Origin: Candidatus Omnitrophota bacterium
Lineage (GTDB): Bacteria > Omnitrophota > Omnitrophia > Omnitrophales > Aquincolibacteriaceae
Direction of reading: 5' to 3'
Length of the DNA: 64,000 nt
Assembly (NCBI GenBank): GCA_035368605.1
Contig: DAOSLF010000003.1
Span: 64,889-128,888, forward strand
Made by a program: the position numbers and the translations under genes
Shown: piece by piece, positions 1 through 64,000 of the stretch
How the letters are laid out: each line of letters begins with the position of its first letter
Position numbering within the stretch: the first letter of the stretch is position 1
Notes under the pieces: model-generated
Database searches by the model: none
Told to the model about the DNA's origin: nothing
What the model saw: the letters and a program-made list of their open reading frames with translations, nothing else

Positions 1-380
1 ACGCCTTCTTGTTCAGATCCGCGTCTTCCGAAACCAGCCGGAACTCGAGGAAGGCCGTCTTGCCGACGATCTCTTTGGCGCGCTCACGGTCCGTCATCCC
101 CGGAAGCTTCACCACGACCTGGGAACTTCCCTGCTTGGAGATCTCAGGCTCCTTCACACCGAAGGAATCGATACGGTTGCGGACGATCTCGACCACGCGA
201 TCCGCCACGTCTTTCTTGGCGGCTTCCGGCACCTTGTCCATATCGACCTGCAGCAGGAGCTGCATGCCGCCCTGGAGATCGAGACCGAGATTGATCTTCT
301 CCTGGAGCGGATACGCCTTCCAGATACAGAACACCGTGGCGATGATGATCGCAAGAACCTTCCACTTGTAATATTTGTCC
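1..380 (-). CDS. secD: Protein translocase subunit SecD. Only the N-terminal ~126 aa are in the window; the gene runs off the left edge.
   Basis: Minus-strand translation starts MDKYYKWKVLAIIIATVF and continues LDLQGGMQLLLQVD and VEIVRNRIDSFGV, a typical SecD N-terminus. It lies directly downstream of yajC and tgt in the conserved tgt-yajC-secD order. Confidence 0.8.
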
Positions 381-464
381 ATTCTCAAACCTTTCTGGCG
401 TTTAGCGAATAGCGTGGAGCGTAGGGGAATGTCTGCCTGTACGCTGAACGTTCTGCGCTGTCTG

Positions 465-776
465 TTATTGTCTCAATCCTGAAATCGCGCTTTTCAACAC
501 TTCGATCTTGGCTCCGGAATCGCCCACACTCAACACCACATAATCCTGCTGAACGCTCGAAACCTCACCGAGAATCCCGCCGGACGTGACGACCCTGTCG
601 CCCTTCTTGAGGGCGGTAAGCATCTCCTGATGCTTCTTCTGCTGCTTCTGCTGGGGACGGATCATGAAGAAATAAAAGACCACGAAAACGGCAATGAACG
701 GGAAGAACTGGATGAGCGGGTTGGGCTGCTGGGCGGTCTGGGCCGTGTCCGCAGCGTACGCGATGGATTCGAGCAT
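465..776 (-). CDS. yajC: Preprotein translocase subunit YajC
   Basis: 103 aa with one TM segment and the motifs IRPQQKQQKKHQEMLTALKKGDRVVTSGGILGEV. It sits between tgt and secD. Confidence 0.85.
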   Translation of the reverse strand: MLESIAYAADTAQTAQQPNPLIQFFPFIAVFVVFYFFMIRPQQKQQKKHQEMLTALKKGDRVVTSGGILGEVSSVQQDYVVLSVGDSGAKIEVLKSAISGLRQ

Positions 777-851
777 GATTTCCTTTCAGCTTTCGGTTTT
801 CAGTCCTCAGTTGTCAGTCTTTACTGAAAACTGATAATTGATAACTGCAAG

Positions 852-1973
852 CTATCTTGAGTCAGGATCAAACCTGTTGAAGAACCGTTTTTTGAAAGCG
901 AGGAAGCTTCCTTTCCGGATATGCTCCCTCATGGATTTAACCAAGTTTACGAAAAAATGAACATTATGCAAGGTAATCAATTGAGCGCCGAGGATCTCAT
1001 GGCTGTTCACGAGATGTCTGAGATACGCCCGTGAAAACTCCCGGCAAGCATAGCAATCACAGTCCTTTTGGATCGGTTTCGGATCTTTTTGATACTTTCC
1101 GTTCCTCACGACCACAAGGCCGTCCGATGTGAACGCCGTTCCGTTCCTGCCGTAGCGCGTCGGGTTCACGCAGTCGAACATATCCGCTCCGCGCTCGATC
1201 GCTTCGAAAAAATCAACCGGCGTGCCGACCCCCATCAGATACCTCGGCTTATCATCCGGCATCCGGGGAAGGATTTCTTCCAGAATCTTCAGCATCTCGG
1301 GCTTTGGCTCGCCCACGCTCAAACCTCCGAGCGCGTAACCGTCAAAACCGATCGCGAGCGTTTCCTCGAGCGACCGTTTCCTGAGATCGAGAAAGGTCCC
1401 GCCCTGCACGATGCCAAAGAGCGCCTGGGACCGGCGCTTGTGATGCTTTTTCGCGCGTTTCGCCCAGCGCAGGGTTATATTAACGGCCTTTTCGATCAGA
1501 TGTTTATCCTTGGACGCGGCCGGGCATTCATCGAAGATCATCGCGATGTCGCTTCCGAGGGTTTCCTGGATTTCGACCACTTTTTCCGGTGTGAGATGGA
1601 TCTCGCGGCCGTCGAAGTGGGAATTGAACGTGACGCCATCTTCCGAAATCTTCCGGAGTTTACTCAGGGAAAACACCTGGTAGCCACCGCTGTCGGTGAG
1701 GATCGGCCGGTCCCAGCCCATGAACTTGTGGAGCCCGCCGAGTTTCCTGATGACCTCCGTTCCCGGACGGATGTAGAGATGGTAGGCGTTCGAAAGGATG
1801 ATCTCGCTTCCCGCTTCCTTGACATCGCGCGGCGTAAGCGCTTTCACACTCCCCTGCGTGCCGACCGGCATAAAAACGGGCGTCTCGATCTTCCCGTGCG
1901 GCGTCGTGATATGCCCGACCCTCGCGTTGCACTTTTTGTCCGTTCCCAGCAGTTTAAATCCGAACTTCTTCAT
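852..1973 (-). CDS. tgt: Queuine tRNA-ribosyltransferase (tRNA-guanine transglycosylase)
   Basis: 373 aa. The N-terminus TPHGKIETPVFMPVGTQGSVKALTP and C-terminal zinc-site cysteines (CDCYACREFSRAYLRHL) are typical of Tgt. Confidence 0.9.
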   Translation of the reverse strand: MKKFGFKLLGTDKKCNARVGHITTPHGKIETPVFMPVGTQGSVKALTPRDVKEAGSEIILSNAYHLYIRPGTEVIRKLGGLHKFMGWDRPILTDSGGYQVFSLSKLRKISEDGVTFNSHFDGREIHLTPEKVVEIQETLGSDIAMIFDECPAASKDKHLIEKAVNITLRWAKRAKKHHKRRSQALFGIVQGGTFLDLRKRSLEETLAIGFDGYALGGLSVGEPKPEMLKILEEILPRMPDDKPRYLMGVGTPVDFFEAIERGADMFDCVNPTRYGRNGTAFTSDGLVVVRNGKYQKDPKPIQKDCDCYACREFSRAYLRHLVNSHEILGAQLITLHNVHFFVNLVKSMREHIRKGSFLAFKKRFFNRFDPDSR

Positions 1974-2075
1974 TGAAAGCCGCTCCCAGGTCAGCGGCGT
2001 ATTATATGTATTTGGGCTTTCTTCGGAACATAAAAACTGGACGCTCCCGGGTCACGGTGTGATACAATTCCCGTC

Positions 2076-3398
2076 ATGATTTCGAAAGTTCGGAAATTCC
2101 TTCAGCACGACATCTGGCGCATCCGGGCGCGGGAAGCAAAGGGCTTCCGCGGGAAAGGCATTCGCCTCCTTCGGATTTTCCTGCTTTCCTTCCGCCAGTT
2201 TTCAGGCGACATGTGTTCGTTCAGGGCGTCGGCTCTCACCTTCTATTCTCTTCTTTCGGTCGTTCCCGTGCTCGCGATGTCATTCGGGATCGCAAAGGGT
2301 TTCGGCCTCGACAGGCTTTTGCGTGAAAAGCTCATGGAGGGCATACAGGGGCAGCAGGAAATCCTGACGCGGCTGATCACGTTCGCGGAGACCCTGCTTG
2401 AGAACACGAAGGGGGGTGTCATCGCGGGGGTCGGCGTCGCAGTCCTGCTCTGGTCGGTAATCGGGGTCCTCGGGAACATCGAAACGTCGTTCAACAACAT
2501 CTGGGGGATCAAGAAACAGCGGAGCCTGGGGCGCAAGTTCACGGATTACCTCTCGATGATGCTGATCGCCCCGGTCCTCTACGTCGTCGCGGCCAGCGCG
2601 ACCGTCTTCGCGGCCGCCAAGATCACGGCGGTCGCCCGGAAGATCGCGATCCTGGGCGCCGTGGCGCCGCTCATCGCCGCGGGGCTCAAACTCCTCCCCT
2701 TCCTGGTATTCGCGGCTCTCCTGACCTACCTTTACATCGCGATGCCGAACGGAAAAATCCATTTCAGGTCCGCGTTGCTTGGCGGTATCGTCGCGGGCGC
2801 GCTGTACCAGATCGTTCAATGGGTTTATATCCGGTTTCAGATCGGCGTTTCAAACGCGGGCGCGATCTACGGAAGTTTCGCGGCCCTTCCGCTTTTTCTG
2901 ATCTGGCTGCAGATGAGCTGGCGCATCGTGCTTTACGGCGCGGAGCTCGCCTTTTCGCATCAGAACGAACTCACATTCGAATTCGAACACGATTGCCTTA
3001 ACGCCAATTATTCGGTTAAAAAACTCCTCGCTCTCCGGATCACCCATCTATGCGTGTCACGATTCGCCGCCGGGAAACCGCCCCTCTCCGCCGAGGAGAT
3101 CGCGGCCCAGCTTGAGATGCCGATCCGCCTCGCGCGGGATCTGATCTTCCGTCTGACGGCAGCGAACATCCTGGCCATCGCCCAGGGCGAGAACGACCGG
3201 GACCGTCTTTATCAGCCAGCCCGCGACGTTGGGGACATGACGGTGCAGTTCGTGATCGACCAGATGGAAAAAGCCGGGTCGAGCGAAGTTCCTTCAGCGA
3301 AATCGCCGGTGCTCGAAAAACTGCGGGATTCGCTCGCGGCTTTTGACCAGGCCCTCCGCAAACTCCCCGAGAACAGGCTCCTCAAGGACCTGTCCTAG
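2076..3398 (+). CDS. YihY/BrkB-family inner-membrane protein with a C-terminal soluble extension
   Basis: 440 aa. N-terminal motif FRASALTFYSLLSVVPVL followed by several TM helices, characteristic of the YihY/virulence-factor BrkB family. Confidence 0.7.
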   Translation: MISKVRKFLQHDIWRIRAREAKGFRGKGIRLLRIFLLSFRQFSGDMCSFRASALTFYSLLSVVPVLAMSFGIAKGFGLDRLLREKLMEGIQGQQEILTRLITFAETLLENTKGGVIAGVGVAVLLWSVIGVLGNIETSFNNIWGIKKQRSLGRKFTDYLSMMLIAPVLYVVAASATVFAAAKITAVARKIAILGAVAPLIAAGLKLLPFLVFAALLTYLYIAMPNGKIHFRSALLGGIVAGALYQIVQWVYIRFQIGVSNAGAIYGSFAALPLFLIWLQMSWRIVLYGAELAFSHQNELTFEFEHDCLNANYSVKKLLALRITHLCVSRFAAGKPPLSAEEIAAQLEMPIRLARDLIFRLTAANILAIAQGENDRDRLYQPARDVGDMTVQFVIDQMEKAGSSEVPSAKSPVLEKLRDSLAAFDQALRKLPENRLLKDLS

Positions 3399-3533
3399 CG
3401 TAGAGCGCGGGCAAAAACAGGTTGTGAAATTTTTGGTTTTCCCGACGCTATCCGCCCTGCGCTAAAAAACAAACCTGGCATCGCCTTCCTGATCCTGATT
3501 GCATTTCAGGGAAACCGGAACCGCTCGCCATGT

Positions 3534-4607
3534 TCAACCGATGAACATGGCGTCACCGTAACTCGCGAAACGGTAATCCCCTTCCAGCGCAATCCGGTAC
3601 GCGGCCATCATCTTGTCATATCCGAGAAAAGCCGCGATCATGACAAGCAGTGTACTTCCCGGCATATGAAAGTTTGTGATCAACGCGTCCACTACTTTAA
3701 ACTCATACGGCGGATGGATGAAGATCGAGGTTTTCCGCACACCCGATCCAACCTCGTAGGTTGGATCGGTCTCCTCACCTCCGACGCGGTGTGTTGAATG
3801 AATGACAGCAGATTCAAGCGCGCGAACGCAAGTCGTGCCGCAGGCCACGATCCGCCGACCTTCCCGTCTGGCCCGGTTGATTCTTGTGGCGGCATCTTCC
3901 GTGATCTCGTAGACCTCTTCGAACATCCGGTGATCCCCGATATTCTCGACCGCGATCGGCTGGAAGGTCCCGTAGCTGACATGAAGCGTGATCGGGACCA
4001 CTTCAACGCCTTTCGCGCGAACCCCTTCGAGCAGCGCTTCGTCAAAATGGAGCCCGGCGGTCGGTGACGCCACCGCGCCTTCGTTCTCGGCGAAGACCGT
4101 TTGGTACATGCTCCGGTCGATCGTCTGGTCCGGACGGTCGATATAGGGCGGAAGCGGGATATGCCCGAGAATCCTGATCTTCTCTTTGATGCCTTCGCCA
4201 GGGAACCGGATGAACCGCTGGCCCGAATCGGGAACCGGCCGGTCAATCACCTCCGCCCGCAGTTCGATCCCGTTGACGCCGAAATCGACGATCTGCCCTT
4301 CCTTCACCCGCCCGCCCGGTTTGAGAAGACATTCCCAGATATTCGCATCGACCTCTTTTAAAAGAAGCGCTTCGACTTTTCCGCCCGTCGCTTTTTTCCC
4401 GAAGAGCCGCGCGGGCAAGACCTTGGCATTGTTCAGAACGAGGAGGTCGGTCGGTCTGAGGAGATCGGGAAGATCACGGAAAATACGGTGGACGATCGCG
4501 CCCGTCCCACGGTCGACGCAAAGCAGCTTCGCGTCGGCCCGCTCTTTCGTCGGGAAGAGAGCGATTTTTTCTTTGGGAAGCGGATAGTCGAAATCGGAAA
4601 GTTTCAT
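3534..4607 (-). CDS. queA: S-adenosylmethionine:tRNA ribosyltransferase-isomerase
   Basis: Starts MKLSDFDYPLPKEKIALFP and contains LLVLNNAKVLPARL, a QueA hallmark. The start was chosen at the second Met of the track ORF (ATG at 4605-4607). Confidence 0.9.
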   Translation of the reverse strand: MKLSDFDYPLPKEKIALFPTKERADAKLLCVDRGTGAIVHRIFRDLPDLLRPTDLLVLNNAKVLPARLFGKKATGGKVEALLLKEVDANIWECLLKPGGRVKEGQIVDFGVNGIELRAEVIDRPVPDSGQRFIRFPGEGIKEKIRILGHIPLPPYIDRPDQTIDRSMYQTVFAENEGAVASPTAGLHFDEALLEGVRAKGVEVVPITLHVSYGTFQPIAVENIGDHRMFEEVYEITEDAATRINRARREGRRIVACGTTCVRALESAVIHSTHRVGGEETDPTYEVGSGVRKTSIFIHPPYEFKVVDALITNFHMPGSTLLVMIAAFLGYDKMMAAYRIALEGDYRFASYGDAMFIG

Positions 4608-4645
4608 GGCGTGGAGCGCGCGAAGCGTTTGGCGCAAGGCCCCTC

Positions 4646-5203
4646 TCAGCGCCCTGCGCCAAGCAGTTTAATGGTTTGGTCAACCGAAGAAACCAGGTAA
4701 AAGCTCTCCGGAATCTTGAGGGCCGGATCTTTCTTTAAAAATTTCACGAGTTTCTGGAGCCGCTTGCCAAGAAGAAGGACGGGCTTCGTGTGGAGTTTCC
4801 TGTTCGCCATTTCCCAAACAAGAAAAAGCTCATTCAGCGTCCCCGTGGCCCCGTCGAGGAAAACATAGGCCTCGCCCGTCTCGATCAACTTCAGGAGCCT
4901 CCCTTCCCAGGAAGGCATTCTGATCTCGGCATCGGCCCACTGATTCACCCGGGTCAAAGCCCGGCCTGGATAACTTTTGAAACCCGGCATTTTCCGGGCC
5001 TCGACCGTAATACCCGTATTCGTCCCGCCCGCAGCCCGGCACCCCTTCGCGACCGCTTCCATCACCCCGCCGTAACCGCCATGATAGACTGAAAAACCCG
5101 CCCGCGCGAGCGCCAGACCGAGTTTTACGGCCTGCCGGTAGACCGGAGAACCTTCCCGGATCGTCCCGCTGCCAAAGACCGAAACTCTCCTGATCTTACC
5201 CAT
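4646..5203 (-). CDS. LOG-family (TIGR00730) Rossmann-fold nucleotide-binding protein
   Basis: Motifs VSVFGSG, GGYGGVMEA and TGTLNELF of the LOG / cytokinin riboside 5'-monophosphate phosphoribohydrolase family. The start is ambiguous (5224 or 5203). Confidence 0.75.
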   Translation of the reverse strand: MGKIRRVSVFGSGTIREGSPVYRQAVKLGLALARAGFSVYHGGYGGVMEAVAKGCRAAGGTNTGITVEARKMPGFKSYPGRALTRVNQWADAEIRMPSWEGRLLKLIETGEAYVFLDGATGTLNELFLVWEMANRKLHTKPVLLLGKRLQKLVKFLKKDPALKIPESFYLVSSVDQTIKLLGAGR

Positions 5204-5963
5204 CGACCTTACGGATCCCGTCATCGGGCGTCAAAGTCCCGGACGCGACTTTCTCCCCTTTCAGGATCTCGGGAACGGGCTGCGCGTCGATGCGAATCCC
5301 CCCGTCGTGCTCGATCCTGAGGGTGTAGATCGTTCCGGGAAGAAACATGGAACCGGGCGCTTCGATCTGCGCGTTCTTGATACCGGCCCGGTCACGCTTT
5401 GCGGGATCGAGGGCGTACGTCCAGAAATCCCGCCATAGCCTTTCCTGAAATTCGCCCTGGTTTTTCCCGGACTCGACGTGATAGCCGGCGGGAATCTCGC
5501 CTGCTTTCGTGATGTCAAACTCCCGGGTTTTTGCCCCATCCAGCACAAACGCCTTCATGAAAAGATACGCGCTTTTGCCCCTGAGCCGGTCCCCCGCGCC
5601 CACGAACTTGTCCTGGAAACGGACCACAAGCGACTGAAACTGGATGATGTTACCCGGGAAGGTGAAATATTTCGGGGCGAGCGGCCGGTCTTTGGCATCG
5701 TATTCGAGAAATTTGATCGTGGTCCTGATCTTCTTCGTCGATTCGTCGAATTCGCTTTTCGTGACAAGCACATCCGCGACACGCGTGTCCGCCGAAAGCC
5801 GCTCTATCATCTGGCGGAGCATCCGCTCTTTCCCGATCCAGCGATGAACGCCGTAAACGCCGGCAATCACGGCGACCGCGATAAGCCCGCCGATCACCAT
5901 ATTAAAAATTCTGGAAGCGTTGAGGTTTTTCATTGATCCGTCTCTTGAGGACAACGAGGACAT
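5196..5963 (-). CDS. Hypothetical membrane-anchored protein
   Basis: 255-aa ORF with good coding statistics, a single N-terminal TM segment (IFNMVIGGLIAVAVIAGVYGV) and a soluble C-terminal domain. I recognised no family. Confidence 0.5.
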   Translation of the reverse strand: MSSLSSRDGSMKNLNASRIFNMVIGGLIAVAVIAGVYGVHRWIGKERMLRQMIERLSADTRVADVLVTKSEFDESTKKIRTTIKFLEYDAKDRPLAPKYFTFPGNIIQFQSLVVRFQDKFVGAGDRLRGKSAYLFMKAFVLDGAKTREFDITKAGEIPAGYHVESGKNQGEFQERLWRDFWTYALDPAKRDRAGIKNAQIEAPGSMFLPGTIYTLRIEHDGGIRIDAQPVPEILKGEKVASGTLTPDDGIRKVDG

Positions 5964-6011
5964 TCATCCGCCGCGAAACTTGCCGGACGGACGCCCCCGG
6001 TTTTAAAATCA

Positions 6012-6085
6012 CGCGCCCGGCTGGAATTGAACCAGCAACCTTCACCTTCGGAGGGTGACACTCTATCCAATTGAGCTACGGGCGC
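6012..6085 (-). tRNA. tRNA-Arg (anticodon CCG)
   Basis: The reverse complement GCGCCCGTAGCTCAATTGGATAGAGTGTCACCCTCCGAAGGTGAAGGTTGCTGGTTCAATTCCAGCCGGGCGCG folds as a cloverleaf: 7-bp acceptor stem, D loop AATTGGATAGAG, anticodon loop CTCCGAA, and T loop GGTTCAATTCC. Confidence 0.85.
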
Positions 6086-6291
6086 ACTTGCTTCCAACGA
6101 GCAAGCACCCTATCACCGCGGCATCCTGACCACCGCGCGCGATAAGGCAAATCAACTTTAATTCATTTCAATCGAGCGTTGCGCCAGCCCCGAGGGGCGG
6201 ACACAGAACCGTAAAAGCGGGAAGCAGCGAGGCCGGTATTATAACGGAAGAGAACAGCTTTCCCAAAATGCTTATTATCATCGCGCGGAGC

Positions 6292-7551
6292 TCAGCCTCC
6301 CAGGGCGTCCTCGATCATGCCCATCAGCCCGCCGGCGCTTTTCGATTCTCTCACCGAACTTTGGAGCTTGATAATCGAAGCCCCCGGATAATAGTAACTG
6401 AGAATCTCCCGGTAGCCGTAACCAAGCTCCCCAAGATGCTTCATCCCATACTGACAGATCCCGACCCCGTGGCCCCATCCGCGTCCCCTGAACCTGAACT
6501 TTCCGTCCTCCGTGACGCTGACCCGGGTAATCAGATTGCTCTTCAGTTTTTCGGGTCCCATCCAGACACGGAAGGCATCGGCGTCCACGGATTTTCTCAT
6601 CCAGTCGGAACCGACAGCGATCTCGTGCGCCCGCCCGGACGCATCGATCTTCCCGAGGCGGATGCTTTTAACGGTCTGGACCGGAATTCCTCCTTTCGCG
6701 GCCATTTTTTCCTTGATCTCTTTCGGTGAAAAAACGGTTTCCCATTTATAGTGCGGTGATTTCGCGCAAAACTTGCACTCAACCCCCTTCAGCGGCTCGA
6801 CAGGCTTGACCCGCCATACGAGCTCGACACCCGTGGTCCGGCCGCCGCACGTGGAATGGAAATAACCCGGAAAAACCTTGTTTTTATACAGCAGGATTTC
6901 TCCTCTTGTGTCATCGACCGCCTGGTTCGTTTTGGGGTTCTCGATCTTCTTGCCGGAATAGACCTGGCTGTAGACACCCGAAGAGACATCGTAGTCCTCG
7001 TTGATCCGCTCGATCATTTTGAAGACTGCGTAAGTGCGGGACGCCACCGCCTGGGCCTTGAGCGCCTCGAGCGACCATGCCGGATTCGCCTCAAACGGGA
7101 TGACGCCTTTCAGGTAATCATCCACGGGAATGCGGTTGATCACTTCCACCTTGTTCCCGGAAACCCGCCGGATCGTAACCGTGTCGCCATAGACCCCGAG
7201 GTTTCCGATCCGGATACCGTGTTCGATACTGCGGATCGTAACGGCAGATCCCGGATACAGGCGATCTCCGATCAGAATGCCGTCCGCCGATGCACGGATC
7301 GCCTGGACGGGAAGCACTTCCCCCTGTTGGGTGATCTTTCCGTAAGCGTCGTAAATCTCATAGTGTGCGGAGCTGGAAATCTTGACCTCTGCACGCGGTT
7401 TGACAACCAGAACGCGAATCTTTTGGGAATTCAGGATTTCTTTGGGAATCGGCAACATGACGTTCCGGAGTTCCTGGGCCGCGAAAACCGGAGCCGCCGC
7501 AAGAACAGCCGTAAAACATCCCGTGATTAAACAACGTTTAAAAAATCCCAT
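6292..7551 (-). CDS. SpoIID/LytB-domain protein (amidase enhancer-like), secreted
   Basis: 419 aa with a signal peptide (CFTAVLAAAPVFAAQE). The SpoIID/LytB core is recognisable in AVASRTYAVF ... GYFHSTCGGRT ... GHGVGICQYGMKHLGELGY. Confidence 0.8.
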   Translation of the reverse strand: MGFFKRCLITGCFTAVLAAAPVFAAQELRNVMLPIPKEILNSQKIRVLVVKPRAEVKISSSAHYEIYDAYGKITQQGEVLPVQAIRASADGILIGDRLYPGSAVTIRSIEHGIRIGNLGVYGDTVTIRRVSGNKVEVINRIPVDDYLKGVIPFEANPAWSLEALKAQAVASRTYAVFKMIERINEDYDVSSGVYSQVYSGKKIENPKTNQAVDDTRGEILLYKNKVFPGYFHSTCGGRTTGVELVWRVKPVEPLKGVECKFCAKSPHYKWETVFSPKEIKEKMAAKGGIPVQTVKSIRLGKIDASGRAHEIAVGSDWMRKSVDADAFRVWMGPEKLKSNLITRVSVTEDGKFRFRGRGWGHGVGICQYGMKHLGELGYGYREILSYYYPGASIIKLQSSVRESKSAGGLMGMIEDALGG

Positions 7552-7699
7552 AAGATCCCCGCTCGATTCATGCCCCAGCCAGAACGCTCCAGGGAGAGAC
7601 CGGAAAGTAAAAACCCCCGCGCCTTGCCGTCTGCTTACCGATTAACGGCAAACAAGCGGAACAAGCGCAGGGGTTTTCAGGAGAAACAGACCCTGAGCC

Positions 7700-8200
7700 T
7701 TACTTGATGGACTGGAGGTAGACCTTGAGTTTCGACCAGGTCCTGCTGCCGCAGACACCATCCGCGGCAAGACCGTTGTCCCGCTGGAAAGCACTGATCG
7801 CTTCGCGCGTCGCGGGGCCCACTTTGCCATCAAGGGCGCCGTTATAGTAACCGGCCTTCTTGAGAGCCTTCTGGATGTTGACGGCCGGAAGCTCGAAACC
7901 GGAAGGAGTGCGGTAGATCGATCTGATAACGCCTTCCTCCTCCTGCAACGCACCGATCCGGCTTTCCGTAACGCTCAGTTCGCTTTCAAGCTGCCCCTTG
8001 CGGGATTCAGCGATCGAAAGAGCGGCACGGGTGTCCTGAAGCGACTGATCGAGGCGGACAAGTTCATCCGTCACGGCGCCCATCTGGGCCTGAAGGGTGT
8101 CAACTTTTTTGCCGGTCTTACGCGACGCACAACCGCTCAGCGCGACAAGACCGATCATGATGAAGAGGAACGTGAAACGTGTTGCTTTTCCCATTGTCAT
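7700..8200 (-). CDS. Lipoprotein with a coiled-coil and a C-terminal peptidoglycan-binding domain
   Basis: Lipobox LVALSGC. The C-terminus LKKAGYYNGALDGKVGPATREAISAFQRDNGLAADGVCGSRTW matches the PG_binding_1 motif. Confidence 0.6.
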   Translation of the reverse strand: MTMGKATRFTFLFIMIGLVALSGCASRKTGKKVDTLQAQMGAVTDELVRLDQSLQDTRAALSIAESRKGQLESELSVTESRIGALQEEEGVIRSIYRTPSGFELPAVNIQKALKKAGYYNGALDGKVGPATREAISAFQRDNGLAADGVCGSRTWSKLKVYLQSIK

Positions 8201-8276
8201 TTCTCCTGGTTAGTGATCTTCGGGGTCCGAATAAATGCTTCGAAGGGCTTGAGTCTATCAAAACGGGACCTGAATA

Positions 8277-9164
8277 TCAACGCCGATTCTTTTTTGTGTC
8301 CTGTGCGGCAGGGGCATCGCCGGCCGGGGGCGATTCCCCGGTCGCGGGACCCGGCTGCGGCGTTTCTTCCAGAGGACGAACCGCAAAGAGCATGAATTCC
8401 GTGTGTCCGATCATCCGCTGGACGGGACGTGTCTTGCCGCCGCGCGCAAGAATCTCGCGTTCAAGCAGCTCACGGGCCTCCACAAGAATAAAACCGCCGG
8501 CGCGAAGGGCTTCTGCCATCTTTTCGATCTGGTTGAAGGTAGGGTTCAGACTAACGACACGGCCCCCGCCCCTCAACGCCTTCCTGATCTGCTCCACTTC
8601 ATCCCAGGGCTGAGGAATATCCAGAATCATCGCATCAACACCCGTTTCTTCGAAAGGGTCCATCGCCTGCCGCTGTTTGAACGTCACAAAGGGCGTCAAC
8701 CCCGCGCGGGCGACGTTCCGGCGGGCATTCTTCGGAAGGTCCGTCCGGCGGTCGTACGTGTAAACATGACCGTTCGGCGCAACGGTCTGGGCGAGGGCCA
8801 TCGTAAGGGACCCCGATCCCGTACCGACCTCGATCACTCGCGAGCCGGTCGTAATCCCGGCTTTCATGATCAGAAGCGCGGCGTCTTTCGGGTAGATGAT
8901 GCCGCTTTCGCGGGAGGCCTTCATCATGAAATCTTCAAGCGTCGGCTTGAGAAGATAGCCCGAGCCGTGTTCGCAGACGACTTTCTGACCGAAAGGTTTT
9001 CCGATCCAGTCGTCAACCAGCAACGGGCGACCGCAATGGATCGACGCCCGTTTGCCACGGGTTACTTCGATGAGATAACTTTGTTCGTCCTCAAACCAGA
9101 GAAGAACGGCATCGCCCTCCCGGATGAGGGTGTTATGGATACCGGCAGAAGGGGTGTTTTGCAT
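8277..9164 (-). CDS. trmI: tRNA (adenine58-N1)-methyltransferase, TrmI/GCD14 family
   Basis: SAM-binding motif VIEVGTGSGSLTMALA plus the TrmI-type N-terminal beta domain (LIREGDAVLLWFEDEQSYLIEV). Confidence 0.8.
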   Translation of the reverse strand: MQNTPSAGIHNTLIREGDAVLLWFEDEQSYLIEVTRGKRASIHCGRPLLVDDWIGKPFGQKVVCEHGSGYLLKPTLEDFMMKASRESGIIYPKDAALLIMKAGITTGSRVIEVGTGSGSLTMALAQTVAPNGHVYTYDRRTDLPKNARRNVARAGLTPFVTFKQRQAMDPFEETGVDAMILDIPQPWDEVEQIRKALRGGGRVVSLNPTFNQIEKMAEALRAGGFILVEARELLEREILARGGKTRPVQRMIGHTEFMLFAVRPLEETPQPGPATGESPPAGDAPAAQDTKKNRR

Positions 9165-9296
9165 TTGCGTAAATTAACAGATTTCTTCCGAATTGCCAGC
9201 GATTTGTCAGGCTCCGGATTCCGTGGCGGCCGCGATCATCGTTCAATATCGCTTCATCCCGTCCGGTCTCGCTTCGTCATGTCGGTTTAGCGGATA

Positions 9297-9947
9297 TCAC
9301 CACTGCTTTTCGCGCGCGAGACGAAGGACTTCCTCATAGCTGTGCACCAGATGGTCAGGCGACGCGTCCACAAGCACACTTTCGGGGGTGAAACCGTGGC
9401 TCAGACAGACGATCTCGACCCTGGCGCTCCGTGCCGTCTGGATATCGACGGGACTATCGCCGACAAACAGCGTTTCCTCCGGGCGGGCCTTGACTTCCCC
9501 CATTAAACAGAAAAGCGAGGCGGGATCCGGTTTGAACGGAAGACCATTATCTCCCGCCAGGATATCGATGAAATAATGCGCAACGCCGAGCGCTTCGAGA
9601 ATCTGCGTGGAAAAGGGGTTTGGTTTGTTCGTTATCACGGCCTGTGTCCGGTCCCTGAAGAACTCCAGCATGTCCTTCGCGCCGGGATAAAGTCGGGAGT
9701 GATCGAGCATGTGTTCGACGTAATGCTGCCGGTAAATCTTCGCTCCCCGTTCCGCGAGTTTTTCGTCCTCCGTCCGGAACACCCGGCGGATCAGCGAATG
9801 GAGCCCCGTTCCCACGCATTCCTTGATCTCGTCGTCCGTGAGATGGGGGCCGTTCAGCTCCCGGAGGGCATGGCGGACGCTGTTGATGATATCCTGGCGC
9901 GTATCCACCAGCGTTCCATCGAGGTCATAGATAATGAGTTTTTTCAT
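9297..9947 (-). CDS. HAD-family hydrolase (phosphoglycolate phosphatase-like)
   Basis: Motif I IIYDLDGTLVDT, motif II VITNKP, and motif IV FVGDSPVDI. Confidence 0.75.
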   Translation of the reverse strand: MKKLIIYDLDGTLVDTRQDIINSVRHALRELNGPHLTDDEIKECVGTGLHSLIRRVFRTEDEKLAERGAKIYRQHYVEHMLDHSRLYPGAKDMLEFFRDRTQAVITNKPNPFSTQILEALGVAHYFIDILAGDNGLPFKPDPASLFCLMGEVKARPEETLFVGDSPVDIQTARSARVEIVCLSHGFTPESVLVDASPDHLVHSYEEVLRLAREKQW

Positions 9948-10171
9948 GCAATCTCTCCCGTGATCCTTGCCGCGAATTCGGCGGCAGGAGTTGCAACCAG
10001 GATATTTGTTTTTAAGGAACGCCGCGTGGACACATTCGGCCTACACGCCCCGGGATTGAACCCCCTTCGGTCATCCAACCGATCGGGGCCGCTGTGTTGC
10101 CATCCGTTTCGGGACTTCCGTTCAAAACGATGATCTTTTCCGTGACATGAAGAGAATCCCGCAGAATACGG

Positions 10172-11581
10172 TCAGGAAGCGGCCGATTTCCTTTCCTTCA
10201 GGATCGCGATAAAAATATCCACGATCTGCGGGTCGAACTGGGTGCCGCTGTGTTTGCGAAGCTCCGCGACCGCCGATTCCTGGCTCAGAACCTGGCGGTA
10301 AAGCCGCTTTGAAGTCATGGCATCATAGGCGTCGGCCACGGAAAGGATCCTGGCAAAGACATGGATATCCTCCCCCGCGAGTTTGTCGGGATAACCGTTC
10401 CCGTCATGGCGTTCATGGTGACCGCGGACGGCCGCAAGCATCTCGGGCCCGAGAAGGACCGGCTTCAGGATATCCTCGCCGATCATCGGATGGTTCCTGA
10501 GAAGTTCCCATTCCGCTTCGGTCAGTTTCTCTTTTTTGGAGAGGATCGCCTCATGGATGCCGAGTTTGCCGATATCATGAAGGATCGCCGTCTGTTTCAG
10601 CATCTCCAGCCGTTCGGGAGAGAAGCCGAGCCGTTTCGCGATCTCGACCGCGAATTCCGAAACCCGTTCCGAGTGACCTCTTGTGTAGGGGTCCCTGGCT
10701 TCCACGATCATCACCAGCGTCCGGATGATCCCGTAGAAATAATCCTGGTTTTTCTGATAAGCGTGCGCCAGGTCGGCCGCCATCTGGTTGAACGAGCGGG
10801 ACAATTCCGAGATCTCGTCATGCCCCGTCACCGTGATCCTGTAGCTCAGATCCCCGCCGCTCACACGCCGGATACCGTCGGAAAGCGTCCGGAGTGACGC
10901 CGTCAGCCGGGTCGAGAACCAGATCCCGAGGGGAAGGAAGATCGCCAGACCGGCCACAAAAGCCAGCAGGACGCTCGCATGAATCTTTTTCTGCATCCGG
11001 CTGATGTCCGAAGCAAGTGTGTCGACCCCCACCACGGCGACCGCTTTGCCGCTTTTGTCCCTGACCGGCGCGTAACCGGAGAGCATGGTCCCCCAATCAT
11101 CGGGCTGGACTTTTTTTTCCGCGACCGGTCCGCGAAGCGCCTCGCTGATCTCGGGAAACCGGGTCACATCGTACCGGTCACCCGGATACGCGGTCACTCC
11201 TTTCCGGTATGCCAGATACGGATCCGCGTCGACGACGAATTGCCATTCGAGAGGGTTCTCCGCCGGTTTCAGGACATAGACAAAACCGATCAAGGGATTT
11301 TCCTGCTTCAGCCTCAAAAACCGGTCAAAAAGGGCACGAAACGCGGGCGTCTCGACACCGCTCCGGTCCATCGGGATCGATGCGATCTCGTCGGCATCGA
11401 CCGAGGAGGCTATCGCGCTCGCGGTGGTCATGAGATTCTCGCGAAGTTGTTCGAATTGGGCGCGAAGAGCAATGCGCTGGACCGCGATATCGCTCGCCAC
11501 TCCCATCAGAAAGATGGCGAGGATCAACGCCAGCGTGACGCGGACGCGAAAGCTTTCAAAAAAACGTCTGAGGTTATGCAT
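10172..11581 (-). CDS. HD-GYP domain c-di-GMP phosphodiesterase with N-terminal periplasmic sensor and HAMP domain
   Basis: 469 aa with two TM segments flanking a periplasmic region and a HAMP-like linker. The HD-GYP core is HDIGKLGI ... HHERHDGNGYPDKL. Confidence 0.85.
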   Translation of the reverse strand: MHNLRRFFESFRVRVTLALILAIFLMGVASDIAVQRIALRAQFEQLRENLMTTASAIASSVDADEIASIPMDRSGVETPAFRALFDRFLRLKQENPLIGFVYVLKPAENPLEWQFVVDADPYLAYRKGVTAYPGDRYDVTRFPEISEALRGPVAEKKVQPDDWGTMLSGYAPVRDKSGKAVAVVGVDTLASDISRMQKKIHASVLLAFVAGLAIFLPLGIWFSTRLTASLRTLSDGIRRVSGGDLSYRITVTGHDEISELSRSFNQMAADLAHAYQKNQDYFYGIIRTLVMIVEARDPYTRGHSERVSEFAVEIAKRLGFSPERLEMLKQTAILHDIGKLGIHEAILSKKEKLTEAEWELLRNHPMIGEDILKPVLLGPEMLAAVRGHHERHDGNGYPDKLAGEDIHVFARILSVADAYDAMTSKRLYRQVLSQESAVAELRKHSGTQFDPQIVDIFIAILKERKSAAS

Positions 11582-11584
11582 GTC

Positions 11585-14500
11585 TTAGTGAACCATTTTC
11601 CGGTTACAAAAGTCCAGGATTTTTTGCTGCAAATCACAAATCCGTTTTTCGATACCGTCGAGAACATCAGGGGCCTGAGGAAAGTCCGTGGTCACTTCCG
11701 CGGCATTCTTGAGGTAATAGATCATGCCTGAGCGGACCGGCTCTTTCAGGATCCGGGAGACCGCGAGCGCGTAAATCCCGATCTGCAGGTCATGGCCGCT
11801 CGCTTCCGCAGACGCGCGATCTCCCGCCGCCGTTTTATAATCAAGCACATGCCAGGCGCCGTCGCTTTCACGAAACAGCGCGTCGATCTTTCCGTGGATG
11901 AGCCCCCGTCGACCGTTCAGCGTGAAATCAACCTCACGTTCAACCCGGTCGGCCTTCCGGAGACGCTTAAAAAGAGCCGAACCGAAGAACGCTTTCAAGA
12001 TTTCGCGGCCGTCCCGGATGCCGTCTTTCCCGAACGACCCGAATTCCCGGTCCAGCACGTCCTGCTCCAGATACCGATCGGGATCCGTGAGATCGATCCG
12101 TTCCAAAAGCGAATGCATGGCCGTTCCGAAATCAGAGGCCCGGTAACCCGGCCTTTCCTCTTCTTCGGCTTCTTCCGCGTCCCGGACATCCTCCCGTGTT
12201 TCCTGCCACCCGATCTGGTAGGTCCGCCAGAAGGCCTGCGGGTCTTTCGAAAAAAGAACGTAGGCCGAAACGGGCAGGTCGATGCTCCGGAGTCGCGGGG
12301 CCTCGCGCGCCGGCTCCGGCACCGGTCCGGCTTCTTGCGCCGGCCTCATGGTTTCCAGGGCCTTCCGGATCTTTTCGCGCAGATTCTCCGGTTTCTGTCC
12401 AAAAAACGGGACCGCGCGATCGGTGTCACAAGCGGCAGGGATGCCGGTCTTCCCGGCGATCGCGTCCATCCAGTCCATCCAGGTCAGCATATCGGCGTAC
12501 CGATCTTTTGGCTTTTTCCGGATCTCACGAATCCCGCTCAGGATCAGCCGGGACTTCGCACGGGTACACGCCACGTAGAAAAGCCGCTTCCGCTCCTCCT
12601 TTTCGCGAAGAATCATTTTTTCGTCCAGAATCTGATAGAAACGGGATTTTTCGGGCGCTCGCGTCAGGTCGTTCCGAAGACGGATCGCGAAACCTTCGTT
12701 TGCGTGCGCAATAATGCTCTTTGGATCCGGATTCTTTCCTTCGGAGCCCATCCCCGCGACGATCACGACGGGGAATTCCAGACCTTTCGCCGCGTGAATG
12801 GTCATCATCCGCACCGTTTCCCCGCCCTCTTCGGCCGCCACCTGCGCCTCGGACTCCCGGACCTCCTGTGTTTCAAGCCGCTCCAGCATCACCAGAAACC
12901 GCGCCAGCGGCATCCTTTCTAAAGCCTCCTGTTCCCGCACCATCGCGATCAGTTTTTTGAGGTTCGCGTAGCGGCGATTCCCGCCCCGATCCGCAAGCAC
13001 GGTCAGTTCGTAACCCGTCGCTTCAAGAATCCTGTCGATGAGTTGCGAAAGAGGCATCCGGTCCTTCAGGCTTCTCAGTTCATCCGTGAGGGAGATAAAG
13101 GAGTTCAGGCGACTCTGTTGGTCTTCCGTGATGCTGTGAATGTTACAGGCTTCTTTCAGGGCGCGGCGAAGCGGCGCCGTTTTACTTTCGGATTTCGCGC
13201 GCTTCGAAAGCCAGAAAAGAGTGCTGTCCGTTATATGGAAAAGGGGCGAGCGGAGCGCCGCCGCGAGAGGGATATCCAGGAGCGGCTTTTCGAGATGCGT
13301 GAGATAGCTCACGATGTCCCGGATTTCGGGCTGGTGATAGAAGCCGCGGCCGGACATGATGAAATACGGGATGTCGAAGACCTTCATCGCGTGTTCATAG
13401 ATTCCGCTTTGTTTCATCCCGCGGAAAAGCACCGCGATGTTCCCGTAAGGGACGCCCTCTCTTTCGCGGAGGCTCCTGATCCGCGCCGCGACCGCGATCG
13501 CCTCGCGGATCTTCGCGTGTTCTTTCCCTCCTTCATCTTCCCCGAGGTTCGTCACGAGCATCTCCACGGGCTCCGCGGGCACCGGTCCCGGCCCTTCTTC
13601 CGCCCTGGCCTCCAGCTCCTCGAAAGGGAAATCCCGGTCCTCCCTCCAAAGCTCGCGAAAGATCGCGTTTGTTTTTTCGAGGAGGCGGGCACCGCTTCTG
13701 AAGTTCTCGACAAGCGGGATTCTCACACCCGCTTTTCCGGAACGGAATTTTTCGTCGAGTTCAAGGAAGATCCGCGGCTCAGCGCCCCGAAAACCGTAGA
13801 TCGACTGTTTGTAATCCCCTACCGTGAACACATTCGATCCCGAGGAGAGAAGTCCGATAAATCGCATCTGCAGGTAATTCGTATCCTGGAACTCATCGAC
13901 CAGGATGAACTTGAACCTCCGGCGGTAGCGTTCCCGCATCTTCTGGCACGCGGGACGGGAATCCGCAAAAAGGGCGACAGCACGGCTCTGGAGATCGTCA
14001 AAATCAAGGCGGTTCTCTTCTTTCTTCGCCGCCTCATAGGTCCTCTCGAATTTAAGGGCCAGCGCTTCAAATTTCTCGGCCCACGGTTCGGCGAGCGGTT
14101 CGATCTTCACGGCCGCCAGCGCGTCCGCGAGATTGCGCCACTCTTTCCATCCGTCTTTGTGTTTGCAGGAATATTGTTTTCTCCACTCACGGAAATCACC
14201 GAGGGTCTGCCAGTCCCAAAAGGGCTGATCCTTGAAACGGACCCATGAAGCCTTGTCGAAATCGTCACCGAGTTTCGCCGCCTGCGCCTCAGCCTCGCGG
14301 AGAAGCCTTGATCCGGCTTCCTTCAAAACCGCTTCCTTTTTTTCGCGGCTCTCGGAAAAGAATTCCGTCAGCGTTCTCCCTTCATGGCGTGCGGCGGCAA
14401 ACACCTGATAGAAACCGGAACGGATGGCGTTCTCGCCGTAGACGCGCACCGCATCAAAGGAAGGATCATTGTCGCGGAAGGTCGTCTCAAGGACCCGGGT

Positions 14501-14908
14501 CGCCGCCTCATCCTGAAGAAGATCGGCCTGCTCGGATTCCAGCACCCGGAAATCGGGATCGACCCGCGCTTCGAGCGGATGCTCCTTCAAAAGCCTTGCC
14601 GCGAAAGCGTGAAACGTTCCGATCGCGGCCTGCTCGAGTTCACGGCGTATTTGCTCGAGGCCGAGATTCCGAAGTCCCGCGGAAAGTCGGGTCTTGATCT
14701 CATTGGCCGCTTTATCGGTGAAGGTAAGGATCAGCAGCTCGCCGATCCCGGCTTTGCCGTTCTTGAGGATATGGAGGATGCGTTCAACCAGGACTCTCGT
14801 TTTACCGGTCCCTGCGCCGGCTGAGACAATAAGGTCCGTGGACAGGTGTTGGACCGCTTTTTTTTGTGTCGGCGTCAGTGATATGGGTGCTAGTTTTTGA
14901 TCGTTCAT
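11585..14908 (-). CDS. addA: UvrD-like helicase with C-terminal PD-(D/E)XK nuclease; AddA-type helicase-nuclease subunit A
   Basis: 1107 aa. Walker A AGAGTGKTRVL, UvrD helicase motifs (FILVDEFQDTN, VGDYKQSIYGFRGA), and the C-terminal nuclease motif GKIDALFRE...WHVLDYKT. Confidence 0.8.
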   Translation of the reverse strand: MNDQKLAPISLTPTQKKAVQHLSTDLIVSAGAGTGKTRVLVERILHILKNGKAGIGELLILTFTDKAANEIKTRLSAGLRNLGLEQIRRELEQAAIGTFHAFAARLLKEHPLEARVDPDFRVLESEQADLLQDEAATRVLETTFRDNDPSFDAVRVYGENAIRSGFYQVFAAARHEGRTLTEFFSESREKKEAVLKEAGSRLLREAEAQAAKLGDDFDKASWVRFKDQPFWDWQTLGDFREWRKQYSCKHKDGWKEWRNLADALAAVKIEPLAEPWAEKFEALALKFERTYEAAKKEENRLDFDDLQSRAVALFADSRPACQKMRERYRRRFKFILVDEFQDTNYLQMRFIGLLSSGSNVFTVGDYKQSIYGFRGAEPRIFLELDEKFRSGKAGVRIPLVENFRSGARLLEKTNAIFRELWREDRDFPFEELEARAEEGPGPVPAEPVEMLVTNLGEDEGGKEHAKIREAIAVAARIRSLREREGVPYGNIAVLFRGMKQSGIYEHAMKVFDIPYFIMSGRGFYHQPEIRDIVSYLTHLEKPLLDIPLAAALRSPLFHITDSTLFWLSKRAKSESKTAPLRRALKEACNIHSITEDQQSRLNSFISLTDELRSLKDRMPLSQLIDRILEATGYELTVLADRGGNRRYANLKKLIAMVREQEALERMPLARFLVMLERLETQEVRESEAQVAAEEGGETVRMMTIHAAKGLEFPVVIVAGMGSEGKNPDPKSIIAHANEGFAIRLRNDLTRAPEKSRFYQILDEKMILREKEERKRLFYVACTRAKSRLILSGIREIRKKPKDRYADMLTWMDWMDAIAGKTGIPAACDTDRAVPFFGQKPENLREKIRKALETMRPAQEAGPVPEPAREAPRLRSIDLPVSAYVLFSKDPQAFWRTYQIGWQETREDVRDAEEAEEEERPGYRASDFGTAMHSLLERIDLTDPDRYLEQDVLDREFGSFGKDGIRDGREILKAFFGSALFKRLRKADRVEREVDFTLNGRRGLIHGKIDALFRESDGAWHVLDYKTAAGDRASAEASGHDLQIGIYALAVSRILKEPVRSGMIYYLKNAAEVTTDFPQAPDVLDGIEKRICDLQQKILDFCNRKMVH

Positions 14909-14973
14909 GTTTCCATAAATACCATGGGTGCAAGATGCGTGGGTCCGTATTATACAAAAAAATCAACCGTCCT

Positions 14974-15444
14974 ATGGAAAAAATCCCTCCGGAAGTTATA
15001 CTTCAACCGATGGAGAACAATAAAAGAAAATTTTACAGACACCCGATCAAAGTACCGATTCGGCTGACACAGATCAAAGCGACGGTCGCGGCACCTTCGA
15101 AGTCTGAGGATCTCTCGGAAGGCGGGCTTTCGTTCTACTGGCCCGATGCCCTTCCCGAGGGCGCTCACCTCGAACTGGCGATCCCGGTTGAAAAACACCT
15201 GTTCAGGATGGAAGCCCATGTCGCTTACTCCAAAAGGGACAATGCGATGGGGCTTTACAAGACCGGCGTCTGCTTCAAGGACCCCACAAGCGCTTTCCGC
15301 GCGAAACTCGCCGAAGAAATCATCAAGATTCGCGCGTACCGGGAAAAAATGGAGACACTGCGGGGACAGGCGTTTTCCGAAGAAGAAGCCGCCGCCCGGT
15401 GGATCAGCCGCAACGCCGAGGCTTTCGCGAAGCTTTTCGGTTAA
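14974..15444 (+). CDS. PilZ-domain protein (c-di-GMP effector)
   Basis: RKFYRHPIKVPIRL followed by DLSEGGLSF matches the PilZ RxxxR ... D/NxSxGG pattern. The start was chosen at the internal Met MEKIPPEV and is uncertain. Confidence 0.6.
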   Translation: MEKIPPEVILQPMENNKRKFYRHPIKVPIRLTQIKATVAAPSKSEDLSEGGLSFYWPDALPEGAHLELAIPVEKHLFRMEAHVAYSKRDNAMGLYKTGVCFKDPTSAFRAKLAEEIIKIRAYREKMETLRGQAFSEEEAAARWISRNAEAFAKLFG

Positions 15445-15552
15445 TGGGGCCGTCACACCCGGGTCGTCAGAGTCGTTGAGAGATTTTTGATCCCACCCTC
15501 ATGATCCGAAAAATTTTTGGGCAGGAATCTTCCCCAAGGGCACAGGCTGCGA

Positions 15553-16308
15553 TCAGACCTGAGTGTCTTTGGGAGGCTGCAGGAAAGAAACCGGGTTCCG
15601 GCCGGGTTTTGCGAAATAATATCCCTGACTGTAGCGGATCCCCATATTGCGGACAAAGTCACAGTCTTCCCTGGTCTCCACGCCTTCGGCGATCATTTCC
15701 GAACCGTTCATCCTGCCGAGGTGGACCATTTCGCGGACAATCTGCTGGTTGAGATTATTGTTCGCGATCCCCCGGATCAGATGGAGGTCGATCTTCAGGA
15801 ACTCCGGCCTGAGGGAAGCAAGCTGAAGGGTCTTCGCGCCGATCTCCGTCAGGTCGTCCAGCGCAAGCCGGTAACCGAGGGCACGGATGAACCTGACGCC
15901 TTTTTTGATGAACTCAAAATCCGACCGTTTGACGCTTTCCGTCAGTTCAAAAACGATCCTGTCGGAATATGCCCTGAAGTGCTTCAGAAACATTTCACCT
16001 TCTTTGCCGGCGGCGAAGGCCTCTTTGAGCGTCGGCGGTTCGATATTGAGAAAGAGGTATTGCCCCTCCGGGAACGTGGGGAGCGCTTTGACGGCCGCTT
16101 CCATGCAATAAAAATCAGAAGAAACGATCGTCCCTTTTTTATAGGACTTGTGGAACATCTCGACCGGCGTTTCTTTTTCGCTACGGGCAAGCGCTTCATG
16201 GCCGATCACGTCCCAGGTCGCGACATCGATGATGGGCTGGTAGACGGAATACACGCCCGAAGGCATGTCGGGCTTGTGTTTTTTGAATAAATTCACGAAA
16301 AAATCCAC
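15553..16308 (-). CDS. EAL-domain c-di-GMP phosphodiesterase, stand-alone
   Basis: YQPIIDV ... GHEALAR ... ELTESV ... KIDLHLI ... EGVET ... QGYYFAKP. The DDFGTG loop reads DDLTEIG, which may affect activity. Confidence 0.85.
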   Translation of the reverse strand: MDFFVNLFKKHKPDMPSGVYSVYQPIIDVATWDVIGHEALARSEKETPVEMFHKSYKKGTIVSSDFYCMEAAVKALPTFPEGQYLFLNIEPPTLKEAFAAGKEGEMFLKHFRAYSDRIVFELTESVKRSDFEFIKKGVRFIRALGYRLALDDLTEIGAKTLQLASLRPEFLKIDLHLIRGIANNNLNQQIVREMVHLGRMNGSEMIAEGVETREDCDFVRNMGIRYSQGYYFAKPGRNPVSFLQPPKDTQV

Positions 16309-16638
16309 GTCGTTACTCCTCGATTAAAAAAACGCAGTAAGTGTACACGATGTCTGGTGGATTTACCAGACCGCGAGCCCTTCTCATTCCGGGAAAATCG
16401 CCTTCAGGGCCTGATCGGGGGAGAAACATTTGAATCCGAAACCGGAGCGCACGAGTTTTTCGGGAACAACCTTCTTCCCCGGCGGAAGTATCTCCGCCAT
16501 CTCGCCGGGGAGCAGTTTGACCGCGACCGGAAGGACCTTCAGCCGGGATGGTCGTCCCATGGCGCGGCCACGGGCATTTTACAGAAAACCTCCATCCCCT
16601 GAGGCGCCGGACGCACGATCGCTCTAATCATCTTTACC

Positions 16639-17121
16639 TTAATAGATCTTTTTACTGTCCATCCGCTCCCATTTTTCCAAAAGCGCCCGGCATTCCTTCA
16701 AAAGAAACTTCCCCCGGCTCTTGACGGGACTTTTTCCATACCGTTTCATGCGGGAATTCGGAAGAGACAATTCATTGAAACCGAGACGGGCGACGTCAGC
16801 GATCGCCGTACCCCAGATCACGAGCGGGATACGCGCCCAGTGGATCGCGGAAAAACACATCGGACAGGGTTCGGTCGTGGAGTAGATCACGCAGTCGCTC
16901 AGATCAAACCGGCGGAGCTTACGCGAGGCTTCGCGGATCGCGTTGACCTCGGCATGGCAGGTCGCGTCCTTTTTCAGCAGAACAGTGTTATGGGCAGTCG
17001 CAATGACCCTGCCGTTACGGACAATACAGGCGCCAAAAGGCCCTCCGTCGTTTTTTTTCATTCCTTGCGCGGCTGTCCGGATCGCAAGTTTCATCCATTT
17101 TGACAACGGTTGATGTGTCAT
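16639..17121 (-). CDS. Cytidine/deoxycytidylate-deaminase-fold enzyme, guanine-deaminase (GuaD)-like
   Basis: GGPFGACIV ... CHAEVNAI ... EPCPMCFSAIHWAR closely parallels Bacillus GuaD (GGPFGAVIV ... HAEV ... EPCPMC ... AIYWAR). It could alternatively be a TadA-type tRNA deaminase. Confidence 0.7.
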   Translation of the reverse strand: MTHQPLSKWMKLAIRTAAQGMKKNDGGPFGACIVRNGRVIATAHNTVLLKKDATCHAEVNAIREASRKLRRFDLSDCVIYSTTEPCPMCFSAIHWARIPLVIWGTAIADVARLGFNELSLPNSRMKRYGKSPVKSRGKFLLKECRALLEKWERMDSKKIY

Positions 17122-17132
17122 CTTCTTCCCTC

Positions 17133-18137
17133 CTATTCGCGCAAAGCGGCAACCGCCTCACGGATCGCCTCGAGCATTTGCCCGTGAAAAACGCCGTTCG
17201 TTGCCACGAAGCCGTGGTTGTTCTTCAGGATATTTCCCGTGCCGTAATCGATGGGATCCCCACTCAGGTCCGTCACGCATCCTCCCGCTTCTTCGATCAC
17301 GAACGCCCCCGGCGCCACATCCCAGATCTTTTCGCAGTAGGCCGGATCGCGACGCGGCGGAGTCCGGGAAAAGATCTCCGCGCCTCCCGATGCGAGGGTC
17401 GCATGCTTCGCCTGGCTGTCCATCGCGACCGGTTCGGCGACGATCCCGAGCGTGTTCCTGATGAAAGCGTTCTTTTCCGCGTTCTTGTGCCCCGGGTCAC
17501 AAGAATCCAGGATGCGTGCCCGTGTGATATCACGGCAGGAAGAAACCCGCAGCCGTTCCCATGGACCGTCCTGACATAAAGGAGAAGCCCAGCAACCCCG
17601 TTCCCGGATCGCGAGCAGGATCACGCCCGCCCCAGGCTTTTCATGACCGGGAAGAGCGAGTTCCGGACAGCCCAGCGCGGAGAACTCCACTTTGCCGTTC
17701 CGGATCAGCGCGAGCGCCGTCACATATTGCCCTCCGCGCAAATAACCTTTCGTGCCGTCGATCGGGTCCAGCGTCCAGAAAACCTCCGCGGCCTTCGAAG
17801 TCCCCCGGTCGATCCGGTCGCAAATATCCTCCGGGGAGGCGCCAGGGATGAACTCGCGCGTGAACCTGACGATTTCCCGGAGACGCGCCGCTCCCTCCGG
17901 CCTCCTCAACTCGGTCGCATTTTCTTCCGCAACGAGAGGGACGCCGGGGAAATAGCGGTCGATCAGGCAACCCGCGACCGCCTGGATCGCCATATCGGCA
18001 ATCGTAACAGGTGAATGATCTTCTTTGGAGTGGACAGCGAAAGCGCCCTGCGCTTTGACGCTCACGGCTACTTTGGCCGAGGCCCGAAGCAGTTCGACGG
18101 CAAAAACAGCCTGGGAGGATGAAAGATCAGGACGCAA
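17133..18137 (-). CDS. Inositol-monophosphatase-family enzyme, 3'(2'),5'-bisphosphate nucleotidase (CysQ)-like
   Basis: Metal-binding motifs EENATE ... WTLDPIDGTKGYL ... and the C-terminal WDVAPG motif. Confidence 0.75.
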   Translation of the reverse strand: MRPDLSSSQAVFAVELLRASAKVAVSVKAQGAFAVHSKEDHSPVTIADMAIQAVAGCLIDRYFPGVPLVAEENATELRRPEGAARLREIVRFTREFIPGASPEDICDRIDRGTSKAAEVFWTLDPIDGTKGYLRGGQYVTALALIRNGKVEFSALGCPELALPGHEKPGAGVILLAIRERGCWASPLCQDGPWERLRVSSCRDITRARILDSCDPGHKNAEKNAFIRNTLGIVAEPVAMDSQAKHATLASGGAEIFSRTPPRRDPAYCEKIWDVAPGAFVIEEAGGCVTDLSGDPIDYGTGNILKNNHGFVATNGVFHGQMLEAIREAVAALRE

Positions 18138-18525
18138 TTTTGAAGAACTCCCGAACCTGTTTCAAAAGCTCCCCGGCCTTGACCGGCTTCGGGATGAACC
18201 GGTTCTTGCTCAGCGCGGGATGCGCCGCAGCTTCCTCCGGCGTCATCAGCGACGTGAAGAAAATAACGGGGATCGAGGAAAGATCCGGGGTCATCCGGAG
18301 CTGTTCGGCGATTTCGGTCCCGTCCATGTTCGGCATCACGATATCGAGGAGGATCAGGTCGGGACGCCAGTTTCCGATCATCGTCAGGGCCGTTTCACTT
18401 TTGTTGCAAACCACCACCTCGAAACCGCCTTTTTCGGTCAGGACCATCCGGGCCAGATTCGAAAAAGCCACGTCGTCATCAACGATCAGGATCGATTTCC
18501 TTCCGCTCACGGAAACCTCGCTCAA
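18127..18525 (-). CDS. Stand-alone response-regulator receiver protein (CheY-like)
   Basis: 132 aa. The phospho-acceptor Asp is in DLILLDIVMPNMDG and the conserved Lys in FIPKP. Confidence 0.8.
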   Translation of the reverse strand: MSEVSVSGRKSILIVDDDVAFSNLARMVLTEKGGFEVVVCNKSETALTMIGNWRPDLILLDIVMPNMDGTEIAEQLRMTPDLSSIPVIFFTSLMTPEEAAAHPALSKNRFIPKPVKAGELLKQVREFFKIAS

Positions 18526-18687
18526 GGGTTAAGAATCGCGTTTGTTCCAGCATCTATTTTATCGGCCCGGTTTCATTCTTGTGAACGTAGATTTTCGGAA
18601 TGAAAGTCAGACAGAGCCGTCCCGAAATAACCTCTTCTCAACCGGGGCTGATTTGTCGATAATAGGTCCCTGAAAACCGGAGGCATC

Positions 18688-19395
18688 ATGTTTCTTTTTC
18701 TGAAACTTGTTCTCGCGCACCTGATCGCGGATTTCGTCCTGCAGTTCGAGGAGCTTTACCAGCTGAAGGTCCGCCGTTTCATGGGGCACCTGCTCCATGT
18801 CCTGATTCATGCCGGCGTCACGGCTATTCTCCTTTTCCCTTATCTGAACGAGCCGGTCATCCTTCTTTTCATCGCGTTCCTGACGGGCGAGCATCTCCTG
18901 CAAGACCTGACAAAATACAGCCTGACCCAAAAATTCCCCGCGAAAAAATTCCTGTACTACATAGTCGACCAGATCAGCCACTTCGCCGTTCTTGCCCTGA
19001 TCTTCCTCGTTCCTTTCGCCAATGAAGCGAGGGCGCTGCCGGGTTCCCAGTCGCTGAACTTCCTGTATCGTTATCCGCCCATAACCGGGCTCTTTATCTT
19101 TTTCGTGTTGCTTACCTTCGCGGCCAACTACACCCTGAACTCTTTTTACGTGAGCTACGTGAAGGGCTGCCGCCCGTTCCACTGGATCACATCGCGTGAA
19201 ATGACCGTCGCGATCCTCGAGAGAACCGCGATCGCCGCGGCGGTGATCCTGGGCCGGTCCCCTTTCCTGGTCGCGCTTTCTCTCGCGGCAGGCCTGATCC
19301 GCCTTCCGTTCAAGGACCTGCGGTCCTGGAGGGATTTCCTCCTCAGCGCCGTCTACAGTCTCACACTCAGTTACGGATTCCTCGCATGCCTGTAA
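18688..19395 (+). CDS. DUF3307-family integral membrane protein
   Basis: N-terminus LKLVLAHLIADFVLQ is typical of DUF3307. The protein is polytopic. The long antisense ORF on the minus strand is judged spurious. Confidence 0.55.
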   Translation: MFLFLKLVLAHLIADFVLQFEELYQLKVRRFMGHLLHVLIHAGVTAILLFPYLNEPVILLFIAFLTGEHLLQDLTKYSLTQKFPAKKFLYYIVDQISHFAVLALIFLVPFANEARALPGSQSLNFLYRYPPITGLFIFFVLLTFAANYTLNSFYVSYVKGCRPFHWITSREMTVAILERTAIAAAVILGRSPFLVALSLAAGLIRLPFKDLRSWRDFLLSAVYSLTLSYGFLACL

Positions 19396-20708
19396 AGAAA
19401 ACTCCGAAAAAACCTCACCGCAGGAACAACCTGTCGAAAGAACCGAAAAGCTGCCCGGCAAACAAGGTCCGGAACCTTCAGAAGATTCTGGCCCTCAACA
19501 GCGTCCTCAACTCCACGCTCGAGCTGAATCAGCTTCTCACCGTCATCATGAGAACTTCCGCCGAGGTCATGCGCGCGGAAGCCGCTTCGCTCCTTCTTAT
19601 CGATGAAGGAACCGGCGAGCTTGTCTTCCGGGTGGCGCTTGGCGGCACGGGGTCCTCCCTTGAGGAAAAATTCCGCGTCAAAATGGGCGAAGGGATCGCC
19701 GGCACGGTCGCTAAAACCGGAAAACCTATCGTCGTCAATGACGCCCGAAACGATCCGCGTTTCGCGAAGCGTTTCGATAATTCCACGGGTTTTGTCACGA
19801 AGGCGATACTTTGCGTCCCCCTCAAGGCCAAGGACAAGGTCATCGGCGTCCTCCAGGCCATCAACCCCGTCGGCCGCAAAGGGTTCTGTCTGAGCGACCT
19901 CGACCTTTTCCAGACCTTCGCACACCAGGCTGCGGTCGCGGTCGAGAACGCGAAACTGCATGCCGAAATCGTCAAACAGGAGACGGCCAGGCAGGCCCTC
20001 AAGATCGCCCACGAAATCCAGCAGAATCTCCTTCCCGACCTGAAGAACCACCGTTACGGCACCGATCTTTTCGCGAAGTCCATTCCGGCATTCGATGTGG
20101 GAGGCGATTTCTACGACGTGGCAGTTCTCGATCATGGCAGGATCAGCGTGATCCTGGGCGATGTGTCGGGCAAGGGCGTACCGGCAGCGCTTTACATGGT
20201 ACGCGCGATGTCGGAATACCGGTTTCTCGCGCCACAGGCCAAAGACCCCGCGGAACTCCTGACCCAGCTCAACCGGAAACTCTCCGAGCAAAGCTTTCTC
20301 GGCATGTTCATCACAATGGTCTGTCTTATGATCGACCCGCACACGGGATCGGTCCAGTACTCGTCCGCGGGACACCTTCCGGTCCTCACCCGCCGCGCCG
20401 CGGACCGTTCCACCGAGCTCCTCAAGGGTCCCCAAAGCGTTCCGCTCGGACTCGCGCCGGACGCGCCGTTTTTTCTCAGCACCGTAAAACTTGAAAAACA
20501 CGACGCGCTTTTTCTTTACACGGACGGCATCACGGAAGCCAGGAACCGGAACGGAAAAGAATACACCGTCGAACGCCTCGCGGCCTGCGTCGCGGATCCC
20601 GCGCCCTCCGCCGAAGCCTATCTCGACAGGATCTGCGAGGACCTCAGCCGCTTCTCCAGCGGCGCCGAACAGCACGACGACATCACCGCCCTCGCGGTCA
20701 TACTCTAG
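19386..20708 (+). CDS. GAF-domain PP2C-type serine phosphatase (SpoIIE/RsbU family)
   Basis: GAF region (SLLLIDEGTGELVF ... GEGIAGTVAKTGKPIVVND) followed by PP2C/SpoIIE motifs DVGGDFYD ... ILGDVSGKGVPAAL ... LFLYTDGITEA ... DDITALAV. Confidence 0.85.
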   Translation: MPVKKTPKKPHRRNNLSKEPKSCPANKVRNLQKILALNSVLNSTLELNQLLTVIMRTSAEVMRAEAASLLLIDEGTGELVFRVALGGTGSSLEEKFRVKMGEGIAGTVAKTGKPIVVNDARNDPRFAKRFDNSTGFVTKAILCVPLKAKDKVIGVLQAINPVGRKGFCLSDLDLFQTFAHQAAVAVENAKLHAEIVKQETARQALKIAHEIQQNLLPDLKNHRYGTDLFAKSIPAFDVGGDFYDVAVLDHGRISVILGDVSGKGVPAALYMVRAMSEYRFLAPQAKDPAELLTQLNRKLSEQSFLGMFITMVCLMIDPHTGSVQYSSAGHLPVLTRRAADRSTELLKGPQSVPLGLAPDAPFFLSTVKLEKHDALFLYTDGITEARNRNGKEYTVERLAACVADPAPSAEAYLDRICEDLSRFSSGAEQHDDITALAVIL

Positions 20709-20758
20709 ACCGGCTGAAAAATCATTATTGACCGGTCAGCTGCGGAAAGTTCCTGTTT

Positions 20759-21874
20759 TTATCGGGAAAAGAACCGGGGTAAAACGAGGGTGAATTTCGT
20801 GCCGATGCCAGGCCTGCTTTCAACAGTGACCACCCCTCCGTGCATCTTGACGGTGCGGGAAACGACCATGAGGCCGAGACCGGTCCCGCGCTTCCCTTTC
20901 GTGGAGAAGAACGCCTCAAAAAGGCGCGCCCGGACCTCCTCCGGCATTCCGCACCCGTTATCCTCGACTGTGATCTCATAGGTTTCCGGGCCGGTCACGC
21001 GGGCACGGACCCTGATCCAGGCATCCGGTTTATCTTTAAAAGCCTCGAACGCGTTCTTGACAAGGTTCAGAAGCGCGCGATAAAGCGAGCGACCGTCCCC
21101 GCGGACGACCGGAAAATCCTTTTCAGCGGCACAATCAAGCTTTACGGAGAGCGCCCCCGCGCGTTCCGCGAGGTCCTCGCCCAACTCTTGTAGCAGGGCC
21201 GGGACATCCACATCTTCGGGTTCGAGCTGATAGTCTTTGCTGAGGCCGGCCACTTCCCAGATAAAACCGTCCATATCCTTCAGAGTCTTTTCGAGCTTCC
21301 CGAGGCCGGTCGCGATGAACTTCGGGTTCTTTTCATTAACGCCCATCCGGATCATTTCATCCGAAAATTTCGCGAGCTGGAGAATGTTCTTGATCTCATG
21401 GACCAGCATCGCCGTGGTCTGGCCGATCGCGGCAAGCCGTTCCATCTTGAGGTTTTCTTCGAAAAGAAGGATGTTTTTGAGCGCGCCGGAAAACTCCGAT
21501 GCCAGATTAAAACCGGTCTCCGTCTCCCGCGACGTGAACGCGGCGGCGCGCTCCAGACAGGCAAGTCCGACGGAGGCATTGCCGGCGATAAGGGGAAGGA
21601 AAAGAAGACCTTTTTCCGCGGAGGGTTTCCCGTCATCAAAAGCCGCCTGGGCAGCCCCTAGGAGAACCGCGGACGCTTCTTTGGGAGTAAAGGTCGCGCT
21701 TTCAAGCCACAGCTGTTTATCCGGGCCGGCCAGGAACAGATAGCCGCGCGAGGAAGGGACAAGCTGCAAAAGGGTCTGAAGAAAGAAATCGATCAGGATG
21801 CTTTTGTCCGTGATCGCGTCATAAATCCTGCCGATCTCGTGCGTGGCTTTGTCTGGATTACCGGAATGCGACAT
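20759..21874 (-). CDS. Sensor histidine kinase (GAF-like N-domain, HisKA, HATPase_c)
   Basis: H-box LAAIGQTTAMLVHEIKNIL and ATP-lid motifs DNGCGMPEE ... GTGLGLMVVSRTV. Confidence 0.8.
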   Translation of the reverse strand: MSHSGNPDKATHEIGRIYDAITDKSILIDFFLQTLLQLVPSSRGYLFLAGPDKQLWLESATFTPKEASAVLLGAAQAAFDDGKPSAEKGLLFLPLIAGNASVGLACLERAAAFTSRETETGFNLASEFSGALKNILLFEENLKMERLAAIGQTTAMLVHEIKNILQLAKFSDEMIRMGVNEKNPKFIATGLGKLEKTLKDMDGFIWEVAGLSKDYQLEPEDVDVPALLQELGEDLAERAGALSVKLDCAAEKDFPVVRGDGRSLYRALLNLVKNAFEAFKDKPDAWIRVRARVTGPETYEITVEDNGCGMPEEVRARLFEAFFSTKGKRGTGLGLMVVSRTVKMHGGVVTVESRPGIGTKFTLVLPRFFSR

Positions 21875-22025
21875 GGGGCGATACTAATAAAAGCTTTCGG
21901 TGTTTGCAAGCGTCTGAATGCCCGACCTCACGCGGGGACCTGGAAATCGCAAATACATTTGGTGAATGAGTCCCGGGAAACCGGTCCCGGATTTCGGGCG
22001 TCGGCAGGCAAGCATTGCACCCTGT

Positions 22026-24032
22026 ATGAAAACAGCTATAATCCCTCCCATGCGGAAGATCATCCCCTATCTCATACCCGCCCTCGTCCTCACCGGCATT
22101 CTTTTCCTCCTTTATCAGTTCCCCGACCAGATCGAGGACTTCCGCATCATGGTCTTCGACAATTATCAACGCATCCGTCCCCGCATCTACAAGGACACTC
22201 CGGTCCGCATCATCGATATCGATGATAAAAGCCTCGAAAGGTTCGGTCAGTGGCCGTGGCCGCGCACGGTACTCGCCAAACTCGTCACGCGACTCTCTAA
22301 GGCCGGCGCTCAAACGATCGCCTTCGACGTCGTGTTCGCCGAACCCGATCGCACCTCACCGAAGAACGTGATCAGATCATGGCCTGACGTACCGGCCCTG
22401 CAGGCGGTGCGGTCCCAGATCGACGTGATGCCGGACCACGACCTGCTTTTCGCGGAAGCCGCGGACAAAGCCAGGGTCGTTTTCGCTTTCGGTCTGATCG
22501 CCGCGCCCGACAGGAACATCCCGGCCGTCAAATACGGTGGTTTCCTGGAACACGGTGCTCCGGGAGATCGGACCATTGATTATATCGGCCCCGCTTACAA
22601 GGGCGCGGTCACGAATATCCCCTCTCTCGAAAAAGCGGCCAGGGGCCTCGGCGGATTCAATATCAGCTCCGATGAAAAAGGGATGATCCGTCGCGCGCCC
22701 GCTCTCTTCCGTCTGAGGGACACGATCTATCCGTCGCTGTCGCTTGAGGCCATGCGGGTTTTTCAGGAGGTGAACGTGTTCAAGGTCTCGCTCGCAGGTA
22801 CGGAAACGAACGCCTCGTTCGGCGAGAAGACCGGCATCGTCTCCGTCAAAACGGGATTTCTCGACATCCCGACCGACAAACGCGGACGGATCTGGCTCTA
22901 TGACACGGGGCACCGCCCCGAGCGGTTCATCCCGGCCTGGAAGGTCTTCTCCGACGATTTTGATGCGGCATCCATCGATGGCAAGCTGCTCTTCGTCGGG
23001 ACGAGCGCGACCGGCCTGAAGGACATCCGCCCCACCCCGCTCAACACCTTCGCGCCCGGCGTCGAGGTCCACGCCCAGATCGCGGAGCAGATGTTCACGG
23101 GCGATTACCTGCGCCGTCCCGACTGGACCGAAGGCGCGGAATTCCTTTATATCTGCGTGCTCGGAATCCTCCTGATCGCGCTTCTCCCGAGCGTCGGCGC
23201 GGTATGGTGTGCTTTCCTCGGCGCCGCGGCGATCGGCTTCGCGGTATGGTATTCCTGGAAGCTGTACGTGGACGAAAACCTTTTAATCGACCCCCTCGTC
23301 CCTTCGCTTTCGATCCTCCTGATTTACCTCGTCTCCTCGTTCCTCAGGTTCCTCAAGACAGAGACCGAGCGGGGGCAGATCCGCGGTGCGTTCGCCCGTT
23401 ATCTTTCGCCCGAGCTCGTGACGCAGCTTGCGAAAAACCCGAAACAGCTGAAGCTGGGCGGCGAAACGCGTGAAATGACCTTTCTTTTTACCGATATCCG
23501 CGGATTCACCACGCTTGCGGAAGGGCTAAACGCGCAGGAGCTTACGGTCTTCATGAACTCCTTCATGACCCCCATGACGGAGATCATCCTCAAGCACAAG
23601 GGCACGATTGACAAATACATCGGGGACTGCATCATGGCGTTCTGGAACGCACCCCTCAGCGACGCGGATCACGCGAGGAACGCCTGTCACGCGGCGCTTG
23701 AAATGCGGGAATTCCTCTCGGTATTCAATGAGAGGCGGAAAAAGGAAGCGGAGGCACAGGGCAGACCCTTCCGCGAAATCAAGATCGGGATCGGGATCAA
23801 TACGGGCCTCGCGGCGGTCGGTAATATGGGTTCGGAATACCGGTTCGACTACACGGTCCTCGGAGATGAGGTGAACCTCGCATCGCGGCTGGAAGGTCTC
23901 ACGAAACAATATGAGACGACCATCATTATCGGCCCCAACACCGCGAACCGCATACCCGAACTCAAACCTCAGGAACTCGGGACCATACAAATCCGCGGCA
24001 TGACCGTTCCCAAACAGATCTTCAGCTTATAA
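22026..24032 (+). CDS. CHASE2-sensor class III adenylate/guanylate cyclase
   Basis: N-terminal TM, periplasmic CHASE2 region (RIIDIDDKSLERFGQWPWPR), a cluster of TM helices, and the cyclase core TFLFTDIRGFTTLAE ... GDCIMAFWNAP ... IGINTGLAAVGNMGS ... YTVLGDEVNLASRLE. The start was chosen at an internal Met and is uncertain (21966 or 22050 also possible). Confidence 0.85.
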   Translation: MKTAIIPPMRKIIPYLIPALVLTGILFLLYQFPDQIEDFRIMVFDNYQRIRPRIYKDTPVRIIDIDDKSLERFGQWPWPRTVLAKLVTRLSKAGAQTIAFDVVFAEPDRTSPKNVIRSWPDVPALQAVRSQIDVMPDHDLLFAEAADKARVVFAFGLIAAPDRNIPAVKYGGFLEHGAPGDRTIDYIGPAYKGAVTNIPSLEKAARGLGGFNISSDEKGMIRRAPALFRLRDTIYPSLSLEAMRVFQEVNVFKVSLAGTETNASFGEKTGIVSVKTGFLDIPTDKRGRIWLYDTGHRPERFIPAWKVFSDDFDAASIDGKLLFVGTSATGLKDIRPTPLNTFAPGVEVHAQIAEQMFTGDYLRRPDWTEGAEFLYICVLGILLIALLPSVGAVWCAFLGAAAIGFAVWYSWKLYVDENLLIDPLVPSLSILLIYLVSSFLRFLKTETERGQIRGAFARYLSPELVTQLAKNPKQLKLGGETREMTFLFTDIRGFTTLAEGLNAQELTVFMNSFMTPMTEIILKHKGTIDKYIGDCIMAFWNAPLSDADHARNACHAALEMREFLSVFNERRKKEAEAQGRPFREIKIGIGINTGLAAVGNMGSEYRFDYTVLGDEVNLASRLEGLTKQYETTIIIGPNTANRIPELKPQELGTIQIRGMTVPKQIFSL

Positions 24033-24081
24033 AAAACGGGGTCAGTCACCGTTTTAGAGAAATGGTGACTGACCCCGTTTT
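24033..24081. repeat. Palindromic repeat copy 1 (bidirectional terminator-like hairpin)
   Basis: AAAACGGGGTCAGTCACC-GTTTTAGAGAA-ATGGTGACTGACCCCGTTTTT: a 14-bp perfect stem flanked by an A-run and a T-run, sitting between convergent genes. Confidence 0.85.
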
Positions 24082-24082
24082 T

Positions 24083-25000
24083 CTAGCCGCCGGACGAGGA
24101 ATTTCCGCTGTCGCTGCCATCATCACTGCCGCGACCGGCGGCGGGCGCCCCCGGCATCACGGGCTGCGGCAATGACATCATCCCTCCCTGCGTCGCGCGG
24201 TGGCCGTATTCCTCCATTTGCGACATGAGCGACAACGTCCGGGTCATATCATCAATATCTTTAGCGGACGCCCCAAAGGTCGCAGCGTTTGGAACCGTCG
24301 CGGCATAACCGTTCGAGGAAAGATTCAGTTCGTCCATCAGCCCGTTCAGATCCGCTTCAGGAACCCGGAAAACGGGCGCCGGCGTGGTACCGGGGCCTTC
24401 AATAACGGTCCCAAAACCAATCTGCGAAATCTCCACGCCGGCCTGGGCCCCGCCTATATCATTGGACACAAAAATGCGGCCCGGCGGCGTCACGTCATCC
24501 CCCGCCGGCCCCAAAAGCACAACGAGAGAGCGGAACCCTTCCGATCTGCCCGCCACCACGGTCCCGCGGATACCGATACTTCCGGCGGGAAGGCCCACGG
24601 ACATGTTTTCCGGTTTCTTGTGTGCGATCTTCCCCGAAATAAACCGGAACACGCCCCGGAGGATATCCGTGTTCAGGATTCCGTCCTGGGTCACCGGATC
24701 ATAAGCGAAGTCATCGAGCCTGATCGCACTCGACGGACCGAGTGTAAAAACAGTTTCATCCATCAGCAAAATCTGGAGTCGCCCGTCATCTTTTGTCACC
24801 ACCTGTTCATCGAGAAATACGGGATCTCCGGCTTTCAGCTCTTTCACGGTGCCGTCCGGTGACACAGACTCCGCCGCACCGTGAACCACACCGACCACTC
24901 CGACCTGTATTTCCTGAGCCAGCACCGGGGGCATGGCAAACAGCGCCGTCAGGATAGCCACAAAAACAAAGATCTGTCCCCGTCGTTCAAGGTTTGTCAT
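24083..25000 (-). CDS. Secreted FecR-domain protein (paralogue 1) with Gly/Ser/Asp-rich C-terminal tail
   Basis: Signal peptide FVFVAILTALFAMPPVLAQE. FecR-like beta core VKELKAGDPVFLDEQVVTKDDGRLQILLMDETVFTLGPSSAIRLDDF. It is paralogous to the next gene, with long colinear identity (e.g. FRFISGKIA+KKPENMSV LPAG IGIRGT VAG). Confidence 0.7.
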   Translation of the reverse strand: MTNLERRGQIFVFVAILTALFAMPPVLAQEIQVGVVGVVHGAAESVSPDGTVKELKAGDPVFLDEQVVTKDDGRLQILLMDETVFTLGPSSAIRLDDFAYDPVTQDGILNTDILRGVFRFISGKIAHKKPENMSVGLPAGSIGIRGTVVAGRSEGFRSLVVLLGPAGDDVTPPGRIFVSNDIGGAQAGVEISQIGFGTVIEGPGTTPAPVFRVPEADLNGLMDELNLSSNGYAATVPNAATFGASAKDIDDMTRTLSLMSQMEEYGHRATQGGMMSLPQPVMPGAPAAGRGSDDGSDSGNSSSGG

Positions 25001-25096
25001 TTTTTCGCCTCTCGTATAAAAAGGCATGACCGGTTTTTCACCGGATTCGTCTTCGTGAATATTGCTCATTTGGGCCGGAACCTGGAACCAGTCTGA

Positions 25097-26029
25097 TTAT
25101 GGGGTGGTCCCGGAGCCGGTCGAATTACTACTCCCGCCGGAATACTCTTCGTGCGAAGCCGCCTGCTGTGCCGCATCATCGGCCGCGTCCTGTGCCGCGG
25201 TCCGGGACTGCTGATTCAGATAATCCAGTGCCGTCAGACCATTCATGATGGCATCAAGATCCGGTGTCTCTGAACCTGAAGGGACGTCGCCGGCCGTATC
25301 GCCTCCGAGCGTTTCCGCGGCACCATCCGACTGCCCGCCCCGGCCAACCTGCTGCCCAAGCGCGTTCGCAAGCTTCATGAGATCCTGTGGCGGCACGAGG
25401 AACGGGTCGAGCGGCGCCACATTCGGTCCCCCGATCACCGTCCCGAACCCGCTTTGGCTGATATTCACCCCGACCAGCTGGCCGTTCACCGTGTTACTCA
25501 CGTTAATCGCGCCGGAGCTCTGTCCGTTCGGTCCGCCGAGCAGAACGACCAGGGATTGCTGCCCCTGGCTTTGGCCCGCGACGAACGTCCCGCGAATCCC
25601 GATATGCCCCGCGGGGAGATCGACCGACATATTCTCGGGCTTTTTGCGGGCGATCTTCCCCGAGATGAAACGGAACGCCCCGGTCACGATATCGGCGTTC
25701 AGCTTCCCTTCGTCGGTCTTCGGGTCATAAACAAACTCGTCAAGCTTGATGCTTGAAGACGCACCGATCGTGAAAACGGTCTGATCGACAAGAAGGATCT
25801 GCATCCTTGAATCCGGGCTTGTCGTGACCGTGTCGCCCCGGAAGAGCGGATCTCCGCCTTTCAGCACACGCGTTTCACCGGCCGAAGTGGTCGCTTTCAC
25901 CTCCCCGGTAATCCCCGCCGCGACACCGATTTTCGCCGAAGTATCCGGCAAGGCCGCGACCAAGCTGCCGCAAATCAAAAACCCCGCCACGCACAAACAA
26001 GCCACCAGACTCCACGATTTGTTTTTCAT
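25097..26029 (-). CDS. Secreted FecR-domain protein (paralogue 2)
   Basis: Signal peptide SLVACLCVAGFLICGSLVAALP. FecR-like core VLKGGDPLFRGDTVTTSPDSRMQILLVDQTVFTIGASSSIKLDEF. The C-terminus is Ser/Gly-rich. Confidence 0.7.
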   Translation of the reverse strand: MKNKSWSLVACLCVAGFLICGSLVAALPDTSAKIGVAAGITGEVKATTSAGETRVLKGGDPLFRGDTVTTSPDSRMQILLVDQTVFTIGASSSIKLDEFVYDPKTDEGKLNADIVTGAFRFISGKIARKKPENMSVDLPAGHIGIRGTFVAGQSQGQQSLVVLLGGPNGQSSGAINVSNTVNGQLVGVNISQSGFGTVIGGPNVAPLDPFLVPPQDLMKLANALGQQVGRGGQSDGAAETLGGDTAGDVPSGSETPDLDAIMNGLTALDYLNQQSRTAAQDAADDAAQQAASHEEYSGGSSNSTGSGTTP

Positions 26030-26288
26030 TTTCCCCTCTCCTCAGCTTCAAAACTGAACCAACGTTGGATTAGCAAAGAAAACGGAACCCGCTTCGCGCA
26101 TAGTATAGCTGCGGGGGATTGTTTGAGATAGATGAAAATTCCGCAGGACAACGCTTCCTCTTCAAGCAACCGGAACAAGATCTGAAGAGTTCTCAATGTC
26201 AACCGTCAACGGCAACGGGAGGCTGCGGCGCTTGAGCTAATTGACGGCGCGCGGGAGACATCGGGGCGTAACCCCGATTCCGATCTCC

Positions 26289-27716
26289 CTAGAATTCCCA
26301 GCGCTTGGTGAACAGGCCTTCAATCTTGTTATTCGTGTAGGCGTAATTCGTGATGTTGGAGAGCGAGCGGTAATACTCGTAGGAAAGTGTGAACACAATA
26401 TCCTCCATCTGCCTGGGGAGGATCCTGGAGAGAAAAGCGGAAAGCGGGGTCCCAACCGTCACGCGGTAGCGGAATATCTTATCGTGACGGAAACGGCTCG
26501 CGACATCCGTTTCGGGTTCGTTATAACGGTCGAAATAAAGGTTCGCGGCATTGATCAGGAACGAACCCCGCCAGAGCGCCCACGTGTGGATCAGGTTCAT
26601 ATTGAACCGGTCGTAGCCATTGAACCCGGACTTGGCGTTCTTGTTCATATAGCCGATGCTCGGCGTGATCCGCATCGTCGCGACCGGCGCGTACGTGACA
26701 CCCCACAGGTAATCATATTCCGGGCCTTTGCGCTGCGCCCCGGTCGTGTTCTCCGAGACGCCGGAATAATTCTGGTACTCGTAACGGAAGTTCATGAAAC
26801 CGTTCAGTTTTCTCGTGAGCTGGCGATCGAACTGAAGGTTCAGCCCCAGCGTCCGGAGGTAGGTTTCGCGGGAAAGCAGGATATTGCTCGCGATAAAGGA
26901 CGGCGAAATATTAACCCACTTGGTCTTGTACCGCCCGCCGATCTCCCCCTGGTAGGTGCTGAGGTCGAGCGAATCGACCATAGTCTGTTCCTGCAGGAAA
27001 TACGTAAAAGACCCGAAAATCTCGTGGCCGGCCCGCATGCCGAGGTCGTGCGTGAAGTCCACGGTCGTAATGTTCGTGAAGTGCGTGTCGTCGCGCTTGC
27101 GGTTCGTGCCTTCGAGACCTTGTGCCACATCGTTCACGAGCTGGAACTTGGAGGAAGGCGCCGCGTTGCGGTTCGTGTCATAGCCCCAGCCCACGGTCTC
27201 CCGGAGACCGAAATGCGTCCGGCGCTTGCGGCGTTCGATACGTTTCCTGTATTCCCTGACCTGTTCCTCGATGTTCTTCGGAAGCGGCATGCCCTTCAGG
27301 GTCTCGAGCTCTTTTTGGGCCTCATTGAGGTTATCGAGACGATACAGCACGACGGCATAAAGGAGGCGGACGTCCGCGAGATTCGGATTGACGAGGAGGA
27401 TCCGCTCGAGGGTGGCGGCCGAGCCGAGGAGCTCGTTGTTGGCGATCTGTTGCTGAGCGAACCGGAAGTTCAGCGGAAGGTTATCGGGATCCTTGAGGAT
27501 ATCTTCATAGGTCACGCCGGTCCGGTATTTTTTCTCCTCTTCGAGCTTTCCGGATTTTTCAGCGACAGCGGCGGAATATTTTTCCGAACGGAGTTCCCGC
27601 TCGACAGCCTTGACCTCCTGCCCGACATCTTCGGCACGGGCCTGCGTGACGGGGAAAAGAAACGGGAGGACGGTGAAAAAAGCAATGAGGACCGGAGCGA
27701 ATCTGGAAGCGCGCAT
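26289..27716 (-). CDS. Outer-membrane beta-barrel protein with N-terminal TPR-like domain (Slam/DUF560-like architecture)
   Basis: Signal peptide VLIAFFTVLPFLFPVTQARAED, a TPR-like helical N-terminal third, then alternating amphipathic beta-strands. The protein ends in a C-terminal Phe (KRWEF), the beta-barrel signature. Confidence 0.55.
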   Translation of the reverse strand: MRASRFAPVLIAFFTVLPFLFPVTQARAEDVGQEVKAVERELRSEKYSAAVAEKSGKLEEEKKYRTGVTYEDILKDPDNLPLNFRFAQQQIANNELLGSAATLERILLVNPNLADVRLLYAVVLYRLDNLNEAQKELETLKGMPLPKNIEEQVREYRKRIERRKRRTHFGLRETVGWGYDTNRNAAPSSKFQLVNDVAQGLEGTNRKRDDTHFTNITTVDFTHDLGMRAGHEIFGSFTYFLQEQTMVDSLDLSTYQGEIGGRYKTKWVNISPSFIASNILLSRETYLRTLGLNLQFDRQLTRKLNGFMNFRYEYQNYSGVSENTTGAQRKGPEYDYLWGVTYAPVATMRITPSIGYMNKNAKSGFNGYDRFNMNLIHTWALWRGSFLINAANLYFDRYNEPETDVASRFRHDKIFRYRVTVGTPLSAFLSRILPRQMEDIVFTLSYEYYRSLSNITNYAYTNNKIEGLFTKRWEF

Positions 27717-27871
27717 GAGAGCCCTTTCTTTAACGGGTTCGGATTTGTGACAGTGTACTATAGGAACACCCTAAAAATCAAAAAGAGATTACCGCTTCCT
27801 TTTTTAGCGTCCGCTATCCGGAAAACCGCTCCAAATAACGGCTTTGTCGCTTTTGAAATCAAGATATACTA

Positions 27872-29827
27872 GTGCCCATGGAATTCCAGCTTGATCCTTT
27901 CCAGCAGCAAGCCGTTGAGTGGATTGAAAAAGACCACTCTCTCCTCATTTCGGCCCCGACCGGTTCCGGCAAGACCCTCATCGCGGAAAAGGCCGTCGAA
28001 AAGGCCTTCGCTCAGGGGAAGGGCGTTATCTACACGGCCCCGATCAAAGCCCTGAGTAATCAGAAGTTCCGCGATTTCCAGCAGAGGTTCGGCGCGGCCA
28101 ATGTCGGCATCCTGACCGGCGACGTCGCGATCAACGCGGGCGCCCGGCTGCTCATCATGACGACCGAGATTTACCGGAACTCCCTTTTCGAGAACAGTGA
28201 GCGCATCCGGAGTACGGGTTGGGTCATTTTCGACGAGGTCCATTACCTGGATGACCACGAGCGCGGGACGGTCTGGGAGGAGGCCCTTCTTTTCACGCCG
28301 CCTGAGATCAGGATTCTCGCGCTCAGCGCGACTATTCCGAACGTGCGGGAACTTGCATCGTGGATGCAGATCGTGCATGACCGGCCGGTTGCGGTGATCG
28401 AAGAAACAAAACGGCCGGTTCCGCTCCATTTCTTCTACCAATGCCAGGGGCATTTCTTCACGAACCTGAAATCGCTGCGCAAGGACGGCTACTATTCCCG
28501 CGATAACTGGGAACTTTCCGTGCGTGAGCGGCGGCGCGGGTTCAAACAAATGCGCGCGAAACCGAACCGCCTGAGTGAACTGCTCGATCACCTGATCCGC
28601 GAGGACCGCCTCCCCGCTATTTATTTTGCCTTCAGCCGGAAACGCACGGTCTACCTCGCCTGGGAGATCGCGCACTACGACCTGCTGAACAAGGCCGAGC
28701 GCGCGAAAGTCACGGAACTCTTCGACGAACTCTGCAAAAAATACGACCTCGCGGAAGAACGCTCCGCGCAGGACATGAAACCCCTGATCGAACACGGCAT
28801 CGCCTACCACCACGCGGGCATGCTTCCAACGCTCAAGGAAGTGGTCGAACGCCTTTTCACGAGCCGCCTGATCAAGCTGATCTTCACAACCGAAACCTTC
28901 GCGCTCGGAATCAATATGCCGGCGCGAACGGTCATCTTCGACGAACTTGAAAAATTCTACGGGACGGGCTTCAAGGCCCTCACGACCCGCGATTTCTACC
29001 AGATGGCGGGTCGCGCGGGGCGACGGGGCATGGACGCGAAAGGGTTCGTCTATTGCCGCATCCTGCCGCATGACATCCCCTTCCCGCAGGTCGAGCGCAT
29101 CATTTTCGGCCATCCCGAACCCGTCCGCAGCCAGTTCAACGCCGCTTACGCGACCGTTCTCAACCTCTACCGTGATTTCGGGGAGGATCTCCTTGATGTT
29201 TATCCGAGGTCCTTCCATTATTTCCAGTCCTCGCGGCGAATGCGCGATGACGGTTTCGACCTGATCCGCAGCAAGCTGAATCTGTTAAAAGAGCTGGGAT
29301 ACATCCGCGACGGGAAACTTTCGGAAAAGGGGGAATTCGCGTCCTCAATTTTCGGCTATGAACTGTTGCTCACGGAAATGTACCAGGACAAGGTCTTCGA
29401 GAGCTTCGACGAGGCGCGGCTCAACGTATTCCTCGCGGGCCTCGTGTTTGAGCCCCGTAAAGGGCTTGATGAGCCGCCCAGGCTTTCGCATCAAAACGAA
29501 CAACTGCTCAAGGTCACCCAGCAGTACCACCGGAACATCCACAAAAAGGAGCGGGCCCACCGGATCCGCCCTTACACGAAGCCGCCGCATTTCCATCTCG
29601 CGAAGGCGATCGAGGCGTGGACACGGGGGGAAGCGTTCGACAAGGTCATGCGGGACACTTCGGAGGATGAAGGAACGCTGGTCCGTTATTTCCGGATGGT
29701 GACCCAGCTCCTGCGCGAGATCGAGCACGCGCCTCACGCCCCGGAGGCACTCCGTCAGATGGCATTGAGGGCGCGCGGGACGATCGATCGCGACGTCGTC
29801 GACGCAGAAAAACAGCTCCGGGCCTAA
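27872..29827 (+). CDS. Ski2-like superfamily-2 DEAD/DEAH-box helicase
   Basis: Walker A APTGSGKT, DEVH box (VIFDEVHYL), SAT motif (LSATIPN), and motif VI QMAGRAGRRG. Confidence 0.8.
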   Translation: MPMEFQLDPFQQQAVEWIEKDHSLLISAPTGSGKTLIAEKAVEKAFAQGKGVIYTAPIKALSNQKFRDFQQRFGAANVGILTGDVAINAGARLLIMTTEIYRNSLFENSERIRSTGWVIFDEVHYLDDHERGTVWEEALLFTPPEIRILALSATIPNVRELASWMQIVHDRPVAVIEETKRPVPLHFFYQCQGHFFTNLKSLRKDGYYSRDNWELSVRERRRGFKQMRAKPNRLSELLDHLIREDRLPAIYFAFSRKRTVYLAWEIAHYDLLNKAERAKVTELFDELCKKYDLAEERSAQDMKPLIEHGIAYHHAGMLPTLKEVVERLFTSRLIKLIFTTETFALGINMPARTVIFDELEKFYGTGFKALTTRDFYQMAGRAGRRGMDAKGFVYCRILPHDIPFPQVERIIFGHPEPVRSQFNAAYATVLNLYRDFGEDLLDVYPRSFHYFQSSRRMRDDGFDLIRSKLNLLKELGYIRDGKLSEKGEFASSIFGYELLLTEMYQDKVFESFDEARLNVFLAGLVFEPRKGLDEPPRLSHQNEQLLKVTQQYHRNIHKKERAHRIRPYTKPPHFHLAKAIEAWTRGEAFDKVMRDTSEDEGTLVRYFRMVTQLLREIEHAPHAPEALRQMALRARGTIDRDVVDAEKQLRA

Positions 29828-29875
29828 AAACGGGGTCAGTCACCATTTCCCTAAAATGGTGACTGACCCCGTTTC
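29826..29875. repeat. Palindromic repeat copy 2
   Basis: AAAACGGGGTCAGTCACC-ATTTCCCTAAAA-TGGTGACTGACCCCGTTT, between the convergent helicase gene and addB. Confidence 0.85.
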
Positions 29876-32800
29876 TTGTCTTCCTCGAGAATCTCCTGCA
29901 AGATAACGGGCAGACGCCACTTTTCGATCCGGCAGAGGGCGGGATAAGGACAGAATTTTTCGCAGTCCCGCGGACGGACAAGAATCTTCAGGTCCTTGAT
30001 CTCCACCGTGAACCGTTTCACGAACTCGACGGTCCGCGCGAGGACATGGCGGAAATCCGCGTCTTCGAGAAGCGCCACCTTGCTTGAAATACCGAGACTG
30101 AATTTCCCGGCCGACTCCTTACGGTAAAATCCGCTCCGCGAACCTTCCTTCAACGAATAGAGCTCGCCGCCCACGGGTTCCAGCTTGAGAAGTTCTTCCA
30201 CCGCCAACACATAGAGCGGCAGTTGCAGCGAGGTGCCGATCGCGAGGGCCTCGCGGTCCAGTTTCGCCGTTCGCTTGTAATCCACGACCAGGCCCGCCTT
30301 CCCTTCCCCATCCGTGTCGATCCGATCGATTCGGCCCCGAATCCGGATTTCCTTTTCGCCGTCCCGGATCCGGAACGCCGGAGACCGGTAGTCCTTTCCC
30401 GTCCCGAAACCGTATTCGACATACGCCGGACGGAGTTGGCGGACCGAAAGTTTCTCGATCTCCTTTTCGAGGACCGAAAGGAGCATCTCCTTCACGTCGG
30501 CCCGGTCCAGATCCTCCCGGAATTTCTGTTCCGCCGTGAGGGGGTATCTCTGAAAAGCCTCTTTCAGTTTTTCCTCGACAAACTTTTCAGGCGCCGCGTG
30601 GTGATTTCCCGTCCGGATGAAGTCTCGGAAATATTCCTCGAGCACCCAATGCAGGATGTTCCCCTTCTGCCGGGAAGTAATGTCTTCCGTCGGGTCCTGG
30701 AGATTGAGGATGTGATGCGCGAAATAACGGTAAGGACATTTCGCGAATTCCTCGAGGCGGGTCGGGCTGGCCTCTCCGACATCAAAAAAACCGCCGTTCC
30801 GGATTCCGGGGTCCCCGATCACGGCCTCGATGGGGGTGATCGCCCGCAGGAGCTTGTCGAGAGGAACGCGCGCGGGCGGACCTTCCGCGGGAATCTTGCC
30901 GCCGGACTCAACGCGCTCGCGTAACTCTCCGAGAAAAGCGACCTCGCGTTCGCGGCCCGTGATCGCCTCCTCCGCCCCGGGATAGGGCCTCGCGAGCTTC
31001 TGCTTCACGACGGGGACCTTCCCGTCAAAAAGCCTCTGGACCTCCTCGAGATAAAAGGACCGGAGCGATTCCTTGCCTTCGAGGTCGATGTGAGGGTACG
31101 AGAAATAAAGGCGCTCGCTCGCCCGCGTCACGGCGAGGTAGAAAAGATATCGCTCAAGACTCTGCCGGGGCAGGCGTTCCTGCAACGGGTGTTCGAGCCC
31201 TGCGTTCATGATCGCGCGTTCCCAGTCCGAAAGAAGCGGATCCTCGCGAATCTGCACGGGAAAAACCCGCTCGAGCATCCCGGCCACGAAAACAACTCGG
31301 TATTCTTTTTGACGAGCAAGCGACACGTCGTAGATCTGGACCCGGTTCTTGTCGCGCTCGTGGAGTGAATACACATCGAGTTCGACAAGCCCGAGGAACT
31401 GATCGGCGAAGGAATCGAACAAAACGGCGTGCGCGCCGACTCTGGAGGCGTTCATCCGGATCTCTTCAAGCAGTGTCGTGAAACGCCGCGCGGCCGAGGC
31501 GTCGCTCCGCGTGAACGGCGTGTAATCGTCCGAGATTTCGAGGATGCCGAAGGTGTGGCCGACCGCGTGCGTGAGAAGACGGATATGATCGGCCGCGGTT
31601 TCCGCCGCGAGAAAAGCGGCCTCTAGCTCAAGCAGGACCCCGAGGAATTTGTCCTTGCCCGCCCCTCCGTTCTCCGCAAGCGCCGTCTCATTAACCCAGG
31701 GGGCTGTCCACGCTTCGCGGCCTTCGAGGACACCGTTCTCGAAGCTCCCCGCCTCGAATTTCGAGAGCCAGTCGTTGTCCCTCGCGAGATCGCCGAATTT
31801 CCGCACGTATCCGGATTTGACGAACGCGAGAACATCCTCCCGTCTCCAACCGTTCCGGAATATCGAAAGAAGCGCCGCCACCGCACCGATCCAGGGCGAG
31901 AGCTTGAGGCGGTCGCGTTCATGGACCTCGACCGGAATCCCGTAGCGTTCGAAGATCGGGGGAACAACCCGTCCGTAATCGCGGACCTGACGAAACAGCA
32001 CCGCGAAATCGCTGTAACGGTAGTTCCCCGACGCGTAAAGCCCGTGGATCTCGCGTGCGATCAGCTCGATCTCGCCTTCGATTCCGACTGCATCAAGAAA
32101 AGTGATCCCCTCCGGGGGTCTGGCTCCGTTGCGGTCCCCTGAAATGGTGCCTGACCCCGTTTTTATATTTTGGCCGAACAGATTCCGCTGAAGATGTAAA
32201 AGCGCCGGTTCCCTCGTCCGGTGACAAACGGGTTTCATCTTTTCCACCTTGAAACCGGCTTCCTCGAGCATCGCACGGGTGGAACGGATGGTCTCGAAAG
32301 CGTCCTCACGAACCGGGCCCTCTTCCGCCGTCAGTGTCACGATCATCTCATCCGACAGGGCGGCGAGTGCCCGGACATATTCGGCCTGGAGGTTGGAGAA
32401 ATCGAAAAAGCCATCGAGCCAGAGCGCTTTGAACCGGACCGGCGGCTGCCCGCCTTTGCGGGTCCGCTCCCGCCAGATCCGGAGCGTGTCCTGGAGATCC
32501 CTGAGACCGCGCTCCTTCAGCTCCGACTCATATCCTTCATAGACCGCGGCAAGCGCCTCGTATTTGGGGCCGAAGGCTGGTTCATATTTTTTGAGGGCGT
32601 TCATCCTCTCGCGGAATTCCGCGGGCGTCACGCAGGCTTCCTTGAGCTCCGAAATCCCGCCCAGGAGAAGTCCGACGAATCCCGGCAGGTCTTTCACGTC
32701 CCGAAAATATTCCCAGTCGTTCTTGCCGAGGAGATCGCGGACGATAATGGCCCGCGTAAGGCTTGAAACGACCGGAATCTCCGGGACCCGGAAGACATCG

Positions 32801-33021
32801 GTGATAAGGCGGGAAAGGGTCGTGACGCGTTTATGAAAAAAACCCGGAAGTCCCCGCTGGATGAGGAGTGAAACCACCCGTTCGGTGTGCTCGGCAGAGG
32901 GGACGATCAGGAAAGTGTCGGGCTCGAGCGGATTCGACGTCCGGAGGCTTTTTTCGAAGGCCTCCAGCAACGCGCGGGTCTTCCCGCATCCCGCCGGGCC
33001 GATCAGGAGAGTCTTCGTCAT
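29851..33021 (-). CDS. addB: AddB-type helicase-nuclease subunit B (inactive-helicase/PD-(D/E)XK nuclease, Fe-S)
   Basis: 1056 aa. N-terminal Walker A GPAGCGKT, C-terminal nuclease motif VVDYKRT, and a Cys cluster (CPYRYF ... CEKFCPYPALC) as in AddB Fe-S staples. Confidence 0.7.
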   Translation of the reverse strand: MTKTLLIGPAGCGKTRALLEAFEKSLRTSNPLEPDTFLIVPSAEHTERVVSLLIQRGLPGFFHKRVTTLSRLITDVFRVPEIPVVSSLTRAIIVRDLLGKNDWEYFRDVKDLPGFVGLLLGGISELKEACVTPAEFRERMNALKKYEPAFGPKYEALAAVYEGYESELKERGLRDLQDTLRIWRERTRKGGQPPVRFKALWLDGFFDFSNLQAEYVRALAALSDEMIVTLTAEEGPVREDAFETIRSTRAMLEEAGFKVEKMKPVCHRTREPALLHLQRNLFGQNIKTGSGTISGDRNGARPPEGITFLDAVGIEGEIELIAREIHGLYASGNYRYSDFAVLFRQVRDYGRVVPPIFERYGIPVEVHERDRLKLSPWIGAVAALLSIFRNGWRREDVLAFVKSGYVRKFGDLARDNDWLSKFEAGSFENGVLEGREAWTAPWVNETALAENGGAGKDKFLGVLLELEAAFLAAETAADHIRLLTHAVGHTFGILEISDDYTPFTRSDASAARRFTTLLEEIRMNASRVGAHAVLFDSFADQFLGLVELDVYSLHERDKNRVQIYDVSLARQKEYRVVFVAGMLERVFPVQIREDPLLSDWERAIMNAGLEHPLQERLPRQSLERYLFYLAVTRASERLYFSYPHIDLEGKESLRSFYLEEVQRLFDGKVPVVKQKLARPYPGAEEAITGREREVAFLGELRERVESGGKIPAEGPPARVPLDKLLRAITPIEAVIGDPGIRNGGFFDVGEASPTRLEEFAKCPYRYFAHHILNLQDPTEDITSRQKGNILHWVLEEYFRDFIRTGNHHAAPEKFVEEKLKEAFQRYPLTAEQKFREDLDRADVKEMLLSVLEKEIEKLSVRQLRPAYVEYGFGTGKDYRSPAFRIRDGEKEIRIRGRIDRIDTDGEGKAGLVVDYKRTAKLDREALAIGTSLQLPLYVLAVEELLKLEPVGGELYSLKEGSRSGFYRKESAGKFSLGISSKVALLEDADFRHVLARTVEFVKRFTVEIKDLKILVRPRDCEKFCPYPALCRIEKWRLPVILQEILEEDKKRGQSPF
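32111..32166. repeat. Diverged copy of the palindromic repeat, embedded in frame inside addB
   Basis: CGGGGGTCTGGCTCC-GTTGCGGTCCCCTGAAA-TGGTGCCTGACCCCGTTTT aligns to the intergenic repeat. The right arm has 1 mismatch; the left arm has 3 mismatches and 1 indel. It encodes the AddB segment NIKTGSGTISGDRNGARPPEG. Confidence 0.6.
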
Positions 33022-33146
33022 GGCAAAAGCTCAAACCCGAATTTCCGGATCCGGAGTCCGGATGCCGGGCTCCGGGAGAATTTCGGACAGGGATCGATTT
33101 TGTTTTTTAAACGTCCGGGCCTGGATCATTGTTTTGTCATCTGAAA

Positions 33147-33644
33147 TCAGGATTTCGGATTTGCCGAATAAACCGCCATACTGTCGCCGCTCTCCCAGAG
33201 GGCAACCTCCACAACCGGCAGTTTCATGCGGCGGGCTTCCCTGAAAATCCATTCGGCAATGGCTTCCGCGGTCGGGTTCCCCTTGAAGAGAATGACCGGT
33301 TCCCCCGCTTTTTTGAGGATCGGGGCGAGCGGATCCCTGGAGTTCAGGATCATCTTGTGGTCCAGCGTGCGGTCGATCCAGTCGCCGATCGTGCGTTTGA
33401 TATCGTAAAAATCCACGACCATACCCCGCCGGTTCAGCTTCGGCGTCTGCATCACGATGCGGACCTTGGCGCTGTGGCCGTGAAGGTGCGAGCACTTGTG
33501 CTGTCCTCCGTTTTCTTCCGCGAAAAGGTTGCCAGCGCCAGTCCCACGAATCTTTGAGTTTTTCGATGGAGACCGGGACTTGTCATGGCCCCCGAGCAAC
33601 CGGTGTCCGTAATTGAAATAAAGTGTTTTTGCGACTTTAAACAT
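33147..33644 (-). CDS. queD: 6-carboxy-5,6,7,8-tetrahydropterin synthase
   Basis: QueD/PTPS fold motifs YFNYGHRL ... HKCSHLHGHS ... E-W. An extra ~18-aa loop sits between the first His and the Cys-x-x-x-His-Gly-His motif. Confidence 0.75.
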   Translation of the reverse strand: MFKVAKTLYFNYGHRLLGGHDKSRSPSKNSKIRGTGAGNLFAEENGGQHKCSHLHGHSAKVRIVMQTPKLNRRGMVVDFYDIKRTIGDWIDRTLDHKMILNSRDPLAPILKKAGEPVILFKGNPTAEAIAEWIFREARRMKLPVVEVALWESGDSMAVYSANPKS

Positions 33645-33647
33645 GAT

Positions 33648-34862
33648 TTACCCCGTTATCTTGACCAAGCGTTCAATGACTTCCTCGACGACCCGGTTGG
33701 GGGTCGAGGCCCCCGCGGTGATGCCGATCCTCACCGGTCCCGCCGGAAGCCAGTCCACCGTCTCGGTGATGACGTGCGTGTCAATGCCGCGGTGGCTGAT
33801 CTTCTCCGCGGAAAGAAGACAGTCGGCATCCTCGATATGGAAGGACCTGGCGTACCCGGAAGCGATCCCCGCAAGATGGCCCGTGTTGCTCGATTTATAA
33901 CCGCCGATCACGAGGATCAGGTCCATTCCCTTCTCGCCGAGCTCGCGGATCGCGTCCTGGCGGTCCTGCGTGGCGGAACAGATCGTGTCGAAATGGCGGA
34001 ACCTGTCCTCCGCTTCGGCTTCCCCATACCGGGTCGCGAGCGCGGCCCGCAGCATGCCCGAGATCTCGACGGACTCGCTCATCAGCATCGTCGTCTGGTT
34101 CGCGAAACCGATCTTCCCGAGATCCTGTTCGGGATCGAACCCCGCCGAGCAAACGTCCCCGAACTTGCCGGGAAACGAATCCCGGTTCCCCGGTCCCCGG
34201 ATCTGTTCGCAAACCAGTTTCGCCTGTTCCGTGTCCTTGATAACGATGTACTTCCCCGCCCGCGAGCACGTCGCGCGCGTCTCTTCATGATCGTATTTAC
34301 CGTGGATCACGGAGGTGAACCCGTCCCGCGCATAGGATTCCACGCGGCGCCAGACGCTCATGACCGACCCGCAGGTCGTGTCCACGATCACACAGCCGCG
34401 TTCCTGATATTTCTTGAGCGCTTCGACCGGAAGCCCGAAGGCCGGCATGACCACGATGTCCTTCGCCGTCAGGTCCGCCGTCGAAACTCCGCAAGCCGCC
34501 GCGCCCGACAGGAACTGAATGCCGAGCTCGCGAAGTTCCTTGTTCACGCGCGGGTTGTGGATGATCTCATCGGTGAGAAAGATACGCCGGTCCGGAAATT
34601 TTGCGCGGGTCTCATAAGCATAGGTCACGGCGCGCTCCACACCGTAGCAGAACCCGAACTCGCGCGCGAGGAAGATCTCGACCCGCCCCTGCTTGATCCG
34701 GAAATCATTCCCCCGGATCCGCTCGATCAGAAGGCTCGCGTTATTCACCTCAGGATGTTCGTTCCCGGTCGCTTTCCCTTTATCTCTCATAATGGTTCGC
34801 CCGTTGCAATCGTGGCCCAGGATCGTTTGTTGAATGCTTGTCACGAGGTCGGCCGAAAACAC
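33648..34862 (-). CDS. ispH: 4-hydroxy-3-methylbut-2-enyl diphosphate reductase (long, cyanobacterial/plant-type IspH)
   Basis: Fe-S Cys motifs GFCYGV, DTTCG and ICSAT, with a ~50-70-aa N-terminal extension typical of the long IspH form. The start would be GTG at 34862, with an ATG alternative at 34790. Confidence 0.85.
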   Translation of the reverse strand: MFSADLVTSIQQTILGHDCNGRTIMRDKGKATGNEHPEVNNASLLIERIRGNDFRIKQGRVEIFLAREFGFCYGVERAVTYAYETRAKFPDRRIFLTDEIIHNPRVNKELRELGIQFLSGAAACGVSTADLTAKDIVVMPAFGLPVEALKKYQERGCVIVDTTCGSVMSVWRRVESYARDGFTSVIHGKYDHEETRATCSRAGKYIVIKDTEQAKLVCEQIRGPGNRDSFPGKFGDVCSAGFDPEQDLGKIGFANQTTMLMSESVEISGMLRAALATRYGEAEAEDRFRHFDTICSATQDRQDAIRELGEKGMDLILVIGGYKSSNTGHLAGIASGYARSFHIEDADCLLSAEKISHRGIDTHVITETVDWLPAGPVRIGITAGASTPNRVVEEVIERLVKITG

Positions 34863-34901
34863 CCGCTCTCCACGTCCGGGGCACCGAAGACCCCATCGGG
34901 A

Positions 34902-35900
34902 TCAGGCGGCGAGCTGACGGATCGTAACCCCGGCCTGCTGGAGAAGCTTGAAGGAAATATCGGAGAGCGGATAAGTCGCCTGGTAAACGACCTCGCTGAT
35001 CCCGGCGTTGATGATCATCTTCGTGCACATCAGGCACGGTGAAAAGGTCGTGTACAGGGTCGCTCCCTTCAGCGCGACACCATGATAGGCCGCCTGGACG
35101 ATCGCGTTCTCCTCGCCGTGAGAACAGAGGCATTCTCCCAGATCCTTCCCCGATGTCTCGATGCTCAGGCACCGCGGACAGCCGCCTTCATTACAATTTG
35201 TAATACCGCGCGGCGTGCCGTTGTAACCGGTGGAAATGATCCGCTTGTCCTTCACGATCACGGCCGCGACCTTGCGTTTCATGCAGTTCGACCGAAGCGC
35301 CGCGACCTTCGCGATATTCATGAAATACTCGTCCCAACCGGGGCGCGGCTGGCTTTGCGCCAGTTTCACGAGAATCTGTTTCACCTTATCATGCAGCTCT
35401 TTCAGGGGGCCGTTATTGTCGACCTGGATATCCGCGAGCATCAGCGCCTGGTCGAGCTGCTGGTCGGTCCGGTTCTCGCTTTTGGCCTCTTTCGCCTCGA
35501 TGGCCTGAAAATCCTCCCAGACCCCGGGATCGTTCTCGCGGCCGCGCTGACGGAGCCGCTCGAAACGAAGCCGTTCGGGCGCCCGGACGCAAAGAAATGT
35601 GAAATTCGGACGGCGGCGGAACACCCGGACCTCGGAAGGATGGCGGATGGAATCGATCACGTAATGTTTTTCGGGATCCAGCTTCGCGAAGATGCGCTCG
35701 GCCAGGCATCCGGGGCCTTCTTTTTCGCGCAGCTCGTTGCCGAGCGCGATCAGGGTATCGCGACTGATCTCAACCCCGCGTTTTTTCGCCTCCTCGCGAA
35801 TGGCGTCCGAAAGCGAATAGTAATGGAAGCCGCGCTCTTTCAGAAAATTCGCGACCTCGCCTTTTCCCGAGCCATTCTTTCCCGTCAGTCCGATGATCAT
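34902..35900 (-). CDS. Fusion protein: N-terminal P-loop nucleotide/nucleoside kinase-like domain plus C-terminal dCMP/CMP deaminase (ComEB-like) domain
   Basis: N-terminus IIGLTGKNGSGKGEVANFL (Walker A, dephospho-CoA-kinase/dNMP-kinase-like). C-terminal half has CSHGEENAI ... SPCLMCTKMI, the zinc-binding CDA motifs HxE and PCxxC. Confidence 0.7.
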   Translation of the reverse strand: MIIGLTGKNGSGKGEVANFLKERGFHYYSLSDAIREEAKKRGVEISRDTLIALGNELREKEGPGCLAERIFAKLDPEKHYVIDSIRHPSEVRVFRRRPNFTFLCVRAPERLRFERLRQRGRENDPGVWEDFQAIEAKEAKSENRTDQQLDQALMLADIQVDNNGPLKELHDKVKQILVKLAQSQPRPGWDEYFMNIAKVAALRSNCMKRKVAAVIVKDKRIISTGYNGTPRGITNCNEGGCPRCLSIETSGKDLGECLCSHGEENAIVQAAYHGVALKGATLYTTFSPCLMCTKMIINAGISEVVYQATYPLSDISFKLLQQAGVTIRQLAA

Positions 35901-35931
35901 GTGAAATCTCCAAATGCTAAAGTGACACGCT

Positions 35932-36546
35932 TCAGGCCTTGTTCCAGAAATCCGGGGCGTAATAACTCATATTCCCGGCATGGCGCTCCGCCAGGACCAG
36001 CACCGTTGAAGCGCGGCCATTCCGGGGAAAAGGCATCGCCGCGATCGCGCGGACCTCTTCTCCGGACTTGCCCGCGCCCGGCCGGAGGAACTGCACAGCT
36101 TGCTTCTCGAGATGAAAGGTCGACTCCTCGATATCGTCGACCCGGACCGCCATCACGTAAGGCGCGCTGTCCCCGAATTCCTCGACCCACTCCAGGGAAT
36201 TCCTGTCTTGCGCCTCCTCAATGAGAACGGCGGGAAGACATCGGCAACGATAGACGGAAACGGCGTTTTTCGGATGACCGAGAACTATGGCGGAGGAATC
36301 TTTCTCGTAACCGAGCGCGGTGAACTCCAGGACACGCTCCGCGGGCTGCCGGGTCCGGAAGAGGAAATGGTCCAGGATGGGCCTGACGCCGACCCCGATG
36401 ACCGTGATCCCGCGAAAAATCGCTTTCGCGGCAGGGTTGCTGACGGCAAAATCCTGCGCGTACTTTTTGAGGATCCGTTCAAGCTCACCGATATCGGGAT
36501 GGGACACCGCTCGCGACATGCCGGGACCTTTCACATTGGAAAACAA
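35932..36546 (-). CDS. Hypothetical protein
   Basis: 204-aa ORF with good codon usage. No motif I can name confidently, and the start is uncertain. Confidence 0.4.
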   Translation of the reverse strand: MFSNVKGPGMSRAVSHPDIGELERILKKYAQDFAVSNPAAKAIFRGITVIGVGVRPILDHFLFRTRQPAERVLEFTALGYEKDSSAIVLGHPKNAVSVYRCRCLPAVLIEEAQDRNSLEWVEEFGDSAPYVMAVRVDDIEESTFHLEKQAVQFLRPGAGKSGEEVRAIAAMPFPRNGRASTVLVLAERHAGNMSYYAPDFWNKA

Positions 36547-36593
36547 GAAGCCCGCCCGGCGGTTCCCGGGCGGGCCTTCATTCGGACAACCGC

Positions 36594-36905
36594 TTATTTC
36601 AGCTTGTTCGTGGCGTTTTTCGGAGCTTCATCCCTGGATCGCGGCGTGACCTTCGGATTCGCCTTGAACTGGGGCGCAAGCTCCGCGTTGATCCTGGCCC
36701 AGGTGGGGTCCATATCCTCCGACTCCACGATCGAACCGACCGGGCATTCCGCCGCACACGCGCCGCACGAAATACAGACCGTCGGGTCGATGACCATGAA
36801 ATCCTTCCCCTGGTAGGTCCCCGGGGAAATCGCCTCGACCGGACAAACGGTCGCGCAGATACCATACCGTTCGCCGTGACACTTCTCAGTGATGACGTAA
36901 GCCAT
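36594..36905 (-). CDS. Ferredoxin (7Fe/8Fe type; 3Fe-4S plus 4Fe-4S clusters)
   Basis: MAYVITEKCHGERYGICATVCPVEAI ... CISCGACAAECP: the classic two-cluster ferredoxin pattern. Confidence 0.8.
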   Translation of the reverse strand: MAYVITEKCHGERYGICATVCPVEAISPGTYQGKDFMVIDPTVCISCGACAAECPVGSIVESEDMDPTWARINAELAPQFKANPKVTPRSRDEAPKNATNKLK

Positions 36906-37060
36906 TGTTCATTTTCTCCTCTTGGTTAGTTTCCCGAATGGGGCGTATTCTAGCTTTCATCCCCCTCCATCGTCAATGTTTTCGGCCGGCCGTTCATTCG
37001 CGGGAACACAAGGAATCGAGACACGTCTGACTCAAATCTTTCGGGTATGCGCTAAAAAAA

Positions 37061-37939
37061 TCACCCCTCTGGACATTGTTTTCTTATGGAACACCGGGAC
37101 TGATCCTCCAGACGGGCAATACGGTCCCCGACCGGCGGATGCGTGCTGAAAAGGGCCGACCATCCCTTTCCCGAAAGCGGGTTCATGATGAAAAGATGCG
37201 CCGTGGCGGGCTGGGCGTCCCTTAGCGGTGTTCGGGCCGAAGCGGCCTCGATCTTCCTGAGAGCGCTCGCGAGGTAGAGCGGATTCCCGCAAAGCTCACC
37301 TCCCCTTTTGTCCGCCTCGTATTCCCGCGACCGCGAGATCGCGAGCTGGATAAGCGTCGCGGCAAGCGGCATGAGGATCGAGAACAGAAGCAGCATGATC
37401 GGATGCATCTGGCTCCTTTCATCCCGTTCCCCGCCGCTCCAGTGCAGGGACCAGCGGAACATGCCGGCAATCATACCAAGAGCCCCCGCGAGCGTCGCAA
37501 CGACCGTGGAAAGAAGAATGTCGCGGTTCAGGATATGCGACATCTCATGACCGAGCACGCCCTCAAGCTCTTCCTGGTTGAGAAGCGTCACAATGCCATG
37601 TGTCACGGCTATCGCCGCGTGCCGGGGGCCGCGTCCTGTCGCGAACGCGTTGGCGGAAGCGGACGGCAGGAGACATATCCTCGGCGGCGGGATCCCCGCC
37701 TTATCCGCGAGACGCCGGACGATCTCATGGACCTCGGGGGCCTCCTCCTCCGAAAGCGGCTGCGCCCGGTAAAGGGAAAGAACCATTCTGTCGCTGAACC
37801 AATAGGCGCCAAAATTCATCGCGACAGCCGCGAAAAAGGCGAACAGCATTCCTTCCCTTCCGCCGAGCAGGCTGCCGCACCAGATCAAAAGCAGGGTCAG
37901 GAGAACGAGAAGGAAAGTAGTCTTAAGAAAGTTCGTCAT
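37061..37939 (-). CDS. htpX: Zinc metalloprotease HtpX (M48 family)
   Basis: HEMSH zinc motif, a downstream EYEAD glutamate, and four TM segments. Confidence 0.85.
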   Translation of the reverse strand: MTNFLKTTFLLVLLTLLLIWCGSLLGGREGMLFAFFAAVAMNFGAYWFSDRMVLSLYRAQPLSEEEAPEVHEIVRRLADKAGIPPPRICLLPSASANAFATGRGPRHAAIAVTHGIVTLLNQEELEGVLGHEMSHILNRDILLSTVVATLAGALGMIAGMFRWSLHWSGGERDERSQMHPIMLLLFSILMPLAATLIQLAISRSREYEADKRGGELCGNPLYLASALRKIEAASARTPLRDAQPATAHLFIMNPLSGKGWSALFSTHPPVGDRIARLEDQSRCSIRKQCPEG

Positions 37940-38026
37940 AAACGGTCTGAACTGCCGGGACGGAATCAGCGGTCACATTCGTCGACATCGGGGTCACCTC
38001 GCGAAGTTGTCCCGCAGCCGCTTGTG

Positions 38027-38290
38027 TCAAAGATGAAATTTATCCTTCTTGCGCTCCAGCGTGCGATGAAACCTGTCCTCAACATCGGCGAGCGCTTCCT
38101 TGAGCGCCGAAAAAATCTTCGCCACCTGGTCGCCGTTATAGGAATACTGGGACGTCGCGAGGTTGCCGATCAAACGGATCTTGTCGAGCGTCGCCGCGAC
38201 CCGCTGCTCCGCGAGACGCCTGAACCGTTCTTCTTTTGTTTCCCCGGGCCGGCTTCCGGCGGTTTCATCGGGATTCCCTGTGTTTTCCAC
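38027..38290 (-). CDS. Small acidic hypothetical protein
   Basis: 87-aa ORF in an otherwise unassigned gap between htpX and a HAD hydrolase. Supported by coding potential only. Confidence 0.35.
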   Translation of the reverse strand: MENTGNPDETAGSRPGETKEERFRRLAEQRVAATLDKIRLIGNLATSQYSYNGDQVAKIFSALKEALADVEDRFHRTLERKKDKFHL

Positions 38291-38315
38291 GACACTCTCC
38301 TTTTGTTTTTTTCGG

Positions 38316-38936
38316 TCAGAAACGGACCTTCAGTTTCCGGAGTGCTTTTTTGAGGCGGTCGGGACCGCGAAAGCGGATAGCGTGCATCCCGGCCTTACGC
38401 GCCCCGGCAACGAAACTTTTCATATCGTCGATAAAGACGGTCTCTTCGGGCCTGAGACCGATCTTCTTCAGGACACGCCGGTAAATCTTGAGGTCGGGCT
38501 TGCGGGCCCCCACCTCATGGGACGGGAACATCCGACAAAAATGCCTCAGGATCCGGAATTCTTTCTTGATGTGCGTGAAATGAAGCGCGTTCGTGTTCGA
38601 GATGAGATAAAGCGGATAATGCTTCCCGATCCTCGCGAGCAATTTGTCCATGCCGGGGTTTTCCCAGAAGATGTCATTCCAGTAACGTTTGAAGGTCATG
38701 AACGGGACCGGCTTTTTAAAGACCCGGCAGGCCTCCCGGTAGAATTCCCGGGTCGAGATCTCCCCCCGCGTGTAGGCCTGTTCGAATCTGGAAAGAAAAA
38801 AGTGCGCCCAGATCCGCGCCTGGGAGATGCCGCCCGCCTCGGAGAAGCGACGTGCGGCTTTTTTAACGTCATAATTCACGAGGACGTTGCCAAGATCGAA
38901 GATCACAGCCTTGATTTCAGGGGGTTTCTTTTTCAT
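38316..38936 (-). CDS. HAD-family hydrolase
   Basis: Motif I AVIFDLGNVLV, a conserved S/T in ISNTN, and motif IV VFIDDMKSFV. The start is the internal Met MKKKPPEIK. Confidence 0.7.
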   Translation of the reverse strand: MKKKPPEIKAVIFDLGNVLVNYDVKKAARRFSEAGGISQARIWAHFFLSRFEQAYTRGEISTREFYREACRVFKKPVPFMTFKRYWNDIFWENPGMDKLLARIGKHYPLYLISNTNALHFTHIKKEFRILRHFCRMFPSHEVGARKPDLKIYRRVLKKIGLRPEETVFIDDMKSFVAGARKAGMHAIRFRGPDRLKKALRKLKVRF

Positions 38937-38989
38937 GGGCAAAGGATTGTAACATCGCAAGCCACCCGCCACAAGACACACGACTCGGT

Positions 38990-39351
38990 TTTATACGGGA
39001 GCGTATCCCGCCACGGCAGTCCGCAAATACTCGCGATACTTGTCCATTCATCGGTTGCCCTCTGTGCAGTTGCTTGTTTTTCGAAAACACAATCCACCAG
39101 ATTTCCCGGGATAATCTTTTTTTCTTACCCTTTATCCCTTCACTAGTTACAGCTTTTTATCAGCACTAAGCACTAAAGAACAACTATCTTTTTTAAAAAC
39201 TATAAAATGATTAAAAAAATAATAATAAATAAATCTATGCTATGTCTTGCTTCTTTTTGCGTGTTGCATTTAATCCAGAAACAAATTACAATTATAGCAG
39301 GGTCGACATGAACTAATAGCGTCTTGGCGGAAGGAGCGAGGAGAAAAACAA
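38990..39351 (+). promoter_or_regulatory. Very AT-rich (~25-30 % GC) leader upstream of the pseudopilin operon; probable promoter region and left boundary of the island
   Basis: Runs such as aaaaactataaaatgattaaaaaaataataataaataaatct, in a genome that is otherwise >60 % GC. I did not recognise a sigma-54 or other specific consensus. Confidence 0.3.
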
Positions 39352-39771
39352 ATGGGACCTCTTCCTGACAAACGTGGTTTTCGAGGGTTCACGCTCATCG
39401 AGGTAATGGTTGCCTTGTTCGTGACCACAATTGCCATTGCGGGATATGTCGGATCTAACATTGCGACCCAACGACAGGCCGCAGAGTTACATGAGCGAAC
39501 CATCGCAGTACAAGAGGCTCAGCGTGTCATTGAACAAATGCGTGATAAAGCCAGAACAAACAATTTTCCCGGAGATGTCGTGGCCGCCTTCCCTGATGGC
39601 GGAACCGTTGCCGGAATGAATGCCCTGCCCGATGAACGGGTTCAGGTCGATTATGTAAATCCGGCGGCTACTCCTCTGGATACCACTGTCACCGTGACAT
39701 GGCAATCCTACACCTCCCGCCGGCAAACGGCGGCCCTGAGGGCTTATATTGCAAAGAGGAAAACGCCATGA
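39352..39771 (+). CDS. Type IV pilin-like minor pseudopilin (prepilin-type N-terminal cleavage/methylation domain)
   Basis: Leader MGPLPDKRGFRG followed by FTLIEVMVALFV: G-1, F+1, E+5 and a hydrophobic helix. 139 aa. Confidence 0.75.
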   Translation: MGPLPDKRGFRGFTLIEVMVALFVTTIAIAGYVGSNIATQRQAAELHERTIAVQEAQRVIEQMRDKARTNNFPGDVVAAFPDGGTVAGMNALPDERVQVDYVNPAATPLDTTVTVTWQSYTSRRQTAALRAYIAKRKTP

Positions 39772-40316
39772 GAAAACTCACATCACAAAAAGGATTTAAT
39801 CTCATGGAAGCGATGCTCGCCGTGGCGCTGTCCAGCATTGTGGTTTTCGGAGTCTTTTTGCTTTTTCGGGTCGGCAGCGAACAATCTCAAATAAACCAGT
39901 CCCTCATGGATCTCAAAGACTCCTCTCGCGAAGCCATTTATAAAATGGTCCAGGAGATTCGCCAATCTGCTCCCGGTCACGTGATCATTGAAGCCAACGG
40001 TCAGTCAATCCGTTTTAAAATTCCTCATCCGGATCACTTGACAGGTCCTGGTTTTGACGTCGACTGGGATTCCGCACACACCATCACCTACGCTCTCGGC
40101 GGGGCTAACTCCCGGCAAATCATACGAACCGATACCACAACCGGGATGACCTCCATCATCGCCAACGATATCACGGCTCTGCGGTTCTCTGAAAATTCCT
40201 CGCCGTCCAGGATTGTGACGATAACTTTAAATGCCCAGAAAACGCCACCCGGCGGGCGAGCGGTTCCATCCACTCCCCTGCAAATAACGGCTCAAGCGGA
40301 TGTGAGAAACCCATGA
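39768..40316 (+). CDS. Type IV pilin-like minor pseudopilin (GspJ/PilW-like size)
   Basis: Leader MRKLTSQKG followed by FNLMEAMLAVALSSIVVFGV (E+5). Its start codon overlaps the previous stop (ATGA). Confidence 0.75.
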   Translation: MRKLTSQKGFNLMEAMLAVALSSIVVFGVFLLFRVGSEQSQINQSLMDLKDSSREAIYKMVQEIRQSAPGHVIIEANGQSIRFKIPHPDHLTGPGFDVDWDSAHTITYALGGANSRQIIRTDTTTGMTSIIANDITALRFSENSSPSRIVTITLNAQKTPPGGRAVPSTPLQITAQADVRNP

Positions 40317-41521
40317 AAACTCATCCTTTCTCCCAAATCGGAAATCAGAGGGGGTTCGTATTGACTGTGGTTTATCTTATCCTCGCGCTCGTAGCCGTTT
40401 TTTCGGTCGCTTATTTCTCCCGCTGCGTTGCATTTGTCCAGGCTAATGAGCGCAATATTCACAAAACCGTGGCATTTAACATGGCTGAATCGGGCATTGA
40501 TTGGGCCATCAGCCAGTTAGCATCAAACACCGAATACACCGGAACCTCCGCCTACGTCCCCCTGGACACCGATTACATGAGGGGCGGATTCACGGTCTCG
40601 GTCATCACGGATGACTCCGATCCCAAAATCCGGATTATCCGGGCAAGCGGATTCGCCCCTTCCAATGACCCTACCCAGCGAGGGTATCAAACATCAAGTC
40701 TTCTTGCTTACGTTCAATCCGGATCCAGTAGCGCTTTTCGCGCCGGAATTTTCGCGACAGATTCCATTCAAATGTCGGGAAACGCCCAAACGGACTCTTA
40801 CGACTCTCGGAACGGGGCTTATGGTGGAAGCAATGTCGCCTATAACGGTGGCATTGAGACCAATACAACGGGCCCCCAGGAAGTCACGCTAAGTGGAAAC
40901 GTCATGATCCAGGGGGGCATCACCGTCGGCCCGACAGAATCGCCCTCTTCGGTGGTATCAGTACGCGGCAATGCCATGATTACGGGAAGTATTTTATCCA
41001 ATTCGGCTCCCGTCACCTTCTCTGATGCCGTGGCTCCGGTCAGCGCGAGCGGCGAGCTCAAAATCAGCGGAAACACAACGTACTATCTCATGCCCGGAAC
41101 CTATCACTTTACGTCCATGAGTATAACGGGAAACGCCAAACTTGTTCCGACCGGCCCCGTGTCCATTTATGTCGATGGAACTATCAAGATAGCGGGAAAC
41201 GGTATCGCAACTGCCGACAACCGTCCACCCAACCTTCTCCTGTATGCGACCGGCAACTCAAGCGTAAGTTTTTCCGGAAACGCGTCTTTCTACGGAGCTA
41301 TCTACGCGCCGAACTCGACCGTCTCCGTATCCGGGAACGGCAGATGCTATGGGGCCATTATTGCCAAAGATTATAAAAATACGGGAAATGGCCAGATCCA
41401 TTTTGACGAAGCGTTGAAAGAAATCCAGGGCGGCAGCTCCGGCGGAATAACCATCCTGGCCTGGCAAGAACAAAACACCCTGCTGTGGGGAACGGGAACA
41501 GCGGCAGATACGGAAACCTGA
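40313..41521 (+). CDS. PilX/GspK-like tip pseudopilin lacking Glu+5, with periodic SGN-repeat (predicted beta-helix) domain
   Basis: N-terminus QRGFVLTVVYLILALVAVFS has a prepilin-like hydrophobic helix with no E+5, as in GspK/PilX. An (S/T/A/R)GN motif recurs every ~20-25 aa (SGNAQ, SGNVM, RGNAM, SGNTT, TGNAK, AGNGI, SGNAS, SGNGR, TGNGQ). The start is ATGA-coupled to the upstream gene. Confidence 0.6.
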   Translation: MKTHPFSQIGNQRGFVLTVVYLILALVAVFSVAYFSRCVAFVQANERNIHKTVAFNMAESGIDWAISQLASNTEYTGTSAYVPLDTDYMRGGFTVSVITDDSDPKIRIIRASGFAPSNDPTQRGYQTSSLLAYVQSGSSSAFRAGIFATDSIQMSGNAQTDSYDSRNGAYGGSNVAYNGGIETNTTGPQEVTLSGNVMIQGGITVGPTESPSSVVSVRGNAMITGSILSNSAPVTFSDAVAPVSASGELKISGNTTYYLMPGTYHFTSMSITGNAKLVPTGPVSIYVDGTIKIAGNGIATADNRPPNLLLYATGNSSVSFSGNASFYGAIYAPNSTVSVSGNGRCYGAIIAKDYKNTGNGQIHFDEALKEIQGGSSGGITILAWQEQNTLLWGTGTAADTET

Positions 41522-42081
41522 CGGAACTTGGCGAAGGATGTTTAGAACGCAGGGGTTGAAAATCTTTATCCTCCAAACCCCGAACCCGCTCCCCGTCGCG
41601 TCTCTTCCCTCGCGCACAATTCCGGAATCTGCAAAACCCCCGGTATTGAAGGTAAGCCACGCCCAAATATTTCTTTTGGGTTGAGTTATCCTTGACAAGC
41701 TCCGCTGGTGAAGTCGTGCGTTCTTGTATACCCATCTCCCCCCCCCGCAACCTTTTCCATCGGGATGGAAGGGTCCCCCTTGTGATCACGGCAGACCTCA
41801 CTTCGGGAACAATCCCGGGAACGACCGTCATATCCGTCCGAAAGGGCCGAGGCCGGCTCCCGGACGCGCGCCAGATTCTTGCGGGGGCTTTTTGATCACG
41901 GACAATCTCATGACGGACTGGTGTTTCTCCCCTCTTGAAGTTATACTGGCGCGAGTTCATCCCGATTTCGACAAGGGAATCGTCCGGCGGCCAAAAACGT
42001 TTTTCTTTATTTCAAAACCCGCACGATCAAGATCCAATAATCGCGCGAACCGCGCCCAACGAAAGGCATTGTCCCGAATCC

Positions 42082-43272
42082 ATGAAAACTCTTAAAGGCA
42101 ACGCGATCATCGCCCAATCCGGCGGCTGCACGGCCGTCATCAACCAGAGCCTGGCCGGAGCGGCCATGGCGGCCCGCGCGTCAAAAACGATCACCGGCGT
42201 CTGGGGGGCCCGTAACGGGGTTGAGGGGATTCTGAAAGATTCCCTGATCGATCTTTCCGCGCAGCCGGCTGTCCTTCTCCGGAAGATCGCAGAGACGCCT
42301 TCGGCGGCGCTCGGGTCCTCCCGTCATAAATTGAAGCCCGGCGACGACAAAAAGATCCTCGCGAACCTGAAACGGCGGAACATCCGTTATCTGTTCCTGA
42401 TTGGCGGCAATGACACTGCGAACACGAGTCTCCGGATCGCCAGGACCGCGCGTGAGAACCGCTATGAACTTCGCGTGATCCATATCCCCAAAACGATCGA
42501 CAACGACCTGATGGAGACCGACCATTGCCCCGGCTACGGCTCGGTCGCGCGGTTCGCGGCGATCACCACGCAGGAAGCCGCCCTCGACACGCGGGCCATG
42601 AAGAACGTGGACCCGATCAAGATCATTGAGCTCATGGGACGCAACTCGGGCTGGATCGTCGCCGCGGCCGCGCTCCTGAAACGTTCCGCCGCCGATGCCC
42701 CGCACATCCTGCTCATCCCGGAAATCCCGCTCGACGAGACCGCCCTGATCAAGCGCACGGAGGCCGTCATGCAATCGGTCGGTTACTGTATCATTGTCAT
42801 TTCGGAGACGATCCGCGATCACGGCGGAAACCGGATCGGGCAGAAAACAGAAGGCGTAACATCGGACCCGTTCGGCCACAAATACGTGGAAGGGACCGCG
42901 GCGCGGCTTGCCTCGATCCTTGAAAAGAACCTCGGCGTGCGCGCGCGCTTCGACAAACCGGGCACGATCCAGCGCATGTCCATGCCCTATATTTCGACGG
43001 TTGACCAGAAAGAAGCCTGTCAGGCGGGAGCTCGGGCGGTCGCGTGGGCTCTGAAAGGGATGTCAGAGGTCATGGTGGGGTTCGCGCGGAAATCCGGGAA
43101 ACGCTACGCGATCGAATACCGGCCGGTGCCGCTCGGAAGAATCCCGAACAACGAACGCTACCTCCCCGCGGAGTTTTTCGACGCGAAACACTCCATGATC
43201 ACACCGGCCTTTGCCGAGTACGCGCTTCCGCTTCTCGGTCCCGGTCTTCCGGAGTTCCCGGTATTCAAATAA
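42082..43272 (+). CDS. pfk: 6-phosphofructokinase (GGNDT motif; possibly PPi-dependent type)
   Basis: QSGGCTAVINQSL ... LFLIGGNDTANTS ... IHIPKTIDNDL ... LMGRNSGW. The start was chosen at the internal Met MKTLKG. Confidence 0.85.
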   Translation: MKTLKGNAIIAQSGGCTAVINQSLAGAAMAARASKTITGVWGARNGVEGILKDSLIDLSAQPAVLLRKIAETPSAALGSSRHKLKPGDDKKILANLKRRNIRYLFLIGGNDTANTSLRIARTARENRYELRVIHIPKTIDNDLMETDHCPGYGSVARFAAITTQEAALDTRAMKNVDPIKIIELMGRNSGWIVAAAALLKRSAADAPHILLIPEIPLDETALIKRTEAVMQSVGYCIIVISETIRDHGGNRIGQKTEGVTSDPFGHKYVEGTAARLASILEKNLGVRARFDKPGTIQRMSMPYISTVDQKEACQAGARAVAWALKGMSEVMVGFARKSGKRYAIEYRPVPLGRIPNNERYLPAEFFDAKHSMITPAFAEYALPLLGPGLPEFPVFK

Positions 43273-43280
43273 CGGAGCTG

Positions 43281-43661
43281 TCAGCCGGCGGTATCGGCAG
43301 CGCGGTAACGGTCGGTCACTTCGCGCGCCTTCGGCCGGATCGCGAGCTTTCCATTCACATCCACGACCGGGATGAGGAAATAATCCGTTTGAAGACCCGC
43401 GGTCTCCATTCGGGAAACCAGTTCCCGTTTGATGCCGGGATCGCTGATATCCTTATCGAGATAGTCCGTCCCCTTTCGGGCCAGGTCTTTTTTAAGGTCA
43501 GCGCAGGCCGGACACCCCTCTTTCCCATAGACCGCGACATAGGGCTTTTGAGATAGCGGTCCCGAGGGAACGGCAACAAAGCGGGCAGAGGAGGCGCAGC
43601 CGTTCAAAAAAACCGCGAGAAGAACGCCCGCGGCCGCGCAAATAACGGTTTTTTGTCTCAT
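43281..43661 (-). CDS. Glutaredoxin/thioredoxin-fold lipoprotein
   Basis: Lipobox AVFLNGC, then YGKEGCPACADLKKDL (CPxC redox motif). Start MRQKTV with SD AAGGGG. The track ORF extends upstream only because it reads through the palindromic repeat. Confidence 0.6.
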   Translation of the reverse strand: MRQKTVICAAAGVLLAVFLNGCASSARFVAVPSGPLSQKPYVAVYGKEGCPACADLKKDLARKGTDYLDKDISDPGIKRELVSRMETAGLQTDYFLIPVVDVNGKLAIRPKAREVTDRYRAADTAG

Positions 43662-43866
43662 GCTGTCTTTCCCCTTGAGGTTCCCGTTGTCGTCCATGAA
43701 CACCTTTCGGCTTTTCTGATCGACGGGCTCAGGAACGCGTTCACGGGCGTCGGGACCTTGTGCTTTTTCCCGAGCCGCACGACCATCCCGTTGATCGCGT
43801 CGATCCCGGTACGTTTCTCCTTCTCGAGGTCCTGGAGCATAGAGGCGTGATAGCCACAGGTCCGCC

Positions 43867-43915
43867 AAAACGGGGTCAGTCACCATTTCCCTAAAACGGT
43901 GACTGACCCCGTTTT
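43867..43915. repeat. Palindromic repeat copy 3
   Basis: AAAACGGGGTCAGTCACC-ATTTCCCTAAAA-CGGTGACTGACCCCGTTTTT, immediately downstream of the era stop codon. Confidence 0.85.
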
Positions 43916-44838
43916 TACCCGCGGATTTTCCGGAGGAAGGAGGTGTTCTCCTTCCAGCCGGCCATGACCTTGACCCAAAGTTCAAGGAACACCTTCCGCC
44001 CGATCAGTTTCTCGATCTCAAGACGCGCGGTACGGCCAATCTCGCGGATCTTCAGACCTCCTTTACCGATCACGATCGCCTTCTGCGAGTCGCGGCTTAC
44101 GATGATCGTCGCGCTGATACGGGTGATTTTCTCCTCGTCCCTGTAACTATCGATCCGCACCGTCGCGTCATACGGCAGTTCGTCTTCGAGCTCGTGATAG
44201 AGCTTTTCACGAATCAGCTCCTGCGCGTGGAATCGCTCGTTCTGGTCGGAGATCTGATCCTCGGGATAAATAAATTCGCCTTCCGGAAGGCAATCGAGCG
44301 TTTTCCGGATCAGGGTGTCGATATTCTCCCCCGTCGCCGCGCTGATCGGAATGAACTCCCTGAAAGGATACACCTTTTGATAGGAATCGATCGTCGGGAG
44401 AATCTGAAGCTTGGGGAACTTGTCGATCTGATTCACGAGCAGGAAGACCGGTTTCTGACAGCCCTTGAACCAGCCAAGCATCCGCTCCTCCGTTTCCCCG
44501 ATCTCGCGAGGATAGACCATCCAGTAAAGGACATCCGCGTCATCAAGGGAATGACGCACGTCGTGGACCATTTCCTCCCCAAGCTTGTCGTGCGGCTGAT
44601 GGACCCCCGGCGTGTCGAGAAACACAATCTGCCCCCGGCAGGAACTGCCGACCTTTTTCCCGTTCGTTACGGTCAGAATCCCGCGGATGACATCGCGCGT
44701 TGTCTGCGGTTTCGGAGAAATACCCGCGAGTTTTTCGCCGACGAGGTAATTCAAAAGTGTGGACTTGCCGACGTTCGGCCGGCCGACGATGGCCACATAC
44801 CCGGCCTTGGTCTTAGGCTGGTTCTTCGTTTTTTCCAT
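43915..44838 (-). CDS. era: GTPase Era
   Basis: G1 GRPNVGKST, G3 DTPG, G4 NQID, and a C-terminal KH domain (IVSRDSQKAIVIGKGG). Confidence 0.9.
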   Translation of the reverse strand: MEKTKNQPKTKAGYVAIVGRPNVGKSTLLNYLVGEKLAGISPKPQTTRDVIRGILTVTNGKKVGSSCRGQIVFLDTPGVHQPHDKLGEEMVHDVRHSLDDADVLYWMVYPREIGETEERMLGWFKGCQKPVFLLVNQIDKFPKLQILPTIDSYQKVYPFREFIPISAATGENIDTLIRKTLDCLPEGEFIYPEDQISDQNERFHAQELIREKLYHELEDELPYDATVRIDSYRDEEKITRISATIIVSRDSQKAIVIGKGGLKIREIGRTARLEIEKLIGRKVFLELWVKVMAGWKENTSFLRKIRG

Positions 44839-46081
44839 TTTCGATCTCTCCCGGGAGCGTGAGCGGATTGAGCGTGTTAAAGGCGCTGTTTAAAAAATTA
44901 CCGATCTGTCCGACGCCGTTGCGGACCTGGGCCGGAGCGGCCGTCGCTACCCTGGAGGTCCCCTTTTTCAACTCGCTCAGGATCGCCTTGGCCTTATACG
45001 CCAGGGCCTTCTGGAAAGCCTTGGTGAACGCCGGGAAGAAGTGGAACTTCGGGTCGCCTATATAGCCGTTCACATTCACTTCCAACTCGATGCTTTTCTG
45101 GTTCTCGAGCGCCCAGAGTACCGTCCCGAAGGGATATTTCAGAAGCTTCTGGGCCATCGTCGGGGTCGAAAGTTTCATGGAGCGAAGGGTCAGCACATGC
45201 TCGGATTTGAGATCGCTTTCCAGGCATAACAGATGGGACACCAGATCAAACGCCCCCCCCTTTACCTCGCCCGGAAGCCCTTCCAGGAGAAAATCGTACT
45301 CGGCGATCCCGCCGCCCGTGATCGAGGCATGGATGTCAAAGTTATTACCGTCCGCGAACTGGCACTTCCCTTCCCCCTTGAATCGGGCCGGAGGGTTTTT
45401 CCCGAAGGTGCCTTCCAGCTTGATGTATTCCCGGAACGAAGGGCTCGTGTATCCGGAAATAAAATCGAACCCCTCCCAGAACCCCTTCAGATTCTTGAAT
45501 AGCCAGTGGCGTTCGCCGCCCGGGATTCGCCGGTCATCAAAAAGGAACGTGCCGTCCTCAAGTTCGAGCCGGTCGATCATGACACGCCATTTCCCCTTCG
45601 CGGCCGCTGCGGCCACCGCTTCATCGAGGCTCGGAGTGTCGGATTTCGGGAAGTTCATGGACGGTGAATCTTCTTCATCCAGTCCCATATGGTGGTACCA
45701 GACATAAGTATTCGTGTGCGTCTCCCCTCCGGTCATGTGCGTCTCGACCGCAAAAAGGAATTTTTTGAAGTGAGCCTTTTTGATGCGGATGCATTTCTGT
45801 CTGAGCGTCTTGAGATCGATCCAGAAGGTAACTTCTTCACCCGCAAAATGTTCGCGCCGTTTGAACTCCTTCGGGTTCAGGCATTCGATCTTCCTGAAAT
45901 AGATCTTGCCGGGCGGCCACAGACGGACCCGGAGGCCGTCAATATTGAACGGCATGTTGAAGGCCTCGGCGAGCTGCTTTTCGAGAACAGGTTGCAGGGA
46001 AACACCGACCCAGTAGTCGTGGAAGAGGACCAGCGCGGTCGAAAGAAGGATAACGACAAGGGCGATCTTGAGCGGCTTCAT
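44813..46081 (-). CDS. Hypothetical membrane-anchored protein (possibly AsmA-like)
   Basis: N-terminal TM ALVVILLSTALVLF then a 400-aa soluble region. No confident family. It contains a G8 homopolymer (C8 on the + strand, 45253..45260) encoding KGGAF. Confidence 0.45.
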   Translation of the reverse strand: MKPLKIALVVILLSTALVLFHDYWVGVSLQPVLEKQLAEAFNMPFNIDGLRVRLWPPGKIYFRKIECLNPKEFKRREHFAGEEVTFWIDLKTLRQKCIRIKKAHFKKFLFAVETHMTGGETHTNTYVWYHHMGLDEEDSPSMNFPKSDTPSLDEAVAAAAAKGKWRVMIDRLELEDGTFLFDDRRIPGGERHWLFKNLKGFWEGFDFISGYTSPSFREYIKLEGTFGKNPPARFKGEGKCQFADGNNFDIHASITGGGIAEYDFLLEGLPGEVKGGAFDLVSHLLCLESDLKSEHVLTLRSMKLSTPTMAQKLLKYPFGTVLWALENQKSIELEVNVNGYIGDPKFHFFPAFTKAFQKALAYKAKAILSELKKGTSRVATAAPAQVRNGVGQIGNFLNSAFNTLNPLTLPGEIENGKNEEPA

Positions 46082-47040
46082 CGGGGCAGAAGCCCTTTCC
46101 GGAAAACAGCGTTGTCGGCGTAAATTTTTTTCAGGAGCGTGATATCATCCACGGCAAGCCGTGGGGAGAAAGAAGCGCGCAGACCGGCCGTGATCTGTTC
46201 TTTTGTTTTTGCGCCCGGAATCGCAGAGGACACTTCACTGAACGAAAGCACAAACTCAAGCGCGCCCTGGACCAGCGCGTCGTTACTCCATCCCGTCGCC
46301 TTTCGGAGGATCTGGACTTTTTCCCAGTCCCATTCCCGTTTTTCCGCGTCCCAGCGGCGACGGTGATCGTTCTTCGGGAATTCATGGCCCGGAGGATATT
46401 TCCCCGTCAGAAGTCCGCTCGCGAGCGGTTCACGAACGATGAGCCCCGTGCTCCGCCTTGCCGCCCCGGCGAAGACGTTCGCGGCCATGCGCTGGTCGAG
46501 GATATTAAAAATCAGCTGAAGGGAGCCAACGCGTTCATCAGCAAGCGCCGCCAGAGCTTCGGCCTCGGTATGGACCGAGATCCCGATCGCACGGACCTTC
46601 CCTTCTTTCTTCAGCCTTTCGACAGTGGAAACGGCGTCGCCGGAACGGATAAGTTCCAGGGAGGGGTTGTGGAGCTGGTAGAGATCGACATGATCCGTAC
46701 CGAGGCGTTCCAGGCTTTGCTCACAGGCCCGGCGGAGATAGTCCGGAGAAAAATTCTTGCGGTGGGCGCCGGACGTAAAATCCCATCCTCCCTTGGTCGC
46801 GAGAACGATCCCGTCTCTCGGTTTGTCTTTGAGGAATCGACCGAGAAGGAGCTCGCTGTGGCCTTCCCCGTAGACATCTGCCGTATCAAAAAGATTAACG
46901 CCGGCGGCATAGGAAGCTTCCAGCGCTCCGAGGGAATCTTCATCGCGGACAGGGCCATACGCGTTCCCTCCGATCGCCCAACACCCGAATCCGATCTCGG
47001 AGACCTTGAGCCCTGTCCTGCCGAGTATCCGGAATCTCAT
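46078..47040 (-). CDS. Aldo/keto reductase
   Basis: FDTADVYGEG and LATKGG, with a catalytic tetrad consistent with the AKR superfamily. Confidence 0.85.
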   Translation of the reverse strand: MRFRILGRTGLKVSEIGFGCWAIGGNAYGPVRDEDSLGALEASYAAGVNLFDTADVYGEGHSELLLGRFLKDKPRDGIVLATKGGWDFTSGAHRKNFSPDYLRRACEQSLERLGTDHVDLYQLHNPSLELIRSGDAVSTVERLKKEGKVRAIGISVHTEAEALAALADERVGSLQLIFNILDQRMAANVFAGAARRSTGLIVREPLASGLLTGKYPPGHEFPKNDHRRRWDAEKREWDWEKVQILRKATGWSNDALVQGALEFVLSFSEVSSAIPGAKTKEQITAGLRASFSPRLAVDDITLLKKIYADNAVFRKGLLPR

Positions 47041-47076
47041 GGAGATGGTCTTCGGATTGTCGCCGCGGAAGGACCT

Positions 47077-47406
47077 TTAGCGGGGCGCGATCTCGTCGAT
47101 GGCCTTCTGGATCTTGTCCTGCGACTGGTAGCCGACGAGTTGTCCGGCGGGCTGGCCGTTCTGGAAGAGGATTATCGTCGGGATACCCTGGATGCCATAC
47201 TGGGCCGGCGTGTTCGGGTTCTCATCGACGTTCATTTTTCCGACGACAATACGACCGGCGTTCGCCTCAGCGATCCGCTCAACCACCGGACCAAGCATCC
47301 GGCAGGGACCGCACCATTCGGCCCAGAAATCAACAAGGACCGGCTGCTTGGAAGCGAGCACTTCATTTTGGAAATTGGCGTCCGTAAAAACCTTTTCTTT
47401 GCTCAT
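47077..47406 (-). CDS. trxA: Thioredoxin
   Basis: WAEWCGPCRMLGP active site; 109 aa. Confidence 0.9.
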   Translation of the reverse strand: MSKEKVFTDANFQNEVLASKQPVLVDFWAEWCGPCRMLGPVVERIAEANAGRIVVGKMNVDENPNTPAQYGIQGIPTIILFQNGQPAGQLVGYQSQDKIQKAIDEIAPR

Positions 47407-47629
47407 AGTCCCCCCCGTTCAGGATAAGACCCGCTTCCGGGCGGGTTCCCAATGGTTCAATAAGACTGTGGTTAAAATTGATCTCTCAGACTCTCCGGAT
47501 CCGGACCGTACCCATGAAACTCCAGCGGAATGATTCCCTGAAAAGAACCGGAATGGTCCGAAAGGTTCGAGGGCGTACTATAACATCGAAGGCGCTGGGC
47601 TGTCCAGCAAAGGGGCTGGCATTCCAGCC

Positions 47630-47995
47630 TCAGGCCGTCATGCCGGCCACGATTTCGAGTAATTGATCCACATGGGGTTTCTGAATCACCTTCGCCGCGC
47701 CTGCCTCTTCCGCACACTGAGCCAGATTGTCATCATGGGACGCGGTGAAAAGGGCCACAGGGATGTCCTTTGTTTCCGGGATCGCCTTGAGCCGCCGGCA
47801 GGTCTCGAAGCCATCAAGGCCCGGCATGATAACGTCCAGAAGGATCACGTCCGGGCGCCATTCCTTCGCCTTCACGATGCCTTCCATCCCGCTCGCGGCA
47901 GTCTCCACCCGGAATGTTTGCGACTCGAGACGTGTTTTCATCAATTTCAGCACGATCGGTTCATCGTCCACGAAAAGAATCTTCTTCGACTCCAT
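47630..47995 (-). CDS. Stand-alone response-regulator receiver protein
   Basis: KILFVDDEP ... DVILLDVIMPGLDG ... KVIQKP; 121 aa. It sits immediately upstream of the CHASE2-GGDEF gene. Confidence 0.8.
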   Translation of the reverse strand: MESKKILFVDDEPIVLKLMKTRLESQTFRVETAASGMEGIVKAKEWRPDVILLDVIMPGLDGFETCRRLKAIPETKDIPVALFTASHDDNLAQCAEEAGAAKVIQKPHVDQLLEIVAGMTA

Positions 47996-48015
47996 TATTC
48001 CTCCCGCGTTCGCGG

Positions 48016-49782
48016 TTATTCCCTTCCGATCTCCAGCTCAACACAGGTGCGATTGCGTCCTTCCGTCTTGGCCCGATAAAGCGCTTCATCGGCCCTGTGC
48101 ACCATCATGTCAGGCACCGTCTCTCCCGGCCGGAGGGTTGCGACGCCCAGGCTGATCGTCAGAGGGATGACCTTATCCTCGTGAATAAAAACTTCCTGCT
48201 CGACCCGTTTCCTCAGTTTCTCTCCAAAACCAAACGCGGTTTCGACAAGCGTGCATCCCCGGAGCATGATGATGAACTCTTCCCCGCCGTAACGTCCGAC
48301 GACGTATTTCCCTTTTTTCTTTTTCTCTTCGGGAAAAATCTCCTGCATGATCTGGGCCAGTTTTTTGAGCACCGCATCTCCCGCCAGGTGGCCATGAGTA
48401 TCATTGATGGTCTTGAAGCGGTCAAGGTCCAAAAGGATGATGGAGAGCGCGGTCTGTTTCTTGCAGGCTTCGACAACGGCGCTGTTAAGAAGCACGCGGA
48501 AATGGCGGATCACATAAAGTCCGGTCAGGCCATCGCGGGTGGCAAGCGCGAAGAGCCGCTCCTGTTCGCGACGTCCGACCGTCATCGAGAAAATAGACGA
48601 AAAAACAAAAAGCGAGAAGATCAAAAGAAGGGGGTTCAGGACGAAAACCCACATCCCCCGGCTGACGAACATCGCGAAGGCCGTCGCAACCCACACACCC
48701 CCCCACGCAAGCCCCGCCACGAACGAAATGATCTGCCGGAAGAAAATAAAGGTCGCCGACGCAAAAAGTCCGACCATCAGAAGGCAAAGAAGGTTCGCGC
48801 GGCGGGAGGCGGGATAAACAAACTGCTTCGTCAGGATGCTGTTCATGAGATTCGTCTGAACACCCACAGCCGGATAGGTCTCCTCCAGCGGATTGGCTTT
48901 GATATCCGTCAGACCAACCGCGGTGAGACCCACAATGCAGATCTTTCCTTTGACATCCTGGGGGGTAATGGCGGATTTCCCGCCCTGTTTCAGGACGCTG
49001 TAACTTTTGACCAGATCCACAAAAGAGATATGGCGAAAGGTGTCCTTCCATTTTCCGGCCCAGTTGATCACGATCTTCCCCTCTCCATCGGTCCGGAATG
49101 GCAACTTCCCCTCGGGGAGCGGCTGGCCCAGGTAATCATAGGCCACCCTCAACGCGAGATACGGATGTTCCTCCCCGCCGTAATCGAGATAAGGGATAAC
49201 GCGCCGCAGCGCGCCGTCCGGGTCCGGGAAAATATTGACATGCCCAGTCCCTTTCGCGAACTTCTCAAATTCCGGGAGGGAATGGATCCACACTCTTTCA
49301 TTGCCGAGCGGCTCAAGCATATTCGGCAGGTAGATGTTGTCAGATTCCTTCAAGGCCTCCAGAAGCGATTCATCGTCGAACGTGGTGCTCGGTTCGCTGA
49401 AGATCACGTCAAAGACGATCGCCTTTGCGCCCCACTCCTTGAGGATGCGGATCAGGGCGGCATGGTTGTGCCGGGCCCAGGGCCACCGGCCGATCACGCG
49501 AAGGCTGTCCTCGGCCATGTCGATATGCACGATCGCGGGATGCTGATAGATCGGAGGTCTTTGGCGGAAGAAAAAATCCAAGAACACGTACTCGAACCGG
49601 TTCATGAGAGGCGACGACATGAGCATCGTATGAACGCCGATGATCAAAAGACAAAACAGGAAATGGACTGCGTGAAGCCGGAAAGCGGTGCTGAAATAGA
49701 AACTGATCTCCCGCTGCTTTCTCCGAAAAAAGCTTCCCGGATGCTGCACAAGCCCCGAGGGCGGATTTTTCATTGTACCCAT
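48016..49782 (-). CDS. CHASE2-sensor diguanylate cyclase (GGDEF)
   Basis: N-terminal TM, CHASE2 region (IVHIDMAEDSLRVIGRWPWAR), a cluster of TM helices, and the GGDEF core RDGLTGLYVIRHF ... LDLDRFKTINDTHGH ... RYGGEEFIIML. Confidence 0.85.
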   Translation of the reverse strand: MGTMKNPPSGLVQHPGSFFRRKQREISFYFSTAFRLHAVHFLFCLLIIGVHTMLMSSPLMNRFEYVFLDFFFRQRPPIYQHPAIVHIDMAEDSLRVIGRWPWARHNHAALIRILKEWGAKAIVFDVIFSEPSTTFDDESLLEALKESDNIYLPNMLEPLGNERVWIHSLPEFEKFAKGTGHVNIFPDPDGALRRVIPYLDYGGEEHPYLALRVAYDYLGQPLPEGKLPFRTDGEGKIVINWAGKWKDTFRHISFVDLVKSYSVLKQGGKSAITPQDVKGKICIVGLTAVGLTDIKANPLEETYPAVGVQTNLMNSILTKQFVYPASRRANLLCLLMVGLFASATFIFFRQIISFVAGLAWGGVWVATAFAMFVSRGMWVFVLNPLLLIFSLFVFSSIFSMTVGRREQERLFALATRDGLTGLYVIRHFRVLLNSAVVEACKKQTALSIILLDLDRFKTINDTHGHLAGDAVLKKLAQIMQEIFPEEKKKKGKYVVGRYGGEEFIIMLRGCTLVETAFGFGEKLRKRVEQEVFIHEDKVIPLTISLGVATLRPGETVPDMMVHRADEALYRAKTEGRNRTCVELEIGRE

Positions 49783-49840
49783 CTCAAACCTTTTCCTCTA
49801 TTGGACGTGCGGACCTCTCTATAGTTACGGATATCCTCTC

Positions 49841-50491
49841 TCAAACTTTAAGGAACGCCGAGGGACAAAGACCGGAGATCTCGCACCCCGCGCAATCGGG
49901 CTTTCTCGCAAAGCAGCGGACGCGGCCATGGCGGATGATCAGGCCCGAGAACTCCGTCCAGCATTTTTCAGGAACGACCTTCCGGAGGTCAAACTCGATC
50001 TTGACGGGATCCGCATGCACCGTAAAACCGAGTCGGCGGTTGAGGCGGATCATGTGCGTGTCCACCGAGATCGACGGGACACCGAAAGCGTTCCCGAGCA
50101 CCACATTCGCGGTCTTCCTTCCGACCCCCGGCAGCGTCACCAGCTCCTCAAGGGTTGACGGTACCCGTCCGGCAAACCTTTCACAGACGGCCCGTGCGGC
50201 ACCAATGATATTCCTGGCCTTGTTCCGGAAAAACCCCGTACTCCGGATGAGACGTTCCAGGTCTCCCGGTCGTGCGACGGCGTAATCGTGGACCCGGGCA
50301 TAGCTTCGGAAAAGAGCCGGCGTGACCATGTTGACCCTTTGATCGGTACACTGCGCCGAAAGGATGGTCGCGACCAGAAGTTCCCACGGATTTGAAAAGT
50401 GGATCGGGCAGCGGATTTCGGGGTAAGCCTTCCGGAGTCTTCGGATCACTTTCAGAACGCGCTTTTTCCTCGCGGGGAGCGATTCTTTCAT
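49841..50491 (-). CDS. nth: Endonuclease III
   Basis: HhH-GPD motif LVTLPGVGRKTANVVL, catalytic Lys/Asp, and the C-terminal 4Fe-4S cluster CFARKPDCAGCEISGLC. Confidence 0.85.
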   Translation of the reverse strand: MKESLPARKKRVLKVIRRLRKAYPEIRCPIHFSNPWELLVATILSAQCTDQRVNMVTPALFRSYARVHDYAVARPGDLERLIRSTGFFRNKARNIIGAARAVCERFAGRVPSTLEELVTLPGVGRKTANVVLGNAFGVPSISVDTHMIRLNRRLGFTVHADPVKIEFDLRKVVPEKCWTEFSGLIIRHGRVRCFARKPDCAGCEISGLCPSAFLKV

Positions 50492-50608
50492 GAGTTCATT
50501 ATAGCCGAATCATGTGCGGCTCCGGGAACGGAATTTTTCATACGAAGCGGCCTTTCCCGTTTTTTTTCCCGGTTTTTTTTGTTATAGTGAATTCATCTCG
50601 GGGAGAAC

Positions 50609-51154
50609 TTGTTTGTGAATAGAATGAGAGCGGTGATCTTCAGAAAACACGACGGAACGGAAGCGCTGGATCAGGCCTACGTGCCGGTCCCCCAGCCGGG
50701 CGCGCACGAGGTGCTGGTCAGGGTATACGCGGCGGGAAGCGGGATCGGGAGCGCCGCAATCCAGATCGCAAAACTCATGGGATGCCGGGTCATCACGACC
50801 GTCGGCGGCGCAGAGAAAGCCGCCGGGCACGGCGCGGACGTCATCTTCGAGCATATCGGCGGCAACACCTTCACAAAGAGCGTGACCTGCCTGAACAAAA
50901 AAGGCCGTCTTCTCACTTGCGGTGCGACGGCGGGACGGAACGTAACGCTCGATCTCCGGTACCTTTACAGCAAACAGCTTTCCGTGATCGGTTCTTATAT
51001 GGGCGGCCTGGCGGAGCTGAAACGGATCATCCGCAGGATGGAGGACGAAAGACTGCGCCCGGTCGCGGACAGAATCTATCCCCTCGCCCAGACCAAACAA
51101 GCCTTTCAACGGATGGTTCGCCGCGAAAATTTCGGCAAGATCATCAAACCCTAG
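50609..51154 (+). pseudogene. Internally deleted zinc-type alcohol dehydrogenase / quinone oxidoreductase remnant
   Basis: N-terminus MRAVIFRKHDGTEALDQAYVPVPQPGAHEVLVRVYAAG is the start of an MDR GroES-like domain. It jumps after ~35 aa straight into the Rossmann segment GSGIGSAAIQIAKLMGCRVITTVGG. About 120-140 aa are missing relative to ~325-aa family members. Confidence 0.5.
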
Positions 51155-51193
51155 GTAACAATCACCTCACGCCCCGGAACTTCCCGAAGAAAC

Positions 51194-52090
51194 ATGAACC
51201 GGTCAAAAGCTTATTCATCCGGCATTCGCTCCATGAGCCTGAGCGCCGTCGCGTTCGCGTTGATGGCCCTCTGCGTCAAGCTGGTGACGGAGCGGCTTCC
51301 GTCGATCGAGATCGTTTTTTTTCGCAGTTTTTTCGGGATGCTCATCACGCTTTTTTTTCTCATCAAAAGCGGCGCCTCCGTCTGGGGGCGTGAGCGGCTG
51401 AAGCTCGTCGCGCGGGGCGCAAGCGGCTTCCTCGCCCTGATCCTTCACTTTTACACCATCTCGAAACTCGGACTCGGACTGGCGGTCATGCTGAACTATA
51501 CGGCTCCTATCTTTGCCGTCATTCTCGCGGTCTTTTTCCTGAAGGAGAAACCGGGCTTCCTCGTGTGGTTCCTGATCTTCCTCGCGTTCGGGGGAATCAT
51601 CCTTCTGAATTCATCCGCGATAACGGGTTGGCGGCCGGAAGTTTGGCTTGCGATCCTTTCATCCGTCTTCGCGGCCCTGGCTTACGTGTCGATCCGGACA
51701 ATCAAGCACCGGGAATCGCCTCTCACAATCATTTTTTATTTCACGTGGATTTCAACGGTTGGCTCGGCGTTTTTCTTCAAAAGCTGGATCTGGCCGGATG
51801 TCCGGGAGTGGTTCCTGATCGCGGGGGTCGTGATCTTTTCATTCTACGGGCAGTTGTGGATGACGTCGTCACTGCAGCAGGCGCCTGCCTACGTGGTCAC
51901 GCCGTTTCAGTACCTGCACCCCGTGATCTCTTTTTTGATCGGCTGGATCCTGTGGAAAGATCCTCTGACACCGGCCACCCTCGCAGGGATCTTTCTGATC
52001 GTCCTGAGCGGATCACTGATCTCCTACCTCGAAACCAGGGTCAGGACCCGCGAGGAGGTCTCCGCCCTTCCCGGCGAAACTTCCCTCTGA
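51194..52090 (+). CDS. EamA/DMT-family transporter
   Basis: Ten predicted TM helices in two EamA-like halves. Confidence 0.75.
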   Translation: MNRSKAYSSGIRSMSLSAVAFALMALCVKLVTERLPSIEIVFFRSFFGMLITLFFLIKSGASVWGRERLKLVARGASGFLALILHFYTISKLGLGLAVMLNYTAPIFAVILAVFFLKEKPGFLVWFLIFLAFGGIILLNSSAITGWRPEVWLAILSSVFAALAYVSIRTIKHRESPLTIIFYFTWISTVGSAFFFKSWIWPDVREWFLIAGVVIFSFYGQLWMTSSLQQAPAYVVTPFQYLHPVISFLIGWILWKDPLTPATLAGIFLIVLSGSLISYLETRVRTREEVSALPGETSL

Positions 52091-52092
52091 CG

Positions 52093-52944
52093 TTATGCGC
52101 CGGTTTTCACGGACGGTCCCTCTTCCTTTTTCGGACCCGCGACCTTGACCGCGAAGAACAGATAACCCAGATTGATCAAGAAGACAACCACCACGGGAAT
52201 GGGGATCGAGCGCAAGAACGGCAACATGTTAAACCAGGTGACCGTAAATCCGGTACTCATGGAAAAACAGGACAGGTTGAAGAGGGCCCCATAGCCGAGA
52301 TCGCTTTTCCGGATCGAGTCGAAAACAAGCGCCGCGATGGAATGCAAAAGCGCCAATACAATGAAGAACAGGTATAATCCGACCAGGAGCACGCCCAGCA
52401 GCATCGGTGCCATCACAGACCGGAGATTGTTGTAGAACTTGAGAACAACATCACCGGTAATGCGGACACGCTTCGGAAGCTCGCTGCCCGGCCGAGGTGT
52501 CGTTTTGAGGCTTCGGACTTCGACACCGTCCTTCGCCGCGGCGTTCCTGGCGTAAAACTTATCCGCCGTAACAAAGGCATAAGCGTCCCCCATATCTTCG
52601 ACCCTGACCGGCTCGATCCTTTTTGTGTCAATGATCGCGATCGCGCCAAACTCGGGATGTTCCAAAAGAAACGGTTGGGGTGTTTGATCGCTTTCCATCG
52701 ACAACCCCGCTTCGGGGGTCCAGATCATCGGCGGAAGATTTTCACCCATCCACTTGGCGAAGCCATCCGCTTTCGGCATCAGAGTGGCGCCCAAAGCGAC
52801 GGCAGCTACAAGGACAACGAGACCGGTAAGATAGAGTTGATAAAGGAGCCCGCGCGCGGGCGAACTCTTGGCGGCATTGCGATAGACCGCCGGCATAAAG
52901 AACGCGGTCAAGGGAGCGGCGAAAAAGGTCAGGACTTTATCCAT
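52093..52944 (-). CDS. Hypothetical polytopic membrane protein
   Basis: 283 aa with TM helices at both ends and a central soluble segment. I recognised no family. Confidence 0.45.
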   Translation of the reverse strand: MDKVLTFFAAPLTAFFMPAVYRNAAKSSPARGLLYQLYLTGLVVLVAAVALGATLMPKADGFAKWMGENLPPMIWTPEAGLSMESDQTPQPFLLEHPEFGAIAIIDTKRIEPVRVEDMGDAYAFVTADKFYARNAAAKDGVEVRSLKTTPRPGSELPKRVRITGDVVLKFYNNLRSVMAPMLLGVLLVGLYLFFIVLALLHSIAALVFDSIRKSDLGYGALFNLSCFSMSTGFTVTWFNMLPFLRSIPIPVVVVFLINLGYLFFAVKVAGPKKEEGPSVKTGA

Positions 52945-53413
52945 AGGTAATCTCCATGATTTTGAGTTTGATCGTTCTGGCGGGAGCCTGGATGGCCGCC
53001 TCTTCGTTCAGGACTTTCCCCAGCAGACCTTTCCCGATCGGCGAGGTGACCGAAATCTTGCCCTCATCAAAATTGGCCTCGTCCTGGGGAACCAGCGTGT
53101 ACCGGAAAATTTCCTTGTTGTCGAGGTCCTGGACCTTGACCGTGGCGCCGAGATAAACCTTGTCCTTCGGGATGTCGTTCAGGTCCACGACCCTCGCGTG
53201 CGCGATCTTCCGCTCAAGCTCCCCGATCCGGATCTCAAGCTGGTGCTTGGCTTCTTTGGCGGTTTCGTATTCCGCGTTCTCGCTCAGATCCCCGAATGCC
53301 CGGGCCTTCTCAAGCTGGTCCGCGACCTCGCGGCGTTTCGTGGTCTTGAGGGCGTTGAGGTCCTCAATCATTTTTTCGTAGCCCTGCCTGGTGACAATCA
53401 CTTTTTCCGACAT
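52937..53413 (-). CDS. greA: Transcription elongation factor GreA
   Basis: Starts MSEKVIVTRQGYEKMIEDL and contains DLSENAEYETAKE (acidic coiled-coil tip) plus the C-terminal FKBP-like domain. 158 aa; start taken at the internal Met. Confidence 0.85.
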   Translation of the reverse strand: MSEKVIVTRQGYEKMIEDLNALKTTKRREVADQLEKARAFGDLSENAEYETAKEAKHQLEIRIGELERKIAHARVVDLNDIPKDKVYLGATVKVQDLDNKEIFRYTLVPQDEANFDEGKISVTSPIGKGLLGKVLNEEAAIQAPARTIKLKIMEITYG

Positions 53414-53530
53414 AATCCACTCCGCCGGAGATGTTTTTCCGCTTTGAAGTCGAAACCGTCCATTGTTCGAGAATTCCTGGCTACACCGTCGATACGCCCG
53501 CAAAAACCATCCCGTCCGCCCTCCGGATTC

Positions 53531-54628
53531 TTACCGGAGCTCGAAGGAACTGTCCGCGAGAAACGGTTCATAGTCCGCTTCCCTGATACATCGGACGAGG
53601 TCCCCGGAACTTAAGCCCGCCGGGGCGAGACTTCCCGCTTCCCGCATGACACGCTCATGAAGATTTGTTCCTCCGATGTCATCCGCGCCGAACGACAGCG
53701 CGGCCAAGGCAAACTTGAAATCCGTCGCAGGCCAGTGGACCTTAAGGTGCGGGATATTATCCAACAGAAGCCGCGCAATCGAAAGCACTTTTAAGTCTGT
53801 AAACCCGCTGCTCATCGTAACACTCGTCGCGCCGTTCCCCGCGCGATCTTGCGCGTTCAAACCCGGCCGGCAATAAGGAAACGGGACGAACGACCGGAAC
53901 CCATGGGTCTCGTCCTGAAGCGTCCGGATTCGCATCATGTGGTCCACGCGATCGGCATAGTTTTCGACATGCCCGTAAAGCATCGTGGCATTGGTCGGAA
54001 TCCCGAGACCGTGGGCCGTTTCGTGGACCTTCAGCCATTCTTCACCGGATATTTTTTGCGGACATATTTGTTTGCGGACCTCCGCGGCAAGGATCTCCGC
54101 CCCCCCACCGGGCATTCCCCCTAACCCTGACTTTTTCAACCGTTCCAGCGTCTCTTTTATGGAAAGGCCCGAGCGGGACGCCAGGTCGTGGACCTCGGGC
54201 GCGCTCAACGCCTTGATGAACACCTCCGGAAACCGGGAAGCAACGCGCCGGAAAAGCTCCGTATAATAGTCCAGACCAAGCGCCGGATTATGCCCCCCGA
54301 CCATGTGGACTTCGTTGATGCCCCACCGTTCCACGGCCCTCGCGATCCTTGTCTCCGCCTCATCGATCGAAAGCGTGTACGCGTCGGGGTCGTCGGATGA
54401 ACGGGAGAAAGCGCAGAAACTGCAGCGGGTCACGCAGATATTCGTGGGGTTGAGGTGCAGGTTGACGGAGTAGTGAACGCGTTTTCCGTGCAGGCGGGTG
54501 CGAACGGACTGTGCGAGCCTTCCGATCCCGAGGAGATCGTTGCATTCAAAAAGAGCGATTCCGTCCCCGGCATTCAAACGCTCACCGCGATCAAGTTTGA
54601 ACCCGATATCCCGGAGAGTGCTGTCCAT
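53531..54628 (-). CDS. Radical-SAM menaquinone (futalosine pathway) enzyme, MqnE/MqnC family
   Basis: Cluster motif CVTRCSFCAF plus the conserved GG...G and C-terminal regions of the MqnC/MqnE/CofH-type family. I cannot separate MqnE from MqnC by eye. Confidence 0.7.
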   Translation of the reverse strand: MDSTLRDIGFKLDRGERLNAGDGIALFECNDLLGIGRLAQSVRTRLHGKRVHYSVNLHLNPTNICVTRCSFCAFSRSSDDPDAYTLSIDEAETRIARAVERWGINEVHMVGGHNPALGLDYYTELFRRVASRFPEVFIKALSAPEVHDLASRSGLSIKETLERLKKSGLGGMPGGGAEILAAEVRKQICPQKISGEEWLKVHETAHGLGIPTNATMLYGHVENYADRVDHMMRIRTLQDETHGFRSFVPFPYCRPGLNAQDRAGNGATSVTMSSGFTDLKVLSIARLLLDNIPHLKVHWPATDFKFALAALSFGADDIGGTNLHERVMREAGSLAPAGLSSGDLVRCIREADYEPFLADSSFELR

Positions 54629-54637
54629 CGGAGGATA

Positions 54638-55717
54638 TTATCGGGGAGAACGGCGCTTCCGGATTTCCCGGAAAAGCGCGTCGACAAGTTCTTCTTCGGA
54701 GACCACGCGGACCTGCTCGCCGGCGGCATAGATCATGCCCTGCCCCTTGCCGCCCGTAATCGCAAAATCCGCTCCCTGGGCCTCACCGGGACCGTTCACG
54801 ACACAGCCCATCACCGCGATCGTGAGAGGGCCTTCAAGCTCTGCAACCCGGTCTTCCACCTCACGCGCGAGCTTCGCCGCGTCGATCCCGGAGCGGCCGC
54901 AGGTGGGACAGGAAATGACGCGGACACCTTCCCGGAGTCTGAGCGACTCGAGGATCATCTTCGCGACCTTCACCTCTTCGACGGGGTCGGCCGTGAGCGA
55001 GACACGGATCGTGTCGCCGATCCCGTCCTGAAGGAGAGTCCCGACCCCGATCGCGTTATAAACGCTGCCCCGGATGAGTGTCCCCGCCTCGGTCACGCCA
55101 AGGTGAAGCGGATATTCGAACCGTTGGCTCGCAAGACGGTACGCGGCAATCATCGTCGGAACATCGGTGGCCTTCAGGGAGATCACGATATCGCGGAAGT
55201 CGTGCTTTTCGAGGATCGCCACATGCCGCCGCGCGCTTTCAACGAGCGCTCCCGGCGTGGGACCGAACTTCTGCATGAGGTCCTTTTCAAGGGACCCCGA
55301 GTTCACACCGATCCGGATCGGGATACGCCGGCTCTTCGCCTTTTCCACGACCTCGGCGACGCGCGCCTCGTCCCCGATGTTCCCGGGATTGATACGTAAC
55401 TTGTCCACCCCCTGGTCGATCGCCTCGAGCGCGAACCGGTAATTGAAATGGATGTCGGCCACGAGCGGGATGCGAATCCCCGCGCGGATTCTCCCGAGCG
55501 CTTTCACGTCCTCTTCCGTCGCGCAGGCCACGCGCACAATCTCGCAACCCGCGGCCTCAAGCCTCGCCACCTGATCGATCACGGCCGCGACATCGCGGGT
55601 GTGGACCTTGGTCATCGACTGAATGCGAACCGGTTGCCCGCCTCCCAGCACACAAGGGCCGACCTTGACGGACCGCGTTTTCTTTCTCGGATATAATGTT
55701 TTCGATTCCATAAGCAT
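54638..55717 (-). CDS. ispG: 4-hydroxy-3-methylbut-2-en-1-yl diphosphate synthase (GcpE)
   Basis: IQSMTKVHTRDV ... RVACATEEDV ... C-terminal CPTCGR and MGCVVNGPGE. The start is the internal Met MLMESK. Confidence 0.85.
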   Translation of the reverse strand: MLMESKTLYPRKKTRSVKVGPCVLGGGQPVRIQSMTKVHTRDVAAVIDQVARLEAAGCEIVRVACATEEDVKALGRIRAGIRIPLVADIHFNYRFALEAIDQGVDKLRINPGNIGDEARVAEVVEKAKSRRIPIRIGVNSGSLEKDLMQKFGPTPGALVESARRHVAILEKHDFRDIVISLKATDVPTMIAAYRLASQRFEYPLHLGVTEAGTLIRGSVYNAIGVGTLLQDGIGDTIRVSLTADPVEEVKVAKMILESLRLREGVRVISCPTCGRSGIDAAKLAREVEDRVAELEGPLTIAVMGCVVNGPGEAQGADFAITGGKGQGMIYAAGEQVRVVSEEELVDALFREIRKRRSPR

Positions 55718-55757
55718 TTCGGACCTTATCCAACCTCGCAGGTTGGATACGGGTACC

Positions 55758-57152
<1,395 letters not shown>

Positions 57153-57214
57153 TCAGAATTATTAAAATGACATGTCGTATGCGAGAGGCGGCAGGCGGCA
57201 ACCTGCCACATCAC

Positions 57215-58267
57215 TTACTGTATATTATTTTGAAGCACCGGATCCGCGAGCAGGCGGTTCCGGATCCACCACGCGTCCAATTCCGCCGGGAAATACCGCA
57301 TCGGAACTTTCCGTATCTCCCGCACCAGGGGAATGACGAGATTGGGCCAGCGGCCGATCTTTTCTTCGATCCGGCGAACCAGCACCTCCAGGGCGGCCGG
57401 ATCAGCCGCGCGGATCAGCGTGTAGACCGTGTAGGGAAACTCCGGATATCCGGGCCGCGTGTCCGCGCAAATGACCTCCGGGATCTCCTCAAAACAACCG
57501 GCGATCCTTTTCATCTTCTCACCGGGGACTTGCCACACGACAAGCCGTAGTGTCGATGCCGGCATTGCGGATCTGGCGCGCGTATAGCTCCCGATACGTT
57601 TCAGATGACCTTTTTGGCTCAGACCTTTCAGAAGGTTCAGGATGATCGCCTCGGGGGCATTCATCGCTTCGGCGATCTTGTGGAACGGTTCGTCCGTTTC
57701 CGGAAGATCGTCCTGCATCAGACGTATCAACCGGATTTCATCAAGCGAGAGTTCGGACCGCTCCGGGGATTGTCGCCGCTCCTCCCCTTCATCCACGGCG
57801 GCATACTCCTGTCCCGCCAGCGAAATCAGTGGCCCAGGCCCCTTGAGGACCTTGCGAAGCGGAAGATACAGACTTGGTACCGCCCCCGTTTGTCTCGCGA
57901 GGATCCGGATATGCGTTTCAGGATCGTGCCCGGCCGGCACCACGACAAAACACCAGAAGTTGATCTCATGCGCCCGTTCAACACTATAGAGGATCCCCGG
58001 ATGCCGGTGGATGATCTCCGCTTTTTGATCGAACGTCCCCGCCGGGAAATTCATCGCGGCCCAGGCCCCCCGGCACCGGAAACTCGTCGCATCCCAGAAC
58101 GTCCGGACACCGGCGATAACGCCGCCCCGCTTCAGCCTCTCAAGACGGAGGATCACATCCGCCCCGTCCGTGCCGATCCGGGCACCGAGGGCGTCAAAAG
58201 GACGGCTCACAAAATCCAGGCCTTTCCGGAGACAACTTAAAAAAAGACGGTCTTTTTCATCAATCAT
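57215..58267 (-). CDS. Fused tandem Lrp/AsnC-like protein; siroheme decarboxylase (AhbA/AhbB or NirD/L/G/H)-like
   Basis: Two consecutive HTH plus AsnC-ligand-binding-like halves (LFLSCLRKGLDFVSRPFDALGARIG ... and IRLIRLMQDDLPETDEPFHKIAEAMN ...), the architecture of fused AhbAB/NirDL proteins. Confidence 0.5.
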   Translation of the reverse strand: MIDEKDRLFLSCLRKGLDFVSRPFDALGARIGTDGADVILRLERLKRGGVIAGVRTFWDATSFRCRGAWAAMNFPAGTFDQKAEIIHRHPGILYSVERAHEINFWCFVVVPAGHDPETHIRILARQTGAVPSLYLPLRKVLKGPGPLISLAGQEYAAVDEGEERRQSPERSELSLDEIRLIRLMQDDLPETDEPFHKIAEAMNAPEAIILNLLKGLSQKGHLKRIGSYTRARSAMPASTLRLVVWQVPGEKMKRIAGCFEEIPEVICADTRPGYPEFPYTVYTLIRAADPAALEVLVRRIEEKIGRWPNLVIPLVREIRKVPMRYFPAELDAWWIRNRLLADPVLQNNIQ

Positions 58268-58369
58268 GGCGGTGAGGAAGAATCATACAAGAGGGGGGGG
58301 GGTTTGTCCATACACACGGCCTTAAAGCGAAGCACGGGGCGAAGGTTTTTTCGGGACGGGAGGTCCGGA

Positions 58370-59266
58370 TCAGACTTCGATCCGGAATTCCTTCAGGATT
58401 CGCGTTACAAGAGGATGCGGGATCTTGCGTTCGCGCCGGATCAGGTAGATAGTGTCCGTGATCTTGTACCGCGAATGATCCCGAAGCACGGAAAGTTCAT
58501 CTTTCTCGGGAGAATGGGCCACGGCATAAGAGTTGAGAAGCCCCACTCCCCTCCCCATCGCGACCAGGGCTCGCGCCACTTCAAGGTCCTGGATCTCCGC
58601 GACGATCCGGGGCTTGATCTTGTTCGCGTGGATATAGTTCTGGACCGCGTGATGGGTCTGGTCCGGCGCGGTAGGAAGGATGAGGGGGGTTCCATCAAGC
58701 CCCTGGGGAAGGTCCCGGAGCTTCCGGGCCTTTTTTTTATTCGCGCAAAAAACCATCGGGATCGTCGCGATAAGATGGTTCTGGATATTTTCTTCGAAGG
58801 AAGTGGGATAGGAAAAATCATTGAGGATCAGGTCCAGCTTGTGGACCATAAGGTCTTCGATCATCGTCTCGATCCGGTCTTGGCGAAGGGTCAGGTGAAT
58901 CTGGGGATCCGCTTCAAGGATGAACCGAACGAGGCTGTCCGCAATGGCCTTGGGTACCGCACTGGAAACCCCGAGCTGAATCCTGGACCCGATCCGGTAT
59001 TTCTGTTTTGACATCCCGTCCGCCAATTCCTGCGCCAGATCAAAGATCGCCTTGGCCGAATCGAACACAAGGGCTCCCTCCTCGGTCAGGGAGATCTGGC
59101 GCCCTTCCCGGTCAAGCAGCCGGAAATTCCAATAGCTTTCGAATTGGCGGATCTGGGCGCTCAGGGACGGCTGGGAAATGCAAAGGGCCCGGGCGGCCCT
59201 GGAAAAGGACCGCTCCTTTGCGACCATGTAAAAATAATAGAGGTGGTGAAAATTAAAAGGGATCAT
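58370..59266 (-). CDS. LysR-family transcriptional regulator
   Basis: N-terminal HTH FHHLYYFYMVAKERSFSRAARALCISQPSLSAQIRQFE, followed by a substrate-binding domain. Confidence 0.8.
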   Translation of the reverse strand: MIPFNFHHLYYFYMVAKERSFSRAARALCISQPSLSAQIRQFESYWNFRLLDREGRQISLTEEGALVFDSAKAIFDLAQELADGMSKQKYRIGSRIQLGVSSAVPKAIADSLVRFILEADPQIHLTLRQDRIETMIEDLMVHKLDLILNDFSYPTSFEENIQNHLIATIPMVFCANKKKARKLRDLPQGLDGTPLILPTAPDQTHHAVQNYIHANKIKPRIVAEIQDLEVARALVAMGRGVGLLNSYAVAHSPEKDELSVLRDHSRYKITDTIYLIRRERKIPHPLVTRILKEFRIEV

Positions 59267-59366
59267 AAATATAAGTTATAGGATTCATATAAAGTATATA
59301 TTTTATTTAAGTCCGAAACCAGCGGATAATTTTTCCGCGCTTCACACCCGAGACAAGGAGGGCGTC

Positions 59367-59882
59367 ATGCTGAAGGCGTTCGAGGAGAACCTGAAGAATA
59401 TTGCGGTCATCGACCGGGGGGACTTCCACGCGAAAGTCCGGGAAAGGATCGGGAAAAAAGCAACACCTTCCCTGGAAAAAAGGCTGACGAACATGATCCT
59501 TCTGCTCCCCAAGCTTCTGGCCCGGGCATACCGGCACAACGCCCGCCCGGAGGTCCCTTCCGACACCAAAAGACTGACGGGATACGCTTTAACTTATTTT
59601 TACCATCCCAAAGATTTCATCCCGGAGGACAACCGGCATCTTTTCGGATATCTCGACGATGCGTTCTATATCGGGCTCTTGTACGAACGAATCCTGAAAT
59701 CGCTGATTCACGCGGGCTGCGAACTTCAAGAGTTCGACAAGGCTTTCCTGAAGCAATTCGGTCTCGTGAAGCGGAGCATAAAACTCACGATCCCCCGTGA
59801 AGCATCGCTGATTGAGGGAATGATCGATAACATCCAGGCGGGTGCGGAGGCCGCATTGGCCGAAGCGTTTGCGCAGTCATAG
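59367..59882 (+). CDS. DUF1232 (YkvA-like) domain protein
   Basis: YFYHPKDFIPEDNRHLFGYLDDAFYIGLL resembles the DUF1232 signature (D-x-IPD ... GYxDD). Confidence 0.45.
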   Translation: MLKAFEENLKNIAVIDRGDFHAKVRERIGKKATPSLEKRLTNMILLLPKLLARAYRHNARPEVPSDTKRLTGYALTYFYHPKDFIPEDNRHLFGYLDDAFYIGLLYERILKSLIHAGCELQEFDKAFLKQFGLVKRSIKLTIPREASLIEGMIDNIQAGAEAALAEAFAQS

Positions 59883-59907
59883 CCTCTCCACATAAAGGAG
59901 CCGTACC

Positions 59908-60324
59908 ATGAGCGAAAAAAAGATTTTTATCACGGAAAAAGACGCCTCAAGACTCCGGGATCTGGTCAGGGACGGAACAAATTTCGGCGAGAACGGCCCT
60001 TTTTATCTCAAGCAACTGGTAAGCGAGCTCGAACGGGCCGAAATCGTCGAGTCGCAGAAAATCCCGAGAGATATCGTCACGATGAATTCCCTTGTCCGCT
60101 TCCGCGACCTGGATACCCGCGAGGTCTACGAATACAGCATCGTCTATCCAAGCTCCGCGGATCATCGATTGAACAAGGTCTCGATCCTGGCGCCGATCGG
60201 CATGGCGCTTTTGGGATGTCGCGTTAAGGACATCGTGGAGTGGCCGGTCCCCGCAGGAGTCCGCCGTCTCAGAATCGAGGAGATTCTTTACCAGCCCGAA
60301 GCGGCCGGAGAATTCGACCTTTGA
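59908..60324 (+). CDS. Rnk-like GreA/GreB-family C-terminal-domain protein (paralogue 1)
   Basis: 138 aa, the size and layout of regulator of nucleoside-diphosphate kinase (Rnk): VTMNSLVRFRDLDTREVYEYSIVYP ... ILAPIGMALLGCRVKD ... LYQPEA. Confidence 0.6.
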   Translation: MSEKKIFITEKDASRLRDLVRDGTNFGENGPFYLKQLVSELERAEIVESQKIPRDIVTMNSLVRFRDLDTREVYEYSIVYPSSADHRLNKVSILAPIGMALLGCRVKDIVEWPVPAGVRRLRIEEILYQPEAAGEFDL

Positions 60325-60404
60325 GGTGGGAAATCACATCTTAAACGCCAGCCTTGGGTCCGGCGCGACATCAAGCACAAATCTACAACAAGAAGGAGAA
60401 CCTC

Positions 60405-61856
60405 ATGATGCGATTCGATAAAAAAGTCCTCTGTATTGGATTCGGCTCGGTCGGAAGATGCACCCTTCCCCTCCTGCTCAAGCACATCCAGATCCCTTAC
60501 ACTAACATCACCGTCCTGGACTTCGAAGACAAGCAGAAAGAACTCGCTCCCTGGATCCGGAAAGGCGTCCGCTACGCCCGCGAGCGAATCACCCCGGTGA
60601 ACGTGGCCCGCACCCTTTCCAAATATGTGTCGCCCGGCGGGATGATCCTCGACCTTTCGTGGAACATTGATTCGATCGACATGATTTCCTGGTGCCATGA
60701 AAACAATGTTCTGTACGCGAACACCTCCGTCGAGGAATGGGACCCCTACGCCAATATCGACAAAAAAACACCCCTCGAAAAATCCCTTTATTTCAAGCAG
60801 CTCGAGATCCGCAAAATGACGTCCCGGTGGACCGATGGGGCGACCACCGCCGTTCTCGATCACGGCGCAAACCCCGGGCTTATCTCTCATTTCACAAAAC
60901 AGGGCCTGCTGGACATTGCCAAAAAGGCCATCCGGGACAAGACCACCCTGAAAAAAGACCGGATCATACTGGAACATTTTGTCCGCGAGGAAGAGTTCTC
61001 GCATCTCGCGATGAAACTCGGCGTCAAGACAATCCACATCAGCGAACGGGACACCCAGATCACCCGCCGCCCGAAAGAAGTGGATGAGTTCGTCGGCACC
61101 TGGTCGATAGAAGGGCTCCGCGAAGAAGCCATCTCTCCGGCCGAAATGGGCTGGGGCACCCACGAGCCGGAACTGCCACCGCTGGCTTACGTCCCGGAAT
61201 ACGGTCCCAAAAACCAGATCTTCCTTTCACAAATGGGAATGAACACCTGGGTCCGTTCCTGGGTCCCGAATTTTGAGATCGTCGGCATGGTCATCCGTCA
61301 CGCCGAAGCGTTCACGCTTTCGGAGCGGCTCACGGTATGGAAGAACAACAGGCCGATCTATCGCCCGACCGTCCACTACGCGTACATGCCCTGCAACGAA
61401 ACGCTTGCCTCGATCCACGAACTTCGCTGCCGGAATTATGAGCTGCAGCCCAAATGCCGCATCATGTCGGACGAGATCATCTCGGGAACGGATATCCTGG
61501 GGGCCCTCATCATGGGGCATAAATACAACTCCTGGTGGACCGGAAGCATGCTCTCGATCGGGGAATCGCGGCGTCTTGTGCCCCACCAGAACGCTACTAC
61601 CATTCAGGTCGCGATTGGGGTTGTCGCCGCAGCGATGTGGATGATCAAAAACCCCAAAAAAGGCGTTTGTGAACCGGAGGACCTGCCCCACGAAGACGTG
61701 CTCGAAACCGCCAAACCCTACTTGGGCACTTTCGTTTCGGAAGCTTCCGATTGGACTCCCTTTACGAACTATCAGGCGTTTTTTCCGGAAAACCCCGAAA
61801 CGATCCTGGACAAAAAGAATCCGTGGGGATTCAAGAACTTCCTCTTCAAACCCTGA
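60405..61856 (+). CDS. hss: Homospermidine synthase
   Basis: Colinear matches to bacterial HSS: LCIGFGSVGRCTLPLL (NAD-binding), HISERDTQ, TWSIEG, AEMGWGTHE, VHYAYMPCNE, QNATTIQV, DWTP. A strong SD AAGGAG sits 7 nt upstream of the chosen ATG. Confidence 0.8.
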   Translation: MMRFDKKVLCIGFGSVGRCTLPLLLKHIQIPYTNITVLDFEDKQKELAPWIRKGVRYARERITPVNVARTLSKYVSPGGMILDLSWNIDSIDMISWCHENNVLYANTSVEEWDPYANIDKKTPLEKSLYFKQLEIRKMTSRWTDGATTAVLDHGANPGLISHFTKQGLLDIAKKAIRDKTTLKKDRIILEHFVREEEFSHLAMKLGVKTIHISERDTQITRRPKEVDEFVGTWSIEGLREEAISPAEMGWGTHEPELPPLAYVPEYGPKNQIFLSQMGMNTWVRSWVPNFEIVGMVIRHAEAFTLSERLTVWKNNRPIYRPTVHYAYMPCNETLASIHELRCRNYELQPKCRIMSDEIISGTDILGALIMGHKYNSWWTGSMLSIGESRRLVPHQNATTIQVAIGVVAAAMWMIKNPKKGVCEPEDLPHEDVLETAKPYLGTFVSEASDWTPFTNYQAFFPENPETILDKKNPWGFKNFLFKP

Positions 61857-61885
61857 ACGCGAACCAGTCTGGACGGAAGGGCTCT

Positions 61886-62302
61886 ATGGTCCCGGAAAAA
61901 CTCCACCTTCCCAAGAGTGATTTTGAGCGTCTGAACGAGGCGATAACGGTCGCCCGGGAGATGGGCGACGGACGGGATATCATTCTTGGGAAGCTCAAGA
62001 AAAAGCTCAAGTCCGCCGAGGTGGTCTTATCCGATAAAATGCCGAAAAACACCGTCACGATGAACTCCGCCGGGAAGCTCCTCTGGCTCGACACGAAAGA
62101 GGTTCGTTTGTTCTGGCTGGGGTTCCCTTCCGCAGTGGATCATGACGGGAACAAGGTCTCGGTTTTTTCATCACTCGGCATTGCCCTTTTGGGCGCCCGG
62201 GTCGGCGAAGCCACCGCTCAGGAGGTCCCGACAGGCCACCGCATGTTCAAGGTCCTGAAACTGCTCTATCAGCCTGAGGCGATGCGGGACTATCACCTGT
62301 AG
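61886..62302 (+). CDS. Rnk-like GreA/GreB-family C-terminal-domain protein (paralogue 2)
   Basis: 138 aa, colinear with paralogue 1 (VTMNSAGKL ... SSLGIALLGARVGE ... LYQPEA). SD GGAAGG. Confidence 0.6.
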   Translation: MVPEKLHLPKSDFERLNEAITVAREMGDGRDIILGKLKKKLKSAEVVLSDKMPKNTVTMNSAGKLLWLDTKEVRLFWLGFPSAVDHDGNKVSVFSSLGIALLGARVGEATAQEVPTGHRMFKVLKLLYQPEAMRDYHL

Positions 62303-62364
62303 GCGGCGGAGACCGCCTGATAATATTTCTTGACTGGAATATTCCATAAATGGTATGTTCCGGC

Positions 62365-62667
62365 ATGAAAAAGCTTTCCATCGACCCCAAACTGCTTTCC
62401 AGAGCCGCCAGGACGCTGAAGGTGCTGGCGCATCCCGACCGTCTCAAGATCATCGAAGCGTTGCGCGTCAAGGCGCGCTCGGTCGGAGAACTCGTCGCGA
62501 AGCTCAGGATCCCGCAGGCCGCGGTCTCCAAGCACCTGATCCTCCTGAAAAAGGCGGGCATTCTTGCGAGCAAAAGCGAATGCAATTTCCGCTATTATTC
62601 CCTCGCCAACACCAAAGTCCTCGGTGTCCTGAATTGCATCAAGAAAAGTTGTTCCAGGGAGAATTGA
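62365..62667 (+). CDS. ArsR/SmtB-family transcriptional regulator
   Basis: LKVLAHPDRLKIIEALRVKARSVGELVAKLRIPQAAVSKHLILLKKAGIL, the wHTH of ArsR. Confidence 0.7.
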   Translation: MKKLSIDPKLLSRAARTLKVLAHPDRLKIIEALRVKARSVGELVAKLRIPQAAVSKHLILLKKAGILASKSECNFRYYSLANTKVLGVLNCIKKSCSREN

Positions 62668-62671
62668 TGTC

Positions 62672-64000
62672 ATGCGTATTCTTATTGTAGGAGGCGTGGC
62701 CGGCGGCGCGTCCGCTGCGACCCGCGCCCGGAGACTTTCGGAAGAAGCCGAGATCGTGATCTTTGAACGAGGCGAACACATTTCCTTCGCCAATTGCGGA
62801 CTCCCCTATCATATCGGCGGAACCATTCCGGACCGGGACCGTCTGATCATCCAGACTCCCGAGGCCATCCGGAAGACCTACAGGATCGATGTCCGCACTC
62901 GCACTGAAGTTTTACGGATCGACCCCCCCAAAAAGCAGGTCATCACGAAAGATCTCGCCACGGGGACCGAACGGAACGAGCCTTATGACTTCCTCATCCT
63001 GAGCCCCGGCGCCGAACCCGTCCGCCCCCCGCTCTCCGGCATCGATTCGAAACAAATCTTCACGCTCCGGAACCTCGCGGACATGGACGCCATCAAAAAA
63101 GCGGCGGCAAACGCGAAGGAACGCGCGCTCGTTATCGGAGGCGGCTACATCGGACTTGAAATGGCGGAAGCGTTACGCGGGCGACAAATCCCCGTCACGC
63201 TCGTGGAGATGGCCCCGCAGGTCATGGGCCCCGCGGATCCGGAAATGGCGGCACCCCTGCATCAGGAGCTTTTACTTCACGGCGTCGATCTTCGTCTGGG
63301 GACTTCGGTTAAGGCCTTCCGGGACGAAAAAGACGTTCTTTACGCCGACCTCAGCACTGGCGAATCCCTGCCCTTCGACTTTGCCGTCCTCGCAATCGGG
63401 GTCAAGCCCGAAACAAGACTCGCAAAAGACGCCGGCCTCAAACTCGGGACCCGCGGAGGGATCCTGGTCGACCCCGGGATGCGGACGAGCGATCCCTCGA
63501 TCTTCGCCGTCGGCGACGCGATCGAAATCAAGGATTTCATCACGGACGAGTCTTCGCTCATCCCCCTCGCTGGACCCGCAAACCGCCAGGGGCGGATCGC
63601 TGCGGATAATATTTTCGGCCGCAATTCAGTTTACAAAAAAACACAGGGCACCGCGATCTGCAAAGTCTTCGGCCTCGCGATCGGCATGACGGGTGCGAGT
63701 GAAAAGACGCTGAAACGACTGAAAACCCCTTACGAGAAGGTTCATATCCACGCCGCCTCTCACGCGAGCTACTATCCCGGCGCGGCGAAGATCGATCTCA
63801 AGCTGATCTTCGATCCGAAGAGCGGAAGGATTCTCGGCGCGCAGGCCGTCGGAGCAAACGGGGTGGACAAACGGATCGACGTAATCGCTACGGCCATCCG
63901 CGCGGGCCTCACCATCTACGATCTCGAAGATATGGAGCTTTCCTACGCTCCCCCGTTCGGATCCGCCAAGGATCCTGTCAATTACGCGGGATTCGTCGCC
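62672..64000 (+). CDS. CoA-disulfide reductase / NADH oxidase family pyridine-nucleotide-disulfide oxidoreductase (3' end beyond the window)
   Basis: MRILIVGGVAGGASAATRARRL (FAD GxGxxG) ... FANCGLPYHIGG (redox-active Cys) ... IGGGYIGLEMAEAL (NAD site). It runs to the window edge and is not in the ORF track because no stop codon is present. Confidence 0.8.
   Translation, partial: MRILIVGGVAGGASAATRARRLSEEAEIVIFERGEHISFANCGLPYHIGGTIPDRDRLIIQTPEAIRKTYRIDVRTRTEVLRIDPPKKQVITKDLATGTERNEPYDFLILSPGAEPVRPPLSGIDSKQIFTLRNLADMDAIKKAAANAKERALVIGGGYIGLEMAEALRGRQIPVTLVEMAPQVMGPADPEMAAPLHQELLLHGVDLRLGTSVKAFRDEKDVLYADLSTGESLPFDFAVLAIGVKPETRLAKDAGLKLGTRGGILVDPGMRTSDPSIFAVGDAIEIKDFITDESSLIPLAGPANRQGRIAADNIFGRNSVYKKTQGTAICKVFGLAIGMTGASEKTLKRLKTPYEKVHIHAASHASYYPGAAKIDLKLIFDPKSGRILGAQAVGANGVDKRIDVIATAIRAGLTIYDLEDMELSYAPPFGSAKDPVNYAGFVA

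Follow-up and report, generated by a model that had tools for sequence, protein, structure and literature searches.

The window analysed here is a stretch of 64,000 nucleotides from Candidatus Omnitrophota bacterium (contig DAOSLF010000003.1). The genes and features under study, together with the genes upstream of the cyclase, are as follows:

18688-19395, plus strand: DUF3307 membrane protein (Pfam)
19386-20708, plus strand: GAF-SpoIIE/PP2C phosphatase (Pfam)
20759-21874, minus strand: histidine kinase, between the phosphatase gene and the cyclase gene
21966/22026-24032, plus strand: CHASE2-sensor class III adenylate cyclase of the inner membrane (Pfam, TM scan, catalytic motifs)
24036-24078, no strand: bidirectional intrinsic terminator hairpin (sequence, folding, terminator scan)
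24083-25069, minus strand: FecR-domain protein 'a', short form, paralogue of 'b' (Pfam FecR, E 1.2e-7)
25097-26029, minus strand: FecR-domain protein 'b', 310 aa, short form (Pfam FecR, E 2.6e-10)
26289-27716, minus strand: outer-membrane protein (OMP), 475 aa (Pfam TPR_19, AlphaFold2 model)

Counted from 22026 the cyclase has 668 aa; in the ORF list its reading frame is open from 21966. Pfam profiles detected a CHASE2 domain (E 5.5e-55) and a Guanylate_cyc domain (E 4.7e-21), and hydropathy placed TM regions at residues 10-35, 367-411 and 418-444, with approximately 330 aa of periplasmic sequence following the first. The order of the parts is TM1, periplasmic CHASE2, three TM segments and cytoplasmic cyclase domain. 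The catalytic domain is nearest to that of P. aeruginosa CyaB (3r5g, E 1e-35), and alignment to this protein showed that the motifs FTDIRGFT, IDKYIGD and EVNLASRLE are kept. The Pfam matches and the TM topology bear out the original prediction of a CHASE2 class III adenylate cyclase with a periplasmic sensor domain. The hairpin common to the convergent cyclase and FecR genes consists of a perfect 20-bp stem with an A-run and a T-run at its flanks; its folding energy is -41.4 kcal/mol (z -9.6), and none of 200 shuffled sequences was equally stable. The ORF list and the folding thus confirmed that the series OMP, FecR, FecR meets the cyclase gene tail-to-tail through a shared hairpin.

The two FecR proteins are 48% identical over 241 aa (E 4e-64). 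Protein 'a' has 328 aa counted from the first ATG; its true start is probably the ATG at 25000, giving 305 aa, because this codon is preceded by the Shine-Dalgarno-like AGAGG 9 nt upstream and yields a normal signal peptide. In protein 'b', alignment and hydropathy show a signal peptide, followed by a beta domain of the FecR/PupR type, a helix that is conserved and a tail rich in Gly, Ser and Asp. Both proteins contain a FecR-type periplasmic domain, and the last 40 residues of each are 50-55% G/S/D/N/T. The Pfam matches, the mutual identity and the tail composition agree with the earlier description of two paralogous secreted FecR proteins with Gly/Ser/Asp-rich tails. Their sole hydrophobic segment is of the N-terminal signal type, with the FecR domain beginning directly after it; neither a membrane anchor nor a cytoplasmic anti-sigma domain was found in them by hydropathy and alignment. 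The retention module of LapA/MpIBP-type RTX adhesins was considered as a class for these proteins and rejected: protein 'b' scored 31.1 bits against the NCBIfam LapA retention module NF033682 (cutoff 50), and the proteins of approximately 300 aa come with no RTX repeats, giant adhesin or T1SS. A genuine structural likeness to 5ix9 exists, but it is not enough to assign the proteins to this class.

The FecR matches in Pfam and the PupR fold seen in a homologue would fit conventional FecR anti-sigma signalling in which ECF sigma factor and TonB-dependent transducer are encoded elsewhere in the genome. The domain scan took in 44 of the 60 greedy-called window ORFs (at least 90 aa), the remaining 16 or so being located mainly towards the ends of the window, and among the 44 scanned neither an ECF sigma factor nor a TonB-dependent receptor was found, as had been predicted. 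In contrast to FecA-FecR-FecI and PupB-PupR-PupI, the window ORFs scanned lack both, the FecR proteins have a signal peptide only, and a CHASE2 cyclase or kinase would act as receiver; across phyla, too, the conserved neighbour is a CHASE2 sensor and not a sigma factor. Anti-sigma signalling is therefore largely refuted, and we give it hardly any credence. No cNMP-binding protein or CRP-type cAMP receptor and no phosphodiesterase was detected among the window ORFs scanned.

The OMP carries a signal peptide (cleavage between ..TQARA and EDV) and a periplasmic TPR domain at approximately residues 70-165, and it ends in ...KRWEF, with a terminal Phe. Its AlphaFold2 model (pLDDT 74) shows helices at 70-164 followed by 14 beta-strands, and the best TM-scores in the PDB were obtained with the 14-strand barrels CymA and OmpG. 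The OMP family comprises 378 clusters (50% identity) at E<=1e-30. SlipAM matches were found in 8 of 15 family members (best E 1.3e-8; 34 bits for P0230) and TPR_Slam matches in 3 of 15, whereas the window protein itself reached 16.6 bits against Pfam PF04575 (SlipAM; cutoff 22). Because of the matches of its relatives, the OMP is classed by sequence as a probable distant member of the Slam/T11SS (DUF560/SlipAM) superfamily. TPR, barrel and terminal Phe of the original prediction are thus supported by model and sequence, and the Slam/DUF560 likeness holds by way of the family, the protein's own match being sub-threshold.

Known Slam/T11SS loci share with the window the combination of TPR and 14-strand barrel, and their arrangement of a DUF560 OMP next to a cargo with a C-terminal 8-strand barrel recurs in most relatives, where the product of the downstream gene carries a C-terminal barrel of the fHbp/TbpB/hemophilin type. 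This Slam-cargo barrel on the FecR partner had been missed in the original prediction. The window differs in that its adjacent gene products have no 8-strand TbpB/fHbp-type barrel: the HMM for the C-terminal barrel gave zero matches in the window, and 'a' and 'b' are without it. Further differences are the N-terminal FecR/PupR domain and the CHASE2 partner, neither of which occurs in the T11SS cargo survey, and the phyla in which the module is found, which are mostly non-proteobacterial. The ancestral FecR partner of the OMP family is a long form with a Slam-cargo barrel, which was lost in the window copies. Since they lack the barrel of most relatives, the window copies may work unlike the ancestral long form.

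To compare gene neighbourhoods, 80 loci were collected with the OMP profile, 72 of them with enough downstream DNA and 36 fully flanked. FecR genes lie immediately downstream of the OMP gene on the same strand in 65 of the 72 loci, and a CHASE2 cyclase gene is located within 10 kb in 31 of the 36 fully flanked loci; the other five have OMP and FecR with no CHASE2 gene in this range. The co-occurrence spans Omnitrophota, Elusimicrobia, Alphaproteobacteria, Myxococcota, Planctomycetia and Spirochaetales. In Omnitrophota the cyclase gene converges with the OMP/FecR genes, in Elusimicrobia it diverges from them, and in Alphaproteobacteria, Myxococcota and Spirochaetales it runs in the same direction. 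When the neighbours were clustered all-vs-all, only the OMP, FecR and CHASE2 cyclase families proved to be conserved across phyla; ECF sigma factors and TonB transducers are not conserved neighbours in the 80 OMP-anchored loci. Conserved co-occurrence in other genomes had been set beforehand as one of the points on which the prediction could fail, and it was found in at least six phyla and in three gene orders. OMP, FecR, FecR and CHASE2 cyclase are a real conserved module, and their linkage is not due to chance.

The genes for the DUF3307 protein and the GAF-PP2C phosphatase lie upstream of the cyclase gene and are co-directional with it. Among the loci compared, the order DUF3307, GAF-PP2C, (histidine kinase), cyclase recurs in 14, all of them from Omnitrophota. 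DUF3307 and GAF-PP2C are possibly lineage-specific accessory genes linked functionally with the cyclase, and the GAF domain of the phosphatase is a candidate cAMP receiver. A DSHCT helicase and an AddB-like nuclease are also syntenic neighbours within Omnitrophota. These two would be in keeping with an adjacency without functional meaning, inherited as synteny within the phylum. Outside Omnitrophota, however, only OMP, FecR and CHASE2 cyclase stay together, in rearranged orders, and proteins exist in which the parts are fused; mere synteny is contradicted by the cross-phylum data and is very improbable.

The closest precedent, and the one relative that has been studied by experiment, is found in S. 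meliloti. NsrA (1209 aa), encoded directly upstream of cyaK, contains a FecR domain (85-179, E 3e-15), TPR repeats (397-606) and a barrel, and PMC7529298 and PMC13001267, citing Garnerone 2018, describe both NsrA and CyaK as needed for signal-dependent activation of a cAMP reporter. The window resembles NsrA-CyaK (and CyaD1/CyaD2) in having an outer-membrane barrel gene next to a CHASE2 class III cyclase gene, with FecR and TPR in the periplasm. It differs in that NsrA is one polypeptide whereas the window has an OMP and two separate secreted FecR proteins, that the barrel of NsrA comprises approximately 600 aa in comparison to the 14-strand DUF560-like barrel of the window, and that no Clr-type regulator was found here. 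The OMP gave no tblastn match against plasmids including pSymB, and hhalign of the OMP profile with NsrA aligned only a TPR stretch (probability <1%). The likeness is architectural and not one of orthology, and the window module may, by analogy, be seen as a split-gene counterpart of NsrA-CyaK, in which FecR, TPR and barrel form a single protein.

In Campylobacterota, a cluster of CHASE2 cyclase, FecR, TPR and phosphodiesterase was noted in a brief bioinformatic remark in 2022, whose authors proposed a single pathway and inter-phylum transfer (PMC9239204). The same three domain types are grouped there with a CHASE2 cyclase; the phosphodiesterase has no counterpart here, and a link to DUF560/T11SS or to a cargo barrel was not drawn in that work. 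The statement in the original prediction that this is not described as a defined system does not hold, as NsrA/CyaK and the Campylobacterota cluster (PMC9239204) are already published. The type of system is known, and the variant seen here is new.

Some FecR genes accompany CHASE2 sensors with no such OMP in the vicinity. With the cyclase as query, plasmid loci of three full-length CHASE2-cyclase homologues and of S. meliloti CyaK were found and examined; in all four a gene of the FecR subfamily adjoins the cyclase gene, and on the plasmids of Ensifer, Ruegeria and Rhizobium no DUF560-like OMP is encoded near these genes. The Burkholderia 'BiofilmReg' operon encodes a response regulator, a LysM-FecR protein and a CHASE2 histidine kinase (PMC5192318); it shares with the window the pairing of a secreted FecR-domain protein with a CHASE2 sensor and differs in its two-component output, in the LysM on the FecR protein and in that no TPR-barrel OMP is described. 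Locus L089 bridges the two, since a DUF560-like OMP and a long FecR protein are encoded there beside a CHASE2 histidine kinase; in its CHASE2 and TM region this kinase shares 42% identity with the window cyclase across 440 aa. The plasmid loci and the Burkholderia operon would suit a sensor consisting of FecR and CHASE2 only, with FecR as ligand or co-receptor and the OMP as a mere porin-like entry or scaffold. Against this, no other link in the data set is as tight as the adjacency of OMP and FecR, six Rhodospirillaceae loci keep the OMP gene directly followed by the cyclase gene with no FecR, NsrA is a fusion of FecR, TPR and barrel, P0230 and P0256 of the OMP family appear to be fusions of FecR, TPR and SlipAM, and NsrA is needed for signalling according to PMC7529298. 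An OMP without signalling role is thus quite improbable.

A further explanation reverses the direction: the OMP would be a working Slam/T11SS translocon, the FecR proteins its cargo or surface products, and the cyclase would control export via cAMP. The S. meliloti stand-alone FecR protein SMc02177 (encoded beside cyaD1) and the TPR protein SMb20495 are activated by cAMP/Clr and dispensable for plant-signal perception (PMC5498481), and therefore FecR and TPR proteins are able to act downstream of a cyclase. In the window, however, the OMP is intact although its FecR pair is without cargo barrel, and the nearest relatives, with OMPs 72-75% identical, are likewise without it. In the NsrA, P0230 and P0256 fusions, FecR is N-terminal to the periplasmic TPR and hence periplasmic. 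Inactivation of nsrA abolished signal perception (PMC7529298), and the linkage tracks CHASE2 whichever output, cyclase or kinase, is attached, as expected of an input. We consider control of export unlikely.

The original prediction that OMP and FecR work with the CHASE2 cyclase and not in a sigma/anti-sigma system is supported by the co-occurrence, the absence of ECF/TonB from the window ORFs scanned, the absence of an anti-sigma domain and membrane anchor from the FecR proteins, and the NsrA precedent. With slightly more belief than doubt we favour an envelope-spanning sensory module of three components with cAMP output, and we infer its contacts, signal direction, cue and effector as follows. 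The CHASE2 domain, facing the periplasm, would be the receiving end, the two secreted FecR proteins its periplasmic partners, and the OMP with TPR and 14-strand barrel would close the chain in the outer membrane. A cue located at the outer membrane or outside it would alter the grip of the OMP TPR domain on the FecR proteins, a contact made probably via the conserved helix and the Gly/Ser/Asp tail of the latter. Their FecR beta-domain would then bind or release the CHASE2 domain, the activity of the cyclase dimer would change, and cAMP would follow, possibly with the neighbouring GAF-PP2C phosphatase as downstream effector.

More tentatively, the module may represent a previously unrecognised form of cell-surface signalling, with a type 11 secretion pair as its basis. 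Of the long FecR protein, the DUF560-type barrel would export no more than the lipocalin-like barrel at the C-terminus, which would become a surface ligand-binding head, while the low-complexity linker would stay threaded in the barrel. The N-terminal domain, similar to FecR and the retention module, would be too folded to pass and would remain periplasmic, where the CHASE2 domain of the cyclase or kinase would learn from it about occupancy. The short paralogues of the window, ending inside the linker region, would be periplasmic barrel-plugging modulators derived from the long-form system. If so, signalling would proceed without TonB or an ECF sigma factor, and the FecR proteins would be the long-sought partner of CHASE2.

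CHASE2 is the head domain of many cyclases, kinases and other sensors. What it senses has been unknown since the domain was defined (PMC5192318), and the data point to a partner protein that is secreted, has a FecR domain and is in most cases tethered to an OMP with TPR and barrel. The module joins Slam/T11SS secretion with cyclic-nucleotide and two-component signalling, fields without mutual citation. The Slam/T11SS cargo known so far consists of nutrient-capture and immune-evasion proteins. Alphaproteobacteria and Myxococcota that can be cultivated supply three-gene modules suited to cloning, in which the idea can be tested. The phylum Omnitrophota is uncultivated and has many members that are small-celled and possibly associated with hosts; for them the module marks a conserved path that could lead from surface events to cAMP.

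The OMP gene, two FecR-domain genes and the convergent CHASE2 cyclase gene were all found in the ORF listing and by profile searches, as originally predicted:

22026-24032 (alternatively from 21966), plus strand: CHASE2 class III cyclase (profile search, CHASE2 E 5.5e-55, cyclase domain E 4.7e-21)
24036-24078, between the convergent cyclase and FecR genes: perfect hairpin, dG -41.4 kcal/mol, z -9.6, with flanking A and T runs
24083-25069, minus strand: FecR-domain protein, paralogue of the following one (profile search), probable start at ATG 25000
25097-26029, minus strand: FecR-domain protein (profile search)
26289-27716, minus strand: OMP, 475 aa, with signal peptide, TPR matches and C-terminal Phe

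The perfect hairpin corroborates the tail-to-tail arrangement of cyclase and FecR genes around a common palindrome and is a bidirectional terminator for both. Hydropathy analysis of the cyclase placed transmembrane segments at residues 10-35, 367-411 and 418-444, all before the catalytic domain, with some 330 periplasmic residues following the first of them. The catalytic domain is nearest to Pseudomonas aeruginosa CyaB (3r5g, E 1e-35), and the retention of the metal-binding, substrate and transition-state motifs predicts that the protein should be an active adenylate cyclase. The two FecR proteins are 48% identical over 241 aa (E 4e-64), each has a single hydrophobic segment, which is of the signal type, and G, S, D, N and T make up 50-55% of their last 40 residues. 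The probable start codon of the gene at 24083-25069 is the ATG at 25000, preceded by a Shine-Dalgarno-like AGAGG.

A 543-aa ORF antisense to the OMP gene (26241-27872, plus strand) was rejected as a gene, being an ORF-calling artefact; in many loci of high GC content, OMP and cyclase genes have similar long shadow ORFs on the other strand ("family 6" of the clustering). Since greedy longest-ORF calling chose such antisense ORFs, it was replaced by HMM searches on six-frame translations. The regions 27872-33021 and 11585-14908 hold genes for DNA-processing enzymes: a DEAD/DSHCT helicase and an AddB-like nuclease, encoded in the flank of the OMP gene and keeping synteny with it in 17-22 Omnitrophota loci, and, at a distance of about 15 kb beyond the other side of the module, a UvrD plus PD-(D/E)XK (AddA-like) protein. 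Between 38000 and 41521 the GC content drops to 0.51, compared to about 0.57 elsewhere, and several ORFs without Pfam match are followed by a DUF7305/ice-binding-like adhesive-domain protein (40313-41521); this region may be a surface-structure island.

The OMP had been described as Slam/DUF560-like. Its AlphaFold2 model (pLDDT 74) contains TPR helices at residues 70-164 followed by 14 strands, and the best PDB TM-scores were obtained with the 14-strand barrels CymA and OmpG. In a Foldseek comparison with the PDB, the model matched generic barrels as well as BcsC and PelB, which are TPR-barrel exporters, and the best 50 matches included no Slam structure; the OMP profile had no match among PDB sequences. 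The Pfam family SlipAM (DUF560, Slam/T11SS family) is matched by 8 of 15 OMP family members (best E 1.3e-8) and TPR_Slam by 3 of the 15. The window OMP itself matches SlipAM only below threshold. The OMP barrel probably belongs to the Slam/T11SS superfamily, an assignment that is new as far as the literature searched shows.

Homologues of the OMP with 45-76% identity come nearly all from metagenome-assembled Candidatus Omnitrophota genomes. After alignment of 15 homologues (A1), 80 loci were fetched, one genome per species, from Omnitrophota, Elusimicrobia, Alphaproteobacteria (mostly Rhodospirillaceae), Myxococcota/Deltaproteobacteria, Planctomycetia and Spirochaetales, and neighbouring genes were detected by tblastn with the window proteins. 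Of the 72 loci in which 1.2 kb or more of sequence follows the OMP gene, 65 have one to four FecR genes immediately behind it in the same orientation, and a CHASE2 cyclase gene is found within 10 kb in 31 of 36 fully flanked loci. The gene order is convergent in Omnitrophota, as in the window, divergent with a gap of 100-870 bp in Elusimicrobia, and co-directional (OMP-FecR-cyclase) in Alphaproteobacteria, Myxococcota and the spirochaete. When the neighbouring ORFs were clustered all against all, only the OMP, FecR and CHASE2 cyclase families proved to be conserved beyond one phylum. As predicted, neither an ECF sigma factor nor a TonB-dependent receptor is encoded beside the module: none was detected among the 44 window ORFs scanned, nor was a cNMP-binding protein, and we regard classical anti-sigma signalling as very improbable. 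The genes co-occur across genomes and no such conventional partner of the FecR proteins was found among these ORFs, contrary to the two outcomes that would have refuted the original proposal. The linkage is more than chance, and the module is real and conserved; synteny by coincidence has next to no likelihood.

Six Rhodospirillaceae loci (L062, L063, L067, L069, L073 and L074) have the cyclase gene 84-92 bp after the OMP gene and no FecR gene; upstream, a divergent gene encodes a Pro/Ala-rich secreted protein of 720-950 aa instead. In cyclase-anchored plasmid loci from Ensifer, Ruegeria, Rhizobium and Sinorhizobium meliloti, a gene of the FecR subfamily adjoins the cyclase in all four, and a window-type OMP was present in none of these four. 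A sensor made up of FecR and CHASE2, with the OMP merely an entry pore or scaffold, is an unlikely reading of the module. The Ensifer plasmid locus (NZ_CP070354, L081) carries divergent genes for a small TPR protein and a FecR protein next to the CHASE2 cyclase, an MBL-fold hydrolase, possibly a phosphodiesterase, directly 3' of it, and an NHLP-type bacteriocin export system and a cNMP-binding protein in the vicinity. An alternative sensor was looked for in the five OMP and FecR loci without CHASE2 gene, and none was found; one of them (L077) encodes a CYTH-CHAD protein (8018-9640) divergent from the OMP gene. No CHASE2 genes adjoin those of the distant FecR homologues P0190, P0192 and P0193 (about 30% identity), one of which lies by the gene for a 2471-aa RTX protein, one amid transposases and one in an unrelated cluster, and the link is therefore specific to the window FecR subfamily, not to the whole Pfam domain. 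The RTX (HemolysinCabind) gene is divergent from that of P0192 (locus L084, 380-8810), a pairing of note since the start of the FecR domain is structurally similar to an RTX-adhesin retention module (5ix9).

Alignment of FecR homologues separated a short form of about 300 aa from a long form of 430-570 aa with an additional C-terminal domain of about 150 aa. Using HMMs derived from the alignment, 44 ORFs with both N-terminal and C-terminal domains were found, and the first gene 3' of the OMP gene encodes the long form in most loci of every phylum. Short forms are additional copies in Omnitrophota; both window proteins are short, and neither the window nor its two closest relatives (L001 and L002) has a long form. 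The window has a 260-bp gap between the OMP gene and the first FecR gene (26030-26288), in which a TTGACA-like element and, directly past the end of the OMP coding sequence, a small GC hairpin are found. Since a long-form gene occupies this position in most relatives, the gap may have been left by a deletion and may contain a secondary promoter.

The C-terminal domain had no Pfam family in ten long FecR proteins searched and was recognised by structure alone. In P0167, a long form modelled with AlphaFold2 (pLDDT 76), a confident N-terminal beta domain (residues 40-210) is followed by a low-complexity disordered stretch (241-307) containing a helix (277-299), and by an 8-strand barrel (326-460, pLDDT 82-90). 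This barrel resembles essentially all known Slam/T11SS cargo, with structural matches to fHbp (10.9), NHBA (9.2), TbpB (8.5), hemophilin (7.6), the haemophore Hpl (7.2), HpuA (7.1), LbpB (7.0) and PmSLP (6.5), and Foldseek agrees. T11SS cargo is defined by such a barrel together with a gene adjoining that of its OMP, in a survey that does not mention FecR, CHASE2 or cyclases (PMC12282271). The literature search found no paper treating DUF560 together with FecR. The ancestral FecR partner carries a T11SS cargo domain, which is likewise new within the literature searched.

In S. meliloti, the cAMP rise elicited by a proteinaceous external signal depends on NsrA, an outer-membrane protein, and on the CHASE2 cyclases CyaK and CyaD1/D2 (PMC7529298, PMC13001267). 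We derived the NsrA architecture from the SM11 sequence (pSymB-type replicon), in which the ORF immediately preceding the CHASE2 cyclase gene encodes 1209 aa and comprises FecR (residues 85-179, E 3e-15), TPR (397-606) and a C-terminal barrel, in agreement with the published barrel at residues 600-1200. NsrA unites in one chain the modules of the window's three genes; its barrel, however, has no detectable relation to the window OMP, and hhalign of the OMP profile with NsrA aligned a short TPR stretch and nothing more. The OMP is not an NsrA orthologue, as tblastn against 72,556 plasmids gave no OMP match. In the literature searched, NsrA was found together with FecR only in a 2022 mBio paper. 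According to a 2022 survey, the CHASE2 type accounts for most cyclases of Campylobacterota, their genes clustering with those for a phosphodiesterase and, as in the window, a FecR-domain protein and a TPR protein (PMC9239204). A Burkholderia operon (RR/LysM-FecR/CHASE2-histidine-kinase) likewise pairs a FecR protein with a CHASE2 sensor, here with histidine kinase output (PMC5192318). Given these precedents, the claim that such a system had not been described does not stand: it has been described, yet never defined as a family, and the general logic of the module, with published and experimentally supported precedent, is not categorically new.

A profile search of 1.84 billion representatives assigned 378 clusters to the OMP family (E<=1e-30). 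In P0230 (620 aa) and P0256 (588 aa), which belong to these clusters, TPR and SlipAM (34 bits in P0230) are preceded by an additional FecR-like domain at the N-terminus (Pfam E 1.2e-4 and 5e-4, slightly under threshold); their predicted architecture is that of NsrA on a DUF560-type barrel. The P0230 locus (L089) encodes, in order, an OmpR-type regulator, the OMP, a long FecR protein, a hybrid kinase and a convergent CHASE2 histidine kinase, whose CHASE2 and transmembrane region is 42% identical to that of the window cyclase over 440 aa. Thus, what the OMP/FecR pair tracks is CHASE2 as the sensor domain and not the cyclase as the output.

Further signalling genes are located near the cyclase:

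18688-21874, just upstream of the cyclase: DUF3307 membrane protein, GAF-SpoIIE (PP2C) phosphatase and histidine kinase
10172-11581, minus strand, about 10 kb from the cyclase: HAMP plus HD_5 (HD-GYP-type) protein, probably a cyclic-di-GMP phosphodiesterase

In 14 Omnitrophota loci, the window among them, the DUF3307 and GAF-PP2C genes lie a short way 5' of the cyclase gene and point in its direction, sometimes with a histidine kinase gene between GAF-PP2C gene and cyclase. Since GAF domains can bind cyclic nucleotides, the phosphatase is a candidate effector that would receive cAMP; this association, seen in one phylum only, could be plain synteny.

A trans-envelope relay is the most probable reading, held with slightly better than even confidence because of the cross-phylum linkage, the FecR-TPR-barrel fusions, the independence of output type and the NsrA genetics. 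The OMP would be its outer-membrane end, the FecR proteins would bridge the periplasm, and the CHASE2 domain would receive the signal and set cyclase activity. The fusions (NsrA, P0230 and P0256) put FecR at the periplasmic side of the TPR-barrel. In LapA/MpIBP adhesins, a retention module stalls the adhesin in its outer-membrane channel. The N-terminal domain of the long forms resembles such a module; together with their disordered linker and exportable cargo barrel, this suggests a tether threaded across the outer membrane. The window short forms terminate within the linker region of the long form and may be periplasmic modulators or barrel plugs; these readings of long and short forms are speculative.

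The main caveat to the relay comes from S. meliloti, where cAMP/Clr activates a TPR protein and the separately encoded FecR protein SMc02177, both of which are dispensable for perceiving the tested signal (PMC5498481). A T11SS-type display system under cAMP control, i.e., an output of the cyclase, therefore keeps a minor share of probability. The OMP/FecR pair tracks CHASE2 sensors of either output in at least six phyla, an association that is new as far as the searched literature goes.

Follow-up and report, generated by a model that had tools for sequence, protein, structure and literature searches.

REP sequences and the REP-associated tyrosine transposases (RAYTs) that accompany them form systems known as REPtrons, which have been studied in E. 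coli and Pseudomonas (PMC2817692, Nunvar 2010; PMC3116915, Bertels & Rainey 2011; PMC3479197, Messing 2012). Elsewhere, REPs have been reported to affect transcription termination and mRNA decay (PMC3733652). In TIRtrons, tyrosine transposase (TIRYT) genes are flanked by inverted repeats that share the motif GGGGWSAS (Di Nocera et al. 2013, PMC3733652). Here, we describe a hairpin repeat from a 64-kb stretch of Omnitrophota DNA, analyzed over its whole length and referred to below as the window. We consider it likely that these hairpins represent a REP-type family of small, non-autonomous palindromes of Omnitrophota that is linked to a RAYT and that, once transcribed, would likely form a terminator or a 3′-end hairpin. 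The Omnitrophota repeat would be a new example of a kind of element already known.

The window holds three intact copies of the palindrome, at 24032..24082 (copy 1), 29826..29874 (copy 2), and 43867..43915 (copy 3), with no strand assigned to any of them; these are the three near-identical hairpins of ∼50 bp that a sequence-only reading had described. Their arms (24032-24054/24060-24082, 29828-29848/29854-29874, and 43867-43888/43894-43915) are 23, 21, and 22 nt long and 96, 100, and 95% complementary, respectively, and in each case enclose an apical loop of 5 nt. The stem had been given as 14 bp; in fact, its perfect part is 18 bp (AAAACGGGGTCAGTCACC), extending to 21 to 23 bp, and the stem of copy 2 is perfect over 21 bp. 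The consensus of the repeat runs from an A-run through GGGGTCAGTCACC, ATTTCCCTAAAAT, and GGTGACTGACCCC to a T-run, and in the lineage of the window it carries an additional C/G pair (AAAAC...GTTTT). Copy 1, previously credited with a different loop, has the same loop, inverted relative to copies 2 and 3 and with a single substitution: its minus strand equals copy 3 except for a single loop base (CTCTA versus CCCTA, the latter also being the loop of copy 2). Folding energies, which the sequence-only reading had proposed to compute, are −37 to −46 kcal/mol for the intact copies as RNA, with z scores of about −9 (−8.7 to −9.6) on both strands, and −23 to −26 kcal/mol as single-stranded DNA (z, −9 to −14). 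That reading also overlooked a fourth, degenerate copy inside an addB-like gene, at approximately 32118..32164 on the minus strand. The arms of this copy are complementary at 11 of 13 positions, its loop is enlarged, and its structure in the mRNA sense is no longer significant (z, −0.02); it encodes approximately residues 286 to 302 of AddB (KTGSGTISGDRNGARPPE), which lie within a variable linker.

The core 13-mer GGGGTCAGTCACC, with ≤2 mismatches allowed, occurs seven times in the window versus 1.28 expected, a count reached in 0 of 100 shuffles. A word of this kind could act on double-stranded DNA as an operator or uptake signal and be palindromic by chance, and the 13-mer arm is indeed common to unrelated genomes in which loops and spacings differ. 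However, all occurrences in the window belong to hairpins and none is a single word, on which ground pairs of DNA uptake sequences were rejected; the distance between arms, which varies from 5 to 22 nt among repeat families, fits recognition of a hairpin and not of duplex DNA by a dimer; and the sites are gene 3′ ends, not promoters. A role as an uptake or binding word is thus scarcely credible.

The claim that each copy sits exactly at a stop codon agrees with the TAA and TAG positions at copies 1 to 3, all of which lie where convergent or same-direction genes end. Copy 1 fills the entire 50-nt gap between the TAA (24030-24032) of a CHASE2-adenylate/guanylate cyclase gene (21966..24032, plus strand) and the TAG (24083-24085) of a convergent FecR-domain gene (24083..25069, minus strand). 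At copy 2, the TAA (29825-29827) of a Ski2-like DEAD/DSHCT helicase gene (27872..29827, plus strand) abuts the left end of the repeat and supplies the first bases of its A-run. The converging addB-like gene (29851..33021, minus strand; ADDB_N, UvrD_C, and PD-(D/E)XK domains) runs on into the hairpin: its TAG (29851-29853) lies within the loop, its last seven codons are the right arm, and the C terminus of AddB, KRGQSPF*, is encoded by copy 2. This gene, whose product has relatives only in Omnitrophota, carries two copies of the repeat, one at its 3′ end and the degenerate one internally. Copy 3 lies between two minus-strand genes. The era GTPase gene (43915..44838) ends there, its TAA (43915-43917) sharing one base with the end of the repeat, and on the other flank is a 60-codon remnant of panE, the gene for ketopantoate reductase (43658..43840), which retains the C-terminal domain (precomputed PF08546 ApbA_C match on the 60-aa product; translation ...GYHASMLQDLEKEKRTGIDAINGMVVRLGKKHKVPTPVN). 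Homology to PanE starts ≤∼5 codons from copy 3, which therefore lies at a truncation or rearrangement junction.

The repeat is not absent elsewhere, a possibility that the sequence-only reading had allowed for: the element, loop included, is dispersed in several other Omnitrophota genomes and metagenomes. A search for exact arms retrieved 13 exact copies on 12 contigs of the Omnitrophica MAG RIFOXYB12_FULL_50_7 (L002-L005, L007, L009, L013-L017), all with the loop of the window element in either orientation, as well as additional copies in Omnitrophota MAGs other than this one and in metagenome contigs; by comparison, 64 kb of the window holds three intact copies and one decayed copy. Identical arms with the same 13-nt loop occur at non-orthologous sites in species whose AddB proteins are 54 to 63% identical. 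Neither Rfam nor the literature yielded a match to the element. Among related genomes, both the orientation of the loop and the presence of the repeat vary. Copy 1 is identical in five metagenome contigs, and in a sixth the hairpin is interrupted by the contig end; the sequence of copy 2 is the same in L077; and in one metagenome contig (L022), copy 3 has its loop flipped, which shows that the loop can invert in place. In L023, the closest relative that shares the addB/helicase synteny, the junction has no hairpin, and in other relatives this junction carries different palindromes.

At three loci in related genomes (L014/L026, L042, and L074), two copies of the repeat bracket a gene for a protein of 223 to 226 aa. 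The L026 protein (226 aa; positions 321 to 1001; also present in L014, with an 85% variant in L042) scores 83.8 bits against the NCBIfam model for REP-associated tyrosine transposases (NF047646; cutoff, 80) versus 20.9 against the IS200 model, below the cutoff of 55. It matches Pfam Y1_Tnp with an E value of 1e−15, its sole match in the PDB is E. coli TnpA-REP (4ER8; E = 1.3e−7), and it contains the HUH (NHFHF) and YVEANP motifs. From these matches, we place the protein, a predicted transposase, in the RAYT clade among HUH/Y1 enzymes. The L074 RAYT is 67% identical and shares the radC-like/RAYT/HAD-hydrolase synteny, with the repeat on both flanks, one copy of which has the AAAAC...GTT flanks of the window type. 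The end of the transposase gene is itself hairpin encoded (KRGQSPFP*), as are the C-terminal tails of 11 of the 15 closest RAYT homologs (P0121-P0135). Ten homologs have KRGQ-type tails (KRGQSPF, KRGQTLF, KRGQSQF, KRGQAPF, KRGQATF, or the variant KRCQAPL), and in P0122 the reading frame passes through the whole hairpin. The outer 8 nt of the arms fit GGGGWSAS, being GGGGTCAG in L026 and L074. Around a less closely related RAYT (L075), the arms differ (GGGGACAGGCTAC) but retain this motif as GGGGACAG; the repeat thus covaries with the enzyme. No RAYT gene was found in the 64-kb window, and it is through homology of the repeat, not co-occurrence in one genome, that the window copies would be linked to the transposase. 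Comparison of the copies revealed neither a target-site signature nor an insertion or excision event caught in progress.

Two inverted arms of 13 to 18 nt around a short spacer could also be the back-to-back terminal inverted repeats of a minimal MITE, one that descends from a DDE-type insertion sequence (IS) and is moved by the IS transposase. The arms begin with GGGG, as do the inverted repeats of the Tn3 family; however, Tn3 requires 38-bp inverted repeats and produces 5-bp duplications, both of which count against this reading. Moreover, no direct target-site duplication surrounds the copies, whose flanks are inverted A- and T-runs, and ∼545 kb of fetched loci contained no parent IS with these ends, the Y1/RAYT gene being the only one repeatedly bracketed by the repeat. 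An IS-derived MITE was therefore rejected as very unlikely.

Beyond the window, the positions of the repeats relative to stop codons, which the sequence-only reading had suggested tabulating, show a bias toward gene ends. For 16 of 26 unique copies, an open reading frame (ORF) of at least 80 codons stops −16 to +45 nt from an arm, and for 7 of the 26 such ORFs stop on both sides. Copies thus concentrate on gene 3′ ends and overlap stop codons, and occasionally they lie in frame inside genes. In related loci, 5 of 26 copies are in frame within conserved enzyme domains, a single Pfam domain spanning the repeat-encoded peptide in each case: GT9, a CofH/MqnC radical-SAM enzyme, NAD(P)HX dehydratase, SDR, and a periplasmic binding protein. 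In the relatives, the read-through peptide KGVSHHF[PR][KE]MVTDPF lies in frame within genuine enzyme domains. The AddB of one relative has a 10-aa insertion, KRGQAPFSDE, that is missing from 39 orthologs; within the window, the only in-frame copy is the decayed one in addB. The peptides encoded by the hairpins had been dismissed as artifacts. This judgment seems right for ORF 29646..29981 and for the 5′ extension of 43281..43985, but not for the KRGQSPF* end of AddB or for the in-frame peptides of the relatives.

Could the hairpins simply be ordinary intrinsic terminators, neither mobile nor transposase linked, that convergence or local gene conversion has made similar? Their terminator-like anatomy and gene-end location would fit, as would the presence of only three intact copies within 20 kb of one another. 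On the other hand, identical arms with the 13-nt loop at non-orthologous sites in other species, the RAYT gene flanked by copies, the orthologous L023 junction without a hairpin, and the copies in frame within enzyme domains, which make no sense for a terminator, already contradict this explanation, and we regard it as extremely unlikely. The recurrence of the repeat in Omnitrophota and its flanking of a RAYT gene instead bear out the earlier suggestion that the hairpins are a REP/RPE-like dispersed element and not three independent terminators.

A dispersed element may nevertheless contribute to transcript ends. By reading, copies 1 to 3 all have a GC-rich stem placed between an A-run and a T-run, and copies 1 and 2 (plus strand) are the top terminator-like sites of the window. 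These features suggest that the hairpins probably also act as bidirectional terminators or mRNA-end hairpins. At copy 2, a ribosome terminating at the addB TAG in the loop would mask the hairpin, which, given tight coupling of translation to transcription, argues against efficient termination of addB. Conversely, the repeat could be purely selfish or neutral, tolerated at gene ends but contributing neither to termination nor to mRNA stability. In line with this possibility, just 2 of the ∼13 convergent junctions in the window (by a heuristic gene map) carry a hairpin, the orthologous site in L023 is empty, copies land inside genes, and copy 3 sits at a gene truncation. However, a very stable stem with A- and T-runs is exactly what a bidirectional terminator requires, and REPs elsewhere are reported to influence termination and mRNA decay, as noted above; we find an element devoid of any such role possible but rather doubtful.

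For a RAYT-linked repeat, the following course of events can be envisaged. On single-stranded DNA, the RAYT would bind the extruded hairpin, the most likely contact being the conserved outer GGGGTCAG (GGGGWSAS motif), and would cut and rejoin beside it, so that copies spread or are removed. Copies would persist where they do little harm, directly after or on stop codons or in protein surface loops. The TAA/TAG of the loop and the TGAcTGA of the 3′ arm would close two of the three frames on each strand and leave the third open, the 45-nt unit amounting to 15 codons. When transcribed, a GC-rich stem of 18 to 23 bp with its A- and T-runs would most likely serve as a bidirectional intrinsic terminator or a stabilizing 3′-end hairpin.

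Among known systems, the Rickettsia palindromic elements (RPEs) and the small MITEs of Coxiella resemble the Omnitrophota repeat in that the palindromes sit in frame within genes for functional proteins, to which they add a short peptide at a loop that tolerates it; they also alter protein termini. Membership in the RPE family was rejected, since RPEs are ∼100 to 150 bp and unrelated in sequence and the Omnitrophota element is 45 to 50 bp; furthermore, no dedicated transposase is known for RPEs, whereas the Omnitrophota element is tied to a RAYT. In chloroplast non-coding DNA, small hairpin-loop inversions occur in which a perfect hairpin stands at a gene 3′ end and its loop differs in orientation between very close relatives whose flanks are identical. 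The likeness is confined to the flipping of the loop; genome and context differ, and the origin of the element falls outside the comparison. With REPs, the repeat shares a short GC-rich stem-loop, near-identical dispersed copies, and a location ≤20 nt from the 3′ ends of genes that converge or run in the same direction, where it can supply stop codons; as in REPtrons, a single-copy HUH/Y1 transposase gene is bracketed by the repeat in conserved synteny. Unlike the imperfect stems of REPs, those of the Omnitrophota element are longer and perfect (18 to 23 bp); neither BIME-like clusters nor REPIN doublets were observed; the copy number is apparently lower than in classical REP families (>100 copies), judged from exact arms; and the host phylum, of the PVC group, is uncultured. 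At ∼220 aa, the transposase is longer than E. coli TnpA-REP (165 aa), which lacks its C-terminal extension with an RPRGRPKK-like motif at the end. Read directly, the ends of the element are A-run/GGGG and CCCC/T-run, with neither a GTAG nor a CGTC tag, ruling out membership in the GTAG or CGTC super-family (PMC3733652). As in TIRtrons, moderately abundant repeat families, some of them self-complementary, match GGGGWSAS over the 8 outermost nt of the arm and lie on both sides of a RAYT-like gene, overlapping the 3′ end of that gene; unlike in TIRtrons, which have one arm per side, each flank is a complete hairpin with both arms. The repeats thus appear to be non-autonomous elements of the REP/“TIRtron” type, their likeness to TIRtrons lying in the repeat motif and the flanking of the gene.

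Three palindromes of ∼50 bp lie at 24032-24082, 29826-29874 and 43867-43915 of the window (copies 1, 2 and 3), and inspection bore out the positions that a sequence-only reading had assigned to them. A repeat finder returned inverted arms of 23, 21 and 22 nt, respectively, with 96 to 100% complementarity and a 5-nt apical loop. At up to 2 mismatches, the window contains 7 occurrences of the arm 13-mer GGGGTCAGTCACC (1.28 expected), and none of 100 shuffles contained as many. The folding energies, which that reading had proposed computing, are −37 to −46 kcal/mol for RNA on both strands (z, ∼−9) and −23 to −26 kcal/mol for the same hairpins as single-stranded DNA (z, −9 to −14). Copy 1 had also been described as having a different loop; this proved to be the same loop in the opposite orientation, and on the minus strand copy 1 differs from copy 3 at a single loop base, the rest being identical. 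A short-word BLAST search of the window with the consensus found a single extra copy, a degenerate relic at ∼32118-32164, in which significant structure is gone in the mRNA sense (z, −0.02). The same strain is seen again in several metagenomes, with no variants at copy 1 in five full-length contigs (a sixth ends inside the hairpin) or at copy 2 in one additional contig. A gathering-threshold Rfam scan of the whole window reported nothing at the hairpins; its sole match was a tRNA gene (6012-6085, minus strand).

Genes beside the hairpins were assigned by Pfam. The stop codons of a CHASE2-cyclase gene and a FecR-domain gene are separated by 50 nt, all of it taken up by copy 1. Copy 2 is flanked by addB and a Ski2-like helicase gene, and copy 3 is downstream of era; an exact-protein look-up of the helicase returned no record. 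addB (29851-33021, minus strand) encodes a 1056-aa protein with ADDB_N, UvrD_C and PD-(D/E)XK domains, whose homologues are found in Omnitrophota only, the closest being 63% identical. The addB TAG stop (29851-29853) falls within the loop of copy 2, and the AddB tail KRGQSPF-stop is therefore encoded by a hairpin arm. The relic, also within addB, encodes approximately aa 286-302, in a linker of variable length across 39 aligned homologues. Next to copy 3 is a panE remnant (ketopantoate reductase C-terminal domain; 43658-43840, minus strand). Since only ∼60 codons are left and the homology starts within ∼5 codons of copy 3, this hairpin marks a truncation or rearrangement junction.

In a simple scan, the hairpins were the top-ranked terminator-like sites of the window; over the whole window, terminators were not in excess over shuffles. 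Judging from their anatomy, transcribed copies probably act as bidirectional terminators or 3′-end protectors. Because the addB stop lies in the loop, a ribosome terminating there would sit over the 3′ arm, so termination at addB would need loose transcription-translation coupling. On a rough gene map, the element is present at just 2 of ∼13 convergent junctions of the window. The sole other strong terminator-like hairpin (36548-36577, minus strand; AGGCCCGCCCGG-GAACCG-CCGGGCGGGCTT with a T-rich tail) bears no relation to the REP family. There is also a second, unrelated palindrome in two copies, CCGATCCAACCT-CGT-AGGTTGGATCGG and CCTTATCCAACCT-CGC-AGGTTGGATACGG, at 3743-3769 and 55724-55752, with no Rfam match at an E value of ≤1. 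The copy at 55724-55752 is ∼20 nt past a TATAAT-like box and ∼30 nt ahead of GGGAGG-ATG, a spacing from which it could be a 5′-UTR regulatory hairpin.

A scan for both arms across one genome per species yielded 17 loci. Twelve of these belong to the Omnitrophica MAG RIFOXYB12_FULL_50_7, which has 13 copies in total, all with the common loop ATTTCCCTAAAAT or its reverse complement and with AAA/TTT flanks. The other five include a similar element in one more Omnitrophota MAG and in one unclassified MAG, as well as loci from a Solirubrobacterales MAG and from a Deltaproteobacteria assembly in which only the arms agree and the loops differ. A metagenome scan added 42 loci, the pattern had no match in viral contigs, and a literature search with the arm sequence returned unrelated primers only. 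Recurrence of the same loop in the 13 RIFOXYB12_FULL_50_7 copies and at other Omnitrophota and metagenome loci supports the earlier proposal of a REP/RPE-like dispersed family.

The family brackets a transposase gene. In a tblastn search with an E. coli REP-associated tyrosine transposase (RAYT) sequence, the match, then confirmed by curated models, was an open reading frame (ORF) exactly between two hairpin copies in three contigs from outside the window (L026, L014 and L042); a search with an IS200 TnpA sequence gave no significant match. The 226-aa L026 protein scores 83.8 bits on the NCBIfam REP-associated tyrosine transposase equivalog (cutoff, 80), falls below the cutoff of the NCBIfam IS200 model, matches Pfam Y1_Tnp, and contains an HUH motif and the tyrosine motif YVEANP; its sole match in the PDB is E. 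coli TnpA-REP (4ER8). Its tail, KIKRGQSPFP-stop, comes from the hairpin downstream, whose loop contains the TAA, the same arrangement as in the window AddB. No RAYT gene is present in the 64-kb window.

Repeat and enzyme co-vary. The search for RAYT homologues gave 2563 clusters, and among the best 15 of these, 11 have hairpin-encoded C-terminal tails. Ten of these tails are of the KRGQ type (such as KRGQSPF, KRGQTLF, KRGQSQF, KRGQAPF, KRGQATF and the variant KRCQAPL), and in one homologue (P0122) the RAYT reading frame passes through the entire hairpin. Comparison of these tails indicates that the outer GGGGTCAG is constant and the inner stem varies. A 67% identical RAYT (L074) occupies the same radC-like/RAYT/HAD-hydrolase synteny and again has the repeat on both sides, one copy with window-type AAAAC...GTT flanks, which suggests vertical descent of the RAYT gene in single copy. 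The arms that bracket a more distant RAYT (L075) are GGGGACAGGCTAC. Nearly all RAYT homologues from P0121 to P0240 have in common a C-terminal, AT-hook-like GLESTLRPRGRPKK motif that E. coli TnpA-REP lacks; speculatively, this motif could contact the A/T runs beside the hairpin.

Placement of the repeats is at gene 3′ ends and in frame within genes. Among 26 unique Omnitrophota-type copies, an ORF of 80 codons or more stops in the interval from 16 nt before the arm to the element end in 16, and on both sides in 7. In the 39-nt core, TAA/TAG in the loop and TGAcTGA in the 3′ arm close two frames per strand; the open third frame encodes GVSHHF[PR][KE]MVTDP, and inclusion of the AAA/TTT flanks brings the unit to 45 nt (15 codons). 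Repeat-encoded residues would include GVSHHFPKMVTDPF-containing peptides besides the AddB tail. Five copies lie in frame within genes, with one Pfam domain (Glyco_transf_9, CofH_C, NAD(P)HX dehydratase, adh_short_C2 or Peripla_BP_2) spanning each insert. The addB gene of another Omnitrophota MAG (L025, 3161-6448) contains three REP-type hairpins: one, GGGGTCAGGCACC-21 nt-GGTGCCTGACCCC, encodes a 10-aa insertion, KRGQAPFSDE, at aa 188-197 that is not in 39 orthologues; the second is in the same linker as the window relic; and the third, a related hairpin with TAA in the loop, supplies the C terminus KRGHA-stop. Insertions seem to have targeted AddB repeatedly, often beside A-runs (lysine codons). 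Elsewhere, two proteins (L004:2181-3638 and L007:3271-4458, both minus strand) have the peptide (A)[IS]TQCLSP in common in apparent extra insertions, a hint that RIFOXYB12 has a second in-frame palindromic family, perhaps of the GGGGACAGGC type.

The element turns over at individual sites. In L023, the nearest relative that keeps the addB/helicase order, the genes are separated by a 108-nt spacer without a hairpin, and other relatives have different palindromes at this junction. In other Omnitrophota, gene-end junctions beside the helicase gene or addB are occupied by a different palindromic family, of GGGACTCG repeats (AAAACGGGGACTCG...CGAGTCCCCGTTTT; L076, 4380-4490, and L024, 8135-8250). 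The loop can also flip. The loops of the two RAYT-flanking copies point the same way in L026 and opposite ways in L074, and in one metagenome contig (L022) the 13-nt loop of copy 3 is reversed with flanks identical to those of the window; four other samples match the window. A library artefact is a possible explanation of the L022 flip; given an assembly k-mer (141) longer than the element, reads should support the flip. Template switching in the palindrome during replication would be the simplest explanation of loop flipping. Assemblies are prone to break at the hairpin, as in L073, where the contig ends within it, and RAYT-bearing contigs are mostly short (only 1 to 5 kb). The element fragments short-read assemblies of Omnitrophota.

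The exact arms also occur with unrelated loops in genomes of 37 to 76% GC. Six metagenome contigs of 74 to 76% GC (L034, L036, L039, L044, L049 and L052) have the same 13-nt arms around a 22-nt loop, TTGAGAYTCGTGGGAGTYTCAA, itself a hairpin (TTGAGAYTC-GTGG-GAGTYTCAA); a conserved flank, GATNGGCGGAACGTGCGGGAAAC, is found on one side only, and loop orientation flips independently of it. In the Solirubrobacterales MAG (L001, 2594-2655; L010; L011), the same arms form part of 62-nt near-perfect palindromes with no unpaired loop, laid out as GCACCACAG-GGGGTCAGTCACC-GTGCGGTGC|GCACCGCAC-GGTGACTGACCCC-CTGTGGTGC. RAYT-like TIRYT genes across phyla are flanked by inverted repeats with a common GGGGWSAS (Di Nocera et al. 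2013, PMC3733652), a motif fitted by GGGGTCAG and also by GGGGACAG in L075. As a conserved recognition motif, GGGGWSAS would explain 8 of the 13 common bases; with thousands of RAYT-linked families, chance agreement at the other 5 is plausible. Thus, the identity of the 13-mer across phyla is largely defused as a deep mystery. The conserved GGGGWSAS outer stem is a concrete candidate recognition site for this transposase clade.

Other identities were considered and rejected. TA beside some copies belongs to neighboring TAA/TAG stops and the other side has no TA, which speaks against a target-site duplication. Tn3-family elements have 38-bp inverted repeats and a 5-bp duplication; the GGGGTC start is alike, but the arms are far below 38 bp and the duplication is absent. 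The palindromes are perfect and have no core site, unlike integron attC; there is no array, as CRISPR would have; the sequences themselves spoke against uptake-sequence pairs; and no pattern supported pairing of TCACC/GGTGA with the 16S 3′ end.

By analogy with E. coli TnpA-REP and the IS200/IS605 enzymes, whose biochemistry is established (PMC3479197), the RAYT would bind the hairpin as single-stranded DNA and cut and rejoin beside it, moving copies. A bolder proposal, which we regard as unlikely, is a still-active REP/RPE hybrid, near-harmless at any site and directed to A-runs, that continuously rewrites C termini and surface loops in Omnitrophota. Near-harmlessness would follow from a length divisible by three, one open frame per strand that yields an identical 15-aa peptide whichever way the element lies, and closure of the other frames, and the AT-hook-like RAYT tail would lead the element to A-runs (TAA-A stop contexts and poly-lysine codons). 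Among its targets would be the tail of the transposase itself and, repeatedly, AddB, a repair nuclease that processes hairpin and double-strand-break DNA.

By structure, position and transposase association, the hairpins are a REP/TIRtron-type element; they lack the GTAG/CGTC tag, which places the element outside both super-families. The family is unusually clean, with perfect stems and a conserved loop. It causes metagenome assembly breaks and spurious ORF extensions and contributes real, annotatable peptides of 7 to 15 aa to proteins, so Omnitrophota annotators should mask or model these hairpins. We found no paper on RAYTs or REPs in Omnitrophota. The REP/RAYT partnership, studied mostly in Proteobacteria to date, now extends to an uncultured phylum. 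Earlier work had already noted that REPs can lie within genes, can provide stop codons and favor replication and repair genes (PMC3733652). Insertion in frame is as in Rickettsia RPEs, but size and sequence are unrelated. One family here unites gene-end hairpins (REPs), in-frame protein insertions (RPEs) and the flanking of a domesticated Y1 transposase, three behaviors that are usually separate in descriptions.

What the first reader, a model, noticed from the sequence alone, without database searches (positions are those of the whole stretch)
32111..32166. Diverged copy of the palindromic repeat inserted in frame inside the addB-like gene
Within the 1056-aa AddB-type ORF, positions 32111-32166 read CGGGGGTCTGGCTCC-GTTGCGGTCCCCTGAAA-TGGTGCCTGACCCCGTTTT. 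This aligns arm-loop-arm with the intergenic repeat; the right arm has 1 mismatch. It is translated in frame as ...NIKTGSGTISGDRNGARPPEG..., a Gly/Ser-rich low-complexity linker about 290 aa from the N-terminus, and the reading frame is preserved. Apparently this is a protein-coding gene that has tolerated in-frame insertion of a mobile palindromic element, as described for Rickettsia RPEs and Neisseria Correia elements. The region has decayed relative to the intergenic copies, which is consistent with selection on the peptide rather than the hairpin.
Basis: partly seen in the sequence, partly recalled or inferred. Interest (0 to 1): 0.7.

Follow-up and report, generated by a model that had tools for sequence, protein, structure and literature searches.

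The report
Palindromic repeat inside AddB linker
A 51-base hairpin-forming repeat, of a kind that normally sits between genes, is read in frame as 17 extra amino acids in a floppy surface linker of the DNA-repair protein AddB of an uncultured Omnitrophota bacterium. Related bacteria carry other, unrelated hairpin repeats at the very same spot.

Summary
Window 32115-32165 holds a 51-nt (17-codon) palindromic element inside a full-length addB gene (29851-33021, minus strand). One arm plus loop edge matches the window's three intergenic palindromes 24/25 to 26/29.

It is the exact variant arm GGAGCCAGACCCC. That arm pairs with GGGGTCAGGCACC, with two A.A mismatches, in intergenic hairpins of Planctomycetota, Verrucomicrobiota, Actinomycetota, Bordetella and soil metagenomes.

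The insert lies in the coil between the first and second helicase-like domains of AddB (model pLDDT below 50). The linker is 23 aa against a median of 14 in 103 orthologues. Every near-identical strain has the insert; the closest other lineages (57-64% identity) do not.

On the mRNA strand the hairpin is weak and has no U-tract. The intact intergenic copies look like bidirectional terminators.

New here: 9 of 10 orthologue DNAs examined (seven picked for long linkers) carry a strong palindrome in this linker, from at least six unrelated sequence families. A second loop (aa 185-195) is also hit repeatedly.

In-frame palindromic insertions are a known kind (Rickettsia RPEs). This family, its host phylum and the recurrent AddB site are not described in the literature I could search.

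The parts
32115..32165 (-). 51-nt (17-codon) palindromic element inside addB. Coding strand: TAAAAAC-GGGGTCAGGCACC-ATTTCAGGGGACCGCAAC-GGAGCCAGACCCC. It encodes (I)KTGSGTISGDRNGARP.
32146..32165 (+). Unit A arm GGTGCCTGACCCC plus its GTTTTTA flank (an A-run on the coding strand). This is the near-perfect half of the element.
   Evidence: It matches the arms of the intergenic copies 24/25 (I9). Together with the loop edge 32137-32145 it matches the 43867 copy 26/29. It is an exact match to the unit pattern.
32128..32145 (-). 18-nt loop, longer than the 5-13 nt of intact copies. It is stop-free in the addB frame and its inner stem is largely lost.
32115..32127 (-). Unit B arm GGAGCCAGACCCC, the heterotypic partner. 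It gives two A.A mismatches with unit A and avoids the in-frame TGA that a perfect arm would create.
   Evidence: exact core match. (same arm in L037, L055, L074, L078, L113, L132, L145, L165). (reading frames).
32107..32175 (-). Codons 283-305, the inter-domain linker of AddB. It is 23 aa here; the median is 14 and the minimum 11 in 103 orthologues.
   Evidence: AlphaFold model: coil, pLDDT below 50 at residues 289-298. Residues 283-293 align to a gap in B. subtilis AddB 3U44_B.
29851..33021 (-). addB gene, 1056 aa: ADDB_N, UvrD_C and PD-(D/E)XK nuclease domains with the C-terminal cysteines.
   Evidence: Best structural match is AddB chain B of 3U44 (E=2.7e-46).
29826..29877 (.). Intact palindrome (T/A stem variant) between the convergent DEAD/DSHCT helicase gene and addB. 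It supplies the helicase's TAA stop, and addB's last 7 codons (KRGQSPF) plus its stop.
   Evidence: (-40.1 kcal/mol, z -10.6).
24032..24082 (.). Intact palindrome filling the gap between the convergent CHASE2-cyclase and FecR genes. Terminator-like on both strands.
43867..43916 (.). Intact palindrome directly after the stop of the Era GTPase gene (minus strand).

Best explanation
A short, non-autonomous, REP-like palindromic repeat became part of the addB coding sequence in the lineage of this Omnitrophota species, and it has been kept because it is harmless there.

The repeat's intact intergenic copies have the anatomy of bidirectional Rho-independent terminators: an A-run, an 18-22 bp G+C-rich stem, and a T-run.

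The addB copy is a heterotypic pair, unit A GGTGCCTGACCCC opposite unit B GGAGCCAGACCCC. Four properties make it tolerable:
1. It is 51 nt, so the frame is kept.
2. In the frame used it has no stop codon. That holds only because the second arm is unit B (GGA GCC AGA, where a perfect arm would read GGT GCC TGA) and because the loop is stop-free.
3. It lands in the disordered linker between the 1A-like and 2A-like helicase domains of AddB. That linker varies freely in length among orthologues.
4. On the mRNA strand the hairpin is weak and is not followed by a U-tract, so it should not terminate addB transcription.

Shown: the homology to the repeat family, the in-frame reading, the lineage specificity, the linker location, and the weak sense-strand hairpin.

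Inferred: that it arrived by insertion (about 8 native linker residues must also have been lost), that the peptide is functionally neutral, and how it was mobilised (no transposase was found).
For: - Homology. Exact heterotypic arms also occur in intergenic elements of other phyla.
- Dispersed family: the unit occurs singly, as inverted pairs and in tandem arrays in 98 metagenome loci, next to 138 different Pfam families.
- Lineage specificity: the insert is present in all seven cluster members that span the linker (over 99% identical, from NCBI, JGI, ENA and Logan assemblies). It is absent from orthologues at 57-64% identity.
- The window's intergenic copies are absent from the same syntenic junctions in L121, L221, L222, L223 and L226.
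- Linker length is 23 aa against a median of 14.
- The linker is disordered: pLDDT below 50 at residues 289-298, coil 281-305. Residues 283-293 are an insertion relative to B. subtilis AddB, and the fold matches AddB.
- Hairpin energies: mRNA strand -19.5 kcal/mol, z -1.0. Intact copies -33 to -40 kcal/mol, z -9 to -11.
- Frame analysis.
- The gene looks functional: all domains and invariant residues are present. Against a second strain there are 8 synonymous and 5 non-synonymous codon differences.
Against: - No target-site duplication or clear insertion boundary can be defined. Subtracting 17 codons leaves a 6-aa linker, shorter than in any orthologue (minimum 11), so a simple insertion is not the whole story.
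- No orthologue closer than 64% identity lacks the element, so there is no clean empty site.
- No other G/C-type heterotypic copy was seen in this genome's 64 kb. The three intergenic copies are the T/A type.
- No transposase is associated with the units.
- Recurrent palindromes at the same linker in other lineages may mean the site is selected for a hairpin rather than merely tolerant.
- Expression was not testable.
Confidence: 0.8

Rival explanations
1. The hairpin at this position is selected for a function of its own, and the peptide is a by-product. On the plus (antisense) strand the element is still a good terminator: -27.2 kcal/mol followed by GTTTTTATATTTT. It could stop antisense transcription through addB. 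More generally, a hairpin at the domain boundary could modulate addB expression or translation.
For: - Nine of 10 orthologue DNAs examined have a strong palindrome in the same linker, from at least six unrelated sequence families. Several are perfect: 15/15 in L120 and 20/20 in loop 2 of L220.
- In about 130 kb flanking those addB genes, all other strong hairpins are intergenic.
- The plus-strand fold has z = -3.9 and a T-run follows it.
Against: - Seven of the 10 orthologues were picked because their linkers were long. Most orthologues have a 14-aa linker (54 of 103; about 80% are 16 aa or shorter) that shows no repeat-like peptide.
- L121 has no palindrome.
- In the window's own copy the mRNA-strand hairpin is not better than shuffles.
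- A second strain carries a two-base change inside the arm, CCC to CTA.
- No expression data are available.
Confidence: 0.15
2. Chance resemblance: a Gly/Ser-rich linker that happens to look like the repeat.
For: Against the window's own copies the second arm alone is only marginal (12/16, P=0.027).
Against: - The 24/25 to 26/29 match of the first half.
- 7 hits against 0.03 expected for the unit pattern.
- The exact 13/13 match of the second arm to the recurrent partner arm.
- L132 shares TAAAAACGGGGTCAGGCACCATTT (24/24) and GGAGCCAGACCCC (13/13).
Confidence: 0.01
3. The element is ancient in AddB. It was inserted once in an ancestor and is shared by descent with the copy in the P0060 orthologue, having been lost or overwritten elsewhere.
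For: The L221 (P0060) linker carries AAAGGTGCCAGGCACCGTTTTCTGCGAAAAAGGAGCCAAACCCC. It is in the same orientation and the same reading frame (GGC ACC = GT; GGA GCC ARA CCC = GA(R/K)P), and the loops differ by 3 nt.
Against: - P0060 is only 50% identical to the window's AddB. All closer orthologues (P0002-P0006, 57-64%) lack the element.
- L222 has the same family in a different frame.
- The first arm still matches current intergenic copies 24/25, which argues for a young copy.
Confidence: 0.04

Closest known systems
Rickettsia palindromic elements (RPE; Ogata et al. 2000, as summarised in PMC10969869)
   Same: A palindromic repeat inserted in frame into housekeeping genes. It adds a peptide at a site compatible with the protein fold, and the host gene stays intact.
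   Different: RPEs are about 100-150 bp, restricted to Rickettsia, and encode a family-specific conserved peptide. This element is 51 nt and is built from 13-nt arms shared across phyla. Most of its copies are intergenic.
REP / BIME / REPIN elements of Proteobacteria
   Same: - A short unit (about 21 nt) that is itself an imperfect palindrome.
- It occurs singly, as inverted pairs that form long hairpins, and in tandem clusters.
- Heterotypic pairs carry fixed mismatches, like Y/Z REP units.
- It is mostly extragenic, at gene ends, next to unrelated genes.
   Different: - No RAYT (Y1 transposase) was found in the window or beside 136 neighbouring ORFs.
- There is no GTAG-type 5' motif.
- The same arms occur in several phyla, whereas REPs are usually species-specific.
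- REPs are by definition extragenic, and this copy is translated.
[quoted passage not shown]
   Same: A dispersed repeat whose copies have the anatomy of intrinsic terminators. The window's intact copies sit at the 3' ends of convergent or tandem genes, with A- and T-runs on either side.
   Different: The sequence, the host and the bidirectional symmetry all differ. I could not establish from the held text whether in-frame SPRITE copies have been described.
Correia elements (CREE) of Neisseria
   Same: A small non-autonomous palindromic repeat that can affect transcription and is occasionally found inside ORFs.
   Different: Correia elements are 100-155 bp, with 26-bp terminal inverted repeats, a TA target duplication and an IHF site. 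None of these is seen here.

Membership tests
AddB (helicase-nuclease subunit B of AddAB) - the host gene | ADDB_N helicase-like N-terminal domain with a Walker A motif, a UvrD_C-like 2A domain, and a C-terminal PD-(D/E)XK nuclease with an Fe-S cysteine cluster | tested here: met
   - Pfam ADDB_N 1.5e-26, UvrD_C 1.1e-10, PDDEXK_1 1.3e-36.
- Invariant G8, P9, G13, K14, T15 and C762, C1024, C1030, with C1020 nearly invariant.
- PDB 3U44_B by sequence, E=3.8e-35, and by fold, E=2.7e-46.
The window's palindromic repeat family | Two inverted 13-nt arms GGWGMCWGACCCC around a short loop, with an AAAC/GTTT flank | tested here: met
   Both arms are exact matches to the core. The flank is present on the unit A side only, as in other heterotypic copies.
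REP / REPIN | A short palindromic unit that occurs singly, in inverted doublets and in clusters, mainly extragenic and in many copies | tested here: met
   98 metagenome loci hold singles with covarying outer stems, inverted doublets and tandem arrays. The window holds 4 copies in 64 kb.
REP / REPIN | Association with a RAYT (REP-associated tyrosine transposase) gene flanked by units | tested here: not met
   No transposase appears among the 25 most-matched Pfam families listed for 52 window ORFs (54 families matched in all). None recurs among 136 ORFs next to units. A RAYT elsewhere in the genome cannot be excluded.
Rickettsia palindromic elements | A 100-150 bp element of one of the RPE families, in Rickettsia, encoding the family's conserved peptide | tested here: not met
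   The length is 51 nt and the host is Omnitrophota. Sequence comparison with RPEs was not run.
Correia / MITE | Terminal inverted repeats with a target-site duplication (TA for Correia) | tested here: not met
   The flanks of the four window copies and of L132 and L149 show no consistent direct duplication (read by eye).
Intrinsic (Rho-independent) terminator | A G+C-rich hairpin directly followed by a U-tract on the transcribed strand | tested here: not met
   - For the addB copy on the mRNA strand: -19.5 kcal/mol, z -1.0, followed by CCGGAGGGG, and not picked up by the terminator scan.
- The feature is met by two intact copies, 24036-24078 and 29828-29874, in that scan.
- It is met by the plus (antisense) strand of the addB copy, judged by eye and by fold.

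The most novel reading that the evidence does not exclude
The AddB inter-domain linker (and a second loop at aa 185-195) is a genuine hotspot or a selected site for hairpin-forming repeats across Omnitrophota. Unrelated palindromes have repeatedly entered the same two loops of one protein, while neighbouring genes stay free of them.

This would imply either a structure- or A-tract-directed insertion mechanism, or a hairpin-dependent function inside addB such as antisense termination or expression control.

In addition, the 13-nt arms GGGGTCAGGCACC / GGAGCCAGACCCC, with their fixed A.A mismatches, are conserved from Omnitrophota to Planctomycetota, Verrucomicrobiota, Actinomycetota, Firmicutes and Bordetella. 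That would point to an undescribed, broadly distributed protein that recognises or mobilises this hairpin.
Probability: 0.25. Interest if true: 0.75.

Novelty: new member of a known kind. Interest (0 to 1): 0.55.

Why it matters
It gives a clean, checkable example outside Rickettsia of a protein gaining sequence from a selfish or terminator-like hairpin repeat, in a candidate phylum known only from metagenomes.

It also shows which properties let such an insert survive: length a multiple of three, a stop-free arm variant, a disordered linker, and a disabled sense-strand terminator.

The repeated, independent capture of different palindromes by the same AddB linker offers a natural experiment on insertion-site preference against tolerance.

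There is a practical point for annotation. Peptide motifs such as KTGSGT, KRGQAPF, KVPDP and KGSDPF in PVC-group proteins mark translated repeats, not conserved domains.

Tried and rejected
1. The genome-contig scan used a 16-mer arm. It wasted the only scan of that collection, although 7 loci turned out to hold real hairpins with the same stem.
2. Rfam at E<=1 on ten loci with the unit gave no relevant family.
3. A literature search for the 13-mers found only an unrelated synthetic oligonucleotide. 'Omnitrophota' plus 'palindromic' found nothing relevant.
4. I looked for a mobilising enzyme. Pfam scans of 52 window ORFs and of 136 ORFs next to units showed no enriched family and no transposase.
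5. IMG/VR scans for both element types gave no hits, so there is no sign of phage carriage.
6. I tried to orient the heterotypic elements relative to flanking genes with crude ORF calls in high-GC contigs. The result was unreliable and I dropped it.
7. A TA or other target-site duplication is not consistent among copies.
8. I considered a pseudogene or an assembly artefact. I rejected both: the same 1056-aa ORF, with the insert, occurs in six full-length cluster members from JGI, ENA, NCBI and Logan assemblies.
Full report
**What is at the coordinates**

Window 31900-32400 contains the quoted sequence. It lies inside a 1056-aa ORF on the minus strand, 29851-33021. The ORF has Pfam ADDB_N (residues 6-277), UvrD_C and PD-(D/E)XK nuclease (751-1031) domains. 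Its homologues are annotated as AddB / PD-(D/E)XK nuclease of Candidatus Omnitrophota. An identical protein is NCBI HOE68377.1, from an Omnitrophota MAG. On the coding strand the segment reads AAT ATA AAA ACG GGG TCA GGC ACC ATT TCA GGG GAC CGC AAC GGA GCC AGA CCC CCG GAG GGG, which is N I K T G S G T I S G D R N G A R P P E G.

**The repeat family in the window**

Three intact palindromes lie at 24032-24082, 29826-29877 and 43867-43916. The consensus is TAAAAACGGGGTCAGTCACC-ATTTCCCTAAAAT-GGTGACTGACCCCGTTTTTA. They fold at -33 to -40 kcal/mol, with z-scores of -9 to -11.

They sit at gene ends:
- between the convergent CHASE2-cyclase and FecR genes;
- between the convergent DEAD/DSHCT helicase gene and addB;
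- directly after the Era gene.

A-runs and T-runs flank each of them. The terminator scan picks up two of them (the third lay outside the scanned range). I read them as bidirectional intrinsic terminators. That reading rests on anatomy, not on a test.

**Is the addB copy more than chance?**

The plus-strand right half (32137-32165) matches the intergenic copies 24/25 to 26/29, including the asymmetric loop edge and the TTTTTA flank. The 21-nt unit pattern finds 7 sites in the window against 0.03 expected.

The left arm is weak against the window's own copies: 12/16, P=0.027. It is better against the complement of its own partner: 13/16, P=0.0046.

The decisive evidence came from outside the window. 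A metagenome scan with the unit returned 98 loci. In L132, L145 and L165 an intergenic element just upstream of a dnaG-like gene (N-terminus MAGRIPQSFIDD; named from memory, not tested) reads TAAAAACGGGGTCAGGCACCATTT...GGAGCCAGACCCC. That is 24/24 and 13/13 identical to the two arms of the addB copy on its coding strand.

The same heterotypic pair, GGGGTCAGGCACC / GGAGCCAGACCCC with two A.A mismatches, occurs in Planctomycetota (L037, L074, L113), Thermoleophilia (L055), Bordetella petrii (L078) and, with one change, Opitutia (L038). It is the commonest imperfect partner among all the units I fetched. In those copies the unit B side usually lacks the GTTT flank, as it does in addB.

So the arms of the addB copy are not decayed. 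The copy is a near-complete member of a subfamily different from the window's intergenic T/A type. The core GGWGMCWGACCCC hits exactly the eight arms of the four elements in 64 kb. That core was defined after seeing the arm.

**What is degraded**

The loop is 18 nt, against 5-13 nt in intact copies, and its inner stem is mostly lost. On the mRNA strand the fold is -19.5 kcal/mol (z -1.0) and no U-tract follows. On the plus strand it is -27.2 kcal/mol (z -3.9) and GTTTTTATATTTT follows.

A second strain (L227, 99.63% identical over 8.9 kb) differs in addB at 13 codons, 8 synonymous and 5 non-synonymous. One of these is a two-base change, CCC to CTA (P302L), inside arm B.

**Reading frames**

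The window's T/A-type element is open in only one of three frames in each orientation. The frame used in addB (KTGSGTIS...) is closed by TGA in homotypic copies. In addB it is open only because the second arm is unit B (GGA GCC AGA, where a perfect arm would read GGT GCC TGA) and because the loop carries no stop.

**Lineage specificity and position in the protein**

All seven members of the over-99%-identity cluster that span the linker (six full-length, one partial; JGI, ENA, NCBI and Logan assemblies) carry the insert. The next relatives are 57-64% identical and do not.

The segment lies between the conserved LQKNLF helix and the (I/V)xxLDAxGxEGE strand. In 103 orthologues this linker has a median of 14 aa and a minimum of 11; here it is 23. 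Subtracting 17 codons would leave 6 aa, so about 8 native residues must have been lost or replaced. The event was therefore not a simple insertion, and I found no target duplication.

Against B. subtilis AddB (3U44_B, E=3.8e-35), residues 283-293 align to a gap just before the first strand of the second helicase-like domain. An AlphaFold model built from 60 sequences has mean pLDDT 83.9. It shows coil at 281-305, and residues 289-298 are among the six stretches with pLDDT below 50. The model's best PDB match is AddB.

**Synteny**

The gene order PTPS, addB, then the convergent helicase, then FecR and CHASE2-cyclase, is conserved in L120, L121 and L221-L226. None of those loci has the window's element at the corresponding junctions. 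Two have other palindromes there: L220 6431-6477 and L223 18681-18719. The intergenic copies are therefore lineage-specific gains, which is indirect evidence of mobility or turnover.

**Recurrent palindromes in the same linker**

The linker DNA of the closest other orthologues was examined first.
- L120 (P0003) holds a perfect 15-bp-arm palindrome, CACCAACCCGACACC-C-GGTGTCGGGTTGGTG.
- L121 (P0002) has none.

Seven further orthologues were chosen because their linkers are long. All have strong hairpins there:
- L220: GGGGTCTGACCC...GGGGTCAGACCCC.
- L221: GGTGCCAGGCACC...GGAGCCAAACCCC. This is the same family, orientation and frame as the window.
- L222: two elements, one of them GGGGACAGGCACC...GGAGCCAGTCCCC, in another frame.
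- L223 and L225: a GCGCAACG-type palindrome.
- L224: a CCCTCACCC/CCTCTCCCC type.
- L226: an AACACCCGGTGTT type, which also occurs at a second site in the L120 addB.

A second loop, at aa 185-195 (native sequence RERKKKxxxP, A-rich DNA), is hit in P0028, P0047, P0015 and P0055. P0028 (L220 3726-3772) has a perfect 20-bp-arm copy of the GGGGTCAGGCACC family there.

In the roughly 130 kb flanking these addB genes, every other strong hairpin is intergenic. The sampling is biased towards long linkers, and 54 of 103 orthologues have the plain 14-aa linker. Even so, at least six unrelated palindrome families have converged on the same two loops of one protein. I rate this the most interesting result.

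My preferred reading is tolerance. These are the protein's two freely variable loops, and both are encoded by A/T-run-containing DNA that resembles the element ends. I cannot exclude a true insertion hotspot or a hairpin function.

**The family at large**

The roughly 21-nt unit AAACGG-TGCCTGAC-CCCGTTT occurs in three arrangements:
- singly, with outer stems that covary (for example L206, L211, L212);
- as inverted doublets;
- in tandem arrays (L175, L182, L202, L211).

Its neighbours are unrelated housekeeping genes: 138 Pfam families among 136 ORFs, none in more than two, and no transposase. There is no Rfam family, no hit in viral contigs and no paper containing the sequence.

In organisation it is REP/BIME/REPIN-like. 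The RAYT association that defines REPINs was not found, so I do not file it there.

**Comparison with known cases**

In-frame palindromic repeats are well known from Rickettsia RPEs and occur for ERIC elements and some MITEs. Terminator-like dispersed repeats are known as SPRITE (PMC10969869; see also PMC3184786 and PMC5896051). This element works like an RPE in being translated inside a housekeeping gene at a permissive site. It is not a member of that family: it is 51 nt against 100-150, and the host and sequence differ. It is not a Correia element either.

**Verdict**

- The kind is known; this family, this phylum and the recurrent AddB site are new.

Noticed in passing
window 29826-29877, 24027-24085, 43915-43917: The intact palindromes supply stop codons and coding sequence to their neighbours. 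The TAA stops of the DEAD/DSHCT helicase gene (29825-29827), the CHASE2-cyclase gene (24030-24032) and the Era gene (43915-43917) lie in the element's TAAAAA end. AddB's last seven codons and stop (KRGQSPF*) are the arm and loop of the 29826-29877 copy, whereas orthologue P0002 ends ...ARAVGQGN*. So addB contains repeat-derived sequence at two places.
   Followed up: partly
L120 1824-1854 and 3090-3126; L220 3726-3772 and 4060-4100; L221 3977-4041; L222 ~10930-11113; L223 10851-10928; L224, L225 and L226 linkers: AddB orthologues of other Omnitrophota carry in-frame palindromes of at least six unrelated sequence families. They lie in the same inter-domain linker and in a second loop (aa 185-195). 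Several are perfect palindromes.
   Followed up: yes
L122-L219 (metagenome); L005, L037, L038, L055, L074, L078, L090, L113 (genomes): The 13-nt arms GGGGTCAGGCACC / GGTGCCTGACCCC, and the variant partner GGAGCCAGACCCC with two fixed A.A mismatches, occur in hairpins of Planctomycetota, Verrucomicrobiota, Actinomycetota, Firmicutes (Lachnospiraceae, Herbinix), Bordetella petrii and many soil contigs. They appear as singles with covarying outer stems, as doublets and as tandem arrays. There is no Rfam family, no paper, no associated transposase and no viral hit.
   Followed up: partly
window 3743-3769 and 55724-55752: Two nearly identical small hairpins, ATCCAACCTCG(T/C)AGGTTGGAT, with similar downstream sequence. 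One lies inside the QueA gene and encodes TDPTYEVGSG, in a loop that is longer than in Thermotoga QueA but similar in length to B. subtilis QueA. The other is near the start of ORF 55623-57134, probably in non-coding DNA. This may be another small repeat family with an in-frame copy.
   Followed up: partly
L227 (strain variant) against window 32115-32127: One of only 13 codon differences between two strains' addB genes is a two-base change, CCC to CTA (P302L), inside arm B of the element. It removes two G-C pairs of the hairpin.
   Followed up: yes
L220 6431-6477; L223 18681-18719: At the syntenic convergent junctions (addB/helicase and FecR-neighbour/CHASE2-cyclase), other lineages have different A-run/T-run-flanked palindromes: AAAAGGGGTCACGCC... 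and AAAAGGGGACAGGCAGTCA.... This suggests turnover of terminator-like hairpins at fixed positions.
   Followed up: no
window 24548-24724 and 25574-25750: A 177-nt direct repeat at 72% identity lies within the two adjacent minus-strand ORFs 24083-25069 (Pfam FecR) and 25097-26029 (not scanned). They look like tandem paralogues, and the syntenic loci also have tandem FecR genes.
   Followed up: no
window 11588-14908 (minus strand): One window ORF has UvrD-helicase and UvrD_C domains. It is probably the 1106-aa ORF at 11588-14908 and may be the AddA partner. If so, addA and addB are about 15 kb apart rather than in one operon. Which ORF gave the hit was not verified.
   Followed up: no
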